In this document: positions 1-64,000 of the stretch, piece by piece
Position numbering within the stretch: position 1 is the stretch's first letter
Layout of the letters: the number at the start of each line of letters is the position of its first letter
Assembly: GCA_018333525.1 (NCBI GenBank)
Contig: JAGXTF010000118.1
Location: 53,064 to 117,063 of the forward strand
From: Bacteroidota bacterium
Lineage (GTDB): Bacteria; Bacteroidota; Bacteroidia; NS11-12g; UBA955
Length of the DNA: 64,000 nt
Direction: 5' to 3'
Program-made: the position numbers and the translations under genes
Notes under the pieces: model-generated
The model's database searches: none
The model's input: the letters and a program-made list of their open reading frames with translations, nothing else
What the model was told of the DNA's origin: nothing

Positions 1-1
1 T

Positions 2-502
2 GGAGGTTTTGCAGTAACTGCGGGTATAGGTTTGGATGAATTAGCCGCAGAATTTGAAAAAAATCTCGACGATTATAACAGCATAATGGCCAAAGCTTTG
101 GCGGATCGGTTGGCAGAGAGTTTTGCAGAATATTTGCATCGGGAAGTGAGGAAAAATTATTGGGGATATGCAAAAGATGAAAACATCCCAAATGAAGATC
201 TGATACGCGAAAATTATTTAGGGATACGCCCTGCTCCAGGGTATCCTGCATGTCCGGACCATACGGAAAAACGATTGTTATTTGATTTTATGGAGGCGGA
301 AAAAAATGCAGGAATTATTCTTACCGAAAGTATGGCGATGTTGCCAACTGCTTCAGTAAGCGGATTTTATTTTGCGCATCCGGATAGCAAATATTTTGCG
401 GTAGGAAAAATTGAAAAAGACCAATTGGAAGATTATGCCAGAAGAAAAGGAATGAGTATTCTTGAAATGGAGCGGTGGTTAAGTCCGGTGTTGGGATATT
501 GA
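2..502 (+). CDS. metH: Methionine synthase, C-terminal B12 reactivation domain (5'-partial)
   Basis: Frame open from window start ([10 protein letters not shown]); [40 protein letters not shown] motifs. Confidence 0.95.
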
Positions 503-514
503 TGTTTATATTTC

Positions 515-1009
515 CTATTTTTCTGGATTTTTGTGAATATAATCTCTTATGTTTTTGAGATGGTTATAGTCTTTGACGATTACCTCCCAATAATCACTTT
601 GCCATTTAAAATCCGGATTTATTTTACGCGATTCGCGTGAAACACTGGATTTGTACAATCCGACAACCGTAGGTAATGATCCCTTGCCAGGATTCTGAAA
701 TCGTTTTGAGGATTCCTTTGTCGAATGTGGAATATTTGCATTTAATCTGAGGATTCCATGAATATAGTCTGGCATAATTACTAAGTCATCCAGGGTAATA
801 TGTGGGTGATGATCAGGTATGGAAAACCAAATGGTACGGGCAATTTCGCCAACTCTGGTTAATTCTATTTGGCCATTAATTTTTTCACCAAAAAATGAAA
901 TTTTATTGTGTGTACATAAGGTAATAAAATACGTACAAATCTTCCCATAATCCCAATTTTTTCTCCGCAATGATTCCCGGCGGTATTTATTTAAATACAA
1001 ATTTTTCAT
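515..1009 (-). mobile_element. REP-associated tyrosine transposase (RAYT, Y1/IS200-like), probably inactive
   Basis: R.SLR..WDY, YFITLCT, MPDYIHGI (HUH position with H>Y), WQ..Y, YI..NP; likely start ATG 1009. Confidence 0.8.
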
Positions 1010-1113
1010 CGATGCACAAAACAATGGTGAAATTCATTTGGAATCGGATGGCAAACGGTTCTAAACGGATTTATTCGGATATAAACGGATAATGGCGCGT
1101 TGGGGTTTTATCC

Positions 1114-1139
1114 GTAGCGAGAAGTCATGACTTCTCGCT
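1114..1139 (+). repeat. GTAG-type REP-like palindrome
   Basis: GTAG at 1114-1117 overlapping a perfect 24-bp palindrome AGCGAGAAGTCATGACTTCTCGCT (1116-1139), about 105 bp upstream of the RAYT. Confidence 0.7.
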
Positions 1140-1235
1140 CGATAACGTAATCCAAACGTTCATAAATCCCGTTTCGGGAATCAAAATAAAATCATGAATT
1201 GGAATAATTTCCAATCCAATCAATGATTAATTAAA

Positions 1236-2339
1236 TCATTTAAACGGATTGGAATATGCCGGATTGCTGAGGAATTTATTATCCGTCATGGTGAGCAGAT
1301 ATGCCTTTAAATCGGCCTTTTCCTGGGCTGTTAATTTGCGTTGGCCATTGGGCTGGTGTTTTTTCATGATGGGGTGCAGAGTGGGTGAGTTGAACTCCAC
1401 ACTGTCGCTGTAATGGTTTATCACGTCTTCCAGTGTTTTGAAACGGCCATCATGCATATATGGAGCAGTTAATCCAATATTCATCAAAGAAGGAGTTTTA
1501 AAAGTGCCCATATCTCCTGCAATGCCGGTAATTGCGCCAAATCCCTTATCTCCAAAAACAAGGTCTAATCCGTTATTGGCAATACCACCTGCATTTGGAT
1601 TGTTTTGTTGAACCAATTGACCACCATGACAATGGGAGCAATCCGCGCCACCCTCTTCAATAAAATTATTGAACAATAATGCACCACGTGCTTCTGCATC
1701 ATTTAATACGGAGAATTTTCCCGGGAAAAAATCATTGAATTTGGCATCATTAGAAACCAGTGTCAACATAAATTGTTCCAATGCCAGAGACATATCTACG
1801 AGAGTTGGATCCTTTTCAAATGCTTTTTTAAATGCATCTTTATATCGCGTGGAAGTTTTTAATTTATATTCCAGCAATGGCAGGGTCATACCCATTTCAT
1901 TATGGGCCTGAATAGGCTCAAAAACCTGATTTCTCAGCGATTGTTGTCTTGCATCCCAAAAGAATACTTTACTATATGCCAGGTTAAATAATCCGGGGGC
2001 ATTTCTACCGGTTTTTAAATTGTTAATTCCGGTACTCAGTTTGTTGAAATCTGCAAAGGCGTAATCCTGAAAATGACAACTGGCGCAGGATATTGTACTG
2101 TCCATGGACAATATCGGATCGTAAAAAAGCATTCTGCCGAGATAAACACCTTCCTCTGTAAGCGGATTATCTGCAGGCAATTGAGGCATTCCCAGACGTT
2201 TGGGAAAAATGGATTTCGGATCTAATACGTGCACGCCACTATTGGTTTCCGTATTTCCCGGTTTGGGATCTTTTCTGCATGCATAAAAAGCAACAGAAAA
2301 GGCGATGACAAAATAAAAAATGAATGCTATCTTTTTCAT
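1236..2339 (-). CDS. Di-heme cytochrome c peroxidase family lipoprotein (MbnH/MauG-like)
   Basis: Two CxxCH motifs (CASCH, CSHCH), FKTPSL.N...TAPYMHDG; lipobox-like YAC. Confidence 0.9.
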   Translation of the reverse strand: MKKIAFIFYFVIAFSVAFYACRKDPKPGNTETNSGVHVLDPKSIFPKRLGMPQLPADNPLTEEGVYLGRMLFYDPILSMDSTISCASCHFQDYAFADFNKLSTGINNLKTGRNAPGLFNLAYSKVFFWDARQQSLRNQVFEPIQAHNEMGMTLPLLEYKLKTSTRYKDAFKKAFEKDPTLVDMSLALEQFMLTLVSNDAKFNDFFPGKFSVLNDAEARGALLFNNFIEEGGADCSHCHGGQLVQQNNPNAGGIANNGLDLVFGDKGFGAITGIAGDMGTFKTPSLMNIGLTAPYMHDGRFKTLEDVINHYSDSVEFNSPTLHPIMKKHQPNGQRKLTAQEKADLKAYLLTMTDNKFLSNPAYSNPFK

Positions 2340-3133
2340 TGAACTTCTACCAGCGAATAAACATCCAAAGAATTTTCCAATACTTTGCTCATTAATGCTA
2401 CTTCTGTTGTTCCAATACTATGGGAGAAAGATCCGTCAGTTGCAAATGTTATGGTATTGGGATTTACAAAAAACTCATCCATCTGGGTTTGAATTTTTGC
2501 AGTTTTATGCGAACCGGAAACCAGGGTGAAATTTTTCAAAATAGAATAGTTTCTTACAAACATATCCGTTGCAGTATGCAGAGAAACTCCGTTCCAATCC
2601 GGATCTGTAGTAAGTTTTTTATAACCACCGTCGATAGCCTGAAAAATATATCCGGTTGCCCAGCCCCAGTGTAAGCCGGTTGAATTACCATTTAGCGGAT
2701 GATCCGAAGGCCATGCGGTAGGGTCACCATGGTTTATCGCACTATCCAGTCCCAATTGAAAACTGATTCCTTTATAATCTCCCGCCGGGGCATTGGGGAA
2801 ATAAAATGTAGTTTTTTGTCCGACATAATCTACAAACAAATAGCCATCGCCAAGCAATATTTCGGAGTTATCCGTTTTAACCAAAGATACCTTAGAAAGT
2901 ATTTGTGCCAGGTTGTTTATTTTCATTATCTCACCATTGCTGCGTGTGTATTCACCGGTTTTAAAAACCACATCATTACTGCCAAATCTGGCCGTAAAAC
3001 TCAAGGTGATTCCGGTTTTTGGTGTTTCCTCTTTCTTTGGATCAATTCCTGGTTTTTTACATGAGGAAGCAACAGTGATATAACCAATTATCAGGCTTAA
3101 AAAAACATAAACAACTCTTCTTGTACCTTTCAT
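2336..3133 (-). CDS. MbnP family copper-binding lipoprotein
   Basis: FQLGLDSAINH and LHWGWATGYIF (WxW motif); 4-bp overlap with the di-heme peroxidase. Confidence 0.85.
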   Translation of the reverse strand: MKGTRRVVYVFLSLIIGYITVASSCKKPGIDPKKEETPKTGITLSFTARFGSNDVVFKTGEYTRSNGEIMKINNLAQILSKVSLVKTDNSEILLGDGYLFVDYVGQKTTFYFPNAPAGDYKGISFQLGLDSAINHGDPTAWPSDHPLNGNSTGLHWGWATGYIFQAIDGGYKKLTTDPDWNGVSLHTATDMFVRNYSILKNFTLVSGSHKTAKIQTQMDEFFVNPNTITFATDGSFSHSIGTTEVALMSKVLENSLDVYSLVEVQ

Positions 3134-5049
3134 ATTTTCTGAAATTTTAGCGAAGTTACGGATTTATTGGTATAGACTCTTGTAACATAGGTTCCGTTGC
3201 TTAAATCCCCGGTAAAGAGTTCTATATTCTCACCAAGGGCATGAGAGAAGTTGCCGGGAGTTTGAAATACTTTTCTTCCTGCCAAATCGAAAATTTCCAC
3301 CTTTTGTACCAAATTATAAAATGTTAAAATGGAAATTTCATCTCTTGCCGGGTTGGGAGCAATGGTAAAATTCCCCTTATTCAATTTGTCCAGATTCAGC
3401 CCGCCCAGCGAAGCTTTTGCAAGAACTGTAACCTCCGGATCAAATTCTGCCGTGTCTATTGCAAATGGGATATTAAAATAAAATGTTTCGTCGTTTTTTG
3501 TATTATAAAAATAGATAATGGAATCGGTATTTTTATTCTTAAAACGTATGGGAATTCGAAGGTCAAATACTGGTACAGTACTGTTAGAAGGTGTTTGCTG
3601 AATATGAAATTTTACAGTATTTCCACTTTGTTCCCAATTCATTTTTAAATAAGGGAATCCTTCTCCATAATACCATTTATTAAAAAAAGTATCCAGTTTT
3701 TTCCCGCTTTGTTGTTCCATTACCTGTATCAAATCCAAGGTTTTGGCGAAACCATATGCGGTGTTTGCCTGCTGTAGATAGGTTCTGATTGCTTTAAAAA
3801 ATGCATCGTCCCCAACTTTGATTCTCAACATATGCAACACAAAAGCACCTTTGTTGTACGTGAGATTTCCACTAAAAAGGCGATTTACAGTTGCGGTATC
3901 TGTAACATAAATACTTCCATCATCCTGAGAAGTAGCCGCATTTCTGATCCCTGCCATCCGGTTCGTCCAGTCCCATGGTTTTAAGTAGCGGTAACACAAT
4001 GCATTGCAATAGGTGGCGAAACCTTCGTTGAGCCATAAATCGCTCCAGGTGCCACAGGTAACTTTATCCCCAAACCACTGGTGTGCCAGTTCGTGTGCCA
4101 ATAGATCAAAATCATAGGATACCACAAAGCTCATCGTTTGATGTTCCATACCACCACCCCAGGTAAACTGTGCATGTCCGTATTTCTCTTTTTCAAAGGG
4201 ATAGTTGCCGAATAAACTATCAAACAAACGCAAAACCGGAAGCAACTTCGGCACCTCGGTTTTTGCAGTTGCAAGGGATTGAGAAAAAACGTAATTCAAC
4301 ACCTGTACGGAATCCGGCCGATTAAAAAATTTGGCGTAATTGGAAAATTCTGAATAGTTGGATGTTGCCATAGCTACCAGATATGTAGCTACAGGATATT
4401 TATGCTGCCAATGGTAAATGATAGTGCTGTCATTCAAACTGTCGGCAGAAATCAACAAACCATTGGAAGCGGATTTAAATCCGGGTTTGGTAGAAATATA
4501 TATATCCAGCGAATCAATTTTATCGGTGAGTGTTTGTTTACAAGGCCACCAATATGCGGCGCCATATGGCTCGCTCAAAGTATATACAATCGGTCCGGTT
4601 TGGTGGTTGTCATAAACATAATATCCAAAGCCATTTCCAAATTCGGGAATACCGTGATAATATATTTCAATACTGTCGTTGCCCGCGTTCCACCCGCCAG
4701 GTTTAAATGCATAAACTGCCTGATTATTTCTGGTAAAAAGGATTTTGGTACCTGCATGCTTTACGCTGTCCACCACCATTTTCATTTGAAGATCAAATCC
4801 AATGGAATCCGTTTTGGAATGTATTTGCAGTCCGGTGTAAATCATGCCTCTCAAAAAACCACCCTTGGCAGGATTCACGAGCCACAGGCATCTATGGTAA
4901 TGCACATCGTATCCGTAAAATACAGTGGACGATGCCCGGAACCCCAGTAAATGCTGCAATCTTGCCTTTTCTTTGCATATCAGATCTTCATTTTGTGCAA
5001 ATAAATTAGCGCTTCCGAGAAAAAGAATCAGTACTACAATTTTGTGCAT
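3130..5049 (-). CDS. M1 family aminopeptidase with T9SS C-terminal domain
   Basis: GGMEH, HELAH...NEGFA, TYNKG; C-terminal IAPNPA...GTY...KFQK. Confidence 0.92.
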   Translation of the reverse strand: MHKIVVLILFLGSANLFAQNEDLICKEKARLQHLLGFRASSTVFYGYDVHYHRCLWLVNPAKGGFLRGMIYTGLQIHSKTDSIGFDLQMKMVVDSVKHAGTKILFTRNNQAVYAFKPGGWNAGNDSIEIYYHGIPEFGNGFGYYVYDNHQTGPIVYTLSEPYGAAYWWPCKQTLTDKIDSLDIYISTKPGFKSASNGLLISADSLNDSTIIYHWQHKYPVATYLVAMATSNYSEFSNYAKFFNRPDSVQVLNYVFSQSLATAKTEVPKLLPVLRLFDSLFGNYPFEKEKYGHAQFTWGGGMEHQTMSFVVSYDFDLLAHELAHQWFGDKVTCGTWSDLWLNEGFATYCNALCYRYLKPWDWTNRMAGIRNAATSQDDGSIYVTDTATVNRLFSGNLTYNKGAFVLHMLRIKVGDDAFFKAIRTYLQQANTAYGFAKTLDLIQVMEQQSGKKLDTFFNKWYYGEGFPYLKMNWEQSGNTVKFHIQQTPSNSTVPVFDLRIPIRFKNKNTDSIIYFYNTKNDETFYFNIPFAIDTAEFDPEVTVLAKASLGGLNLDKLNKGNFTIAPNPARDEISILTFYNLVQKVEIFDLAGRKVFQTPGNFSHALGENIELFTGDLSNGTYVTRVYTNKSVTSLKFQKI

Positions 5050-5135
5050 GTTTCAATGCAAAGTTCGATAAATTAACAAGTTAAGCTGCAACCCTAGTGT
5101 ATACAAACTGTAATTTTAGGTAGAACGGAATGAAT

Positions 5136-5143
5136 TACCTTTG
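5136..5143 (+). promoter_or_regulatory. Bacteroidota -7 promoter box (TAnnTTTG)
   Basis: TACCTTTG immediately before in-frame GTG 5150. Confidence 0.55.
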
Positions 5144-5149
5144 CAAAAG

Positions 5150-6118
5150 GTGAAAAACAAATGGGTTCCGGCGCTGGTAATCCTTCTGCTGGGCTGTATC
5201 TGGGGAAGTTCATTTATCATTATCAAACGGGGTTTATTGTCATTTCAACCCATTCAGGTTGCCGCATGGAGGCTCACCTTTGCGGGATGGGTTTTGTTTC
5301 CTGTAGTAGTTTTAACATTTAGAAAACTCAAAAAAAAGGATGCCTGGAATTTGTTTTTAAGTGGGCTTCTGGGAAATGCTATACCTGCATTTCTGTTTTC
5401 GGTAGCGGGCACCATGATACCAAGTGGACTAAGTGGAATTTTAAACGCAATGACTCCGATGTTTACCCTGATCATGGGGGTTTTGTTTTTTCAATCCGGC
5501 TATACGCGCAATGGTATTTTAGGAGTAATTGCAGGTATAGTGGGCGCCATATTTTTATTAGCTCCCCAGTTTATGGGCCAGCCCATTAAAGGTTTTCAGC
5601 CATTAGGGGCATTACTTCCATTGATAGGTGCGATTTTATACGGATACAATATAAACCTGATCAAGTTTAAACTCAGCCATTTATCGCCCACCATGGTATC
5701 CGCATACCCTATGTGGTTTATGGCAATTCCGTATTCCCTGGTACTGATTTATACCAATGCCGGAAATGCATGGGTAAAGGATAGCGAATTAGCTTGGCAA
5801 TCTTTGGGCTATTTGGCCATTTTGGGTATTGTGGGTTCGGCTTTGAGTATGGTTATTTTCAATTCCCTTGTAAAATTCACAACAGCTTTGGTAGCAAGTA
5901 CCAACACATTTGTTATTCCGGTAATTGCGGTAATGTGGGGTTTGGTGGACCATGAAAAACTCACCTGGAATATGTTTGTAGGTTTAGGGCTCGCTTTTGT
6001 TGGAATTTATCTGGTTATGTGGAAGAAAGAAAAAAATGATAAAGGTGGAATTGTGAAAGAAAAACAAGATGCAATTCCGGAACAATTAAAACCGGATATC
6101 AATCAAATTCATGGTTGA
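5150..6118 (+). CDS. DMT/EamA family transporter
   Basis: IWGSSF motif, about 10 TM segments in two EamA repeats; start moved to GTG 5150 because of the promoter box. Confidence 0.9.
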   Translation: MKNKWVPALVILLLGCIWGSSFIIIKRGLLSFQPIQVAAWRLTFAGWVLFPVVVLTFRKLKKKDAWNLFLSGLLGNAIPAFLFSVAGTMIPSGLSGILNAMTPMFTLIMGVLFFQSGYTRNGILGVIAGIVGAIFLLAPQFMGQPIKGFQPLGALLPLIGAILYGYNINLIKFKLSHLSPTMVSAYPMWFMAIPYSLVLIYTNAGNAWVKDSELAWQSLGYLAILGIVGSALSMVIFNSLVKFTTALVASTNTFVIPVIAVMWGLVDHEKLTWNMFVGLGLAFVGIYLVMWKKEKNDKGGIVKEKQDAIPEQLKPDINQIHG

Positions 6119-6287
6119 TTATCAATTGATTAAATTATAATAATTACGCAGTTTCAATTACTTTATTTATCCTTTCCGGTTAACTAAATCAGGCATTTTC
6201 TCATTTATTGTTGGTGGAACAAATACCAAGGAATTCACCGAAAAAACGAAAGAAAAATCACTTTAGTACTTACATTCGCAATCCGTA

Positions 6288-7823
6288 ATGGAAATTTCGA
6301 AAGTGATGAAAGAGCTGGGAATACCCAGCAGGCTAGAAAGTGTTGGAACGGGTACACAATGGATTACTGCACTTGGTACTAAAACCAAAGAAATAACCAG
6401 TCCAGTGGATGGAAGTCCAATTTGTTCGGTGGTGTATGCCGGAGTCACCGAATATGAAGCTGTATTAAAAAGGGCCGGTGATGCTTTTCAATATTGGAGG
6501 CAGGTTCCGGCACCCAAAAGAGGTGAAATCGTTCGGCAAATTGGCAACGCGCTTCGTGCGCAAAAGCAAAATTTAGGCATACTTGTAACTTATGAAACAG
6601 GGAAAAGTTTGCAGGAGGGATTGGGTGAAGTCCAGGAAATGATAGACATCTGTGATTTTGCGGTTGGACTGAGCCGCCAACTGTATGGCTTACAAATTCA
6701 AAGTGAAAGGCCCAAGCACAGAATGATGGAACAATACCATCCACTTGGAATTGTTGGAATAATTTCTGCATTTAATTTTCCGGTTGCAGTATGGGCCTGG
6801 AATGCCATGATTGCTACAGTGTGCGGCAATGTTTGCATTTGGAAACCAAGTGAAAAAACACCTGCATGTGCAGTGGCAGTGCAGAATATTTTAAGGAATA
6901 TTTTAAAAGAAAATAATTTACCCGATGGATTGTTTTCCATCATACATGGAGACAAAGAAATTGGGGAATCCATTGCGGCAGATTCCAGAATTGCACTTGT
7001 ATCGGCAACGGGTAGCACCAGAATGGGCAGAAGGGTTTCAGAAGTTGTAGCAAGACGTCTTGGAAAATCCATTTTGGAATTGGGTGGAAATAATGCAATT
7101 ATTGTTACCCAAAATGCCAATATAGACATGGCAATACGGGCAGTTTTATTTGGCGCTATCGGTACTGCAGGACAACGTTGTACTTCAACCCGCAGGGTAA
7201 TTATACATAAGTCCAAATACAGTGGATTTAAGAAAAAATTAATTGCCGCATATGAACAAATTAAAATAGGAAATCCGCTGGAACCTGAAAATCATATGGG
7301 GCCATTAATTGACACAAATGCGGTTGCAGCTTACCTTACCACACTTGAAAAAGTAGTAAAACAAGGTGGTAAAGTAATTTATGGTGGTAACATTATTATA
7401 GGGAAAAAGCATCCGGGAAATTGTTATGTGGAACCAACCCTGGTGGAAGCAGAAAACCATTTGGAAATTGTACAACATGAAACGTTTGCACCTATTTTAT
7501 ATTTAATGAAATATTCAGAGCTGGATGAAGCTATCGCCATGCAGAACGACGTACGACAAGGTTTAAGCAGTGCTATATTCACAGATAATATGCAGGAAGC
7601 GGAATATTTTGTAAGCGCTATGGGCAGTGATTGTGGCATTGCCAACGTAAATATTGGCACCAGTGGTGCTGAAATTGGTGGTGCTTTTGGAGGTGAGAAA
7701 GATACAGGCGGTGGCCGGGAAAGCGGATCCGATGCGTGGAAAGCTTATATGCGCAGGCAAACAAACACCGTAAATTTTGGAGATGAAATTCCGCTGGCTC
7801 AGGGAATTTCTTTTGGAATTTAA
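6288..7823 (+). CDS. Aldehyde dehydrogenase family 7 (antiquitin/piperideine-6-carboxylate dehydrogenase-like)
   Basis: SAFNFPVAVW, LELGGNNA, GTAGQRCT, GAEIGGAFGGEK.TGGGRESGSD. Confidence 0.93.
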   Translation: MEISKVMKELGIPSRLESVGTGTQWITALGTKTKEITSPVDGSPICSVVYAGVTEYEAVLKRAGDAFQYWRQVPAPKRGEIVRQIGNALRAQKQNLGILVTYETGKSLQEGLGEVQEMIDICDFAVGLSRQLYGLQIQSERPKHRMMEQYHPLGIVGIISAFNFPVAVWAWNAMIATVCGNVCIWKPSEKTPACAVAVQNILRNILKENNLPDGLFSIIHGDKEIGESIAADSRIALVSATGSTRMGRRVSEVVARRLGKSILELGGNNAIIVTQNANIDMAIRAVLFGAIGTAGQRCTSTRRVIIHKSKYSGFKKKLIAAYEQIKIGNPLEPENHMGPLIDTNAVAAYLTTLEKVVKQGGKVIYGGNIIIGKKHPGNCYVEPTLVEAENHLEIVQHETFAPILYLMKYSELDEAIAMQNDVRQGLSSAIFTDNMQEAEYFVSAMGSDCGIANVNIGTSGAEIGGAFGGEKDTGGGRESGSDAWKAYMRRQTNTVNFGDEIPLAQGISFGI

Positions 7824-7824
7824 A

Positions 7825-9096
7825 TCAGGATTCGTTTATTTGTTTATTCTGAAAGGATTTTAATTCATTCGCCATTTCGCTGTATCCATGGTAATAATGC
7901 TTTGCAATCAGGTAAGCCTGTGACAACAGAAATACTACAAATGCGAAGGATGCCATTGGCTTTGTATTCAATAATTTTTGTGCATATAAAACATCATTGG
8001 TTACCGCCAAAAGAATAATAATTAATCCCGCAAGAAAAAATACTGCGAGCCTTCTTTTGCGAATTAATGAAAGTGCGGCAATAACACAAAGACAAAGTGC
8101 CAGGGCAATCATAACCATGCGAAACCAAAGCATAAAGGAAGAATAAGTCGACGTGGGAGTAACGATAATTATAATAAAAATGAGGGCACAAGTTCCATAA
8201 ATAATTCGTTTCATATTCACCGGAAAATCTTTTGAAAATACGATACTTAAATAACCAGTTAATGCAATGGGATTCATAAATATTAATAGGTATTCCAACT
8301 TGTAACCCAGTGTAGGAGAGAGATTGGGAAACCATAAATAAATAATTCTTTCACCACGAAAAAGAAGAAAAAAGAAAATGGAAAAACACAAAATGGCAAA
8401 CCACAACAATGCTTTATCGGAGCGTCTCATAAAAAATGTGAAGAAGTGAAACAAGCACAAAATAGCAACTGCCCCTACTATAAAAATTTCCTTTATCAGT
8501 GCATTCTCTCTGGCTTTTATAATATTGGAAGTTGTACCCAATTGCATGTTTTCCCATAGCCCGCCTTCGTGGTGAAAATTATTGGAAACCTGAACCAGCA
8601 GGTCAAATTCACTCGCATTGATGTTGAAAATGGCTGTTTGGGTTTTTAATTCCGGCTCCATTAAAGAAGCATCGCAACTCACGTTTCCAGCACTCGCTAT
8701 CAGATTATAATCGGCATAGATGGCATATGCAGAAGATGCATCGCGCAATTTTAAGGCAAGCGCTTTTTCCTGCTTGTTGAGCTTAACATGTAATTTATAA
8801 GTTGCACAGCCAATACCGGAAATTTTATTACCCTTGATAACGGTATTGTTCCAGCTATGTGGAACTTTCACATAAGCATCAAATTCAGGTGCATTTCCGC
8901 TTTTGAAATTATCGCGAATCAGCAACTGGTTCCAATAAAATTCCCAATTTCCCTCTAAAGTAATGTTGCCATCTTTTTCAAAATCCCAGCTGCTCAGGTC
9001 TAAATAACCATTTTTTACAAGAGGTGCAGGATTCATAGAATCTCTGCATCCGCAAAAAAATAGCAGGGCACATACCAATATGAGTATGGATTTCAT
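7825..9096 (-). CDS. 7TM-DISM sensor protein lacking an output domain
   Basis: LDLSSWDF...LEGNWEFYWNQLL extracellular domain plus 7 TM helices; ends about 25 aa after the last TM. Confidence 0.8.
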   Translation of the reverse strand: MKSILILVCALLFFCGCRDSMNPAPLVKNGYLDLSSWDFEKDGNITLEGNWEFYWNQLLIRDNFKSGNAPEFDAYVKVPHSWNNTVIKGNKISGIGCATYKLHVKLNKQEKALALKLRDASSAYAIYADYNLIASAGNVSCDASLMEPELKTQTAIFNINASEFDLLVQVSNNFHHEGGLWENMQLGTTSNIIKARENALIKEIFIVGAVAILCLFHFFTFFMRRSDKALLWFAILCFSIFFFLLFRGERIIYLWFPNLSPTLGYKLEYLLIFMNPIALTGYLSIVFSKDFPVNMKRIIYGTCALIFIIIIVTPTSTYSSFMLWFRMVMIALALCLCVIAALSLIRKRRLAVFFLAGLIIILLAVTNDVLYAQKLLNTKPMASFAFVVFLLSQAYLIAKHYYHGYSEMANELKSFQNKQINES

Positions 9097-9245
9097 GTGT
9101 TTGGGGTGGGGTGAGTTCCCGTTTACTGAGGTAAATATCAGTAAGGAAAAGGATTAAAAAAATAAATTAGGGAAATATTTCTTGCCGGAAGAAATAGTAT
9201 ATCAAACTTTGCTGCCGGTAAAATTATTAAATTCCTGAACGGGAA

Positions 9246-11813
9246 TTAGAATTGTTGTCCTATGAAGAAGTGTATTTGGCCTGGTTTTCCGCTTCTGGGA
9301 ACGTTTTTCCAATCGAAACCATAAGCCCAGTCCAAACCAACCAAACCAAACATGGGCATAAACAAACGGATACCTACACCGGCAGAACGCTTTAGCTGAA
9401 ATGGATTGTATTTTTTAATACCTGACCATGCATCGCCAGCTTCCGCAAAGGCAAGACCGTATACAGTTGCAGTTTGTCCGGTAGTAATAGCATATCGCAA
9501 TTCCATGGTAAACTTATTAAAAATTGGTGCACCCGCCTGGCCACCCATAGCTGTTTGAGAGACGGTATAATTGTCGTATCCGCGTTGGCTTATAATTTCT
9601 GTAGCTGCGATGTTATATCCGAATATACCTGCACCACCTACCTGAAACCTTTCAAAAAAAGTCAGCCCCAAATCGGGATTGTAATATCCCAAAAATCCGA
9701 AGCGCGCTTTTGTAGTGAGCACCAATTTTTTCCATAAAGTGGTATACCATTCCGCATCAAATTTCCATTTGTAATATTCACTCCACCTGTATTTTTCATT
9801 TACGGAAAGGTTGGAATAATTTTTATTGCTCAGCAGTGAAAACGGCGGTGTAGCTTGTAAAGATGTGGTAAAAGAGGAACCTGACATTGGATAAATCGGG
9901 TCGGAAACAGAGCTTCTGGAAAGAACTATTTGCAGAGATGGATTGTAAGAAATCCCGCTAAATCCCGTTGGAAAACTATAAATACCCGCATTCAGATTTT
10001 GAAATTTATATTGCTGAAAACTGAATACATATTGAATGCTGAAAAAGTCATCCGGCCATTTCAAACGCTTGCCTAAAGATACTGTGGCACCTGTATTATA
10101 GAATACCTGCCGTGTAGGATCTTTGCGTTGTTTGTAATCAAAACTATTTACTGTATGAAATAAAGAAACGGAAAATGAATTCGGTTTTTTACCGCCCATC
10201 CATGGTTCCGTAAAACTGAATGTGTAGCCCTGATAATTGGAACCGTTACTTTGAGCGCGTAAGCTGAGTTTTTGTCCATCACCAGTTGGAACAGGATTCC
10301 AATTTTGTATTTTAAACATTTTTCGGGTACTGAAATTGTTCAGTACCACCCCTGCTGTTCCCAATAGCGTTGGGGTACTGGAATAACCATTTCCACCCCA
10401 ACCTCCGCTCAGTTCTATCTGGTCGGATGGTTTTTCCACCAATTTGTATTCAATATCTACAGTTCCATCTGCAGGATTGGGCTTTGGATTTACATTCATT
10501 CCGGCGGGGTCGAATAAGCCCAGAGCTGCCAGGTCACGCATGGTTCTTTGAATGTCTCCCCTGCTGAAAATATCGCCGGGTTTGGTACGCACTTCCCGCA
10601 AAATAACGCGGTCGTGGGTTTTGGTATTGCCTGTCCAGGAAACCTTGCCAATACGCGCCTGAGGTCCTTCGTAAATGCGAATTTCCAGGTCGATGGAATC
10701 ATTGTGAACACCAGTTTCTACCGGTGTAATTGAGAAGAATAAATATCCGTCATCCATATATAAACTCTGCACATCAAATCCACTTGGATTCATGGTGAGT
10801 TTTTCTTCCAGCAATTGCTGGTTAAATACATCTCCTTTTTTAATTCCCAATAATGAATCCAGCAGAGTTGTACGAAATTTCACATTTCCTTTCCAGTCAA
10901 TTTTGCGGAAATAATATTTATGACCTTCATATACAGTGAGAATTACATTAATTCTTTTGTTGTTGATATGTATAACGCTATCGCTCAGAATTCTCGCGTC
11001 CCTGTAGCCTTTAGAAAGGTACTTGTTCATGATATTCTGCTTTTCGTCTTCGAATTTTGTTTCAATAAATTTGCTGGAAACAAATAAATTTATTTTATGG
11101 TAACGACGTTTTATTTTTTTAATGCTTTTGCGGAGATCTTTGTCATCCAAACCTGAATTTCCTTCAAAAACAAAATCATAAACCCGTACTTTTTCACCTT
11201 TCAAAATATAGATTTCGAATTGCTCATAACCATCCACTAATTTTTTGGTAGAATCCGTCTTAGCGTAAGCAGGTTCACGCAAAATCTGAATGGTGGCATT
11301 CAAGTACCCTTTTTCTTTAAAATACTTAAGCAACTTAGCTCTGCTGCGGTTTACAAGATTTGGAGTAATATATAATCCGCGCTTTAATTCCAGTTCTTCC
11401 TTTAATGATTTCGCCTGAGAATTGTTTACTCCGTGAAAACGGTATTGGTATAATCTGGGTTGTTCTTTTACTACAAAATTTAGAATAATATTTCCAGGAC
11501 TGGTTTCCCTGAAATACACCTGTATATCGGAGAAATAATTTTGCTTCCACAAATTTTCAATTGCCTTTGGAATTTCATTTCCTGGCAATTTTATTTTTTG
11601 TCCAATAGACAATCCGGAATAAATCACAATCAATCCTTTTGGAATAGGTTTGTTGTTTAATTCCTCAACCTGAATTCCTTTAATGGTGTATTCCACCGGT
11701 TCCAGATAATTGTATTCAAATGGCACGTAATGGCGCATGGAGTCTCCGCCCTGGGCTTTTAAAGAGTCCAGTGAGAAAACCGATAAAAGAGCAATGAAAA
11801 AGTATATGCGCAT
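9246..11813 (-). CDS. bamA: Outer membrane protein assembly factor BamA
   Basis: POTRA repeats (GNTKTHDRVILRE), RGY motif, C-terminal HFFIGQQF; start ATG 11813 followed by a signal peptide. Confidence 0.95.
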   Translation of the reverse strand: MRIYFFIALLSVFSLDSLKAQGGDSMRHYVPFEYNYLEPVEYTIKGIQVEELNNKPIPKGLIVIYSGLSIGQKIKLPGNEIPKAIENLWKQNYFSDIQVYFRETSPGNIILNFVVKEQPRLYQYRFHGVNNSQAKSLKEELELKRGLYITPNLVNRSRAKLLKYFKEKGYLNATIQILREPAYAKTDSTKKLVDGYEQFEIYILKGEKVRVYDFVFEGNSGLDDKDLRKSIKKIKRRYHKINLFVSSKFIETKFEDEKQNIMNKYLSKGYRDARILSDSVIHINNKRINVILTVYEGHKYYFRKIDWKGNVKFRTTLLDSLLGIKKGDVFNQQLLEEKLTMNPSGFDVQSLYMDDGYLFFSITPVETGVHNDSIDLEIRIYEGPQARIGKVSWTGNTKTHDRVILREVRTKPGDIFSRGDIQRTMRDLAALGLFDPAGMNVNPKPNPADGTVDIEYKLVEKPSDQIELSGGWGGNGYSSTPTLLGTAGVVLNNFSTRKMFKIQNWNPVPTGDGQKLSLRAQSNGSNYQGYTFSFTEPWMGGKKPNSFSVSLFHTVNSFDYKQRKDPTRQVFYNTGATVSLGKRLKWPDDFFSIQYVFSFQQYKFQNLNAGIYSFPTGFSGISYNPSLQIVLSRSSVSDPIYPMSGSSFTTSLQATPPFSLLSNKNYSNLSVNEKYRWSEYYKWKFDAEWYTTLWKKLVLTTKARFGFLGYYNPDLGLTFFERFQVGGAGIFGYNIAATEIISQRGYDNYTVSQTAMGGQAGAPIFNKFTMELRYAITTGQTATVYGLAFAEAGDAWSGIKKYNPFQLKRSAGVGIRLFMPMFGLVGLDWAYGFDWKNVPRSGKPGQIHFFIGQQF

Positions 11814-11817
11814 GGTT

Positions 11818-12582
11818 TTAATGAGGGAGCATTTGTTCGCTGGTTTTACCAAAACGTCTTTCACGACTTTGGTAATCCAATATAGCTCTGTAAAAATCTT
11901 CACGTTTAAAATCCGGCCATAAAACCGGGCTGAAATGTATTTCACTATATGCAATTTCCCATAGTAAAAAATTGCTGATTCTCTGTTCACCGCTGGTGCG
12001 TATCAACAGATCCGGATTGGGAAATTCACCTGTATTTAATGCAGAATTCAATGCATTTTCATCAATATTTTCCGGGGTTGTTTTTCCGGATTGGATATCC
12101 CGGGCAATTTTTTTTACTGCCTGAATAATATCCCATCTGCCGCTATAACTCAATGCCAGAATCAGGGTCATTCTTTTACCTTCTTTGGTAGCTTCTACGG
12201 TTTCAGCCAGTTGTAAGTTACATTTAGCAGGCAATTGTTCAATATTTCCTATGGTTTTCAGTCGAATTTCCTTTTCCATGAGGGTTGGGGTTTCATCCTT
12301 AATGGTTTCCACCAGAAGTTCCATTAAGCCATTTACTTCAGATTGCGGACGATTCCAGTTTTCAGTGGAGAAAGCGTAAAGAGTGAGGTATTTTACTCCT
12401 ATTTCCGAAGCAGCTTCAATAATTTCCCTTACTGTTTTTACACCGTGCCGGTGCCCGAATAAACGGATATGCCCCTTGCTTTTTGCCCAGCGTCCATTGC
12501 CATCCATAATAATGGCCACGTGTTCCGGAACGCGGGTCTTATCTATTTCTTCTATGGCTGCTGATCGTGGGGAGGACTTCAC
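11818..12582 (-). CDS. uppS: Undecaprenyl diphosphate synthase (isoprenyl transferase)
   Basis: HVAIIMDGNGRWA, YAFSTENW.RP, DLLIRTSGEQRISNFLLW. Confidence 0.97.
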   Translation of the reverse strand: MKSSPRSAAIEEIDKTRVPEHVAIIMDGNGRWAKSKGHIRLFGHRHGVKTVREIIEAASEIGVKYLTLYAFSTENWNRPQSEVNGLMELLVETIKDETPTLMEKEIRLKTIGNIEQLPAKCNLQLAETVEATKEGKRMTLILALSYSGRWDIIQAVKKIARDIQSGKTTPENIDENALNSALNTGEFPNPDLLIRTSGEQRISNFLLWEIAYSEIHFSPVLWPDFKREDFYRAILDYQSRERRFGKTSEQMLPH

Positions 12583-12694
12583 AAATAAGGGTGCAAATTA
12601 ACGCTCTTAAGGCCGTATTTACAGCACCATACGTTGGAAATTCGTAAATCTTTGACGGATATAATTAGAAGCCTGATAACGGACCTGAGCCGAA

Positions 12695-13546
12695 TCAGCG
12701 CATTTCGGGGCATGAGCCTGCATGAATACGGAATGCAAGAGTTAGCGCAAAAGAATAATACCAGTCCTTTAAATGGGTGTCTCCGCGCATGGTGTTGCTG
12801 TTGAATGAAGGATTGCCATTCAGTGTTTGGGCATGGCTGTATTGCGCCGAAGTAATGTTTTGCTTGTCTACCATGGTTTGGTAATCCGGATAACTCCGGT
12901 TTACATCATCCAGATTATCGGTAAAAGTTTTTCTCCAGCATCCTTCCAAACCAAAAATCCATACCCCCTCACCTTTTCTTCGTCGCAATGAAATAGCTTT
13001 GATACCAAACCCAATTGGGATAGATGGTTGTAATCTGGAGTACTTGTTTTTCTGTCTTTCCGTTCTCAGATTGCGCAGGTTAATATCTGTATTTTCAAGC
13101 CTTGTGGGATCGAACCAAAATGCGTTTAATCCGGTAAGGAAATAAGGTGACCAGGTTTTGTCGTGGGTATTGGTGCCGAAAGGTTGGAAGTTGAATTCAA
13201 ACATGTTTCCCAATTCCAGTATGGAGGTTTGAAAGGTAAGGTTTCGCAATCCATACGTTGGATCTCCCTCATCTGTTCCCTGAATTTTGAGATAGGAGGC
13301 TTGCAGCCTGTAAGAGAAAAAGCTGTTCATGGTGTACTTGTAATACAAACCACCGGCTAAATGTAGGCTTTTTGCATCAAAACTATGTGAAAGGTCTCCG
13401 TTGTATCCGCTTACACCTGCATGGGCGCCAATTTCAGAGCGTCCATCAAAAAATCTCCGTTGCGCATGGATATTCCCCACCGTGAAAATCACAGCACCTG
13501 CGAGTATGAATCGCCATATGATATTACGATTTAAAACGAGAAGCAA
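12695..13546 (-). CDS. PorG-like/DUF6089 beta-barrel protein
   Basis: Y.GDL, RNL.F, IPIGFG, RKTFTDNLDDV, DWYY; usual position upstream of uppS. Confidence 0.75.
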   Translation of the reverse strand: MLLVLNRNIIWRFILAGAVIFTVGNIHAQRRFFDGRSEIGAHAGVSGYNGDLSHSFDAKSLHLAGGLYYKYTMNSFFSYRLQASYLKIQGTDEGDPTYGLRNLTFQTSILELGNMFEFNFQPFGTNTHDKTWSPYFLTGLNAFWFDPTRLENTDINLRNLRTERQKNKYSRLQPSIPIGFGIKAISLRRRKGEGVWIFGLEGCWRKTFTDNLDDVNRSYPDYQTMVDKQNITSAQYSHAQTLNGNPSFNSNTMRGDTHLKDWYYSFALTLAFRIHAGSCPEMR

Positions 13547-14460
13547 ACCTGCTTACCGCCAACAATTTTGCGGGTAAGGGTAAAATTAAAAAACATATAC
13601 CAATCTTTAGCGGTGGAAGTTCCCCGAGACATTCCGGGGTCAAATTTCAAATATCCTTTTTCAGCAGAGCGGTCGCGCATGGCGTTTGCCAATCTGCCGT
13701 TGTTTCCTTCAACTATTTGTTCGTCAACATAATCACGGCTCACATCATCCAGATAGTCTGTAAATGTTTTGCGCAAACCGAATTCTATACCCCATGCCCA
13801 AAAATCGTCCCATTGCTTTTTATAGCCCACACCAAATGGAATACAAACCTGAGTTAATGCATAGCGTTTGCGGTCGTTGAACTTAGTGGTTTCCTGTCCT
13901 TCTGTTCCCAATGGCTGTAGTTCAATCCATTGGCCGTCAAAAACGGCCAGATCGGCATGATGCACCGGAGTTGCTCCTGTGGGGTCATTCACCAAATCAG
14001 GGCTGGAGTTATAGGTAAACAATGCCCTTGGATTGTATTTGAACACTCCCAGCCCGGCGAACAAATATGGTGAAGATGGGGTTCCTCTTTGGGTTTCACC
14101 GAAACCCAGAATATTATATTCAATGGTTCCGCTAAATTCAATCACAGGAGAACGGAAACTCAGGTTTCTTCTGGCTCTAAATGGATCATCGCTGTAATTG
14201 CTGTCATGGCCGCTGATAATGCCATAAGCTGCAGTACCACGGAGGGTAATAAAATCGGAATAATTAAAGCGGCAAATCAAGCCACCCATGGGCTTGGTCT
14301 CCTGCCAGGCAACTACTTTGGACAAATCGCCCATATAGTTACTTGCACCCAGGGTAATGCCAAATTCAATGGGTTTCCCCTTAAAGTGTTTGGCTTGGGC
14401 TGAAGCGTGTTGCAGGCTTATTGCCACAAGCAGGAACATGATGGTTTTTACAAATCTCAT
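13531..14460 (-). CDS. PorG-like/DUF6089 beta-barrel protein (paralog)
   Basis: NYMGDL, RNLSF, LQPLGTEGQ, RKTFTDYLDDVS, KDWY; TATATTTG box at 14476-14483 supports ATG 14460. Confidence 0.78.
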   Translation of the reverse strand: MRFVKTIMFLLVAISLQHASAQAKHFKGKPIEFGITLGASNYMGDLSKVVAWQETKPMGGLICRFNYSDFITLRGTAAYGIISGHDSNYSDDPFRARRNLSFRSPVIEFSGTIEYNILGFGETQRGTPSSPYLFAGLGVFKYNPRALFTYNSSPDLVNDPTGATPVHHADLAVFDGQWIELQPLGTEGQETTKFNDRKRYALTQVCIPFGVGYKKQWDDFWAWGIEFGLRKTFTDYLDDVSRDYVDEQIVEGNNGRLANAMRDRSAEKGYLKFDPGMSRGTSTAKDWYMFFNFTLTRKIVGGKQVCFSF

Positions 14461-14540
14461 TTTGTCGCTAATGTGCAAATATAGTGAAATTCTGCCAGTG
14501 TTACAGGTGGTGTCGTATTAAAACGATGGGTGAATCCCTT

Positions 14541-15338
14541 TTATTCTGTGGGTTTCATTAAAAAATAAACTCCCATGGTATAAAAGTTTCTGAGAAACGG
14601 AATGGAAGCCAGTAATTTAGATTGTCTTCGGGGTTTAATACCAAATTTGTATTCGTAAATTGGATTGAACAAATAATATGCTTCCGCCTTTTTACCAAAT
14701 CCGGTTTGTTTGTTAATTTTCAAAAATCTTTCAATGGAAATTCCTGTGCTTTTAATCTCGTACATGGTGCGTATTCCGCTTTGGTTTGTACCCATACATT
14801 GCAAAGCCCATTTGTAAGAAATTCCAGGCAGCAAATGGTACCAGGGAAGCTTGGAAGCCAGTTTACCGGGTAGAATCTGTTGGTGTCCACCGAAAGGCAT
14901 ATACCATGGAGGGAAAGCATAAAACACCATGCCCCCGGGTTTCAGAAAGCGATGCAGTTGAGGAATAAACCTCTCCTGATCGGGAATATGTTCGATTACA
15001 TCTTTGAGAATTACCAGATCAAATTTTCTTCCGATATCCTTTTCTATATCTACATCGTAAATGTTTTTATTTAAAAAAGCCACCTTTCCATCGGCCAATT
15101 CATCTGCCATAAATTCCCGGGCATGCACCAGACGGCTCTCTTCCAGTTCAATGCCAAAGGTACGATGTCCGAGTTCTGTAAATGCCTTGAGGACACCAGC
15201 TTCCCCACAACCAATTTCCAATACATCCATTTGTTTTTTCAAATCCACTGAAGTTTGTAAAAATGGAATAATATGGTTTTGAGTAACCTTACAGGTCATT
15301 TCAAAATAGCGCCTTTTATCACCGTGAAATTCGTACAT
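14541..15338 (-). CDS. Class I SAM-dependent methyltransferase
   Basis: VLEIGCGEAG, DVIEHIPD, FPPW..PFGGHQ. Confidence 0.88.
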   Translation of the reverse strand: MYEFHGDKRRYFEMTCKVTQNHIIPFLQTSVDLKKQMDVLEIGCGEAGVLKAFTELGHRTFGIELEESRLVHAREFMADELADGKVAFLNKNIYDVDIEKDIGRKFDLVILKDVIEHIPDQERFIPQLHRFLKPGGMVFYAFPPWYMPFGGHQQILPGKLASKLPWYHLLPGISYKWALQCMGTNQSGIRTMYEIKSTGISIERFLKINKQTGFGKKAEAYYLFNPIYEYKFGIKPRRQSKLLASIPFLRNFYTMGVYFLMKPTE

Positions 15339-15465
15339 CCGAAGCTGCGAAAATACAGAATTCGAAGGCAACCATTCTCGCCATATTGGAAAGAATGGAG
15401 AATGCTCTGTTTGGTTTCAAAAAAAATAGGCCGATGGATACAAAACCCTTTCTCCTCCTAAATGT

Positions 15466-15473
15466 TACCTTTG
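15466..15473 (+). promoter_or_regulatory. Bacteroidota -7 promoter box (TAnnTTTG)
   Basis: TACCTTTG 6 nt before ATG 15480. Confidence 0.55.
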
Positions 15474-15479
15474 GTACGA

Positions 15480-16964
15480 ATGAGCAAACCTGTAATTTCA
15501 ACCATTGGAGAATTAAAGAAAAGCGGATATACATCTAAAAGTATTAAAGAAGAATTGCGGGATAATCTGATACAGTCCCTTCGAGACGGTATTCAGGTTT
15601 TCGATGGAATTCTGGGTTATGAATTCAGTGTAATTCCGGAAGTTCAAACGGCCATACTTGCCGGTCATAACATTAATTTTTTAGGGCTTCGCGGTCAGGC
15701 AAAAACCAAATTGGCGCGTATGATTACCAGGTTATTGGACGAATGGACTCCTGTGGTTTTTGGCTCAGAATTGAATGACGATCCCCTGAATCCTTTGAGC
15801 AAGTATGCATTGAATTTGATTGCAGAAAATGGAGATGAAACGCCAATAGAATGGATGCATCGTTCGGACAGATATGTGGAGAAACTCGCCACTCCGGATG
15901 TTACTGTTGCGGATTTAATAGGCGATCTCGATCCTATTAAGGCAGCGAATCTACGGGTAGGATATCAGGATGAGAGAGCCATACATTTTGGATTAATTCC
16001 AAGAAGTAACCGCTGCATTTTCGTTATTAATGAACTCCCGGATTTGCAAGCCAGAATACAGGTTTCCCTGTTTAATATTTTGCAGGAAGGGGATATTCAG
16101 ATACGTGGATTTAAACTTCGATTGCCTTTGGATATTCAATTTATTTTTACCGCTAATCCGGAAGATTATACCAACAGAGGAAGCATTGTTACGCCATTAA
16201 AAGATAGAATTGGCAGTCAGATTTTAACCCATTATCCCGAAGACAAACTAATTGCAGCCAGTATTACAGCATCGGAGGCAAAACTTTCTGATAGCCAAAA
16301 AAGGGAAATTGAAATTCCGGTTTCCATGCGAAATATGATAGAAAATATTTCTTTTCTCGCTCGAAAAAGTGAATTTGTAGACCAAAAAAGTGGCGTTTCA
16401 GCCCGACTGGGAATTAGTATTCTGGAAGCTGTAGTTGCTGCTGCAGAGCGCAGAAAAATTATACATGGCGAAAAAAACACAACACTTCGGGTAGGTGATT
16501 TGTATCATGCCATACAGGCCATTAACGGAAAAATTGAAATGGTTTATGAAGGGGAACAGGAAGGCCCATACAATGTTGCAGTAAATTTAATTATACAAAG
16601 TATACGCGAAGAATTCGACCAAATTTTTGGTGGTATTTCTAAAATTAAAATGCGAAAAATTGGCGAAACAGATCAATACTCCCAAATTATCAGGTGGTTT
16701 GAAGAGGGAAATTTTTTACAATTGTTGCGAGATGATTCCGATTTGTCTTACCATAAAACATTAGAACAAGTAGAAGGGTTGAAAAAAATTCTACCTGCCG
16801 GAGAAAAAGATAATTATTTTTTGATGGATCTAGCGCTACATGGCCTGGCGGCCAATTCCAGGATAAGCAACACCCAGATTTCGGGGACCTTTCATTTTGG
16901 AGATCTGGTAAACTCTATGATGAAAATGACAAGTGAAGAGGATGATGAAGAAAGCTTTTCCTGA
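15480..16964 (+). CDS. Magnesium chelatase subunit I-like AAA+ ATPase
   Basis: GLRGQAKT Walker A variant, INELPDL, TANPEDYTNRG. Confidence 0.85.
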   Translation: MSKPVISTIGELKKSGYTSKSIKEELRDNLIQSLRDGIQVFDGILGYEFSVIPEVQTAILAGHNINFLGLRGQAKTKLARMITRLLDEWTPVVFGSELNDDPLNPLSKYALNLIAENGDETPIEWMHRSDRYVEKLATPDVTVADLIGDLDPIKAANLRVGYQDERAIHFGLIPRSNRCIFVINELPDLQARIQVSLFNILQEGDIQIRGFKLRLPLDIQFIFTANPEDYTNRGSIVTPLKDRIGSQILTHYPEDKLIAASITASEAKLSDSQKREIEIPVSMRNMIENISFLARKSEFVDQKSGVSARLGISILEAVVAAAERRKIIHGEKNTTLRVGDLYHAIQAINGKIEMVYEGEQEGPYNVAVNLIIQSIREEFDQIFGGISKIKMRKIGETDQYSQIIRWFEEGNFLQLLRDDSDLSYHKTLEQVEGLKKILPAGEKDNYFLMDLALHGLAANSRISNTQISGTFHFGDLVNSMMKMTSEEDDEESFS

Positions 16965-16997
16965 TTTGGTATTATTTTTGGAATCTCTGAATAAACT

Positions 16998-17735
16998 ATG
17001 AACAGAACTTATTTTTTGGGTGCGGTAATTGCTTTGACTTTTACATCCTGTGACGTACTTATGCAGGCGGCTTCGGTAACCCTGGCGCCTACAAATGATG
17101 AAGTGGTAAGCGGATTAAAAGAGGCTCTGGTGAACGGCGTGAGTACCGGTACCAGCAACCTCAACAAGCGCGGGGCTTTTTTTTCCAATGCTGCTCTTAA
17201 AATATTATTGCCACAGGAAGTGCGGGATGTGGAAGGCAAGATTCGAAACAATGTCATGTTAAACGCATTGATTGGTCCGCAATTGGATAAGTGCGTTCAG
17301 GCCATGAATGACGGTGCCGAAAATGCTATGGGAAAAGCAATGCCGATTTTTAAAAGTGCAGTAACCAATATGAGTTTTAGCGATGCAATGGGAATTTTGA
17401 AAGGTGGAAAGAGTTCTGCCACCAATTATTTAAAATCAACTACTACCACGGCCTTGCATCAGGCGTTCAAACCTGAAATCCAAAAGGCTCTGGACGAAGT
17501 TAAAATAACAGAATATTGGAATCCCATCGTTACCAATATCAACAAATACAAAACGCTTTTGGGCTTATCCAAGGATATTCAAACCGATTTAACCATGTAT
17601 GTAACAGAGAAAGCAACTGCCGGATTATTTACGGAAATTGAAAAGGAAGAAAATGCCATTCGCGAAAATCCCGTAAAGAGAACTTCGGAAATTCTGAAGA
17701 AAGTATTCAATTACGCAGATACGCAGGTGCAATAA
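16998..17735 (+). CDS. DUF4197 family lipoprotein
   Basis: Lipobox TSC, GLKEAL..G, EE..IR.NP..RTS.ILKKVF. Confidence 0.88.
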   Translation: MNRTYFLGAVIALTFTSCDVLMQAASVTLAPTNDEVVSGLKEALVNGVSTGTSNLNKRGAFFSNAALKILLPQEVRDVEGKIRNNVMLNALIGPQLDKCVQAMNDGAENAMGKAMPIFKSAVTNMSFSDAMGILKGGKSSATNYLKSTTTTALHQAFKPEIQKALDEVKITEYWNPIVTNINKYKTLLGLSKDIQTDLTMYVTEKATAGLFTEIEKEENAIRENPVKRTSEILKKVFNYADTQVQ

Positions 17736-17807
17736 ACTGCCAATTGGTTTCGTTTATGTAGATATTTGGTTAATTTTCCGGCCAATTAACTAGATTTACC
17801 ACCCTGA

Positions 17808-20444
17808 ATGCGTTTTAAGATTATTTTATCCTTTTTATTATTCATCCTCGCTTCAGGCCTTGCCGGACAAACAGATGGCTTCACAAAATTTATAGAATTC
17901 AAAGGGAGCAAACTCACTTTTGAAGAAGTTATTGCAGGGTTTGAAAAACGCATGGACATCAGGGTTCAATATGATGCGCAACTGGTATCCCCGAACAAAA
18001 AATATGATATTAATTATATCAATGTAAAAGCGAAAACTGCATTTTCTGATTTTCTTGCACACAATGGCCTCACTTATTCTTTGCAGGGAAATCAGGCCAT
18101 ATTAAAAAAACAAATTGTACCGGTTGTAAAACCGATGTCTGTAATCAGCGGCAGGGTGGTTGTAAAACAGAGTGGAGAATTTTTGGGAAACGCGGAAATA
18201 TCCATCAATCACCGAAAGCAAGTGGTATATACTTCTGATGCAGGTTACTTTTCCGGATTTCTGAATCTGGATACCAATTATATTGAAATCAATTATCCTG
18301 GAATGTTTGCAGTGTTCGACACCCTTTCCGGAGACCGAAATTATTTTGTTAATTATTCCCTGGAATTCATGTCGGAATCTCTGCCTGAAGCAAACGTAAA
18401 AGTAATTACTCCAAGCGGAGAATATGTGCCCCAATTGGGCAGATCCGATCAACATTTTATCAGCAAATCCAGAATCAAGCGATTGCCGCATTTATTGGGT
18501 GAACCGGATATTATCCGGGTGATGAGTTTGTATCCGGGAGTGGTTGGCGGAAGTGAGGGAATGTTGGGAATGTATATTCGGGGCGGAGCTTCAGATCAGA
18601 ATCTGGTTTTGCTTGATGACGTTCCTGTTTTTAACAGCTATCATTTGTATGGTATTTTTAGTATATTTAATGATGATGCCATTAAATCCGCAACCCTTTT
18701 AAAAGGCAGTTTTCCTGCGAAATATGGCGGGAGACTTAGCAGTGTGGTAAACGTCCAAAGTAAGGAAGGCAATGCATACCGGATAAAGGGCAGTGTAAGT
18801 TTTGGACTGCTTGCATCCAAAATATTTTTGGAAGGACCATTGATAAAAAACAGAACTACTTTTACCATTGCATACCGAAGAAGTTATCTCGATTTTATGG
18901 CAAAACCTGTTACAGGATTGTTGTTGAATAATGATTCCATTCAAAATAATGTATATTATTTTTGGGATTTTAATGCCAGAATTACCCATCGGTTTAACTC
19001 AAAAAGCAGAATTACTGCATCCTTTTATACCGGCCGTGATGTTGGTGGAATTGATGAAAAAATCAATGCACAGAATACAGAATTTAATGCAACAGAACGT
19101 CGCAAACAATTATCGTCCTGGGGAAATGTTTTGGGCAGTATTAAATGGAATTATTACCTAGGGAAAAGAACTGGATTATTAATTAAAGCACATATTACCG
19201 CATATGATTATAGTTTTAACCAAAGCTACCAATTAAAGAAAAAATTTAAATCTTCTTCACAATTGGATTTGGATGACAGAACCGAATACAAATTGCAGAA
19301 TGGAATACAGGATAGAGAAGTTTCAGCTTCCTTACAGCATAAAGCAGGGGAAAAACTATCCTGGAATTTGGGTGGTGGAATTTGCCAGCATAAATTTATT
19401 CCCGGAAACCGAACCTTTTCAAGTGTAATTTCCGGTAATGAAACGGAATATTTTTTTAATGATCCAACGGTTACCACCCCGGAATATTTTGGTTTCGGAG
19501 AATTGAATGCTATAGTCATGGACCATGTTTATCTGGATATGGGTCTTCGGATTTCGAGTTATCAGGTATTAAAAACATTTTATTATATATTGCCCGAACC
19601 CCGGATTTCTCTGCGTTATCAACTCAACGATTTTTCGTGGTTTCGCGCCGGTGTTATGCGCACCCGCCAGTTTTTTCACCTGCTGAACAATCTCACACTT
19701 GGTTTGCCATCTGATATTTGGGTGCCATCGGTAGTGCGTTTTAAACCATCTTTATGCGATCAGTTTTCTATTGGATATTCTTATCGCAAAAAAGAATATC
19801 AAATTACTACAGAAGTGTTTTATAAAAAACTGAAGAATATTCTGGAATATAAAGACAATGCCGGTTATGTAACCTCCGGCAATAACTGGGAAGATGCGGT
19901 AACGGATGGTTCCGGGGAAGCCTATGGCTGGGAGATTATGACTGAAAAAACCAGAGGAAGATTTACCGGTTGGCTCAGTTATTCCCTGATGTGGAACTGG
20001 AGACAATTTCATGAATTGAATCAGGGGAATAAATTCCCTTCGAGATACGACAGAAGAAACAATATTTATATTGCGGGAGTTTACCGTGTGAAAAAGAATT
20101 TTGATTTTTCTTTTTCATGGACTTATAATTCAGGATTTGCAATTACCACACCTATTGCAAAATATTTATCGCCTACGCCTCAGGACCCGTATAGGGAAAT
20201 TTATATTTTCGGAGATAGAAACAATACCAGAACCCGGGATAACCATCGTTTGGATATTGCTTTTAATTTCGAAAAAGCCTTAAAAAACGGTTCCAGAATC
20301 TGGAGTATTGGTGTATTTAATGTTTACAACCGCAGGAATCCTTTTTATGTAAATTTGGGATATTCTGCCAGTGGAGAGCGGGTTTTGTACCAGGTAAGTC
20401 TGCTACCAATTTTACCGAATGTGAGTTATAAATTGAATTTTTAA
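17808..20444 (+). CDS. TonB-dependent receptor with N-terminal STN-like domain
   Basis: LGEPDI, IRGG..DQNL, YGGRLSSV plug motifs; C-terminal YKLNF. Confidence 0.9.
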   Translation: MRFKIILSFLLFILASGLAGQTDGFTKFIEFKGSKLTFEEVIAGFEKRMDIRVQYDAQLVSPNKKYDINYINVKAKTAFSDFLAHNGLTYSLQGNQAILKKQIVPVVKPMSVISGRVVVKQSGEFLGNAEISINHRKQVVYTSDAGYFSGFLNLDTNYIEINYPGMFAVFDTLSGDRNYFVNYSLEFMSESLPEANVKVITPSGEYVPQLGRSDQHFISKSRIKRLPHLLGEPDIIRVMSLYPGVVGGSEGMLGMYIRGGASDQNLVLLDDVPVFNSYHLYGIFSIFNDDAIKSATLLKGSFPAKYGGRLSSVVNVQSKEGNAYRIKGSVSFGLLASKIFLEGPLIKNRTTFTIAYRRSYLDFMAKPVTGLLLNNDSIQNNVYYFWDFNARITHRFNSKSRITASFYTGRDVGGIDEKINAQNTEFNATERRKQLSSWGNVLGSIKWNYYLGKRTGLLIKAHITAYDYSFNQSYQLKKKFKSSSQLDLDDRTEYKLQNGIQDREVSASLQHKAGEKLSWNLGGGICQHKFIPGNRTFSSVISGNETEYFFNDPTVTTPEYFGFGELNAIVMDHVYLDMGLRISSYQVLKTFYYILPEPRISLRYQLNDFSWFRAGVMRTRQFFHLLNNLTLGLPSDIWVPSVVRFKPSLCDQFSIGYSYRKKEYQITTEVFYKKLKNILEYKDNAGYVTSGNNWEDAVTDGSGEAYGWEIMTEKTRGRFTGWLSYSLMWNWRQFHELNQGNKFPSRYDRRNNIYIAGVYRVKKNFDFSFSWTYNSGFAITTPIAKYLSPTPQDPYREIYIFGDRNNTRTRDNHRLDIAFNFEKALKNGSRIWSIGVFNVYNRRNPFYVNLGYSASGERVLYQVSLLPILPNVSYKLNF

Positions 20445-21343
20445 TGCGCAATATTTTATTATTTAATATCCTCATTTTTACACTAGCTTCCTGCATCAAG
20501 GAAGTACCATTAAAATCGGATGTTTATGTGGAACCGCGCCCTGTCTTTCATTGCTATCTGGAACCTGACAGTATTTTATTGGCGGATTATGGAAGGGTGA
20601 CTTCTATATCTGATCTGAATTCCACAGCCGATAGTGCGCTGATTAGTTTATTCCGCAACAATGCATTTCAGGGGGATATGCCGCCGGTAGGAAAAGGAAA
20701 ATATTATTTTCAAAACAATCCATTTCAACCCCGCGATAGTTTTAGAATTTATGGCTCCGATGGTTTGTACAGCTTTTTTGTAAGAGGCCGGGTTCCATCG
20801 CGTATTTATTTGAATGTTACAGATACGCAAACTGTTTTGATTCCGGGCATCGGACCATCCTTCGCACTGGATATTTCCTTTACTGACAGCGCGATTGATG
20901 ACAATTTTTACCGTTTGTTTTTACGCAAGTATTATATGGAATATACGCTGGATAAAAATGGAAATAAAACAGACAGTGTAAAGCGCATGAAAATTTTGGA
21001 AATTAAAGGTTCCGAATTTCCATTTATTCAAAATAATTTCAACAATTATACGTCCTCCGAAATATTATTTAATGATGCCACCTTTAACGGAACAACGCCT
21101 ACATACCGGATTTATACCCCAGGCAAAATGTGGGGAGATCCGGCAATCCGAAACCTGAAACTGGAGGTAATTATAGAGAATATGGAAAAGCCATTATTTG
21201 AATATTACAATACCAGAAATGCACATTTATGGCAGCAGCAGAGCATCAGTCAATTGCCCGGTAATATTAATGGAAACATTGCGGCAGGCTATGGAGTGGC
21301 AGGGGCTTATACCAAATCCGTAAAAGTCATTTCATTTGAATAG
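20444..21343 (+). CDS. DUF4249 family lipoprotein
   Basis: Lipobox LASC, F.D...DNFY, GNI..GYG; coupled to the receptor gene. Confidence 0.75.
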   Translation: MRNILLFNILIFTLASCIKEVPLKSDVYVEPRPVFHCYLEPDSILLADYGRVTSISDLNSTADSALISLFRNNAFQGDMPPVGKGKYYFQNNPFQPRDSFRIYGSDGLYSFFVRGRVPSRIYLNVTDTQTVLIPGIGPSFALDISFTDSAIDDNFYRLFLRKYYMEYTLDKNGNKTDSVKRMKILEIKGSEFPFIQNNFNNYTSSEILFNDATFNGTTPTYRIYTPGKMWGDPAIRNLKLEVIIENMEKPLFEYYNTRNAHLWQQQSISQLPGNINGNIAAGYGVAGAYTKSVKVISFE

Positions 21344-21424
21344 CGGCAAATACATTTCCATCCATTGTGGAGATGTATAATGCCTGCATGTGGCAGAACC
21401 TGAATTCATGCTTATTTTCGCGGG

Positions 21425-22855
21425 ATGAAGCTCACATGCTGGGGCGCAGCAAAACAGGTAACGGGAAGCAAGCATCTGCTGGATCTTCCGGGGGGAACGA
21501 GAGTTCTGGTGGATTGCGGCCTGGATTACGAAAAGCGAAATGAATTTGAATTACGGAATCAAAAATTTCCATTTGATCCGAAATCGGTGGATTTACTGAT
21601 TCTTACCCATGCACATATCGATCACAGCGGAAATATTCCGAATTTGATTAAACAGGGATTTAATGGTGAAATTATTTGCACATCTCCTACGCTGGAACTC
21701 AGTGAATATTTGTTGCGGGATAGTTTAAATATTCAAAAAATGGAGGCCGCACAAAAAAATAAAACGCTGAAAAGAAATAAAAAAGGGAAAATTAAAAAAG
21801 TAACTTTTAAAGACAATTCCGCAGGTGTTTTATACTCCAAAAAGAATATAGAAGAAATGCTGGACATTGCTACCACACTGAATTTTGGAGAGTTCTTTAA
21901 ATTCAATGAAGAGCTGGGAGTAGAGTTTGTTGGTGCGGGTCATATTCTAGGAGCGGCAAGTGCTGTTTTACATATCACTGTAAACGGAGAAACCCATAAA
22001 GTTGGATTTACCGGAGATTTGGGAAATTATGGTTCTAAGCTGGTTCCGGATCCTCATCCTATGGCAGGTTTGAAATACCTGATTTCTGAAAGCACTTATG
22101 GCGGTAGAAATCATGTGGCAGATACCGATGATGCATGTTCAGAAATTTTGCGATACGTGAAATCCACCTGTGTGGATCGAAAAGGCAAATTGGTAATTCC
22201 CGCATTTAGTGTAGGCAGAACCCAGGCCATAATTTTTGCTTTACATGAATTGTATCGCGATGGAAAATTACCGGCGGTGAAAATATTTACCGACAGTCCT
22301 CTCGCAATTAAAAGCACCTCTGTATACCAACACAACCTGGCATATTTGAATGATGACGCCAAACGGTTTCAAAAGAAACATGGAAGTCTTTTTGATTTTC
22401 CGCTTTTGCATGTGATTGAAGACGAAAAAGAAAGCGAATTGCTGGACATGTTTCCCGAGCCATGTGTCATCATTTCTGCGGCGGGAATGGTGGAAGGTGG
22501 CAGAATTCAAATGCATGTACGAAACCATATCGGTAAGGAAGAAAATACCATTCTTATTGCGGGTTTTTGTGCGGAAGGAACATTGGGATACCGGCTTTTG
22601 CAGGGACAGGATTATATAGAAATTCAGAATGCCAAAAGACCCGCAAGAGCACAAATTGCACGTACCGACGCTTTTAGTGCGCATCTGGACCACAATGGAT
22701 TGCTGAAGTATCTGCGCGCATCTGTCAATGGGGTTACCAAAGGCCTGTACCTGGTGCATGGCGATGCCGACCAAATGCAAATGTTAGCAGACGATATCGA
22801 TTTTGTAAAAGTTACCATTCCGGAAAAAGGAGTGGAATATGAATTGAAATTGTGA
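21425..22855 (+). CDS. MBL-fold beta-CASP ribonuclease-like hydrolase
   Basis: THAHIDHSG, AGHILG, ESTYG, FSVGRTQ, FSAH, LVHGD. Confidence 0.92.
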   Translation: MKLTCWGAAKQVTGSKHLLDLPGGTRVLVDCGLDYEKRNEFELRNQKFPFDPKSVDLLILTHAHIDHSGNIPNLIKQGFNGEIICTSPTLELSEYLLRDSLNIQKMEAAQKNKTLKRNKKGKIKKVTFKDNSAGVLYSKKNIEEMLDIATTLNFGEFFKFNEELGVEFVGAGHILGAASAVLHITVNGETHKVGFTGDLGNYGSKLVPDPHPMAGLKYLISESTYGGRNHVADTDDACSEILRYVKSTCVDRKGKLVIPAFSVGRTQAIIFALHELYRDGKLPAVKIFTDSPLAIKSTSVYQHNLAYLNDDAKRFQKKHGSLFDFPLLHVIEDEKESELLDMFPEPCVIISAAGMVEGGRIQMHVRNHIGKEENTILIAGFCAEGTLGYRLLQGQDYIEIQNAKRPARAQIARTDAFSAHLDHNGLLKYLRASVNGVTKGLYLVHGDADQMQMLADDIDFVKVTIPEKGVEYELKL

Positions 22856-23919
22856 AAAAAGCACTGAAAAATATTGCTGCGATTTTTTTCGGTTTGTTCA
22901 TTGGTTTTTTAATTGCTGAAATCGTTTTACATATTTACAATCCTTTTAAAAGCAGAATTAAAGACGGCAGGATTGTATTGCCCATGAATGTAAAATACGA
23001 ATATAACAACCAGAGTATTCCAGGTTTGGAGTCCCATATTGTGCATCAGAAAAATGCCTATGGGTTTCGCGGACCGCTGCTACCGGCAGATTCGGCTTTC
23101 AAAATATTTTGTGTGGGTGGAAGTACTACGGAGTGTTTTTATTTGTCGGATGGCAAAGACTGGCCTGCTTTGTTGTATGGAAAACTCAAAAAGAATCATC
23201 CAAAAATATGGTTGAATAATGCGGGTTTAGATGGCCACAGCACATGGGGACATCTGGTTTTGCTGCGCGATCATTTGATGAAATACAAACCGAATATGAT
23301 CCTGTTTTTGGTAGGATGTAACGATATGGCATCTACAGGTCTAAATCAGTTTGAGCGCTACCATATTCCCAGAAAATTCCGCATACTCGAAAATTCAGAA
23401 ATATTTAATATTCTCCAAAATTATCGCAGAATGCAGGCCACCAGAAAATGGGGCATGGGACACTATCAAATAAGCTTCCCAACGGCACCTTCTGCCGATA
23501 CTACCGATTGGAACAGTGGAAAATCCAAGTGGTTTGTGAATTTGAATAAAGGGCTTATGCAATACCAAAACCACTTGCTGGAATTGGGTAAAATATGCGA
23601 AGAAAATCATTGTATTCCGGTGTTTCTTACGCAGCCTACTATTTTGGGAAATGCTTCGGATCCTGTAACCAAACGGTTTCTTGGAAATTTGGAATTTCAG
23701 GGGGAAAGCGGCATGCATTATTCATTTGTCTTGGACAAGTACAATGTAGTGCTTCAGCAGGTTTGTAAATCCAAAAACTGGCATTGTATTGATGCGGCCT
23801 CTGCTTTGCAAAGGTCTTCGGATAATTATTACGATTTCTTTCATTATACCATGCATGGAGCCGAGAAAATGGCAGCATTGGTTGCCTCGGAAATAGAAAA
23901 AGAACAAATGATTCCTTGA
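22852..23919 (+). CDS. SGNH/GDSL hydrolase family protein
   Basis: GGSTT, NAG, G.ND, D..H blocks; N-terminal TM. Confidence 0.85.
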   Translation: MKKALKNIAAIFFGLFIGFLIAEIVLHIYNPFKSRIKDGRIVLPMNVKYEYNNQSIPGLESHIVHQKNAYGFRGPLLPADSAFKIFCVGGSTTECFYLSDGKDWPALLYGKLKKNHPKIWLNNAGLDGHSTWGHLVLLRDHLMKYKPNMILFLVGCNDMASTGLNQFERYHIPRKFRILENSEIFNILQNYRRMQATRKWGMGHYQISFPTAPSADTTDWNSGKSKWFVNLNKGLMQYQNHLLELGKICEENHCIPVFLTQPTILGNASDPVTKRFLGNLEFQGESGMHYSFVLDKYNVVLQQVCKSKNWHCIDAASALQRSSDNYYDFFHYTMHGAEKMAALVASEIEKEQMIP

Positions 23920-24929
23920 AAGTTATTGCTATCATATTGTTGCCTTTTTCCTGGATTTACGGATTCATTGTTTCTCTGCGGAGATCTATGTTTCAATGGG
24001 GAATATTTAAAAGAAAAAGGCCTGAAATTCCCGCAATTGTTGTAGGCAATATTTCTGCGGGGGGTACCGGAAAAACACCATTTGTAATTTGGCTTTCAAA
24101 TGCAATGCGAGATAAATCCGTTGCAATTTTGTCCAGGGGGTATAAAAGAAAAAGCAAGGGATTTTTTGAGGTGAATTCCACAGATGGGGCAAGCCAATTT
24201 GGCGATGAGGCCCTGGAAATATTTCAGCATTTTCATTCGGAAATACCGGTTTTTGTTTGCGAAGACAGGGTGGAAGGTATACATCGGATTTCAAAAGAAA
24301 GGCCGGGTACAGAAGTGGTAATTCTGGATGATGGTTTTCAGCATCTGAGATTACAACCAAATGTTTCTGTTTTGTTGTGTAATTACAATCGTCCTTTTTT
24401 TAAGGATTATCCTTTTCCCTTGGGACATTTGCGGGAATTTGCCTTTAATGCGCGTTATGCAGATGTAATTGTGGTAAGCAAATGTCCGGCAAATATGGAT
24501 ATGGCAGAAGGATTAAAATGGTACGATGCGCTTTCCGGTTATGGTAAAGCTATTTTCTTTGCAAATTATGAGAATGCTGCGCCTGCAGATATTAAGGGAA
24601 ATACGCTAAAACCAGGTAGTCGTGTGGTATTGGTTTCCGCATTGGCCAATAATGCTGCCTTTTGCAAATGGGCGGAAAAAGACTATTTGGTATCCAAACA
24701 TTTTAGCTATGTGGATCATTATCCGTTTAAAAATTCAGATATATCGGATTGGGAAGCAGCATTGGAAAAACACAATGCAGACGGGGTTTTGGTGTCGAGG
24801 AAGGATTTTATGAAGCTGGGAAAAATGGAATTAAAAATGCCGATTTATATTACTTTTACGCAGGTTCAAATTCTTTTTGATGGCGAAGATGATTTGATTG
24901 CATTAATTTCGGACAAAATTAACGGTTAG
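23916..24929 (+). CDS. lpxK: Tetraacyldisaccharide 4'-kinase
   Basis: VGNISAGGTGKTP, LSRGY, LDDGFQH, P.G.LRE. Confidence 0.95.
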   Translation: MKVIAIILLPFSWIYGFIVSLRRSMFQWGIFKRKRPEIPAIVVGNISAGGTGKTPFVIWLSNAMRDKSVAILSRGYKRKSKGFFEVNSTDGASQFGDEALEIFQHFHSEIPVFVCEDRVEGIHRISKERPGTEVVILDDGFQHLRLQPNVSVLLCNYNRPFFKDYPFPLGHLREFAFNARYADVIVVSKCPANMDMAEGLKWYDALSGYGKAIFFANYENAAPADIKGNTLKPGSRVVLVSALANNAAFCKWAEKDYLVSKHFSYVDHYPFKNSDISDWEAALEKHNADGVLVSRKDFMKLGKMELKMPIYITFTQVQILFDGEDDLIALISDKING

Positions 24930-24932
24930 GGT

Positions 24933-25406
24933 ATGCAGAGAAATTTTGTAATAGCAGTGGCAGCTGTTCTCATGGCCTGGGGATGCTCCACAAACAAAAA
25001 TGTGTTGTTGGATGAATTTAAGGAAGTGGGAACGGAAAAGTGGAGTTGGAATGATGCTCGTACATTTACATTTACAGTTACTGAGGCAGATTATTTGTAC
25101 AATTTAGATTGTTCGTTGCGCATTACAGGGAACTATAAATATTCCAATATCTGGTTGATATATCAATTGGAAGGGCCGGAAGGGAGCACCAAACAACAGT
25201 TTCAGATTACTCTTTCTGACAATACCGGAAAGTGGTTGGGAAAAGGGAATAATAATTTGATTAGTTACAAGCAAAATATGGTTTCAGGATTAAAACTGAA
25301 ACCGGGGAAATATACCCTGAAATTCAACCAGAATATGCGTGATGAGAATTTGGAGGCGGTGAGTGATATTGGTTTGAAAGTGTACAAAGGTTCCAGGATT
25401 TTTTAA
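24933..25406 (+). CDS. gldH: Gliding motility lipoprotein GldH
   Basis: Lipobox, Y.YSNIWL, G.WLGKG, QNMR...L..VSDIG. Confidence 0.88.
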
Positions 25407-25407
25407 T

Positions 25408-26471
25408 ATGGTTGTAAAAGGATTTGCGAGTGCCGTGCATGGCGTGAATGCCACGTGCATTTCTGTGGAGGTAAATACCAGTGCGCCTACCCCGGAGTTT
25501 AAAAATTTTGTAATTGGATTGCCGGATATTGCGGTAAAAGAAAGCATTCACCGAACGGATGCAGCGGTAAAAAACAGCGGCTATGAACCTTTGCGACAAA
25601 AGGCAATTATCAGTCTGGCTCCGGCAGATTTGCGCAAAGAGGGGAGTGCATATGATTTGCCCATTGCAGTGTGTATTCTGGCCGCAACTTATCAAATTCC
25701 GGAAGCACCATTAAAAGATTATGTAATTATGGGAGAATTGGGATTGGATGGTGAGGTAAAACCCATTAAAGGCGCATTGCCGATAGCATTACAGGCATTA
25801 AAAGATAAATTCCGTGGATTGATACTTCCGTATGAAAATGCGAAGGAAGCGGCCATTGTAAAAGATCTGGAAGTTTATGGCGTAAAACACCTGAAAGAAG
25901 TGGGAGATTTTTTCTCGGATAAAATTCAATTGGAACGGGTGTATGCAGATCCGCGCGGAGATTTTGAAGCGGCACAGGGATTTTACGATGTGGATTTTGA
26001 AGATGTACAGGGGCAGGAAAATATCAAACGCGCCATGGAAATAGCTGCCGCCGGCGGACATAATATTATTTTAATTGGCCCTCCCGGTGCGGGTAAAACC
26101 ATGTTGGCAAAACGCCTGCCCACGATAATGCCTCCAATGACTTTGCATGAATCTTTGGAAACCACCAAGGTGCATTCCGTTGCGGGGAAATTGGGAAATA
26201 AAGCATCCCTGGTTTCACAAAGACCATTTCGTTCTCCGCACCATACGATTTCAGATGTGGCTTTGGTGGGCGGTGGAAACCATCCGCAACCGGGTGAAAT
26301 TTCTCTGGCACATAATGGCGTTTTATTTTTGGATGAATTACCGGAATTTAAACGCACCGTTTTGGAAGTGATGCGCCAACCTCTGGAAGAGAGAAGAGTT
26401 ACTATTTCGCGCGCAAAATGGGCAGTGGAATATCCTGCCAGTTTTATGCTGGTAGCCAGCATGAATCCCTG
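25408..26471 (+). pseudogene. comM: ComM/YifB Mg-chelatase-like AAA ATPase, N-terminal part, interrupted by the element (ORF reads on to a stop at 26487)
   Basis: [39 protein letters not shown]; breaks at ASMNPC where PCG is expected. Confidence 0.93.
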
Positions 26472-27949
26472 TAGTTGTGTTGCTTAGTTGTCATCAGTTT
26501 AAGGGAGGTGGGGGTTGGGAGGTACCGCAGTTCGATATGGATGTCTTCTTTGGCAATGGTTATCTTATCAGTAACCGTTTCAACCAGTAGTCTTTTGTCT
26601 TCTCTATTCATACCAGTCCATTGGCTGTAGAGATCGCGGGCATCGTGGATGACTTGGTCTGTTGAGGCTTCGGTTAATTTCATATGGTCTATTTCGGCTT
26701 GTAAGACTGCGAAGTATTTTTTCTTCTGATTGTATTCGTTCGTTATTGGTTCCCAGTGCTCCGCAAAATTTGCTTTTGTAATGGTTCCATCACCGTGCAA
26801 TGCCAAAATCCTCTTTTGTTCTTTGAATAAAGAATCAATCCGGTTTTGAAGAATCTCCGCTTCTTTTTCTTTTTGACCCAAGGTTGTGTGATGTGATTTT
26901 AGATAATTCGAAATTTCGTCGTCCGAATTCAGAAAGGATTTCAACTGCTCATGGAAGATTTCCTCTAAGTCTTCACATGGGATTTTGTTCCGGCATTCAA
27001 CGCAGGTGTATTTCGGAGAATTGGAAGGCACATACATTTTAGTCCCGCATTCGCAGATGGCTAATCCGCTAAATAAATTAGCGGCCTTGCGAGCCGGTTT
27101 GCGGTTTGTGGCATTCTGTTCATCCAATATCCTGTTACATTCTTCCCAAAGTTCTTCTGAAACAATGGCCGGTGCTGGAGTGAATACCCAGTCCTTTTTA
27201 TCCTTCTCCTCCCATTTTTTGCCTTTGCCGAGGCTCCGTGAGTAGTTGGCCCTGTGAAGACCTTTAGCCAACGGGTCGCGAATGAGCCGAACTATAGTCG
27301 TGTCGGTAAACTTCGATCCATTGCGTGTTTTGTATCCTCGTTCGTTAAGAACCTTTGCGGTGTGCTTTTTCCGTTTATGCTGATTGAATAGCTCAAATAT
27401 TAGCTTTCTGATGGGAGCCTCGTTTTCGTCAAGTTCCAGCTTCCCATCAACCCGTTTGTACCCAAACGGTGCTTGGCCACCCAATGGCTTGCCGAGCTTT
27501 GCTCTTATGGGTACTGATGCCGCAACCCGGTCAGCAATTTCTTCGCGCTCCCATTGAGCCATTGCCGCGATTATGGTAAAGAATAGTCGCCCTGCTGGAG
27601 TAGAAGTGTCTATCAACTCATGCATGGAAATAAGGTCAGCGTTGACTGCTTTGAATATGTCCGAGAACTCCAATAGCTCTTTTGTATTCCTGGCTAATCG
27701 GGCCAGTTTGGAGAATATTAGGCCTGAAATGGCCTTTGATCTTATGTCTCGCAGCATCCGCTGGGTTTCGGGGTGATCCATGACGGATTTGCCCGAGACG
27801 GCCTCAAGGTGGTAGACAGCGACGATCTCCCATTTTTGAAGTTCAGCGTACATTATTGCTCTAGCTTCATGATTTTCAGGACTTTCGCCTTTGGCCTGGT
27901 CCTCGGTTGAAACCCGAATCCAAATGCCTACTTTCTTTTTTGGTTCCAT
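26444..27949 (-). CDS. Large serine recombinase (integrase of the comM element)
   Basis: WIRVST catalytic Ser, LARLAR, recombinase domain, Zn-ribbon CECG/CVEC, coiled coil; 3' end overlaps comM antisense. Confidence 0.95.
26461..26494 (+). other. attL junction (comM arm, central TG 26470-26471, element arm)
   Basis: ATGAATCCC-TG-TAGTTGTGTTGCTTAGTTGTCAT; comM motif breaks here and the element arm is an inverted match to 60230-60250. Confidence 0.8.
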
Positions 27950-28201
27950 TATTGTTCAAACTAGCTATAAACTGCTTAAAAAACAAGGGCATCTTGACAG
28001 AGAAGACTACACTTTTTCCACAATAAAATGATTCAACAGAATTGATGATGAATATAGTTGCATTGGAACAATTTCTTGACCTTAATGCTTATATGAATAG
28101 GCCTAAATGGGCTCTTCAATAATGAATTAGAAATAGATTTTGTCAATATGTGCTGCACGATTAATTATGATATCATTACTGTAAATCAAAATCAATAAAT
28201 T

Positions 28202-28396
28202 ATGAACTCGACACAAATATATTTAGTATTGGTCCCGTTGTTAATTTTAGCAGCTGTGGCTTTTTTAAAAGCACTTTTTGAGAAGGAGCTCAGATGGAGG
28301 TTAATCTTTATTCTACTTTGTATTATTGTATTTGCCATATTTCTCTTCTTTTACCTGAATTTTACAAAAAGCGCGATGAATCTCGCGCTTTTCTGA
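28202..28396 (+). CDS. Small two-TM membrane protein
   Basis: ATG start, two hydrophobic segments. Confidence 0.45.
   Translation: MNSTQIYLVLVPLLILAAVAFLKALFEKELRWRLIFILLCIIVFAIFLFFYLNFTKSAMNLALF
28367..28392. terminator. Hairpin, possible bidirectional terminator
   Basis: AAAAGCGCGA-tgaatc-TCGCGCTTTT perfect 10-bp stem. Confidence 0.45.
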
Positions 28397-28492
28397 TAAA
28401 ATAGACACTATTTGTGTGTTATATGTTGGACGTTTATATAGAAACTTGTATGAATAAAATATTTTGCTACCTTGCATTGAAGTTGGTTTAAC

Positions 28493-28771
28493 ATGGACAA
28501 AAACTTAAATAATCTACAGGGTTCAGAAAAACCAGAACCTAAATACTTTGCAATTTCAAGTGATTCACCTGCCAAACATAGAAGAAACTTTTTATTAATA
28601 ATGGGGTTGTCATTAATTGTTTGTGTCGCAACACTTATATTCGTCATTAGAGGAATCAAAAGCTATGAAATTCTTATATCCAGCATATTTGTGCTTTTAT
28701 CAAGTAGTGGCTTTTTTACGATTTCCTTTTATGAAGCCATCATTAAGAGGGTAAGGAAAAATGCCGATTAA
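28493..28771 (+). CDS. Small two-TM membrane protein
   Basis: ATG start, two TM segments, overlaps the next ORF by 11 bp. Confidence 0.5.
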   Translation: MDKNLNNLQGSEKPEPKYFAISSDSPAKHRRNFLLIMGLSLIVCVATLIFVIRGIKSYEILISSIFVLLSSSGFFTISFYEAIIKRVRKNAD

Positions 28772-29879
28772 AAAATTATTAAGATTTTTACAACGCCTAT
28801 TAAAGGGTAAGAAGTTTTCGTTCTCAATTATATTGGGCTTTATAATCACTTTACTTGTAAAGAAACGTGCAGCGGATTTTTTTGGCATTTCTGAAATCGA
28901 AATTGACAAATCAAACTTGGGAATATTTCTCTGTATAGTGTCCATTTTTGTTTGTTTGTCCATTTTATTTGATGGTGTAAGAAGTAAATATAAATCAGAC
29001 ATAAATCAAGATACTGAAATTGGTAAAAACCTTGGAATATTTGAGGGGCAAAATATTAATTTATCTGAGTTAAGAGAAAAAATGGATAGGGCCATTTGTA
29101 ATTTGGAGAAATTAAAATTGTTTTGGATGTGGGCCGTGATTTCTTGGCTATTATTTTACATAGTTTCACTGATTTTTTATTGCATACCTTATACTCCGTT
29201 AATGATATATTTTAAAGAGGATCCAGTGAAAATTACTAGAATTGCTGATGTACTTTTGAATGCGATTAACTTATTAAATTCATTTTTTTTATTGTTATGT
29301 TACTTCATACTGGGACACAAAACATATGATGAAAAGTTTATGTGGCCAAAGAGCTCTTTGTTTTCATCTATTTTCATCGCTTTGGTCATTGTTTGTATCA
29401 ATATCGGAGTAAATGCTTCGCCTGTCAAAGATTTAAAAGACGAGACAATTATAAAGGTATTAATTCATGCTTCTTATATAAATCTTCTTATCGGATTAAT
29501 TTCTGGTGTAATCTTGGGCTTGCTTACTAGCAGGCTGGATAGTCGGTTCATTTCGCCAAGGGCATTCTACATAGCTTGTTTGTTTTTGTATGTTGGCATC
29601 CAAATGACGTATCCTATAATAAAAATGGGATTTTATAAGTTTCTTCCTGAGTGGAAAAAAGTTAGTGAAACAGCATTTCAGGAGTCGGTAGTTGTTTCAG
29701 CCATTTTTATTGGTATTGCATGCGTTGGGAAGTGGGTGCTTTTTAGGATTATAGAAAGGGCTAAAGAGAATCATGGGCTGCTGATTTATTTCTTGCGGTT
29801 AACTACTTTAAAGGAAATCACACCAGAATATAGAAAAACACTAACAAAAGCAGTACAAAAATACTACAAGGAAGTATAA
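28761..29879 (+). CDS. Multi-pass membrane protein of unknown function
   Basis: 372-aa ORF with about 8 hydrophobic segments. Confidence 0.7.
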   Translation: MPIKKLLRFLQRLLKGKKFSFSIILGFIITLLVKKRAADFFGISEIEIDKSNLGIFLCIVSIFVCLSILFDGVRSKYKSDINQDTEIGKNLGIFEGQNINLSELREKMDRAICNLEKLKLFWMWAVISWLLFYIVSLIFYCIPYTPLMIYFKEDPVKITRIADVLLNAINLLNSFFLLLCYFILGHKTYDEKFMWPKSSLFSSIFIALVIVCINIGVNASPVKDLKDETIIKVLIHASYINLLIGLISGVILGLLTSRLDSRFISPRAFYIACLFLYVGIQMTYPIIKMGFYKFLPEWKKVSETAFQESVVVSAIFIGIACVGKWVLFRIIERAKENHGLLIYFLRLTTLKEITPEYRKTLTKAVQKYYKEV

Positions 29880-30125
29880 GGACTACTGAATTTAGAATTG
29901 GTTATAGTACAGAAAAAGTACGAAATTTAATCCATCAAATCTTCAATAAATATTAGTAATTGAGCATTGTATAATGCGACATTAAGGCGGATAGGTTGCT
30001 CACTACGGTTTCTCAATGCTCCACCCAATTGTATTTCTCTCGATTACATTGTATTTAACCAAAATAGGAAAATGTCTTTATTCTTACCTGAGTATTTTCC
30101 GTAATATTTTTCCCCCATAGTTGGA

Positions 30126-31373
30126 TCATTGAATTTTGAAAAAATAATAGAAATTAATTTTTAGTGTTAAGTCATTGATATTCTCCAATATGCCAGGACT
30201 TATAAAAATCTGCATTAAAATGAATATAATAAATAAAATAGTAAGTACATAAAATGCGAATCTGAAGTATTTTATAATACCTCGCATCATTACAAATCGT
30301 GACGCAATCAAGTCGATTTCTTGCTTGATAGTTTGCATATCCAACTTGCTTTCGGATTCTATTTTGGTTTTGTCCGTATTAAAGTCGTTCTCTAAAGAGC
30401 CAACTTCGATTGATAAAACTCCTAACAATCTTACTACAAAGAACCCATAAATGATAAAAGCGAGAAGAATAATAAATAAAACAAGAGAATTATCTACTTT
30501 ATAAGTAGCAAAGACTGAAGCAGATATGGCAATCGGAATAGCGGTTATTTGAGAATATATTTTTGATAAAATATCTTTGGTTAGATTAAAATATTTGGCC
30601 TTTTCCAACCTCAAACTATCACGTAGCTTATCGAAAGAAAAATTACTTAAAAACACATCGAAGTTGTGATCAGAATTATCTAGAATCAAGTTCAAATTCT
30701 GAACCAAATAAAGAAAGCGATCCTCTTCTTTAATAGATTTAAGCTGATTGAATACTTCGGCCTTAAAAAGACCAACATACCCTTTTGCAGTAAGCGAAAT
30801 TTCAAGTCTGTTACAAAGTTTCTTTAAATCAATATGCGCATCAATGCCTGGATTAATAGCTGGATATCCTATAGACATAGTCCCAAGGGTGGCACTGATG
30901 AATACCACTATTCTGTGGGCGCCATCGAAGTAATTGGCAAAACTGAAATCGGCCCGCTGCGTATTACAGAGAATTTCTCGGATATTGAGGTAATAAAGAT
31001 TATTAATAACTTCATTATTGGGATATTCATTATCTATGTTGTCAAAAAAAATCTGAGAGGTAGAATTAAAATAAATGCCACTATTTTCAAATTTCAATAT
31101 TCCGAAATCTCTTGAGGAATGTGAAATCTCGAAATTCTGCATGTACTCCTGCTGATCATAGAAGAAGGGTAGGTTGTATAAAGCAATTGATGGGCCTTCG
31201 CCAGTGTTTTCAAATGTAATATTTAGGTGTTTCGACTTTTCTGTTAAATCAGCAAACTGCTTGTCAGTTAAAGTTAACAGCTTTTGCGTTGGAGAATAAG
31301 TATAAACGGAACTCTTTAGGAGATCTGAGAGAAAAAGGAATTGCTTTCTAGTAATGTCAGTTTCCATTACCAA
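30126..31373 (-). CDS. Hypothetical protein with C-terminal TM helices and coiled coil, partner of the NdpA-like gene
   Basis: 415 aa; TM pair (IPIAISASVF, LVLFIILLAF), helical linker, third TM; 17-bp overlap with upstream gene. Confidence 0.75.
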   Translation of the reverse strand: MVMETDITRKQFLFLSDLLKSSVYTYSPTQKLLTLTDKQFADLTEKSKHLNITFENTGEGPSIALYNLPFFYDQQEYMQNFEISHSSRDFGILKFENSGIYFNSTSQIFFDNIDNEYPNNEVINNLYYLNIREILCNTQRADFSFANYFDGAHRIVVFISATLGTMSIGYPAINPGIDAHIDLKKLCNRLEISLTAKGYVGLFKAEVFNQLKSIKEEDRFLYLVQNLNLILDNSDHNFDVFLSNFSFDKLRDSLRLEKAKYFNLTKDILSKIYSQITAIPIAISASVFATYKVDNSLVLFIILLAFIIYGFFVVRLLGVLSIEVGSLENDFNTDKTKIESESKLDMQTIKQEIDLIASRFVMMRGIIKYFRFAFYVLTILFIIFILMQIFISPGILENINDLTLKINFYYFFKIQ

Positions 31374-32373
31374 AAGCCGTTTCTACGCGTATTTGATCTG
31401 CTAAACTTTGCGACTCGATTATGATGATATTTTTTTTCTGAGGATCGAGTTTTACTATATTGTTAAATTTGGAAAAGTCAAAACCGAGGGTTACGCCATC
31501 AGCAGAAATGTTTACTCTGTAAAGTCGTTTTAATTTATTTGAATCTGGACGAAATTCAGTGTCTAAAGCTAATTGTCGTTCAACTGCAAAATTAACAATC
31601 TTGTTTTCATTTCCTTTGCCAAATAGATGTACGCTCAATTCGGACAGATTTACCTTACCGCTTGGCGTATTCTTGCAATAATCATAGACTTTCTTTTTAA
31701 AAAAGTCTCTGGTTGGAATTTGATCATCAAGTTCAGCAGGCATTTCAATTTCATTGATTATGGTGCATAGGTTATCTGTGTACTCACTATTTTGACGTAA
31801 AGCTGTGGCCGATATCCAGCTTACGAAATACTTAGAGGTATCCTGCCTGTCTGTTCGAATAAAGCTGAGATAGTTGCCTTCCTGATTTAAATAACGACCC
31901 TTATTAATTTTGCATCCCATTGCAAACTTTTCAATCTCAATATGTGTTTGTGGTTTTACATCGAACATCTTTTGCTCTTTTTTGAAGAGAAAACCATTGG
32001 TATTTCGAACAAGAAATATCGAAACGAAATTTCCATATTGTGTTCCATAATCTGCAAATAGAAAATACCCACCTGTGGCTTTAGGAACCAGTTGTACCAT
32101 CTCGTTGAGATGATTCATTGTGGTAGTAGTAAAATCAAGAAAGGTATTGTTTTCAACATTCTGGAAATATGTTTGAAGCTTGTTCGGGAAGGTATTTTCC
32201 TGATTTGGATCGAAGCGACCATAGGTTTCTCGGCTCTTATATTTTTCATTTAGAGCTTGGACTAAGCTGATAGAATGTTCATTGACTGTGGGTAGTTCAT
32301 TTGAAAGGATTACACTGGCAGGACCGTTTTGTTCCTTTTTGAGTTCATGGATTACGAAATGGTTAAGTTGCAT
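31357..32373 (-). CDS. Nucleoid-associated protein, NdpA/YejK (NA37) family
   Basis: HFVIHELKK, YGRF, ATGGYFLFADY, YLSFI, SKYF, EFRPD...LKRL. Confidence 0.8.
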   Translation of the reverse strand: MQLNHFVIHELKKEQNGPASVILSNELPTVNEHSISLVQALNEKYKSRETYGRFDPNQENTFPNKLQTYFQNVENNTFLDFTTTTMNHLNEMVQLVPKATGGYFLFADYGTQYGNFVSIFLVRNTNGFLFKKEQKMFDVKPQTHIEIEKFAMGCKINKGRYLNQEGNYLSFIRTDRQDTSKYFVSWISATALRQNSEYTDNLCTIINEIEMPAELDDQIPTRDFFKKKVYDYCKNTPSGKVNLSELSVHLFGKGNENKIVNFAVERQLALDTEFRPDSNKLKRLYRVNISADGVTLGFDFSKFNNIVKLDPQKKNIIIIESQSLADQIRVETAFGNGN

Positions 32374-32664
32374 GGGTAGAAAGATTATTTTACGAATATA
32401 GGTTTTTACCTTAAAGTTGCTATATCAACAGGGTTTTAGACATTATTGATTTTGATCAACATCGAATTTGTTAATTTATTTAACAATGAAACACCCATAA
32501 AATAGGCGATGGTTTTGACTTTTTCAAATCAATTTCTGTCAAAATCTCAATAATTTGCTTATGACAACTCTGAAAAACAACAAAGCCGGAATTGTGATCC
32601 GGCCCTGCTGGCTATGAAAACTTAAATCTACCCAAGACAAATCTATATACCAACAACTGTAAAA

Positions 32665-32699
32665 GCAAGAACGGCCGCGAAAATTCGCAGCCGCTTTGC
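32665..32699 (-). terminator. Hairpin downstream of the M43 protease gene
   Basis: GCAA..CGGC.GCGAA / TTCGC.GCCG..TTGC imperfect stem next to an A-run. Confidence 0.4.
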
Positions 32700-32746
32700 A
32701 TGGAGTTTGGTTTTCTGAGAGAGTTAGGTTCCCTGAAAGGCGCAAT

Positions 32747-35700
32747 TTACTCACATCTTATTACTTTTTCAGCAGCATTCTTGCCATTTTCATAGGCCCT
32801 TATTGTATAGCTGCCTTGCGCAAGATTGGCAGTTTCTGTTCTTATTGATACTTTACCCTGATCATCAGCCCTACACTCACATATCGATTTAACCAATTTC
32901 CCATTTGCATCAAGCATTTCAATTCGTACAGGTGCCCCCGGTGTTCCCTTATATTTTACATCTAAGAAATGATTGAAAGGATTTGGGCTTACCCAAAGCC
33001 CAGTGTTTTTGGAAATTTCAACTATATCTGTCGAAGCAGGGGCACCACCACCTTGGCTTTGGGAGTAAAAATCACCACGAATTCCGAATTGAACACGGCC
33101 AGTTTCAATCGAATCTTCAACGGTTTCGACTAAATCAAAAGAGGCTGTATCTGTATAGTATATGCCATCCATGCCGTTTTGATAACGCCATGTGAATCCT
33201 AGGAATTCATGGAGGGTATCAGGCAAAAGAATTGGACCAATTTCAGCGCAAGGTACATTTATGATTAATTCTCCAGGTGAGCCGATTGTATAACCATTTC
33301 CGGGATAAGATTGGGCGTTCAAAGCTGTCCAGATTTGATCTGGAACCGTTACAAGTACTTCGGCTACATTGTAAAAATCAGCATCGTAACCGCAAAATTT
33401 GAATTTGGTGGGTCTTTCCACTACAGAATCTAAATTGGGAGTTTTTGGAACTTTTACAAAAATCCAGTCATCAACATGATCACTAAATGGCGGGCTAACA
33501 TAAGAGAGATAATAGTTGGCGGAAACTATATTGTTATTATAGACAATATTGTATCCAATATTTCCAGTTGTTTTTTGATAGTTTGTCGAGTAGTTTAATT
33601 TCTCTGGATAAGTCATTCCATAATTCGCTTCGTCCGCGCAAGTTTCAATTCTTGCCAAGAGACAAAGGCCAATTGTATTACTGTATTTCTTAGTACCTGC
33701 CTTATTGCTATAATACCAACCTGGATGAGGAATAATATCAGGAAATGTCCATGCATAAGTTATCATTACCTGATCCCCTGGAGCGATTCCATAATGGCCA
33801 GTTGCAGCAAACACATAGTCATTAATATTTATTGGATTCGTGTTTATTTTGTGACCAATTGGGTAACTAACCCCACTGTCAATGTTGTCGAAATATTGAA
33901 TTCCAGTCCATGAAGTAGGCCAATCTTCATTGGTGCTGTTGATTGTCCAGTACAAATTCAATACACCAGTAAAAGAAGTATCATTACCACGATTTTGGAT
34001 GTAAACATGAATAAAATTTGTATCAAGATCACAATTGACATTAACCCTGTCAGTCCATCCATAAACCGGCTGACCTGAATCACCCCGAGTTCTATTCCAG
34101 AGGTGGTTGCTGTGCGTGTAATTATTTGTATCACCTAGGTTCGGTTCAGACCCAATATCATTGTCTGAATCAGCAATCCAGAGATCGGAATAATTACTCA
34201 GTTGTTGGTACTGACCAACACTAATTACTCTTGATATAATGGGTTTTGTCCACGTATTACCTCCTGTCAAAGGACACCTATTCCTTAACAGAATTCTGTA
34301 GTACTGCCTCCTTTGGCATGAGGTGAAATCAGGTGTCACATTAAATGAGTCCAGTAATGTATAGCCTAGACTATCCCAGGTTCCACCTTCCGGATTTCTA
34401 CTTGTTTGCCAAACGGCATAACATACATTTCTTTGTCCTGACCATTTGCCTTTTAATCTGTGACTATTTCCGGATGAAATCAGAGTGTCATTATTTACAC
34501 TGGTAAAACTTGGGTTAGCAACTTTTACCAATGCAGCCGTGTTGCTGTAAATGGTAAAACAACTATTCTCAATTCGTAATCGAAAATTAGTTTGATGAGC
34601 ATATTTACTGGCGGTATCACGAAGACTAGGACCACCGCCAATATTAAATGGCAAATTATTCCATGTTCCATTGCTGCTCTGATATTGCCATCTGAAAGAA
34701 GTAGTCGATTGCTGATAAGTTTGAATAATGACATCCATTCCAAATATCATATTATTGCATGCCGTTGCGTCTATGGGATGTTGAGTAATTGATAACACTC
34801 CAATCACTTTAATAATATTACTCGTATCATTCCCACAATTTAGGCTATTGAGTACTCTTCGGAAATATCTAAAAGGCCATGATTTCACAGAAACGTTATA
34901 TTTAGAATTCGTTGCACCGCTTATGTTCTGCCACACAATACTGTCTGAACTATATTGCCATTGGAATTGACCACCGGGTAATAAATTGGCTGTGTCATGG
35001 GTTCTTAGTGTATCACTACATCCACTTGATTTTCTTTGAATAATGTTTGAAGATTTTGCACTTACAATATGAATTAAATTACTTTTGGAAACGCAACCAT
35101 TTGAAACTACAATTCTGTATATATATCCTGTAGGATATGGCAATGCACTAGAAGTTTTTAAAGATTTGGTGAATTGTTGAAGATTGGATTCCAGATTTTG
35201 CGATTGCATATTCCAACTGTAAGTAAAAGTACCAGTGCCTCCTGTTGGGGTTGAACCGGTTAATTGGACTGTATCGCAAAACGAAGTATCGCCGGAAATC
35301 ACGTTATTCCCAATTGGAGCTAATGGAGTTGTAATTAATGAATCAGAATATTGACAGCCATCGCTTATATCCATAAGCAAAACACTCAACAATCCTGTAT
35401 CATACCAACTTATTTTAGCTTCTGGATTGGAAGATAAATTCGCATTTATTCCACCAGTAACAGACCAATTGTATTTCACAAAACTATTCAATGGTGACAC
35501 GCTATAGGATGAGAATTGACTTGTATCGCAGGTTAAAGTTCTTCCACTAACGGTATAAGATTTTTGCTTTACTTTTATTGTCTCGGTTACTGTATCTCCA
35601 TCAATTATCAAGTTGACAACATAAATACCAGGCGAATAGGAATGGGATACTTCTCTTCCAGAATCTAATGATCCATCACCAAAAATCCAAATCGAATTTT

Positions 35701-38332
35701 CTCTCCAAACCATATTGTGTGAAAAATGAGCATGGGTGCATGAATCTAGGTACCAACTTATTCGTTTTTTTAATTTAGCAACTGGTTGATCGAAAACAGG
35801 GTCGGGCAAACTGTGTGCAATACTCATAACTCTCCCTGGAACTTTGTACACTAAATCATCTTCTGCAAATCCGCAGTTATTTGGCTTTTCATCTGTGCAG
35901 AGGCTATCTGGATATTTAATTACATCAAGTTTTTCTCCCACTCCGCCAGGTAATAAAATGATTGTATTGTTTGGAGCTTTTTGCATTATCCAATAATAAT
36001 TAAAAGGGTGCAGAGCAATTATTCTGCTCATTTTAAGAGGATCCTTTTGATTTAGATCTACTTGAAATAGCGTATCGGCATTTAATCCAAAATTCACACT
36101 ATCACGGTATGTCGATCGTCTTTGAAAATACAGAAATCTAGAATTTGGCGAGAATTCATGAGGTTCAAGTACATTTCTATCTTCCATTTCAGTAGAGTTT
36201 TGCACTGTATAGTCTGTAAAATCGTATTTAACTTTAATATCACCTGTCTTGCGGTCAAATTCAAATACTTTGTAATTACAAGATATGTATCTACCATCTG
36301 GAGAAGTCTTTATAGTCTGATAATAAGGATAATTTATCTGCTTTATTGTATCAAAGAAAATCATTGTATCTTCAAGCACTTTAAAAATAACCAATGAACT
36401 GTCATACACAGATCCCGCATCAGGTGGACAGGCTAGAAATAGCCAATAAAAACTATCGTTACTTGATGAAATTGCAGTAATGGCTTCAGTACCAAAAATT
36501 GCTCCATTACTATCGGACGGAAATCCAACTGGCCCACGCAACGGAATATCCGTTGGACCAATAATATCCCAATATCCAGTTGCAGTATCACGACCAATTG
36601 TTCTGTAATAATTATAACCAGAAATATGACCATTGTATAACGTAAACCAAAAGTACTCATCAGGTTTTCCCGGCTTTGGTAATACTAGATTTTGAAGAGC
36701 ATTTTGCGAACCCTTTATCACAGTTGATTGTGATCTTTTTGCTACCCAATCCCGACTTTGAGAAGTATCTCTATACCATAATCTGGCATACTTATTAATA
36801 TTTATCGTATTATATCCACCACCGTAAAATCTCATAACCCCATTAGTGTCGCTAACCGACATAGCAGTTTGAACAGTTTCAATACCATTGGCAGATGGTA
36901 TTACTGAAAATGCTTTTGTAGTTGGCAATACTCCATTTTTATGAAATTCTAATGAAACTTTTCTCCCACAATACCAATTTGCATTTACATCTTTAAGTAT
37001 TGGCCCACAAGGCCTCACATAAATCATGTCTGGCCTTGTCAATTCAACAGTATCGTTTGCTCCAAATACAACTCTCAGATTTATTGTATACAAACCAGTA
37101 TCGGTCAGTTTTACTGTATAATCCACGTTATTGGTTACAGAATATGTTTTAACTAAACTTCCATTTCTGTAGACACGCCAGATATATGTGGCTGTCTGCG
37201 ATTCTTTTTTGAATGCTGTAAATGTGAAATTACCACTGTCACAAAGTTCATAAAACTTCGCATCAAACCAAGCTGATTTCACGCAACATTGCAATTGCAA
37301 ATAATTGAGTGTATCAATTTGAATAAGATTGTATCTGTACTTAAGTAACGAGTACTGCATTATTTCAACCTGCCCTTTGGTAAATGTATTTCGACAAGCA
37401 TCAGGAGTATAATCCATGTGATTTTCAATCATATCATTTTCATCGCCAATTTCGTGGCAGCTATTATTAGGCGTACATGTAGTATTTTCACCATCCAAAG
37501 GTGGAGTATCACAGCAAAAATCACCTGTTGTTGAACATGTATCTGAGTTTGATGGACAGCCCCCACTAAATGTATGTAATAGACCAAAGTAATGGCCCAT
37601 CTCATGAACTAGAACTCTTCCCCGACTACTTGTAAATAAATCATAACTACCACCCTTTGTTACATAATCACCACAACTCTTTCTATCAAGAATTATACCT
37701 GGAGCACCAGGCGAATATATTGGGTGTGTTGCAAAACCTAAGATACGTGCTCCTGGAATTGCAGTTTTTATTTGGTCAACTATGTAAATATTTATATAGT
37801 TATAGGTACTAGGAAAGTTGCCCTTCATGCTATCCAATCTGTACAATTCATTCGGCCAAACTCTGTAAAGATCGGAATTAGGGTACCTGAAAATACTCTT
37901 CTTTGATAACCCCATATTTAGAGGGGCAAGGCAAAAATAAAATTCTACATCACTCGCCTTGGAATTGGTTCCATAAGCATTAGCAAATTCTTCATTTAAT
38001 ATTTGAATCTGATCAATTACTTGTTGGTCACTAATATTAGTTCCTGTTCCAGGAGTATTGTCAGAGGGGTCATGAACAATATGAACCACAAGTGGAATAA
38101 CATATTTCCTTTTGGGACAGCTACCCCTACTTTGAACGCCATGATATGATGGTGTAACAGAGTATGTAGATCGAAATTTTTCGAGCCCTTCCTGAAATTT
38201 CTTTTCGTTCCATTTTCCAAGATCTGTGCTGTCTAAGGAATAAGTCCGCTGTTCATCAAAGATACAGTGATCAGTTTGTGCCGCCAATTTGCATATAGAA
38301 AGGCAACAGAGGATAGTAAGCAAGTATTTCAT
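32747..38332 (-). CDS. M43 (pappalysin/ulilysin-like) zinc metalloprotease with beta-propeller, PKD/Ig-like repeats and T9SS C-terminal domain
   Basis: Signal peptide, IPLVVHIVH, HEMGHYFGLLHTF, ENHMDY Met-turn, WIFGDG PKD motif, VSPNPF...GSY CTD. Confidence 0.9.
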   Translation of the reverse strand: MKYLLTILCCLSICKLAAQTDHCIFDEQRTYSLDSTDLGKWNEKKFQEGLEKFRSTYSVTPSYHGVQSRGSCPKRKYVIPLVVHIVHDPSDNTPGTGTNISDQQVIDQIQILNEEFANAYGTNSKASDVEFYFCLAPLNMGLSKKSIFRYPNSDLYRVWPNELYRLDSMKGNFPSTYNYINIYIVDQIKTAIPGARILGFATHPIYSPGAPGIILDRKSCGDYVTKGGSYDLFTSSRGRVLVHEMGHYFGLLHTFSGGCPSNSDTCSTTGDFCCDTPPLDGENTTCTPNNSCHEIGDENDMIENHMDYTPDACRNTFTKGQVEIMQYSLLKYRYNLIQIDTLNYLQLQCCVKSAWFDAKFYELCDSGNFTFTAFKKESQTATYIWRVYRNGSLVKTYSVTNNVDYTVKLTDTGLYTINLRVVFGANDTVELTRPDMIYVRPCGPILKDVNANWYCGRKVSLEFHKNGVLPTTKAFSVIPSANGIETVQTAMSVSDTNGVMRFYGGGYNTININKYARLWYRDTSQSRDWVAKRSQSTVIKGSQNALQNLVLPKPGKPDEYFWFTLYNGHISGYNYYRTIGRDTATGYWDIIGPTDIPLRGPVGFPSDSNGAIFGTEAITAISSSNDSFYWLFLACPPDAGSVYDSSLVIFKVLEDTMIFFDTIKQINYPYYQTIKTSPDGRYISCNYKVFEFDRKTGDIKVKYDFTDYTVQNSTEMEDRNVLEPHEFSPNSRFLYFQRRSTYRDSVNFGLNADTLFQVDLNQKDPLKMSRIIALHPFNYYWIMQKAPNNTIILLPGGVGEKLDVIKYPDSLCTDEKPNNCGFAEDDLVYKVPGRVMSIAHSLPDPVFDQPVAKLKKRISWYLDSCTHAHFSHNMVWRENSIWIFGDGSLDSGREVSHSYSPGIYVVNLIIDGDTVTETIKVKQKSYTVSGRTLTCDTSQFSSYSVSPLNSFVKYNWSVTGGINANLSSNPEAKISWYDTGLLSVLLMDISDGCQYSDSLITTPLAPIGNNVISGDTSFCDTVQLTGSTPTGGTGTFTYSWNMQSQNLESNLQQFTKSLKTSSALPYPTGYIYRIVVSNGCVSKSNLIHIVSAKSSNIIQRKSSGCSDTLRTHDTANLLPGGQFQWQYSSDSIVWQNISGATNSKYNVSVKSWPFRYFRRVLNSLNCGNDTSNIIKVIGVLSITQHPIDATACNNMIFGMDVIIQTYQQSTTSFRWQYQSSNGTWNNLPFNIGGGPSLRDTASKYAHQTNFRLRIENSCFTIYSNTAALVKVANPSFTSVNNDTLISSGNSHRLKGKWSGQRNVCYAVWQTSRNPEGGTWDSLGYTLLDSFNVTPDFTSCQRRQYYRILLRNRCPLTGGNTWTKPIISRVISVGQYQQLSNYSDLWIADSDNDIGSEPNLGDTNNYTHSNHLWNRTRGDSGQPVYGWTDRVNVNCDLDTNFIHVYIQNRGNDTSFTGVLNLYWTINSTNEDWPTSWTGIQYFDNIDSGVSYPIGHKINTNPININDYVFAATGHYGIAPGDQVMITYAWTFPDIIPHPGWYYSNKAGTKKYSNTIGLCLLARIETCADEANYGMTYPEKLNYSTNYQKTTGNIGYNIVYNNNIVSANYYLSYVSPPFSDHVDDWIFVKVPKTPNLDSVVERPTKFKFCGYDADFYNVAEVLVTVPDQIWTALNAQSYPGNGYTIGSPGELIINVPCAEIGPILLPDTLHEFLGFTWRYQNGMDGIYYTDTASFDLVETVEDSIETGRVQFGIRGDFYSQSQGGGAPASTDIVEISKNTGLWVSPNPFNHFLDVKYKGTPGAPVRIEMLDANGKLVKSICECRADDQGKVSIRTETANLAQGSYTIRAYENGKNAAEKVIRCE

Positions 38333-38474
38333 TTTTTTATGATTAGAATGTCTTTATCATTTTTTTATTTAAATGCGATCTAACATAAATCTAATAATAA
38401 ATATAATTTAGGAGTGATTAAGAAAGTACAATATAAGAGAGTAAGTATTAATCAAATCACGTTTTTCAGATTAC

Positions 38475-40598
38475 CTATTGTTTAACAATTTTCTTTATCA
38501 AAGGCATGCGATTTTCATCGCTTATTAAGATGACATAAAGCCCCTCCGGAAATTCGGAAAAAGAGATAGTTGAGCCGAATCCTTGTTCCAAAAGTTGCCC
38601 TTGGGCATTATATAAACTATATTTATGTGGCCCAGAAGGCGAGAAATTTAATGTCTCAGTAACAGGATTAGGATAAACATTTAGTAAATGTGCAGTAAGT
38701 TGGTGAGTTCGGAGAGATTTGATTTGTATTTCTGTTGTGTCACTGTAACAACCTGTGGTGGTATAAGCCCACACAGTCCAATTGCCTGTATCCTTTACAG
38801 AATAATAAGGTATTGCAGTAGTATCCATATTCCCATTATGCTTAAATACAAAGCGCATTGCTGGTGATGAAAGATAGTTAGTAATTCGTATACTATCTGT
38901 AAGGGTAAATACCGCAACTGGTTTATCTATTGAAGTACTTTTAAATACTTTTATTGTATCGAAATTCAAGCAATAATTGCTATCGTAAAATTTTACTGAA
39001 TAAATTCCAAAAGTATCAATATGTCTTTCAGTCAGGCTACCTCCATTTTCCCACATTGAGCAGAATGATTGAGATGGGATGGATAAATTTATTCCGAAGG
39101 TGTCGTAACAAACTGGAATATCAGCGCCCAAAATATTCTTTTTTACAGGCTCCCAAACAGGAATGTTCTTAAGGATAGTATCATTCCCAGTTGAATATTT
39201 TGCAATCATTTTTACCTTTATTTGGCCCGAACTAATTATCGGAACTTGGATTGACGAGCCACTTTGGGTGGTTTTTGATCCATCGGTATTAATTACCTCC
39301 CAGATAAGTGAATTTTCTTGCCCGGTAGTGATGGCTTCTAGTTCTATTTGATTGGATTTACAATTGGTTAAATATCTAACTTCACTTCGATATTCTCTAA
39401 AAAAGCTTGATGGAAAATTCGGGGGAGCATATTTTATGTTATGTAAGGTTTTTAACCAATTTGGGTTATAGTTTTTTGGAACAAAAGAGTCATTTGTATT
39501 TGACATAAGGAAAAGACAGTTTGTGTCCTTATATATCCATAAATTTACTGAATCTACCCATCTCTCAGTAATGTAATAGCCACTGACCAATTCATTTTTG
39601 CTTAATCTGTATAAGCCAAAACTATAGCGAAATGGAGGTTGCGATTGTTTAGCAATAATATTGGTGTCCCAATCTTTTATTCTGTTTTGAGCTAATTGAG
39701 CTACAGTTCCAGCCTCACTGTTAGCAGTATAAAGGTATTCCTCATTCTCAGAAAACTCAGGTCCAATTAAAAGACCATGTTCCACGTCGTACCTTATGAT
39801 TCGGTCGGTAAGTGCCGAATTAAACGCATTAAAATGAGCAATTTGAATTTTTCCATCTTCAAAATTATGGTTAGTAATGCTATGACCATTTACTGAAAAT
39901 AAAGCGCCACATTGCCCGGAGCTATTTTTGTAGCTATTAGCATTATATTGCATAAAAGGACAAGGAATAATACCGTTGTCAGTGATCAAGAAAAATAACA
40001 AGTTATCAGAAGTATTTGATGCGGTTACCAGCCAATAAAAGTAGTTGTTGTGGTGTATTGTTGCTCCAATACCTTCGATAACTCTCGTAGCTAATAATTG
40101 ATCTTTTTTAACGACTGTTTTTGTTTTCCAATTGATGAGGGCATACCTTAATCTATTATTTAAATTACCACTTTCGTAGGTCGTATAAAAGAGATAGCAA
40201 AAACTATCTTTTCCAGGGTACGGAATAAATACAGCACCTCGGTAAGAAGTCCAGTTACCGGTCGAAATTTGACCTCCGGAAATAATATTATGGCTGCTGT
40301 CGTAAACAAATCGGCTGTCAAAATATAGTTGTAAATGCCCCCCAGTGTCCGTGAATACTGCCATTTCTTCTGTCGATATGGCTTTGGAATATGGGTGTTG
40401 GTATGGGCCATTTTCAGTCCATTCGATCCAGTTACTATCACCAAATACCCAATGTCGGGTTCTATTTCTGTCAGGGTTTGCATTCTGTCCTTGGACCATG
40501 TTCGCAGCAAGAAACAAAAAGAACAAAATAGGAGCGCCCCTTGAGAAAAGGATTTGAAACGGACGACAAGCAGGAACATCACTTTGGGTAGAAGTCAT
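38475..40598 (-). CDS. T9SS-secreted beta-propeller/PKD protein
   Basis: W.FG...D..G.L..Y, IPYPG, EFS..E.YLY blocks; VYPNP...GLY...KKIVKQ CTD. Confidence 0.8.
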   Translation of the reverse strand: MTSTQSDVPACRPFQILFSRGAPILFFLFLAANMVQGQNANPDRNRTRHWVFGDSNWIEWTENGPYQHPYSKAISTEEMAVFTDTGGHLQLYFDSRFVYDSSHNIISGGQISTGNWTSYRGAVFIPYPGKDSFCYLFYTTYESGNLNNRLRYALINWKTKTVVKKDQLLATRVIEGIGATIHHNNYFYWLVTASNTSDNLLFFLITDNGIIPCPFMQYNANSYKNSSGQCGALFSVNGHSITNHNFEDGKIQIAHFNAFNSALTDRIIRYDVEHGLLIGPEFSENEEYLYTANSEAGTVAQLAQNRIKDWDTNIIAKQSQPPFRYSFGLYRLSKNELVSGYYITERWVDSVNLWIYKDTNCLFLMSNTNDSFVPKNYNPNWLKTLHNIKYAPPNFPSSFFREYRSEVRYLTNCKSNQIELEAITTGQENSLIWEVINTDGSKTTQSGSSIQVPIISSGQIKVKMIAKYSTGNDTILKNIPVWEPVKKNILGADIPVCYDTFGINLSIPSQSFCSMWENGGSLTERHIDTFGIYSVKFYDSNYCLNFDTIKVFKSTSIDKPVAVFTLTDSIRITNYLSSPAMRFVFKHNGNMDTTAIPYYSVKDTGNWTVWAYTTTGCYSDTTEIQIKSLRTHQLTAHLLNVYPNPVTETLNFSPSGPHKYSLYNAQGQLLEQGFGSTISFSEFPEGLYVILISDENRMPLIKKIVKQ

Positions 40599-40727
40599 AT
40601 ATTCAAATTTAAAGCATATTTTACCAAGTGTGTCTCATTGATAAGTACTGTGACAATTATATGTGTAAAATGTTGCTAAGAGTCTAAGTAATTGGCCCGT
40701 ATTGCCTTCAAGTGATTTACCAATTCA

Positions 40728-41276
40728 TTACCGAGTTTTAATTGTTTTCGTTTCCATTACCCGAACCACAGGCACAGATTGAATGCATACCTCATCTCCC
40801 TTGATAAGAAATCCCGAAAAGAAGCCTAATACTGGCAGAAGGGACAATCCGAGTCCAGCAGAGAAGAGAATAGCCCCGGTTCTCTTCTTCTTACCCTCCA
40901 CAAAGTCCGAGCCGTTCAGAAGTACTTCCTGACCATCTGTGGCAAGAACCGAGTTGACGATCACCTCTATGCGTCCGGGTCTGCCCCAAGCCCCTGCTGG
41001 CTTCTTGTTTATGGTTATATTGACTGATTCACCGGCTTTAATAACAGTTCTGTTGGAGTCACCCTTAATATCCCTCCCGATAAAAGCTCTGATTTGATCA
41101 TTCCCATCGCTACAAACCGTATGGGTGAAGATGATTGGGACCAAAGTTCCAGCGGTTAGAAAATCCTCCTTCTGTGCTGATAATCTTTGAGTTGCACCAG
41201 CAATTACAACTGCTGTAAATATTAGTGTTTTCAAGTTCATAAAGGCGAGTATAGGAAAGAAACACGAAAGACGCAA
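40728..41276 (-). CDS. Exported hypothetical protein with C-terminal TM
   Basis: Signal-like N-terminus (likely start at MNLK), beta-rich body, GAWGRPG, C-terminal hydrophobic helix. Confidence 0.65.
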   Translation of the reverse strand: MRLSCFFPILAFMNLKTLIFTAVVIAGATQRLSAQKEDFLTAGTLVPIIFTHTVCSDGNDQIRAFIGRDIKGDSNRTVIKAGESVNITINKKPAGAWGRPGRIEVIVNSVLATDGQEVLLNGSDFVEGKKKRTGAILFSAGLGLSLLPVLGFFSGFLIKGDEVCIQSVPVVRVMETKTIKTR

Positions 41277-41347
41277 ATAAACAGTATTTTATTAAGAGGA
41301 CTTTATAAACGGTAATTTATAAGCGTGACAAGAACCTCCTTTACAGT

Positions 41348-41602
41348 ATGGTAAAAGAAATTAAGAAGGTCAAAAAAGTGCCCTTAGACCCAAGAATATT
41401 AGCCATTTGTGATAAAATCAAAGACCTACGGATTGCAGCAGGCTATACGAACTATGAGAACTTTGCCTGGGATCACCGTTTGAACCGAAGCCATTATCAC
41501 AAGGTAGAAAAGGGCCATAATATGACCCTTGAATCATTTTTGAAAATTATTGATGCACATGGCCTGAAACTAAAGGACTTTTTTCAAACAATTGATCTAT
41601 AA
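41348..41602 (+). CDS. XRE-family HTH regulator
   Basis: IKDLRIAAGY.NYE.FA....RSHY.KVEKG.N.TL. Confidence 0.85.
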   Translation: MVKEIKKVKKVPLDPRILAICDKIKDLRIAAGYTNYENFAWDHRLNRSHYHKVEKGHNMTLESFLKIIDAHGLKLKDFFQTIDL

Positions 41603-41629
41603 AAATGGAAATCATTGTCCAAATTAAAA

Positions 41630-41653
41630 AAGCAATGGATTTTTCCATTGCTT
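41630..41653. terminator. Bidirectional intrinsic terminator
   Basis: AAGCAATGGA-tttt-TCCATTGCTT with flanking A and T tracts, between convergent genes. Confidence 0.7.
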
Positions 41654-41680
41654 AGTTTTTTAATTAAAGAACAAATTACT

Positions 41681-41812
41681 TCAGCCAAAATATTTTGGCT
41701 TTTTCACACCTAACAAAATCACACCGATTGCAAAATCACCATGTTCAATGAAATTGAAACACTTCGAGGTATCAATGAGTTTGTACTGATCGTCGAACTT
41801 GAATTTTTTCAT
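41681..41812 (-). CDS. Small 43-aa ORF not in the supplied track
   Basis: ATG 2 nt after the upstream stop; MKKFKFDDQYKLIDTSKCFNFIEHGDFAIGVILLGVKKPKYFG; ends just before the terminator. Confidence 0.4.
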   Translation of the reverse strand: MKKFKFDDQYKLIDTSKCFNFIEHGDFAIGVILLGVKKPKYFG

Positions 41813-41814
41813 GT

Positions 41815-42429
41815 TTAAAAACTCTTAGGATTAATGATTAATTCACTGGTGAGAATTGTAACATTTTCTGGGGTGAAATACTTTTCTTTTACAAGGGTCG
41901 TAAGAATTTCCCTTGCCTCTGATTTAGTATCGTAGAACACAATAGGTCTTGATGTAATTTCTTTTTGGTCCTTCCGATTATTATCAGAATCAAAGAATCC
42001 CCAAACTGGATACATCCAGCCAGCCTTGCGCAGAAGGGCTCGAAGGTTGGAGATATCATACTCATCGTATTCAGCCATTCGTTTTTCTGCGAGATAATGC
42101 GTCTCAAGACCTAATTGAGAAAGGACTTCTTTCAAATGAGTGGTCTCGAAGACAATACCATCTTGTTGAACAACCTCCTCTAGCTTTTTAAGCATGTAAG
42201 CAATGATTCGATCTTCAGTTCCAACGTTGGACATAAACACTCTGTAAGGAGGTATATCTCCTGCAAAGAAGCTGGATTCATGGTTTTTCGATGTGATTAT
42301 TGAAAGCAATTCCTGCTTGGTAAAATAGGCCACCCAACGATCATTGACTTTGATTTTCGTGGCTTCCAATAGATCGAGGTAATCCTTCAGAATTTGGATT
42401 AAAATACAGACTGTTCTAATCTGCATCAT
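41815..42429 (-). CDS. Hypothetical protein
   Basis: 204-aa ORF overlapping the upstream ORF. Confidence 0.65.
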   Translation of the reverse strand: MMQIRTVCILIQILKDYLDLLEATKIKVNDRWVAYFTKQELLSIITSKNHESSFFAGDIPPYRVFMSNVGTEDRIIAYMLKKLEEVVQQDGIVFETTHLKEVLSQLGLETHYLAEKRMAEYDEYDISNLRALLRKAGWMYPVWGFFDSDNNRKDQKEITSRPIVFYDTKSEAREILTTLVKEKYFTPENVTILTSELIINPKSF

Positions 42430-42754
42430 TTGAACCCTCCTCCAATTCGGATGTTACCAGAGCCGTTGGGTGCTTAAGGGTCTCCTGGCGCCAATTGTTA
42501 AGCATGTAGGCTACAATGAATAGGTCGTCCTTTATGAATTCAAGGAGTTCCTTGTTTTCAAGTGTAGCTACATCAGGTTTACCGGGCAGTGCTCCTTTGT
42601 ACATTTCATTCACTATGGCAACAAGGTCTTTGCGTGAAAGGAAGTACAGGATTGCAGGGTCAACCGCAGGAACGGTTTCACTTTCGTCTTTAGCGCGTTT
42701 GCGCAAAATTGTGGCGAAATACTTTAGCATTTCTTTGTTTTTTTCTGTTTTCAT
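42416..42754 (-). CDS. Hypothetical protein
   Basis: 112-aa ORF, ATG preceded by an A-rich leader. Confidence 0.65.
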   Translation of the reverse strand: MKTEKNKEMLKYFATILRKRAKDESETVPAVDPAILYFLSRKDLVAIVNEMYKGALPGKPDVATLENKELLEFIKDDLFIVAYMLNNWRQETLKHPTALVTSELEEGSNDAD

Positions 42755-42837
42755 TTTTTTTGTATTTAATTGTGAATGAACTTTCTATGATTTTCTTTTA
42801 TTTGTTTAAGTTGGATGGTGGGTAAATTCAAAGTATT

Positions 42838-43635
42838 TCATATTGGATAGTTTGCCGTTAAGACCTCAGTTTTTACAGGTCGCTTACTCCCGTCAGTAAT
42901 CTTGTGTGCACTCAGTGGCTTGGTGAATAATTTAGAATGCCAGCCATGTTTATTTATGAATTCATTGAGAATTTTAGACGGATATGAACTCAGAAGAAAT
43001 TTTCCTTTTATGGTGACCAAAGTCTCAACTAATTTACGATAGTCGTTTTCAGTATATCCACTGTAATGACCTTGGTCAGTTTCTATGTATGGTGGGTCTA
43101 AATAGTGAAAAGTTTCAGGACTGTCATAGAGTTTAATTACATGGCATGCATCAGAACATTCTATTGCTGCATTCTCTATTCGTTTTGCAAATGAATCAGT
43201 AAATTTGATTTTCTTGTTTAAGAAAGTTTTTTGTCTTTTTCCATATTTATCAAATCCCCATGAACCCATTATATGCAAGAACCCCATATTGCAGGCTATA
43301 TAGAACCCCCATGCTTGGACTAGTTCGCTGAAGAGATGTGGCATTCGGCAGACTACCATTGCGGTGGAATATGAAGAGCGAGAGAAAAGCGTTTCTTCAA
43401 TCTTTTGTTTAAGATTTTGGAAATCATTTTGAAGTACTTTGTAGAAATTAATTACCAGATTGTTTGTATCATTAATGACTTCATGTTCTACTGGCTCTTT
43501 TGCAAAGAATACCGTACCGCCGCCGAAGAATGGTTCTGTGTAAACTGAATGTGTGGGAATTAGCGGCAGTATATGCTTGAGCATATTTTTCTTTCCGCCG
43601 TAATATGAAATTGGAGTATCGTGCGTTTTTGACAT
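42838..43635 (-). CDS. Orphan DNA adenine methyltransferase (Dam/D12 class)
   Basis: YYGGK, EPFFGGG, VIND, YLDPPY. Confidence 0.92.
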   Translation of the reverse strand: MSKTHDTPISYYGGKKNMLKHILPLIPTHSVYTEPFFGGGTVFFAKEPVEHEVINDTNNLVINFYKVLQNDFQNLKQKIEETLFSRSSYSTAMVVCRMPHLFSELVQAWGFYIACNMGFLHIMGSWGFDKYGKRQKTFLNKKIKFTDSFAKRIENAAIECSDACHVIKLYDSPETFHYLDPPYIETDQGHYSGYTENDYRKLVETLVTIKGKFLLSSYPSKILNEFINKHGWHSKLFTKPLSAHKITDGSKRPVKTEVLTANYPI

Positions 43636-43688
43636 AAAATAAATTTGTAATAGTTAATTACAAACCCATTTTACTCGTGACAGAATTA

Positions 43689-44888
43689 TTAAATAGTTGT
43701 ACTTTTTGGTAAGTCTAAATGTTCTGGTGCTATGGTTATGGCAGAGAATGGAGTAGAGGGTTTGCCATCAATTAATAACTTTAAAAAGATGGAATGATTT
43801 TCTAAATTGATAAAATCTTCTGCCTCAAATACGGGATGCATTTCTTTCGCAAAAAACTGAGCATCCTGATATGAAAGCCTGAAACAAATCATGGTACCGA
43901 CGTTGCCCAAGACGGCATCCCGGATTTTTTCGGTAAGCTGATTTAGATATTGGTGAGCCACGACAAATCCTATTTTGAACTTGCGTAGTTCTGAAAACAT
44001 TTCCACGAGTGAAAGAGTTGTGTAATTGTGAAATTCGTCCAAATACACATAAAACGGTCTGCGTTTAGCTTCGGGCAATGACGCCCTGTTAAATCCCACA
44101 GAAGCTATTGTGCCAATAATTAGAGACCCCAGGAGGTATGCCGCATCTCTTCCAATAGAGCCTTTTGCCATATTAACAATTAGTATTTTCCCATCATTGA
44201 TAATACGTGAGAAGGAAATCTGTTCTTTGTTCTCAACTAGTATTTTCTTGATAATTGGAATTGTTAAGAATCCGCCAATTTTGTTATAAACTGGTATTAA
44301 ATCGGCCTTCCCATATTTCGGAAATTCATTAATCCAGAAATTTCGTACTTCTTCTGTCAGAATGTTCTTTATGCAGTTGGTGCGATATTCTTCATCATTC
44401 AGAATTTTGGGAATATCAGAAAAAGTAGCAGTTTCCTGATCAAGCAGAGTCAATAAGACATTGCGCAATGTATATTCAATCCTAGTACCCCAGGATTGGC
44501 TGCCCCAGATTTTCTCAAACACTTCAAGAATATGGGAAACTACCAAATGTCTGAATTGAAATGGTACTTTTCTTAAAGGATTGTATCCATAACAAATATG
44601 TGGGTTTGTGGCATCAAATAAAATAATATCATTTCGGTAGCGCGGATGTATCGTTTCCCGAATTTTTTCAGCAAGATCCCCGGCAATGTCAAAAATACAA
44701 GCACCTCGAAAACAATATATGTCCTGGAGTAATAAGGTTTCAATAAGGTTAGTTTTGCCAGTGCCAGTCTTACCAATAATATGTATTCCGACCATCCGAT
44801 CATGTTGGTGAATGCCAAATACTGTGTTTTGGTTTCGAAAATTGACTTTTGCAAAATATGAAATGCTAGGTTTTAGTGATTTCATCAA
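43689..44888 (-). CDS. VirD4/TraD-like coupling ATPase without TM anchor
   Basis: GKTGTGKT, YLDEFHN, ELRK...AHQYL.QL, GNVGT.I.FR. Confidence 0.85.
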   Translation of the reverse strand: MMKSLKPSISYFAKVNFRNQNTVFGIHQHDRMVGIHIIGKTGTGKTNLIETLLLQDIYCFRGACIFDIAGDLAEKIRETIHPRYRNDIILFDATNPHICYGYNPLRKVPFQFRHLVVSHILEVFEKIWGSQSWGTRIEYTLRNVLLTLLDQETATFSDIPKILNDEEYRTNCIKNILTEEVRNFWINEFPKYGKADLIPVYNKIGGFLTIPIIKKILVENKEQISFSRIINDGKILIVNMAKGSIGRDAAYLLGSLIIGTIASVGFNRASLPEAKRRPFYVYLDEFHNYTTLSLVEMFSELRKFKIGFVVAHQYLNQLTEKIRDAVLGNVGTMICFRLSYQDAQFFAKEMHPVFEAEDFINLENHSIFLKLLIDGKPSTPFSAITIAPEHLDLPKSTTI

Positions 44889-45004
44889 GTCAGCATAATC
44901 GTATCTGATTGTTTATGGAAGTATGGACATTTGGTAGCGGTTAAGCGCGGACACTCTAGGAGAGAATTAATTGGTAGCCATAAAATTTAACTAATACTTG
45001 AGTA

Positions 45005-46792
45005 TCATGCTGCTTTTTTGGTGTAACTTATTTTATTTTTTTGGTATAAATTACCCTTTGTCTTAAAACCTTTATCGTGTATAATGGAGTTTCGGACATT
45101 GGACAGCCAACGGAGCATAATAGGACAAGGGGTATCAAAAAGACCTTTTTGTCCTATGGTTATAAGGCTTTTTTCAGGTTCGAACACACCATATTTCTTA
45201 TGAACTTTAGGAAGACCTGAAATAAATGCCCCCAGCCATTCTGGGCATGAAAAATATAGATTTTTGTCGTCCCATATTAGGTTCGAACTCAATTTCTGTA
45301 AAAACTCTCTTTTCTCGAAATAATTGCCGTGATCCATTATTTCTAACCCTGACGCACACATATCAAGAGTTTCATAGATTTCTTGGTACCAGTCAAATAC
45401 TTCGTTCTCGCACTCAACTTTTCTCGCTGATGCTTTCAATTTTGCTGATTCGATTTGGTAATTATCTTCATCTATAGTGCCATTCAAATACACCGTGAGT
45501 AGGCGATCCAGCTTAATTTTAAGATCTTCCGCATTTTTACTTTTAATGAGCTCCATGTTTTTTTGAATTACCATGTCATCCCTTTTGAGAATTTCAAGGT
45601 GCTTTTTGGCCCAATTTGCCAAAGCTGGATGTATATTAAAATAATCCTTTATAAATTGTTTTAGAAAATAGTCGATCTGCTTTTCATCAATACTCTTATA
45701 AGGTAATTTTTCCCTTTTTTTCTTGTAATTATAGTAGTATGTGTAGGTCAAGTATTTGGGATTCTGCATCTCCTTTATTGGAACTTTGCATGCTGGACAC
45801 TCAGTTTTGTTACTGTATGCAAATTTATGTTTGCAGTCGCAAATCACTTGGAGCTTGTGATCGGCGCCAATAAATTCTCCCTTACCGCCGAAAATAAATG
45901 ACCGGTAAACACTTTGATGTTGATTTTTATTTGGTGTGGTTCTACCTGAGAGTATTGCACAAACCTTATAATATTCATGTTCAGTGATAATGCGGGGAAT
46001 TTCCTTATTTAACTCCCTTCGATCCCTTTTAAAGCCAAACTTATCTGCACTGTGAAAAAATCCCGCATAAATCGGATTGGTTAAAACCACTTGCATATAG
46101 GAACGTGAAATTGGAGACCCTTTTGGATTTTCTTTGCTTGGTATCGTTAGATTCAGAATATCATGTGAATATTCCAGGATCGAATTTATAGAATCATTAC
46201 CTTTTAAAAATTGCTTAAAGAGTTGCTGCACTTTATTGAACCTTTCTTGGTCCACTAACCAATCTCGATTGCCTTTTTCCTGCAATTTATTATTTATAAA
46301 GCCGAGAGGGGCTTTACCGGTAGGAAATCCTTTTTTATATCGCTTCTCTAGGCCACTTTTTACAAATAAACTCTTGTCATCTGAGTCCTTTTTAGACATT
46401 GTGAATTCAATCTGGAGCATCATCTTGTCTGTGGGATTATTAAAATAAATCCTTGTCGGGGTTTTGATATGATGAAGTTTGCCTATATCCATTAAGTATA
46501 TAATTATTCCTGCATCTATTGAGTTACGAGACAGGCGATTTGCATGCCAACAGAGCCAAGCATTTATCTTGCCTTTTTTAGTGAGGTCAATAAGATTTTT
46601 AAATCCACTGCGACCAATTGTGAAAGCGGACTTGGATTCACGGATTGGAGTTCCGTAGATTCTTAAATTCTCCTTATGTTCAATTTCAACAAGGTCGTCA
46701 ATTTGCCTTTCGATAGATTGGACTTGACGGTCCTCCGATTCAGAAGATTTTCGGGCATACATTCCATAAGTAAATGAAGATATATATTCCAT
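45005..46792 (-). CDS. Second large serine recombinase
   Basis: YARKSSE.EDRQ..SI..Q, NRLSRN, AP.GF.N, LTNPIYAG, Zn-finger CDC/CPAC; start ATG 46792. Confidence 0.9.
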   Translation of the reverse strand: MEYISSFTYGMYARKSSESEDRQVQSIERQIDDLVEIEHKENLRIYGTPIRESKSAFTIGRSGFKNLIDLTKKGKINAWLCWHANRLSRNSIDAGIIIYLMDIGKLHHIKTPTRIYFNNPTDKMMLQIEFTMSKKDSDDKSLFVKSGLEKRYKKGFPTGKAPLGFINNKLQEKGNRDWLVDQERFNKVQQLFKQFLKGNDSINSILEYSHDILNLTIPSKENPKGSPISRSYMQVVLTNPIYAGFFHSADKFGFKRDRRELNKEIPRIITEHEYYKVCAILSGRTTPNKNQHQSVYRSFIFGGKGEFIGADHKLQVICDCKHKFAYSNKTECPACKVPIKEMQNPKYLTYTYYYNYKKKREKLPYKSIDEKQIDYFLKQFIKDYFNIHPALANWAKKHLEILKRDDMVIQKNMELIKSKNAEDLKIKLDRLLTVYLNGTIDEDNYQIESAKLKASARKVECENEVFDWYQEIYETLDMCASGLEIMDHGNYFEKREFLQKLSSNLIWDDKNLYFSCPEWLGAFISGLPKVHKKYGVFEPEKSLITIGQKGLFDTPCPIMLRWLSNVRNSIIHDKGFKTKGNLYQKNKISYTKKAA

Positions 46793-46804
46793 AGAGTAAA
46801 GATA

Positions 46805-46920
46805 AAAATAAAAAAGGGACAACAACTTTGAACTTTTAGTCGCCAGACTCAAAAGCAGGTTGTTGCCCCATCTTTACCCACAATGAGAATCATTATGGAA
46901 TCTGCTTTTGAATCTGGCGA
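46805..46920 (-). promoter_or_regulatory. Structured leader / candidate attenuator upstream of recombinase 2
   Basis: 19-bp inverted repeat (18/19) at 46840-46858 and 46902-46920, interleaved with a second stem 46859-46868/46816-46826 followed by a U-tract. Confidence 0.6.
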
Positions 46921-46934
46921 ACTTATAATAACAT

Positions 46935-47147
46935 TTATTCAGGTTTTGTTAAAGCGTCTATTGGTTTCGTTCTACGACACCTTATCTTAATGCCCAGCGC
47001 CATTGTGGTTAGGAGAAGGGCGCCTAATTTTTGTAGGTCTTCAGGAGAAAGATCAGCAGCTTTATCACCAATCGCTAAATACAATGCCTCTTTGAGCTCG
47101 GCTATTGCTTTATTTGGTATCACCCTTCCGTCTTCTTCCTTTTCCAT
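46935..47147 (-). CDS. Small hypothetical protein
   Basis: 70-aa helical ORF with ATG start, upstream of recombinase 2. Confidence 0.55.
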   Translation of the reverse strand: MEKEEDGRVIPNKAIAELKEALYLAIGDKAADLSPEDLQKLGALLLTTMALGIKIRCRRTKPIDALTKPE

Positions 47148-47262
47148 ACATGATTAGCATACATCCATACACAAATACAATAGAAGTCCGTCCTTTTGGT
47201 AGTAGAAAATTTACCAATTATTTGTACTGCATTGGTGCTACAAAGTGAGTTAATATTAAAAA

Positions 47263-47655
47263 ATGAAATATGTGCAATTTACACAAATACCAAATGTCAT
47301 ACTGGATGCATATCTATCGGAATTAAGTTTGTCTGAACTGCGGGTGTTACTCGTCGTTCTTCGCCAAACTATGGGATTTGTATATAAGGGTACGCAACAG
47401 CGAAAGAAAAAAGATTGGATTTCGAACGCGTTTTACATTAAAAAAACGCGTCTCTCAGCCAAGTCTGTTTCTTTAGCTGTTGCGAGGTTAATTGATAAAA
47501 ATCTAATTGTTGCCCTCGACGCCAATGGAAATGTTTTACATAGTCCTGAGAGCAGACAGGGTAAAAAGCGGATATATTTTTCATACGCCCCACATTGGCA
47601 TGAGTATCAGCGAGAAAAAATGGTAAACAAATTGGCAAAGAAACTTACAATTTAG
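47263..47655 (+). CDS. Phage replication protein O-like N-terminal wHTH protein
   Basis: FTQIPN.ILD, ELRVLL...RQT.GF, KDWIS...F..KT.LS. Confidence 0.78.
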   Translation: MKYVQFTQIPNVILDAYLSELSLSELRVLLVVLRQTMGFVYKGTQQRKKKDWISNAFYIKKTRLSAKSVSLAVARLIDKNLIVALDANGNVLHSPESRQGKKRIYFSYAPHWHEYQREKMVNKLAKKLTI

Positions 47656-47886
47656 AACGAACTTGAGTAAAAACTTCTATTGACCTCTGTAAATATTACT
47701 AAAGACAAAATAAATACATACAAAAGAAAAACAAACTAAATATTAGATGCGGAGAGAAATTTTTTTTGGTAATAAATACCAAAAAGTTGGACTATATAAT
47801 GCTACATAGACGAGTAAAATGTAATGAGTTGTAGGATTTTTATTTAAAAATATTTTATTAGTTAACGCCTATAACAAGTAAAAATT

Positions 47887-48219
47887 ATGCCTCATCATAG
47901 TTCTTTGAAACAGGCTAGGAGAAATCTGAGTCTGTCACTACAAGATACTGCGTATCTCCTTGATACCGATATCTCCAATTTATCAAAATACGAATACGGC
48001 AAATTAACTCCCAGTGCAAGAATTGTCGTAGGCTATCACCTAATTACGAAAACGCCTCTTGAGGAGTTGATGAAGTATCATTCATTTGGAGTCCGTGACA
48101 CTCTGATTGAAAGAGTCGAGGGCCTGATTGAAGAACTCAACAACGGACCAGCCAATGGGAAAAATCAACATCGAAAGGAAGTTCTGAAAACAATATTACA
48201 AAACATTAAATACAAATAA
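47887..48219 (+). CDS. XRE-family HTH protein
   Basis: LKQARRNL.LSLQD.AYLL......LSKYEYGK..P. Confidence 0.8.
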   Translation: MPHHSSLKQARRNLSLSLQDTAYLLDTDISNLSKYEYGKLTPSARIVVGYHLITKTPLEELMKYHSFGVRDTLIERVEGLIEELNNGPANGKNQHRKEVLKTILQNIKYK

Positions 48220-48223
48220 TTCT

Positions 48224-48718
48224 ATGGAAATAAAATCTAAAATCACTCTTGTACTTTATCCAAATACTTTCGGTGTGGGTTATGTCATTTGTGAAAATGC
48301 GCAGAGTATTATTGATTACGGGTTGAAAAAAGTGCGACCATTAACAGTTCAAAAATATGTAGATAAAATTCGGTGGTTATACGAATTTTCTAAGCCTGAT
48401 GTTGTGATTCTGCGCGATTATAGGAACGATGATTACAAAGTTTCAAAACGCACACAGAAGGTTTTAAATGAACTTCAATCATTAGCAGGTGCTCTGAATT
48501 TGAATGTTTATTCATATTCCCGGCTGCAAATCAAAGATGTATTCTCGGAATTCAAAGCTTCAACTAAGTATGAAATAGCAAAACAATTGACAACTTGGTA
48601 CCCACAATTGCGGTCTAAAATGCCGTCATATCGCAAATCCTACATGGCGGAAAGCTATCACATGGGTGTTTTTGACGCCTTTGCTCTGGCTATTGTGCAT
48701 TTTTATCTTACGGAATAA
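48224..48718 (+). CDS. RuvC/RNase H-fold protein with degenerate active site
   Basis: LVLYPNTFGVGY, PDVVIL, TKYEIA, FDAFALA follow the RuvC layout. Confidence 0.65.
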   Translation: MEIKSKITLVLYPNTFGVGYVICENAQSIIDYGLKKVRPLTVQKYVDKIRWLYEFSKPDVVILRDYRNDDYKVSKRTQKVLNELQSLAGALNLNVYSYSRLQIKDVFSEFKASTKYEIAKQLTTWYPQLRSKMPSYRKSYMAESYHMGVFDAFALAIVHFYLTE

Positions 48719-48835
48719 AGCCCATTATGGTCCAGCGCGTCAAGAAGTTTGCAGTATTTAAACGGATGAGAATTTCCACTCCAAATTTGATTTTTTGACT
48801 GTGGTTTATATATTCGAGTTTTAATTCTACCCGCC

Positions 48836-49321
48836 ATGATAGAAAAACAATTTGTTTCTCATTGGCATCAGTACATTGAGAACATGACCCAAACCCCTAA
48901 GGAGTTCTATTCATCAATCGAAACCTTAATTAAAGACGAACAGCTCCCAGATGTCAAAACAAGTCGTGTAAAGCACAGCGAGAGAGGTCTTTTATCAGCC
49001 AACCGTGAGTATCTACAGATTAAGAGCAAAGGCTACTTCTTCGACGTTTGCGCTGCTCCCTATGGCCGAGGCTTCTTCGTTTCCTACTGGCAACGTGAAA
49101 ACCGTTCTGCTAAAGGTTCATTGTTAGAGCGTATCCCGATTTTTGGAGGACTCTTCAGGGCAGTTGCTATGCCAGAGACATTCTTTACAGTAGACACGCG
49201 CCTAATGTTTCAGGGAGCAGTTCATTCTTGCATTGTGCATGCGATTAATACCATGCTTGAAGCTAAGGGAATGAAAGCACTTTCTGATGCACAGAAAGCT
49301 GTTCCAGCAGCCTCTAATTAA
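48836..49321 (+). CDS. Hypothetical protein
   Basis: 161-aa ORF 8 nt upstream of the large ATPase. Confidence 0.7.
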   Translation: MIEKQFVSHWHQYIENMTQTPKEFYSSIETLIKDEQLPDVKTSRVKHSERGLLSANREYLQIKSKGYFFDVCAAPYGRGFFVSYWQRENRSAKGSLLERIPIFGGLFRAVAMPETFFTVDTRLMFQGAVHSCIVHAINTMLEAKGMKALSDAQKAVPAASN

Positions 49322-49329
49322 TCGATCTT

Positions 49330-52308
49330 ATGAATCAATGGTCGGCCATTGAAAAAGCCACCGCCAATTTCTATGCCTGGGAAGAGCGCGGGCGAGGTTG
49401 GAGAGTGTTTGCTGATCATGTGCAATTGGAGCCGGTATATGTGCCTTTCTTTCCATTTCAGGAGGATAAACCGGAGATAAAGGATGATGGCAAAATACCA
49501 ACGATCCCGAGCCGTGTCTTTTCATTTCTTGGGAGAATAGGACAAAGCGCCCAACAGAGTAAAGAACCCTCTTATGCAGAGGTTCTAGACGAACTCTACG
49601 AGCATCATGCATATGAGTTTTCCGAGAATGCGCCCTTAGTTGGATTTACAATCCTGTTTCCGAATGGATGTTTGCTTTCCTCGGAACTGTTCATTCAATT
49701 TCTTTTCATGCTCTCAGACACTCAATACCCGATTAGTTTTGAGATCATTGGAGAGGAGAAAAAGATCACCATCCAGATTGTTTGCCGAAAACCGGATGCC
49801 TTCCGAGTGAATTCGCAGCTAAATGCTTACTTCCATGAAGCTATCATCCGAGAAAATTCTGACACAGTTAGAAATATTATAGATCCTGAATTGCGTGTCA
49901 GAACATTGGATTTTGGCCTAGCCAACGAATCCACATTGCCAATTGAACAATTTGGCAAAAAGAAAAGCGACCAGTTCCAAAGTCTCTTCGGTCTGCTGGA
50001 TTACCTTAAGACCAATGAACGTATTGTTCTGCAAGTCCTTTTCCAAGGGGTGTTAAATCCGTGGAGTACGAGCATCATTAACTCACTGACAAGCTCGGAC
50101 GGAACCTGTTTCTTCATGGATGCACCGGAAATGCTTCCTTTGGCCATTGAGAAGACGGCAAGTCCCTTATTCAGTGCTGTAATCCGTGTGGCAGTTCAAG
50201 CCGAAACTGTGGAGCAAACTGAACGACTGATGCAGGAATCCATTGCCTGCATGGTCAGCCAATCGAAATCAAGTGTAAATCAGTTAATACCTCTGAAATC
50301 AGAAGAGAGACTTGGTGACAGTCAGATTGCCGATTTCATTTCAAGAAAATCTCACAGATTGGGAATGCTTCTCAATACTGCGGAACTGGCAACATTTGTT
50401 CATTATCCCGATGCTTCCATCGTATCAGCCAAACTCAATCAACAAAATCAGAAAACAAAACAAGCTCCTGCCAGCCATAATGGCCATCTTTACATCATCG
50501 GTGAAAATGTTCATTTGGATACTGGGCAAGAAGTATCTCTCGACATTCAGCAGCGATTGCGCCACTTACACATAATTGGAGCAACCGGCACCGGAAAGTC
50601 CACGTTACTGACCAACTTGATTGCCCAGGACATGAAAGCTGGGCATGGTCTCGCATTGCTTGATCCTCACGGAGACTTGGTGGAAGATGTTTTGGGCCTT
50701 ATACCAGAGAATAGAATCAATGATGTCGTGCTGGTTGATCCATCAGACACGGAGTTTCCAATCGGATTGAATTTGTTATCTGCCAAATCTGAGATTGAAA
50801 AAATCGTATTGTCTTCGGATTTAGTAGCCGGTATTCGGAGGCAGTCCACAAGTTGGGGTGATCAGATGACGGCAATCCTAGGTAATGCGATAAATGTGTT
50901 TCTTGAAAGCGACACAGGCGGGACTCTATTTGACCTGCGGCGTTTTTTAGTTGAGGATAGTTTCCGAAAGCAGTTTTTAAAATCGATTCGTGATCCAACA
51001 ATTACGAACTTTTGGCAGCACGAATATGCCATGCTCCGCAAAGCAGCGATTGCACCAATCCTAATCCGCCTTGATACATTTCTGCGTCCCAAGATCATTA
51101 GAAATATGATGGCCCAGAAGGATGGACTGGACTTTACTGATTTGCTAGCCCAAAACAAGATTATTCTGGTCAAGTTGTCCCAAGGTCTCATTGGAGAAGA
51201 GAATAGTCATTTACTGGGAACACTGATCGTGGCCAAAATACAGCAGGCCTCTCAAGCCAGACAGGCAATTGCTCAGTCGGATCGAAAACCATTTTTCCTC
51301 TATCTGGACGAATTTCAAAATTTTAGCACACCCTCCATGTCAGCGATGCTATCCGGCTCGCGCAAGTATGGTCTGGGTCTTATTCTTGCCCATCAGGATA
51401 TGGAGCAAGTCAGTAAATACGATGCAGAGTTAGCCAATTCAGTACTCTCTAATCCGGCTACCAGGATTTGCTTTCGGGTCGGCGATACCGATGCTCGTCA
51501 ATTGGAAAGAGGTTTTAGCTATTTTGATGCAAGCGATTTGCAGAATCTTCGCGTTGGACAAGCCATTGCCAAGGTGGAAACCGCTTCACAGGATTTTAAT
51601 ATTTCAACTTCAAAAATTCCAATTGTCGGGGTAGAAGAAAAAACGGCTATTCGTGAGCAATGTCTTCTACAATCGCGCAATAAGTATGCGACCCCTCGTG
51701 ATATTGTTGAGCAACGCATCTTTGAAATGTTCGGGGGTGTTTCTTCAGAACCTGAACCGCCGCCTAAAAGAGTGGAACCGGAAGTAATAGTGGAGACTCC
51801 AGAAGATAGACATGTTGATAGAGGCATAGAAGAGCAAACGGCTGAGTTCATCCAAAATACCGAGGAACGCAATGTTGTTACAGAACATCGACGGCTGCAA
51901 GCGTTAATTAAGAAAATGGCTGAGAACCATGGGTTCAAAGCTGTAATTGAAGAACCAATTAATAATGGTAAAGGTAGAGTGGATGTAGGTCTTACCAAGG
52001 ATTCATTGAGAATTGCGGTTGAGGTATCTGTGACCAATACTGAACCTTATGAACTTGGGAATATCTTGAAGTGCCTTGAGGCAGGATATTCACCTGTAAT
52101 CATGTGCAGCCCCAATGAAAAGCACCTTTTAGAAATCAAGACTAGTGCGGCAGCCAAGTTGAACAAGGACCATTTGCTGAATGTCTTATTTCACAGTCCC
52201 GAAGAGCTTTTTAATCACTTAATCACTTTAACGCTGAAGGAACATCAAAACGAGCAAAGAATTAAGGGTTACAGGGTTAAGGTAACGTATAAGACTCCTA
52301 ATTCTTAA
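49330..52308 (+). CDS. Large VirD4/TraD-like ATPase with C-terminal PD-(D/E)xK-like domain
   Basis: HLHIIGATGTGKS, LDPHGDL, YLDEFQNF, RKYGL.L.LAHQ; tail EH...IEE...RVDV...IAVEVS. Confidence 0.85.
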   Translation: MNQWSAIEKATANFYAWEERGRGWRVFADHVQLEPVYVPFFPFQEDKPEIKDDGKIPTIPSRVFSFLGRIGQSAQQSKEPSYAEVLDELYEHHAYEFSENAPLVGFTILFPNGCLLSSELFIQFLFMLSDTQYPISFEIIGEEKKITIQIVCRKPDAFRVNSQLNAYFHEAIIRENSDTVRNIIDPELRVRTLDFGLANESTLPIEQFGKKKSDQFQSLFGLLDYLKTNERIVLQVLFQGVLNPWSTSIINSLTSSDGTCFFMDAPEMLPLAIEKTASPLFSAVIRVAVQAETVEQTERLMQESIACMVSQSKSSVNQLIPLKSEERLGDSQIADFISRKSHRLGMLLNTAELATFVHYPDASIVSAKLNQQNQKTKQAPASHNGHLYIIGENVHLDTGQEVSLDIQQRLRHLHIIGATGTGKSTLLTNLIAQDMKAGHGLALLDPHGDLVEDVLGLIPENRINDVVLVDPSDTEFPIGLNLLSAKSEIEKIVLSSDLVAGIRRQSTSWGDQMTAILGNAINVFLESDTGGTLFDLRRFLVEDSFRKQFLKSIRDPTITNFWQHEYAMLRKAAIAPILIRLDTFLRPKIIRNMMAQKDGLDFTDLLAQNKIILVKLSQGLIGEENSHLLGTLIVAKIQQASQARQAIAQSDRKPFFLYLDEFQNFSTPSMSAMLSGSRKYGLGLILAHQDMEQVSKYDAELANSVLSNPATRICFRVGDTDARQLERGFSYFDASDLQNLRVGQAIAKVETASQDFNISTSKIPIVGVEEKTAIREQCLLQSRNKYATPRDIVEQRIFEMFGGVSSEPEPPPKRVEPEVIVETPEDRHVDRGIEEQTAEFIQNTEERNVVTEHRRLQALIKKMAENHGFKAVIEEPINNGKGRVDVGLTKDSLRIAVEVSVTNTEPYELGNILKCLEAGYSPVIMCSPNEKHLLEIKTSAAAKLNKDHLLNVLFHSPEELFNHLITLTLKEHQNEQRIKGYRVKVTYKTPNS

Positions 52309-52311
52309 TCT

Positions 52312-52533
52312 CTAATCAAGAACAATCAAATTCAAGAAAGTATCCTCATCCTTGTACAAGAAGCCATATCCTGTCTGTTTATTTACAACTAACAGCCGAT
52401 CATCAATGAAGCGGTAAACCTGTGAAGCCTTGTTGGCCAGCTTCATCAGATTCTCATATTCATATACCTGAATACCACCATATTTCTTTATTCCAGGTTC
52501 AATTTGGTGAGGCAGAATGAGCTTGACGTCCAT
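52312..52533 (-). CDS. Small hypothetical protein
   Basis: 73-aa ATG ORF with natural-looking composition, convergent on the ATPase. Confidence 0.55.
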   Translation of the reverse strand: MDVKLILPHQIEPGIKKYGGIQVYEYENLMKLANKASQVYRFIDDRLLVVNKQTGYGFLYKDEDTFLNLIVLD

Positions 52534-52918
52534 TAATGCAAAGGTATTTGAAGTTTCCTTTTCGGTGTATTTCTTTAACCAACAAAGGGCTTATGTTAAC
52601 TCAAGGTTTGAAATTTCGTATTTACTTATATTTTTGCCTTTGAGAGTCTGGTCTTTGCTTTATTGTGCTGTTATCATACGTATGATGAACCCAGATCAGC
52701 GCTATGACTATGAAAATGAACTTCTACTTAAATTCAAGGGTGGACGTAGATTCCTTTACCCTTGAGCGACTTAATTTCCGCATTAATTATGGTTTAATGA
52801 GTTTGGACTTCATTGCCAAATTGCGTTTCAAATTGCTTTTATCCCTATGGACATTTAGTTTGCAACTAGTGCCTTTTACGTTTGTTGATTCAGTTATCAC
52901 AATTTAATATTTTTTCAT

Positions 52919-53950
52919 ATGTCACATGAGCCTAAGCTTGAAATTTGCAAATTCACGTTATTCAAAAAGGAAGACAATAGTAAGGTAGCATTCAGAGAAT
53001 TCTTTAGAAAAAAATTCCATAATGAATATGCTGAATTACCAAAGCCCATCATACAGAATGATATTTTGAATTTGTTTTATAAGGATTTTATTAAAGCTAT
53101 TGACAATAATGATTATCACCTTAATCACAAAAAAAAGAAAGGTTTTAAGGTTGCTAAAAATCAGAATAATGGGAACGTAGAGTCCCAGCTAAATTTTCAT
53201 CATGGGGATTTTGCGGTATCCGGAATACTTGATGGTGGAAAGCATGATGTGAAGAGGTGGATGGGTGATACGACAGATGTGAATGTGAATCAAATAATTC
53301 AGAAGAAAAATATTGTTAATGATAGATATTTTTTTCTGATTTATACACCATTAAATCACTTTGAAGGAATATTGATGATTCAGAGCTATTCTGAAATAAG
53401 TATTTCAGATATATTCAAAGAATTCGTCAATAAATATTTTGTCTATTTCAACGAAGTGAAGAACGAAATAGAATCGTATATTCCGGACCACCTTCGACAA
53501 GAATACCTGGAAGGAGCAACCTACAAAAGTATAAGATTTACTACTGATTGCAATATTGCCCCAAACTTTAATGGAGATATTGAGCAGGAGCAATATCACT
53601 TACAGGTTCGAATTGAAATAATCAATAAATCTGATAATCAAAGGGATTATTCTAAATTGAAGGATTTCTTTTCAAAAATATCGAAAAGCAAATTTATGCC
53701 GACAGGAGGGAATGCAATCGAATTGGAAGATTTCAAGGAACACAAAGGTATACTATCTGATGGCAAGCCTGTACCAATTGTTATTGATGAGGATACTGAA
53801 ATTAAACCGATTATTAGACTTAAAGAACAAGGCATAGCGGTTGATGACGGTAACGTCCCTGATTTTGAACAGATAAAGAACTATTGCTTGGATCTTCTCC
53901 ACACCATCCAAGAAACTTTATTACCCGAGAATGCAGTTGAAGAACTTTAG
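52919..53950 (+). CDS. Hypothetical soluble protein, first gene of a candidate defence operon
   Basis: 343-aa ORF; G.LDGGK, YFFLIYTP...GILMIQSY. Confidence 0.75.
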   Translation: MSHEPKLEICKFTLFKKEDNSKVAFREFFRKKFHNEYAELPKPIIQNDILNLFYKDFIKAIDNNDYHLNHKKKKGFKVAKNQNNGNVESQLNFHHGDFAVSGILDGGKHDVKRWMGDTTDVNVNQIIQKKNIVNDRYFFLIYTPLNHFEGILMIQSYSEISISDIFKEFVNKYFVYFNEVKNEIESYIPDHLRQEYLEGATYKSIRFTTDCNIAPNFNGDIEQEQYHLQVRIEIINKSDNQRDYSKLKDFFSKISKSKFMPTGGNAIELEDFKEHKGILSDGKPVPIVIDEDTEIKPIIRLKEQGIAVDDGNVPDFEQIKNYCLDLLHTIQETLLPENAVEEL

Positions 53951-54575
53951 CATATTTATTCAAGGTGTTGTTAAAGAAGGAAAACACCTTCAAAGGGTAA
54001 ATATTAACGGTAAAAAAGTCAAGCAGACTTGGTTGTTTTCAACAAGGTTCTTATCAGTTTTATTTGCAATACTACTGATTTTTCTTACACCTAGCGGGTT
54101 TACAAATGATTTTGCTGGATATACAATCAGTTTTTTGGCCATTTTTGTTGGTCTATTCAGTAGTATCGTAATAGCTCTACACGATAAGAATTCGAACCTG
54201 AGTGATGGATATAGCGATTTGGATTCAACTCAAAGAGCCAGAATCAAGCAGAAAAAAAATTACCTGATTCAATTCACCGGATTGACATCATATGCGATTT
54301 TACTCGCAATAGTTATTATTATACTTCTGCTATTTGTGCTTTTCCGCGATTTTGACGAAATCAATATTAGAAACTATGTGTGGTGTAAGTCCATAAAAGA
54401 AATATCTTCTCGGAATGTTACACTTTTTTTTAAGCTCCTTCTTTCCGTATTGTATAGATTTTGTGTTTATAATTTACTTATTAACTTTTTCGCGATAACT
54501 TTATATGCAACAACAAGTTACTTTTCCTTTGTGCTTGCCGGATATAGAAAACCGCTTAAAATAGACCAAGAATGA
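53931..54575 (+). CDS. Four-TM membrane protein
   Basis: Four hydrophobic helices; overlaps neighbours by 20 and 4 bp. Confidence 0.75.
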   Translation: MQLKNFSIFIQGVVKEGKHLQRVNINGKKVKQTWLFSTRFLSVLFAILLIFLTPSGFTNDFAGYTISFLAIFVGLFSSIVIALHDKNSNLSDGYSDLDSTQRARIKQKKNYLIQFTGLTSYAILLAIVIIILLLFVLFRDFDEINIRNYVWCKSIKEISSRNVTLFFKLLLSVLYRFCVYNLLINFFAITLYATTSYFSFVLAGYRKPLKIDQE

Positions 54576-55603
54576 TAAATCTCAAAGACGCATACATATC
54601 ACATATAATTGTTCATCGAGTTGGCAATAAAATTAGAGGAGAAAAAAATTTCCATTCAAACAAGGAATTGAAAATTTCAGAAAATGATACCCTTGCATCT
54701 TATGTAATTAATAATGTTAAGAAATTAAACGTGGACAATTGCTTTTATTCTGATGGAAAACTACAGAATAATTCAGTCTTCAGTATTTGTGATGAAATAT
54801 TCGAAGATGAGAATTTTATTAAAGCCTCGGTTTCCTTAGCCCAACAATTGTATCAATCCATGAGATACTCCAGTATCAAGGGGGGTAATTTCATTGTGGC
54901 AATCTTAGAGCATATAATTTTTGATGGTAAGTTCACTAAAGGGATCGGTTTATTCAAGATTGATGATTTTGATATTTTTTACCGAGTAGTTGAGGGTAAA
55001 TCATCAATCGGAATTGTAGAAGAAGAAGGTTTTGGTTATAAATCACCCAATGAACAATGTCTAATTCTAAATTTGGACTTTAAAGGTGGGTATCATGTGC
55101 TTATGCCCGAGAAGAGTGTTCAAACACAAAAGACTTATTGGAATGATGACTTTCTTTCAATAAGGCCAAGAGATGATGATTATAACAGGACACGAACTTT
55201 TATTTCAAGCATACAGGATTTCGTTGAGAAAGACCTTGGCAAGCATATCGCATTGGATAAGGTTGAAAAATTATCGATTATCAATGACACCATAAATTAT
55301 TTTGAAAATCACGATAGTTTTAGCTTGAATACATTTAAAGACAGTGTCATGGCAAATAGTACCTATCACGAGATGTTTGAAGAGTATCTTGAATCAAATT
55401 CGACAGAAATTATGGAAAGCAACGGAGAGAGTTTTGTGATTTCAAAAGCGGCGGTAAAGTCGGTAGGAAAAAAGTTTAAACGGGTGGTAAAGCTGGATAA
55501 GAATTTCCACGTTTATATTCACGCGGACAGGTCTTTGTTTGAAAAAGGAATCGACGAAAACGGCAGAAAATATTATAAGTTATTCTATGACCATGAGGAA
55601 TGA
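54572..55603 (+). CDS. Nucleoid-associated protein (NA37 family, Bacteroidota type)
   Basis: IIVHRVGNK, IKGG, GIGLFK, YW.DDFL, KLDKNFHVYIH, YYKLFY..E. Confidence 0.82.
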   Translation: MINLKDAYISHIIVHRVGNKIRGEKNFHSNKELKISENDTLASYVINNVKKLNVDNCFYSDGKLQNNSVFSICDEIFEDENFIKASVSLAQQLYQSMRYSSIKGGNFIVAILEHIIFDGKFTKGIGLFKIDDFDIFYRVVEGKSSIGIVEEEGFGYKSPNEQCLILNLDFKGGYHVLMPEKSVQTQKTYWNDDFLSIRPRDDDYNRTRTFISSIQDFVEKDLGKHIALDKVEKLSIINDTINYFENHDSFSLNTFKDSVMANSTYHEMFEEYLESNSTEIMESNGESFVISKAAVKSVGKKFKRVVKLDKNFHVYIHADRSLFEKGIDENGRKYYKLFYDHEE

Positions 55604-55640
55604 GTTACCTATTTTATGAAGAATTTAATAGCGAAAAACC

Positions 55641-56615
55641 ATGTTGCATTTATATATTGATACAAATGTATATTTGACATTTTATCATTTGACGAGCGAG
55701 GATTTGGAAGAGTTAAAGAAGCTGGAACTCTTGATTGCACGGCGAGGTGAGATCCACCTACATTTGCCAAAACAAACATTTGACGAATTTCATCGGAACC
55801 GTGAGACTAAGATTGCGGATGCACTAGGTAGGTTTAATGAGGAAAAGCTAAATAATCAATTTCCACAAATTTGCAAAGAGTTTCCTGAATTCAAATTAAT
55901 GAGAGATGCTATCAAGGAATTCGATAAGAATAAGTCTAAGTTGCTTGAAAAAGTAAAGGATCATAGTTTCAAAAAAGAATTAGGTGCTGACAGAATAATT
56001 GAGGAATTATTTGATAGGGCTGAAAAGCATGAGTCGACGTTCGAGTTGATAGAGTCCGCAAAGAGAAGGTGTGATCTCGGCAGGCCCCCAGGGAAAAAGA
56101 GTTCACTTGGTGATGCAATTAATTGGATAACTCTTATTGAACGTGTACCCTCGGGTGAGGATTTACATTTTATATCCGATGACAAAGATTACTTTTCGGA
56201 GATTGATACATCTAAATTTAAAGACTATCTTGTGGAAGAGTGGTCAAGAGAAAAAGGTTCAAACATATACTGCTATCGCAAAATGTCGGATTTTTTTAAG
56301 AAAAAGTTCCCTGAAATTAAAATTGCATCTGAATATGAAAAGGATGTACTCATTCAAGAACTGGCTAGAAGAGGTTCTTTTGCTAAGGCTAGGTTGACTT
56401 TGCATGAACTTTCCGAATTCGATGATTTTTCAACAGAACAATTAAATAACTTTGTGCGGGCATGTACTACAAATAATCAAGTTTACTGGATTAAGGGTGA
56501 TAGTGACATTGAGCAAATTATAGCTGAAATAGTAATGCCTAACTTGAGCAAAATAGACCCAATCTTACTTGCCGAGTTTGATAGGATATTTGAGTATGCT
56601 CATGTATTAAAATAA
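55641..56615 (+). CDS. PIN-domain protein (DUF4935-like)
   Basis: YIDTNVYL, DEF.RNR, GDAINW..L, FISDDKDY acidic tetrad. Confidence 0.82.
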   Translation: MLHLYIDTNVYLTFYHLTSEDLEELKKLELLIARRGEIHLHLPKQTFDEFHRNRETKIADALGRFNEEKLNNQFPQICKEFPEFKLMRDAIKEFDKNKSKLLEKVKDHSFKKELGADRIIEELFDRAEKHESTFELIESAKRRCDLGRPPGKKSSLGDAINWITLIERVPSGEDLHFISDDKDYFSEIDTSKFKDYLVEEWSREKGSNIYCYRKMSDFFKKKFPEIKIASEYEKDVLIQELARRGSFAKARLTLHELSEFDDFSTEQLNNFVRACTTNNQVYWIKGDSDIEQIIAEIVMPNLSKIDPILLAEFDRIFEYAHVLK

Positions 56616-56638
56616 GTTTAAAAATAGAATTGGTTATT

Positions 56639-57127
56639 TTATATCGGTTTAATTGTTTTAACTAGATCGTCAATTTTGTCGAATGGCAGGTTACACAGGA
56701 AAAAATCTATAATGTTATGTTTTTTTTCACTACCTTCTTTGAATAGAAGTCTCATGTCAAAACCCATTGGATATGCGAGAAATTGTCTATTTATCATCGT
56801 TGGAACTAGCTCATGAGGAATTAATGGAAAGAACTGAATAGTTACACTTTTTCGTGAACCACCCTCCAAAGTTCTTAGTCTGTCATCAAGTTGACCCTGG
56901 AATAAAATTTCTTCACTGAACCTCAAAAAAGAGTTTGGTAAAGTTTGCTTTACTATTTCAAATATTTTCTCATCGAGAAAGTCACCTTTATGAGAATCAT
57001 AAACCTTGGGATTGAAGACTCTTAGATAAGGTAGATAACCCGTAAACCAATTCCACTTGGGCCCTTCCACTTGAATTACCTTTAAAACAGAAAAATCACT
57101 CTCAGGTAATATCTCTATTGTTCTCAT
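56639..57127 (-). CDS. Hypothetical protein
   Basis: 162-aa ATG ORF downstream of the R-M gene. Confidence 0.55.
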   Translation of the reverse strand: MRTIEILPESDFSVLKVIQVEGPKWNWFTGYLPYLRVFNPKVYDSHKGDFLDEKIFEIVKQTLPNSFLRFSEEILFQGQLDDRLRTLEGGSRKSVTIQFFPLIPHELVPTMINRQFLAYPMGFDMRLLFKEGSEKKHNIIDFFLCNLPFDKIDDLVKTIKPI

Positions 57128-57229
57128 ACTATATTTTTTGATATTTATCTTTATATTGGTCTTTGTTTTGTCTGAATTTTGTTTGATAGAAAGCGCAAGT
57201 AGTTACCCTTTTTAGTCGTAGTCATCTAG

Positions 57230-59794
57230 TTAACCAAATAATGTATTAAGTTGTGATTCTGCCTCTCTAGTTGATTCCAAAGATTTTTCAAGTTCTTCAA
57301 TTGAATTGATAACGTTTTGTCCAATTTTTTTTATTAAAGATTTGTTTTTAGGCACAGGAATTGGGATTTCGGCAATAACATCAGGCTCTAAATGCTCTTG
57401 GTTTGTGCCATACGCAGATTTCAACATTAGACTTTGACCTATTTCTGATTTTAAAAATTGATAGATATATCCACGCAAGAAAAGGTTGTCAACCACAATT
57501 CTTATTAAATTATTAGTGGCAATATGTCCGTTATGCTGTTTTAAAGCGTAAGCCACCCGGCCAAGGGTTCCAGAATCAGAAACAAGAATATAACCATGAT
57601 AAATAGTAAGGGCTTCTAAATGTTTTTTGGTTTGTTTATCAGCTTTAGAACTATCGAGGTATTTGATATTTTCCGTATTTAACTGTGTAATTGCAGTTCC
57701 TGTGAAATATTTCCGGATTGTCGGTCCTTCTGTAATACCTAATTCAGCATAGGGTCGTTTAAATCTTGGCCCATTATAAACTCTTGTTATATCACCTAGA
57801 CGGTGAATTTCGAATTCTTCATTGTCACCTAGGGCCAATACTTTTTGAAAAGCGGCGTTGTGCTTTGGTAAATAACGTATGGGATTTAAAGAATAATCAG
57901 ACTTGTCAAGTTCTGATAGCTTAATTGAAAACCGAAAAGCACTTTCAGTTAAATTTCCTTCGAGAAATTTATGATAATCCAAAGCAATGTCGGTAAGATC
58001 TTCATCTAAAATATAGCTACCTTTTTTAATTATTGGGCTACCTTCTGAATCTCTTTTAAAAATGGCTTCCCCTCTACTCGTCTGTCCGACCTTGTTTGAT
58101 ATCGCAAGGAAAATCTTGTAATCTTTAGGAAGCCTCTCCGCTGGTTTTTCTATGAATATGACCGAAGCCTTTGAGCCACAAAAAGGTTGGAAAGTATCCT
58201 CATGTAGGTTTACAACACCAAGTATTCGAGTATTTGCGAGTATATATCTTCTAATTGCGATAGCTTCTCTATTGTCGAGTTGGCCTTTTGCCATAACTAT
58301 ACCAAGCTTACCACCAGGTTTTAGCCATTGGATTGATTTTTCAAGAAAGAGAATTTCCGGAGCAACACCTTGTTTAGAGTTTGTCCTATTTTCATATATA
58401 ATTTCGTTCTTCTCATTTATATTCCAAACCATTCCAGATTTATATTGTCCTAATATTTTACCCTCCTTAATTCTAATATCATGTCCTGACCCAAATGGTG
58501 GATTAGTTAAGATGATAGTTGCTTTTCCTATTCCAGCTTTGTCCTGAAAGTTTGCAGAAAATTTAGAAATATCATCTAAACTATTAGCCTGTTCAATTCC
58601 ACCATGTCCGTCTTTTCCTATAAGCATGTTTGCCTTCGCAATTTTTGTCAACTTCGGAGAAATATCTGAACCGTAAATTTGGTGAACAAGATTTCTCTTG
58701 AGAATTTCTTTAGCACTTACAGTTCGTTTTGATGAATCAATTTTCTTAAACAAATAGTTCATTGAACTAACCAAAAAGCCTCCTGAACCGCATGCGGGAT
58801 CTAAAATTAAGTCTTTTTCGGTCGGGTCGATAATTTTTACCATCATGTCAACAACCAAACGATTTGTAAAAAATTGCCCCCTTTCGCCTTTTAGGTGAGA
58901 AGCTACATAAACCTCATAAGCTGTCCCAATTACATCATAGGGTGCATCAAGGAATGAATATTGTTGCAAGTAGGAAACTACTATTGCTAACTGAGAATCG
59001 GATGCAGTAATTTCTTCATGTTTATTAAAAACGTCTGGGTACCTATCCTTTACCGCATCGAAAAGGTTCCTTACTCTAAGACACGCGACTTTTCTCAGCT
59101 TTTCAGTATGGAATTCGTCAGGGGTAATATGAAATTCACATTTATCTGCCGCACTTGATTCGTCTTCAATTTTGGCCAATATTACTCTTACCATGTCAAG
59201 TGCGACATCTTCCGAATCTATTCCAGATCGATAAATCGCATTATGGCATCTTTGAAATGCAAGCTTTAAATCAACCGGAGAAATCAAATCAGATTTACTG
59301 AATTTACCAATACTATCCCAAGCGAGTCCATATTTTGGCACCCCTAACCAATTTAGGATTTCGTTTTTCTTATTGTCTTTGCGATAAAACTCTATATTTC
59401 CCCCATTTGTCCAAAAACCTCCTTGTGCTGAACAAGCTGAGATATAGGACACCAATTGTCCATCTTGAGATTTGATGTTTGGGGCTTTTATTTCTCCAAC
59501 AAGGATTATTTTTCCTTGTTCGTTTTCCGCGTTGGCTCTTTTGTTTTCATAAACAATAATATCAGCTCTCTTTCGTTCACGACCAATATTGATAGTGCGC
59601 TCAAATCCAATTAGCTCTTTTGGATAACCTAGTTCACGATGAAGTATGTGAGCTGTCTTTTGCCTAATTCTTTCTTCAGGTTTGTTTTCTCTTTTGGTTT
59701 CAGGGTCCAGATAGTCAATTATTTTTCCTTGTCCATCAAGTGCAACCTGATATTCCTGCGCCTCAAGCCATTTGTCTAATTCGCTCTTCGCCAT
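57230..59794 (-). CDS. Fused restriction-modification enzyme (HsdR-N-like nuclease, N6-adenine MTase, TRD; type IIG-like)
   Basis: PEERIRQ, RADIIVY..GEIK, GQFFT, DPACGSGGF, NPPF, C-terminal HsdS-like SGTLG...IPIPVP. Confidence 0.88.
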   Translation of the reverse strand: MAKSELDKWLEAQEYQVALDGQGKIIDYLDPETKRENKPEERIRQKTAHILHRELGYPKELIGFERTINIGRERKRADIIVYENKRANAENEQGKIILVGEIKAPNIKSQDGQLVSYISACSAQGGFWTNGGNIEFYRKDNKKNEILNWLGVPKYGLAWDSIGKFSKSDLISPVDLKLAFQRCHNAIYRSGIDSEDVALDMVRVILAKIEDESSAADKCEFHITPDEFHTEKLRKVACLRVRNLFDAVKDRYPDVFNKHEEITASDSQLAIVVSYLQQYSFLDAPYDVIGTAYEVYVASHLKGERGQFFTNRLVVDMMVKIIDPTEKDLILDPACGSGGFLVSSMNYLFKKIDSSKRTVSAKEILKRNLVHQIYGSDISPKLTKIAKANMLIGKDGHGGIEQANSLDDISKFSANFQDKAGIGKATIILTNPPFGSGHDIRIKEGKILGQYKSGMVWNINEKNEIIYENRTNSKQGVAPEILFLEKSIQWLKPGGKLGIVMAKGQLDNREAIAIRRYILANTRILGVVNLHEDTFQPFCGSKASVIFIEKPAERLPKDYKIFLAISNKVGQTSRGEAIFKRDSEGSPIIKKGSYILDEDLTDIALDYHKFLEGNLTESAFRFSIKLSELDKSDYSLNPIRYLPKHNAAFQKVLALGDNEEFEIHRLGDITRVYNGPRFKRPYAELGITEGPTIRKYFTGTAITQLNTENIKYLDSSKADKQTKKHLEALTIYHGYILVSDSGTLGRVAYALKQHNGHIATNNLIRIVVDNLFLRGYIYQFLKSEIGQSLMLKSAYGTNQEHLEPDVIAEIPIPVPKNKSLIKKIGQNVINSIEELEKSLESTREAESQLNTLFG

Positions 59795-60010
59795 TTATTT
59801 GAATTCCTTCGAGCCTGTAAAAGTAATTTTAAGTTTTTACAATTTTACAACCCACTTTTTTGAGTTGCTCAGGTTTATCTACCAGAATGGCATCCACACG
59901 CATTTTTAAGGGAATGGCACTCCTGAATATCCGTTTGCGAAGTTAGCATTTTGATTTAGGAGGGCTGAATTGTGCATTTAAGGAGCGTCTAAAAGTATCT
60001 GTAATCTAGC

Positions 60011-60271
60011 TTATTCAAGAAAAAGGTTGATTTTTACTTGGTAACGTAAATCAGGTAAACACCGGCCATTCTCCCAGTTTGTAATCGTATCCTCGGTGAC
60101 CCCAAGAGTGGCGGCGACATCTTTTTGAAGAAGTCCACGGTCCATTCGGACCTTTCTAATCTTCTGACCTAAGGTCTTAGGATTTGCGGGATAACCAGGG
60201 ATTGGGCGTTTTTGGGCCTTTAGGTCGATATTGCAAATAGTCAACGCAACTGTGACGCCAAGCTTATGCAT
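60011..60271 (-). CDS. XRE-family HTH domain; probably the detached C-terminus of the integrase
   Basis: TLGQKIRKVRMDRGLLQKDVA..LGV...TITNWENG...P; ORF crosses the right att site in the integrase's codon phase. Confidence 0.8.
   Translation of the reverse strand: MHKLGVTVALTICNIDLKAQKRPIPGYPANPKTLGQKIRKVRMDRGLLQKDVAATLGVTEDTITNWENGRCLPDLRYQVKINLFLE
60230..60254 (+). other. Right-end att half-site (element arm plus central TG 60253-60254)
   Basis: ATTGCAAATAGTCAACGCAAC-TG-TG; 15/21 inverted identity to 26474-26494, same 2-bp spacing from the central TG. Confidence 0.75.
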
Positions 60272-60422
60272 TTAGCCTAAATCGTGAACTTGAAAATTGT
60301 TTAAACGAATAAATTAAAGAAATGATTAGGAAAATCCTCTTAGTGGAAGTTAGAAAAATAGGCATTTTCCAAGCCAAGTCATTTCATCGTTTTTTCGAGA
60401 TACTTTTGAAATAAAGAGTAAT

Positions 60423-61286
60423 TTATTTTAAAACGATAAACTCACCATTCGTAATTACACCTTTAGAATTCATTACCGAATAAAGATATAATCCATTGCC
60501 CAAGTCCTTGCAGTCAATATCACAATTTAATTCAAATTGTGTTATGCTACAAATGGTGCCATTTGGTTCAAAAATTGTAAGAGTATTCATAATTCCGCTG
60601 TTAACAGCAAAATGAACTATTCCAGATGTTGGATTTGGATAGCAGGTAACAAGCGGAGAATTTTGATATGTCTGAGTTCCCATTGCATTATCAGACATTT
60701 CCAAATCATCTATGACCAATCGACTTCCAAAATGTGCAACATTCTTATCAGTTTCAGTCACAAAGTTTAGTTCCAAAGTTGTTGGTGCTTCAATCTTAAG
60801 GTAGTTCAATACAACAAAAATCTTGGTATACACATTTTGTATTGGCAAATAAATCCATTGATCAATAATTGTGTTGCCGGTAATGTCATTGGTGCACCAA
60901 ATATGTGCCGCCGCGGTGTCATTGCTTACTGAATTAAACTTATACCAGAAACTAAAATATTTCGGTGTTTCTTTAAAAGGAATGCCTGAAGCAAAATAAG
61001 AGCTGTCAGAGGTCATTACATGTGCAGATCCTAGTTGAATTCCACTGCAGTCGGCATTTCTTAATTCAAGGGCAAAATTGCCACTATGAGCATCTTTACT
61101 TGTGAAGTAAAAGGCACTATCCAGTTTACAATATTGGGAAGAATCCGTGTAAGGTAATGGAGTTATACTACCCCAAAACTTAGGGTTTCCATCGCTTCTT
61201 AAAGACTCAAAGCCAGGATTTAGAATTTGAGCAGAGCCAAATTCTGCAATTGTGAAGCTTAACAGAATTAAAATTAATTTTTTCAT
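60423..61286 (-). CDS. T9SS-secreted protein with carbohydrate-binding-like domain
   Basis: Signal peptide, ILNPGFE, AHSG..ALEL, SFWYKF, IDDL; CYPNP...GLYLY CTD. Confidence 0.8.
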   Translation of the reverse strand: MKKLILILLSFTIAEFGSAQILNPGFESLRSDGNPKFWGSITPLPYTDSSQYCKLDSAFYFTSKDAHSGNFALELRNADCSGIQLGSAHVMTSDSSYFASGIPFKETPKYFSFWYKFNSVSNDTAAAHIWCTNDITGNTIIDQWIYLPIQNVYTKIFVVLNYLKIEAPTTLELNFVTETDKNVAHFGSRLVIDDLEMSDNAMGTQTYQNSPLVTCYPNPTSGIVHFAVNSGIMNTLTIFEPNGTICSITQFELNCDIDCKDLGNGLYLYSVMNSKGVITNGEFIVLK

Positions 61287-61479
61287 AATGCAATTAATCT
61301 TTTATTAGATTCAGGTTAGCCATAAATACGTCAATTAAATACCCCAGTACCCATACATGTAATAACACGGATATGGTCGTCATCATAATATGACAATTTG
61401 ATTGCAACTGCTTGACTATATTTTTACAAATGTTCTGCTTTCTCTTGTTCAAGGCAATGCATATTTGAAACCTAATTTG

Positions 61480-61857
61480 ATGGCAGAAACATTAGAATAT
61501 ATTGGTCATTCCAGATTGGAAAATCAAAGTTTAAGAAATATTCTTTCGGAATTGAATTTCAATTTGTTATTAGAGATGAGTTATAAATCCATTGACGATC
61601 TTACAGAATCCGATTTTGAATCCATCGGTCTGTTGCGCCTTGTGCAGGTTGAGGGCTATTATTATGCCTGCAAGGATTTTTCTGGAAATACCAGATATTT
61701 TGTACGCGAAAGGAACCAGATGTGTTTTCAATGCCCAGCATCGGGTAAACCAAGACTCATATATTCAACTCGAGAGCTGATACTTGATGTAGTCCTAAAC
61801 TGGAGATTAAAAGGTCTTGGTTTATATATAGAAATGATGGAAAGAGGTTCTGATTAA
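61480..61857 (+). CDS. Hypothetical protein
   Basis: ORF with likely ATG at 61480. Confidence 0.5.
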   Translation: MAETLEYIGHSRLENQSLRNILSELNFNLLLEMSYKSIDDLTESDFESIGLLRLVQVEGYYYACKDFSGNTRYFVRERNQMCFQCPASGKPRLIYSTRELILDVVLNWRLKGLGLYIEMMERGSD

Positions 61858-61914
61858 CCATCTTCAAAGTACTATTTAAAATTGTCAATAGTGCTTTTGA
61901 AAAGATAAATTGAT

Positions 61915-62328
61915 TTAAGGACGCATCATATTCAAATTTTGTAACAATGCATCAAGTTTTTCCAAACTCAATGGTTTGGAAATAAATTCAACTATACTTG
62001 GATTGTCCTTGGCGCGATCTTCGTCGCGACTATCAATGGACGAAGAAAGCATATAAATTCTTATACTTTGTTTGGCTGTGTCCGGAAGTGCATCGAAACC
62101 CCTAAGAAAATCCCATCCTGACATGCCTGGCATATTCACATCGAGAAAAAGTATTGTTTTTTCATTTGGATTAGTAATTATGAATTCATTTATTAGAAAA
62201 TCAAGCGCCAGCCTTGGTTGGCTAAAGGGTACTACAGTTGCTTCAGGAAGAAGTCTACGAATGATAATTTTGGAGACTAACAAAAAGCCTTCATCATCAT
62301 CAATAAGGATAATTCTATGTATACTCAT
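61915..62328 (-). CDS. Single-domain response regulator
   Basis: LIDDD, FLDVNMPGMSGWDFL, MLSSS, SKPL. Confidence 0.93.
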   Translation of the reverse strand: MSIHRIILIDDDEGFLLVSKIIIRRLLPEATVVPFSQPRLALDFLINEFIITNPNEKTILFLDVNMPGMSGWDFLRGFDALPDTAKQSIRIYMLSSSIDSRDEDRAKDNPSIVEFISKPLSLEKLDALLQNLNMMRP

Positions 62329-64000
62329 TAATCATTAAGATAGATTTTAAAAGTTGTTCCAACACCAATTTCACTTTCTACTTCAATCTTTCCACCAAGG
62401 GATGTTACTTGGGATTTTGTCATAAATAATCCCACTCCTTTACCTTCATGAGTGGAATGAAATCTTTTGTATAGTCCGAATAATTGACCATTTAGGGCAT
62501 CCATATCCATACCTAGACCATTGTCGGTAAATGTCAATAATAACCCATCACGAGTTTTTGTTCCAAGTATATTAATTTCTGGAATCCTATTGGGATTGTG
62601 ATACTTTATGCTATTGGATATTAAGTTGTAGAAGATGCTGTGTATATAACTTCGGATAGAAGTGATATTTTGTACTTCGATAAAATTATATGTGAGTCGT
62701 ACCTTGTTTTTTTCAAACAATTCCGAAATGCTACTGCGTATATCTTCAACTAAATCTTCCAATATTATTGGTTCTTTCCTATCTTGTAACTGTCGTTTTA
62801 CATGAAGAATTTGGTTCAGATCCTGAATAACACTATCAAGTCTGGTTGTAGATGTGTTTATCTCTTTTAAAATTGTTATGCGCTCTTCAGTTGTCAAATC
62901 ATCAAATAACAACAGTGAATCTGAATAGGCCATTAAATTGGCAACAGGTGAGCGCAGATTATGAGAAACAATAAAAGCAAATTGTTCTAAGTCATTTTTT
63001 TGGGCTATTAAGTCATTTGTGATTTTTTCCCTTTCGATTTCAGCTTGCTTACTTTGAGTCATATTTGTCATAGCGCCAACCATCCTTACTGGAGTGTCAT
63101 CCTCTCGTAAAATATATCCCTTATCATGTATGAAAGCGAGATCTCCATTTTTCATTATAATTCTGTATTCAGATTCCCAGAAAATACTTTTTTCATTTTC
63201 AAGAGCATTTGATATTTCTCTTTTTACACGTTCCTTATCATCTTGATGTATTAAGGTAATCCAAGAATCAATGTGTTGAAATTCAGCTTGTGAATAACCA
63301 GTTAGATCATAAAAGTTGTCAGAACGAAATAAACTATCCGAGATAACATCCCAGTCCCAGATAACATCGTTAGTTGCTTTCATCACTAGTTCATATCGCT
63401 CATTGTTAAGTCTTATCGACTCTTCAATTCGTTTTCTCTCTGAAATATTGATTGCGCCGATACTTAATCCAGTGACCACTCCATATTCTGTAACAATCGG
63501 ATGCATGCTAACCTGGAGCCAGGTATCCCCGTGTTTTTGACTATAATATAGGACTTCGTATCTTAATGCATTCCTTTGTGATAGAACTTGACCAATCTTT
63601 ATTTCGACCTCCTCGCGCCTTGTTCCATGCATAAGTTCAACATAATTCAGCCCGGGTTTAAGATTAGTTTGAAACTGATCAAGTGCTAATTGCATTGCCA
63701 AATTATTATAAGCAACGATTTGTGCATTACGATCAAGCAAAACATAGGCAGTATCCGAATTTTCAAGTATATTTCTAAAGTGAGCCTTTGTTTCCGCCAA
63801 ACGCAATTCAGCATATTTACGCGAGGTAATATCTTGAACTGTCCCAACTAATCTGGCTGGTTTGCTATTATCGTCTCCTAGCTCCAAACCCCAAGCGCTA
63901 TCTATCCAACGAACTTGAGAGTCTTGCAGCACAATACGATAATCGATTGAGTTTCTCTGCCCTGGGTTATTAAAAGTTTGGTAAATTGCTCTAATAACTG
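62328..64000 (-). CDS. Multi-PAS sensor histidine kinase (5'-partial)
   Basis: PAS/PAC repeats, SHNLRSP H-box, NLISNSIKY, DNGLG, GKGVGL; frame open to the window end. Confidence 0.93.
   Translation of the reverse strand, partial: VIRAIYQTFNNPGQRNSIDYRIVLQDSQVRWIDSAWGLELGDDNSKPARLVGTVQDITSRKYAELRLAETKAHFRNILENSDTAYVLLDRNAQIVAYNNLAMQLALDQFQTNLKPGLNYVELMHGTRREEVEIKIGQVLSQRNALRYEVLYYSQKHGDTWLQVSMHPIVTEYGVVTGLSIGAINISERKRIEESIRLNNERYELVMKATNDVIWDWDVISDSLFRSDNFYDLTGYSQAEFQHIDSWITLIHQDDKERVKREISNALENEKSIFWESEYRIIMKNGDLAFIHDKGYILREDDTPVRMVGAMTNMTQSKQAEIEREKITNDLIAQKNDLEQFAFIVSHNLRSPVANLMAYSDSLLLFDDLTTEERITILKEINTSTTRLDSVIQDLNQILHVKRQLQDRKEPIILEDLVEDIRSSISELFEKNKVRLTYNFIEVQNITSIRSYIHSIFYNLISNSIKYHNPNRIPEINILGTKTRDGLLLTFTDNGLGMDMDALNGQLFGLYKRFHSTHEGKGVGLFMTKSQVTSLGGKIEVESEIGVGTTFKIYLND

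Follow-up and report, generated by a model that had tools for sequence, protein, structure and literature searches.

Introduction

In mycobacteriophages with integration-dependent immunity, attP lies inside the repressor gene, and integration removes a C-terminal degradation tag from the repressor and changes its behaviour. The locus described here resembles these phages in that attP lies within a gene and integration would alter the C-terminus of the encoded protein; however, the mycobacteriophages split their repressor, which loses its degradation tag, whereas here it is the integrase that would be split, the HTH being lost and not kept. Engineered integrase-RDF fusions, which change directionality, represent another likeness, as a C-terminal add-on alters the behaviour of a serine integrase; these fusions are man-made and favour excision, whereas the fusion at the present locus would be natural, formed by excision and present before integration.

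In the integrase of Mx8 (IntP to IntX), attP is located within the coding sequence, and integration creates a new 3' end with altered enzyme properties, as described in the portions of PMC6070905 and PMC4383910 drawn on here. Similarly, the SSV-type (fusellovirus) archaeal integrase gene extends over attP and is split upon integration (PMC4383910, same portions). The present locus shares with Mx8 an attP inside the integrase frame and a 3' end changed by integration. However, the Mx8 integrase is a tyrosine recombinase with tRNA-type sites, whereas here a large serine recombinase is associated with comM and a discrete XRE-type HTH is removed. The SSV integrases are also tyrosine recombinases, and the enzyme is cut in two, whereas the catalytic core stays whole in the present case. 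Having a serine-type catalytic domain, the integrase studied here would work like the Mx8/SSV kind without belonging to those families.

With respect to the target, Durrant et al. 2022 (PMC10083194) report comM (Mg-chelatase-like) as the commonest one for site-specific large serine recombinases, used by 12.4% of the predicted site-specific integrases, and the integrase of the present locus has the same comM target as the recombinases of that study. The portions of PMC10083194 drawn on here contain no mention of an attP-spanning integrase gene or of an HTH tail, the term 'helix-turn-helix' occurring 0 times. A literature search covering the main texts of mostly open-access papers similarly returned no description of a serine integrase gene spanning attP or of a comM-targeting Int-HTH. 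The Mx8/SSV principle, namely that recombination rewrites the recombinase gene, would be extended here from tyrosine to serine recombinases.

The Element Inserted in comM and Its Boundaries

In a gliding Bacteroidota MAG, comM is interrupted by about 43.3 kb of integrated mobile DNA, which consists of a single element or of two combined ones. Most of it lies in the stretch of 64,000 nt that was analysed (the window), and the features discussed below are collected in Table 1. The genome holds one comM 5' part only (ORF 25408-26487), with Pfam matches to ChlI and Mg_chelatase that cover only profile positions 1-161 of 207, and the only comM 3' part starts at G000:C118:122,793, i.e., at a window-equivalent of about 69,730-69,747, outside the window. 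Because comM resumes about 9.5 kb past 60254, the insertion measures about 43.3 kb and not 33.8 kb, and the placing of the right boundary of the element at 60254 in an earlier, sequence-only reading has to be given up. The left and right end sequences given in that reading, together with both minus-strand ORFs, are real and can be read directly from the DNA.

Table 1. Coordinates of the features of the comM-inserted element and its flanks (window positions unless L004 is indicated).
Feature	Position	Strand	Remarks
comM (Mg-chelatase-like, YifB/ComM), 5' part	25408..26471	+	354 codons, cut after ...ASMNP
Large serine integrase, integrated truncated isoform	26444..27949	-	501 aa; Resolvase and Recombinase domains
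Crossover dinucleotide TG of attL	26470..26471		comM reading and homology to the element both end there
P' half-site of attL, element side	26472..26496		minus strand encodes the last integrase residues ...MTTKQHNY
Small TrwB/TraG-like ATPase	43689..44888	-	399 aa; Pfam TrwB_AAD_bind, TraG-D_C
Second large serine recombinase	45005..46852	-	615 aa; Pfam Resolvase and Recombinase
Phage_rep_O-like protein	47263..47655	+
Type IV coupling-protein-like ATPase	49330..52308	+	992 aa; Pfam TrwB_AAD_bind, T4SS-DNA_transf
Type IIG-like restriction-modification protein	57230..59794	-	cargo; Pfam N6_Mtase, HSDR_N_2, Eco57I, Methylase_S
HTH-1, XRE-type HTH ORF	60011..60271	-	86 aa; HTH_3/HTH_31
Internal P-type half-site ending in TG (60253-54)	60229..60254		copy of the attR P arm
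Segment B, accessory DNA	60255..64000, continuing past the window to window-equivalent 69,744
HTH-2, second paralogous HTH ORF	L004 10491-10793 (10491-10745 up to TG)	-	at true attR
TG of true attR	L004 10745-46		beyond the window
comM 3' part	L004 10747-11233	+	beyond the window

The left end of the insertion reads ...aatccc-TG(26470-71)-tagttgtgttgc and the true attR junction ggcaacgcatcta-TG-tccctgtggc (L004 10732-10756), and the two together rebuild the comM reading ...MNP/C/PCGY. The att layout is of the serine-integrase type, with a TG common to attL and attR, 10/12 symmetric arms and int at the left edge. In a simulated join, the arms of the true attR are 10/12 symmetric with P', and pairing P' with either P-type half-site, both followed by the identical TG, results in a symmetry of 9/11 to 10/12. 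A value of 10/12 or more is not reached at any of the 4358 native TG sites of the window. For the attP symmetry, the inner 8/9 inverted identity reported by the earlier reading holds (9/11 here, which is equal under the partition used there), whereas its extended value of 15/21 has to be lowered to 14/21.

An Integrase Gene with Two Possible C-Termini

Residues 9-151 of the 501-aa integrase match the resolvase-type catalytic domain PF00239 (E 2.1e-29), and the protein also matches PF07508 (Recombinase, E 2.4e-18). The zinc ribbon PF13408 scores 17 bits against a cut-off of 25.3 bits, a CxC...CxxC pattern being visible in the translation. The structure-chain matches consist of the TP901-1 integrase (1e-19) and the SPbeta integrase, and the same search also returned PDB entries of the SPbeta integrase fused to YotN. 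The 501-aa form retains a complete serine-integrase core, and its last 8 codons (RDSCWLPA) are comM antisense. Upstream of int, no repeats or promoter-like sites occur above chance (7 promoter-like sites versus 4.2 +/- 1.9 in shuffled sequence), the sigma-70 consensus being a poor model for Bacteroidota.

A simulated join at the TG of 60253-54 produces a single open frame of 573 aa (493+80 aa) with the junction ...KQHNY/TVALT..., which reproduces both the codon phase and the in-frame integrase-HTH join proposed previously. HTH-2, when joined at the true attR, is also in frame with the integrase and results in a protein of 577 aa. In alignment A1, the homology of the integrase to fused proteins ends at ...QHNY, and both HTH-1 and HTH-2 align to the continuation ALPF...HTH of these proteins. 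From VALT... on, HTH-1 aligns to their C-terminal extension with 48-50% identity, over the first HTH only, and its ATG sits beyond the TG. Profile scores reach 32.8 bits for PF13560 (cut-off 27) and 32.2 bits for PF01381 (cut-off 23) in HTH-1, and 28.4 and 28.9 bits, respectively, in HTH-2. The HTH module of this lineage comprises one HTH in about 80 aa versus two HTHs in about 150 aa elsewhere, and it could be decaying.

The evidence supports an attP located inside the integrase frame, the integrated and excised states being predicted to encode different C-termini. From the idea of state-dependent isoforms as first formulated, the integrase gene spanning attP is retained and the boundary discarded, with two in-phase HTH partners taking the place of a single one.

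The Internal Half-Site and Segment B

The comM insertion does not end at position 60254; the P-type half-site present there is a second, internal copy. The site, ...gtcaacgcaac-tg-TG(60253-54)-acgcc, is 9/11 symmetric with P' and shares about 72% nucleotide identity over 194 nt with the P arm of the true attR, a similarity that stops exactly at the TG. It is best read as a seam where an intact element of 33.8 kb meets 9.5 kb remaining from a related, earlier one. The history that goes with it has somewhat less than an even chance of being correct: the mobile unit would extend over 26470-60254, with HTH-1 as its cognate module (the 573-aa fusion), and the 9.5 kb with HTH-2 would be left over from an earlier related element minus its integrase end, the hybrid site of which was later entered by the intact element. 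A P-arm homology ending at the TG itself is expected for a site-specific seam, the arms of the internal site are as symmetric as those of the true attR (9/11), HTH-1 and HTH-2 have the same derived one-HTH truncation, and no integrase of its own occurs among the ORFs and Pfam domains of segment B, which include a T9SS-tail protein, response regulators, a PAS histidine kinase, FIST and RadC. However, excision at 60254 would leave comM unrestored, the right flank is unlike any comM half-site (no match to the comM 3' part or to the 3' end of int exists right of 60254), and no independent copy of either configuration is available: an exact scan of metagenome contigs with the 30 nt right of 60254 gave 0 matches, and a DNA search with segment B in 40 relatives and in the genome itself gave short scattered matches only, with no syntenic block.

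Two sequencing runs, X1 and X2, consist of assembled contigs and not of raw reads. X1 is near-identical and probably represents the source sample; a single contig of 74.7 kb spans the whole of L004 there, uninterrupted and without joints or loose ends at the two right-hand sites, and shows no sign of circles or empty sites. As contigs drop rare forms, it says nothing against excision. The coverage in X2 is too sparse to use, with about 20 short low-depth pieces that map to segment B and over the true attR, whereas L004 1-1600 has none.

Occurrence of the Integrase-HTH Split in Related Elements

Among the best 120 of 5937 integrase homologs matching at E<=1e-10, 8 measure 635-656 aa and contain HTH Pfam domains, being contiguous Int-HTH proteins that align across the split point. 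On genome contigs, 80 loci could be sorted according to the neighbourhood of int: it adjoins the comM 5' part on the opposite strand in 48, is fused to an HTH in 15 and is followed by the comM 3' part in one, neither arrangement occurring within the remaining 16. The phase of the far end was read in 30 genomes picked solely for the adjacency of int and the comM 5' part, the comM 3' junction being evaluable in 22; in 21 of these, an HTH ORF begins 3-12 nt from the junction, on the opposite strand and with the integrase's frame offset to comM, where chance would give one in three (two of the offsets were calculated by hand). Both features that the sequence-only reading proposed to look for in homologous elements, full fusions and an in-phase HTH at the opposite end, are present according to these counts. 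The phase agreement is nevertheless partly inherited, since in-phase halves arise from any integration of a fused gene, and the genomes, where related, do not count as independent cases. Exceptions consist of G412, which has no HTH at the comM 3' junction, G305, where an 8-nt offset breaks the phase, and G422, with a different left offset.

A reading in which the element ends with a usual regulator gene of its own, the HTH ORF, and the in-frame relation to int is a by-product with no effect at the protein level, is very improbable. HTH-1 possesses an ATG of its own, and an in-frame start of some kind precedes the junction in 7 of the 22 stranded HTH ORFs; in the other 15, however, no ATG, GTG or TTG occurs between the upstream in-frame stop and the junction, the linker is conserved up to the crossover itself, the phase is kept in 21/22, and uninterrupted Int-HTH ORFs exist both among the best 120 proteins and among the 80 loci.

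The fused genes were also compared with the state of comM in the same genomes. An uninterrupted comM (ORF of at least 510 aa) is present in 10 of the 15 genomes with fused genes, and in the others comM is not found (2/15) or short (3/15), one of the short cases having an integrated copy as well. A pattern search detected the site CAAC[GA]C...CA...GCGTTGCC inside the fused gene at 10 of the 15 fused loci, the central CA being invariant; it is out of frame with int and HTH in 3 of these 10, so that conservation concerns the DNA site itself. In L027, a CPR locus, genes of the rpsL-fusA type are found next to the fused gene, as read from ORF starts; a free circle is therefore not in every case the obvious state of the fused form.

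The contiguous homologs, the in-phase and mostly startless HTH ORFs, and the fused genes accompanied by an uninterrupted comM support the view that the split is not a coincidence of one genome. As judged from gene order and reading frame, members of this integrase family that belong to its comM-targeting clade have, as a rule, the same integrase-HTH split, and they come from many phyla.

A split that is real and neutral, with attP in a tolerant linker, a dispensable HTH tail and isoforms that behave alike, is rather unlikely. It would fit the whole serine-integrase core of the 501-aa form, the loss of the second HTH in this lineage and the HTH-less relative G412. However, across many phyla the HTH module is open and recognisable at 44-62% identity though translatable only after excision, which argues for purifying selection.

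Possible Function of the Split

In all likelihood, the element is a comM insertion whose serine integrase gene spans attP, the HTH tail being joined to the integrase upon excision. The crossover TG is located between the integrase core and a C-terminal module made of a linker and an XRE-type HTH. Because the TG lies inside int, the integrated state encodes the 501-aa core ending with 8 comM-antisense codons, and the HTH module is stranded without integrase at the far end, beside the comM 3' part. If attL recombined with the true attR, comM would be rebuilt and the gene of the 577-aa Int-HTH protein created; if attL recombined with the internal site at 60254 instead, the 573-aa version would arise and comM would not be restored. 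We infer that the HTH module may function only as part of a full-length protein translated from the attP (excised) form, and that the element could thereby gain a protein-level readout of its own integration state. This switch may have a regulatory role, and the two isoforms might, as proposed in the earlier reading, differ in directionality or make a separate RDF unnecessary; the best guess would be a tethered DNA-binding arm, which either autoregulates int and element genes or aids recombination on the attP side. Integration would then covalently turn the HTH arm off, as in Mx8 IntP/IntX.

A broader proposal is more improbable than not by a wide measure: in a large share of the serine integrases found in nature, the HTH module would be a built-in device for commitment and directionality, the HTH behaving as an arm-binding or autoregulatory domain, with only the Int-HTH protein made from the circle being licensed to integrate and the truncated form restricted to excision. 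If true, a covalent change of the integrase gene itself would contribute to setting directionality, and the comM integrases taken from integrated elements would have been tested in genome engineering as the wrong isoform.

Apart from this proposal, gene calls from integrated elements in the clade examined, which covers many phyla, would represent a truncated enzyme, the native pre-integration protein having one or two extra HTH domains. For annotation, each such integrase gene would belong together with the orphan HTH ORF located at the opposite end. The split bears on our understanding of serine-integrase directionality and element regulation, as well as on the bioprospecting of integrases from prophage-state sequences.

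Other Genes of the Element

The second large serine recombinase of the window is just 24% identical to the second recombinase of locus L028, and no conserved two-recombinase design is claimed for this reason. The 992-aa coupling-protein-like ATPase is a conserved core gene of this element family, sharing 43% identity along its entire length with the gene located immediately upstream of the fused int-HTH in locus L024.

Ends of the element and the recombined reading frame

The window spans C118:53064-117063. The integrase gene is located at the left edge of the element and reads out of it into comM, which is interrupted after ...ASMNP at TG 26470-71; the element-encoded part of the protein ends in ...KQHNY, followed by 8 comM-antisense codons and a stop. 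The Mg_chelatase_C domain has a single match in the genome, at C118:122976-123266 on the contig of the window, within a 170-aa frame, and the rest of the Mg_chelatase profile (positions 154-205) runs from C118:122793 on. The comM 3' part is found at about window-equivalent 69,730, some 5.7 kb beyond the window end. In L004, a fetched locus covering C118:112064-125063 (position p corresponding to window 59000+p), the junction sequence is ggcaacgcatcta-TG-tccctgtggc, its TG occupying 10745-46. Joined together, the left end and this right end rebuild the expected comM reading ...MNP-C-PCGY.... The insertion in comM therefore measures about 43.3 kb.

When the left end is joined to the L004 TG, the integrase frame continues into the HTH ORF HTH-2 to give 577 aa (...KQHNY followed by IDALPF...), with 10/12 symmetric arms; the window contains 4358 native TG sites, none of them as symmetric. 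Just after comM, at L004 11277, contigs from a sequencing run (X1, probably of the source sample) carry an insertion of 20 nt in which a 10-nt unit is present twice; with several loose ends between 11251 and 11318, this spot is variable or repeated.

Features of the comM insertion and its flanks (window coordinates unless L004 is indicated)
Feature	Coordinates	Strand	Remarks
lpxK, gldH	before comM 5' part	plus	
comM 5' part	25408-26471	plus	Mg_chelatase profile ends at position 161 of 207
Large serine recombinase (integrase), 501 aa	26444-27949	minus	Resolvase and Recombinase domains; similar to TP901-1 and SPbeta integrases
Large T9SS-sorted proteins	32747-40598	minus	1861 aa (M43 peptidase domain, PKD repeats) and 707 aa
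Second large serine recombinase, 615 aa	45005-46852	minus	inside element, far from both ends
HTH-1 ORF, 86 aa	60011-60271	minus	XRE-type HTH
HTH-2 ORF	L004 10491-10793	minus	abuts comM 3' junction
Coupling-protein-like ATPase, 992 aa			43% identity, full length, to gene beside fused integrase in L024, a relative's locus
Type IIG restriction-modification enzyme			carried by element
Other element genes			smaller TrwB-like ATPase, Rep_O-like protein, NA37 nucleoid protein, D12 methylase, PIN protein
Segment B genes	between the two HTH copies		T9SS-tail protein, two response regulators, PAS histidine kinase, FIST protein, RadC

Fused and split genes in relatives

Among the best 120 of 5937 database matches to the integrase (E<=1e-10), most proteins measure 493-522 aa, and eight, of 635-656 aa, possess HTH Pfam domains. 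In an alignment of these homologs the window integrase matches the 635-656-aa proteins up to ...QHNY, the truncated relatives continue with R[DG]SW..., which corresponds to comM antisense, and both HTH-1 and HTH-2 match the ALPF...linker...HTH continuation of the fused proteins. The HTH module of the window lineage consists of one HTH (~80 aa), that of most relatives of two (~150 aa). One homolog, P0003 (621 aa; 67% identity), shows an internal tandem duplication of ~120 residues over the zinc-ribbon region, either real or an assembly artefact.

In a survey of 80 loci from one-genome-per-species contigs, the integrase is directly followed by an oppositely oriented comM 5' part in 48, continues straight into an HTH in 15, and is followed by the comM 3' part on the same strand in one; the remaining 16 display neither comM nor HTH after the integrase within the stretch examined. 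Thirty of the 48 integrase-comM loci, picked by adjacency alone, had their genomes searched for the comM 3' part, and 22 junctions offered enough flank, contig ends (4), no match (3) and a locus not fetched (1) accounting for the others. Because the recombination is conservative, integrase and HTH come in frame after excision exactly when their frame offsets to the adjoining comM codons are equal. In 21 of the 22 junctions the strand opposite to comM carries an HTH ORF that starts at a distance of 3-12 nt from the comM 3' part and has the offset of the integrase (offsets of G411 and G418 calculated by hand from coordinates); in the exception, G412, the HTH is absent at the comM 3' junction. 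According to their record titles, the 21 genomes belong to Bacteroidota, Ignavibacteria, Dehalococcoidia, Chloroflexota, Planctomycetes, Aminicenantes, Acidobacteria, Gemmatimonadaceae, Eubacteriales, Manganitrophaceae, BRC1, Binatia, Eisenbacteria and a deltaproteobacterium. A sample of the phylum gave matches at E<=1e-100 in 9 of 401 genomes, own genome counted; of these, G129 is identical with G407, and G305 is out of phase by an 8-nt offset.

In 15 of the 22 stranded HTH ORFs, the stretch from the last in-frame stop to the junction contains no ATG, GTG or TTG, and the first Met of the element part is often located past the first HTH, or missing. Of the 15 genomes that hold a fused gene, 10 have the comM 3' domain in a frame of at least 510 aa (uninterrupted comM) and 3 have it in a short one, G408 among these three harbouring a separate integrated copy as well; in 2 the frame was not found. 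In the integrated set this frame mostly measures 164-228 aa. The proposal, made from the sequence alone, that the integrase exists as two isoforms depending on the state of the element holds up: contiguous proteins, fused loci, matching phase, stranded HTH ORFs devoid of their own start, and fused genes in genomes whose comM is mostly uninterrupted are five lines of evidence that the integrase-HTH fusion is real biology. At the level of gene sequences, they show two gene states, the full-length gene occurring only when attP is intact.

The attP-like site within the fused genes

A pattern search of the 15 fused loci identified CAAC[GA]C..(5 nt)..CA..(5 nt)..GCGTTGCC at the integrase/HTH boundary in 10, with an invariant central CA (TG on the other strand); the remaining 5 do not fit the pattern. 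One arm encodes Q-R/H-N and the other A-L-P, so that the inverted repeat and the conserved peptide are one thing read two ways. In three loci (L027, L034 and L080) coordinate arithmetic places the repeat inside the integrase-HTH ORF in a frame differing from that of the integrase and HTH matches, and its retention there suggests that the DNA site itself is under selection.

The internal site at 60254

The sequence-only reading had located the right boundary at 60254. Its description of the ends, the ORFs and the in-frame join is accurate, a scripted join of the 26470-71 end to TG 60253-54 yielding a single open frame of 573 aa with 9/11 symmetric arms (60240-60254 reads gtcaacgcaac-tg-TG). The boundary itself has to be moved to the comM 3' junction, local alignment having found, to the right of 60254, no similarity to either the 3' part of comM or the integrase 3' end. 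The end so described lies within the insertion, where a half-site and HTH of the kind seen at the comM 3' junction occur a second time; the two share ~72% identity over 194 nt, with a similarity that ends exactly at the TG.

Because the similarity stops exactly at the crossover, 60254 can be read as a seam left by integrase action. Such a seam would separate an intact 33.8-kb element (integrase to HTH-1) from a 9.5-kb remnant (with RadC and HTH-2) of an earlier related element that would have lost its integrase end. The 33.8-kb unit may then be the currently mobile one, and its excision would leave comM unhealed; the chances of this and of excision of the whole 43.3 kb are about equal. The block of segment B, the DNA between 60254 and the comM 3' part, did not turn up as such in the 40 relatives searched. 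A ~30-nt motif of segment B (L004 ~7988-8023) recurs with 97% identity elsewhere in the contig (window 32611-32641) and with 84-100% identity in several relatives, and corresponds to a backward joint and a loose end in the run contigs mapped to L004; it is a short dispersed repeat.

Cargo and core of the element

No phage structural gene occurs among the element genes scanned, and no drug-resistance gene was seen in the element. For a small integrative element, two T9SS proteins of this size are unusual cargo. A relative of only ~7.5 kb (L059) retains the HTH, a 691-aa ORF and the integrase, which suggests that the core is small, integrative and probably mobilisable.

Proposed function and related systems

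The functional role of the switch is a proposal. The HTH tail would act only in the excised form, either in autoregulation of the integrase or other element genes, or by helping recombination on the attP side. The tail would be covalently switched off upon integration, by analogy with Mx8, in which, according to PMC6070905, the int gene contains attP and the enzyme acquires different properties when the phage integrates. The truncated protein should stay able to act in excision, together with whatever recombination directionality factor the element has, since it retains the whole serine-integrase core.

Integrase genes extending across attP are described for Mx8 (PMC6070905) and SSV (PMC4383910), both with tyrosine recombinases, whereas the comM enzyme is a serine integrase. 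Mobile elements and serine recombinases are known to favour comM as a target (PMC12378983, PMC10083194). A full-text literature search of partial coverage returned no description of an attP-spanning serine integrase or of an integrase-HTH protein for comM elements. The arrangement is widespread, and is relevant to the annotation and mining of comM-targeting integrases.

Nested, chromosomal and mirror arrangements

Two HTH/comM-3' junctions occur ~33.7 kb apart on one contig of G425, one HTH being reduced to 37 residues, and G405 contains six comM-3' matches (L109, L114 and L131 across both genomes); the elements thus seem to be arrayed in tandem or nested in these genomes. In an Armatimonadetes MAG (L042 4409-8530), a complete comM (5' and 3' parts) is located directly upstream of an integrase which itself adjoins the disrupted host comM 5' part. 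This element may compensate for the comM broken by its insertion, and its own comM is a second attB on offer.

Fused genes with an intact site also occur on chromosome-like contigs of two small CPR genomes (L027 503-8479 and L028), in which the comM 3' domain was not found. In L027, ORFs starting like rpsL, rpsG, fusA and tuf, as read from the ORF starts, follow within ~1 kb, and the L028 gene lies on a 681,747-bp record titled chromosome. Finally, in a sister lineage (~50% identity; L013 1498-3438 and L051 2396-4329), the integrase, on the comM strand and upstream of the 3' part, reads straight into it as one 646-aa frame ending with the ...CPCGYFNHP... ComM C-terminus, a mirror of the window arrangement.
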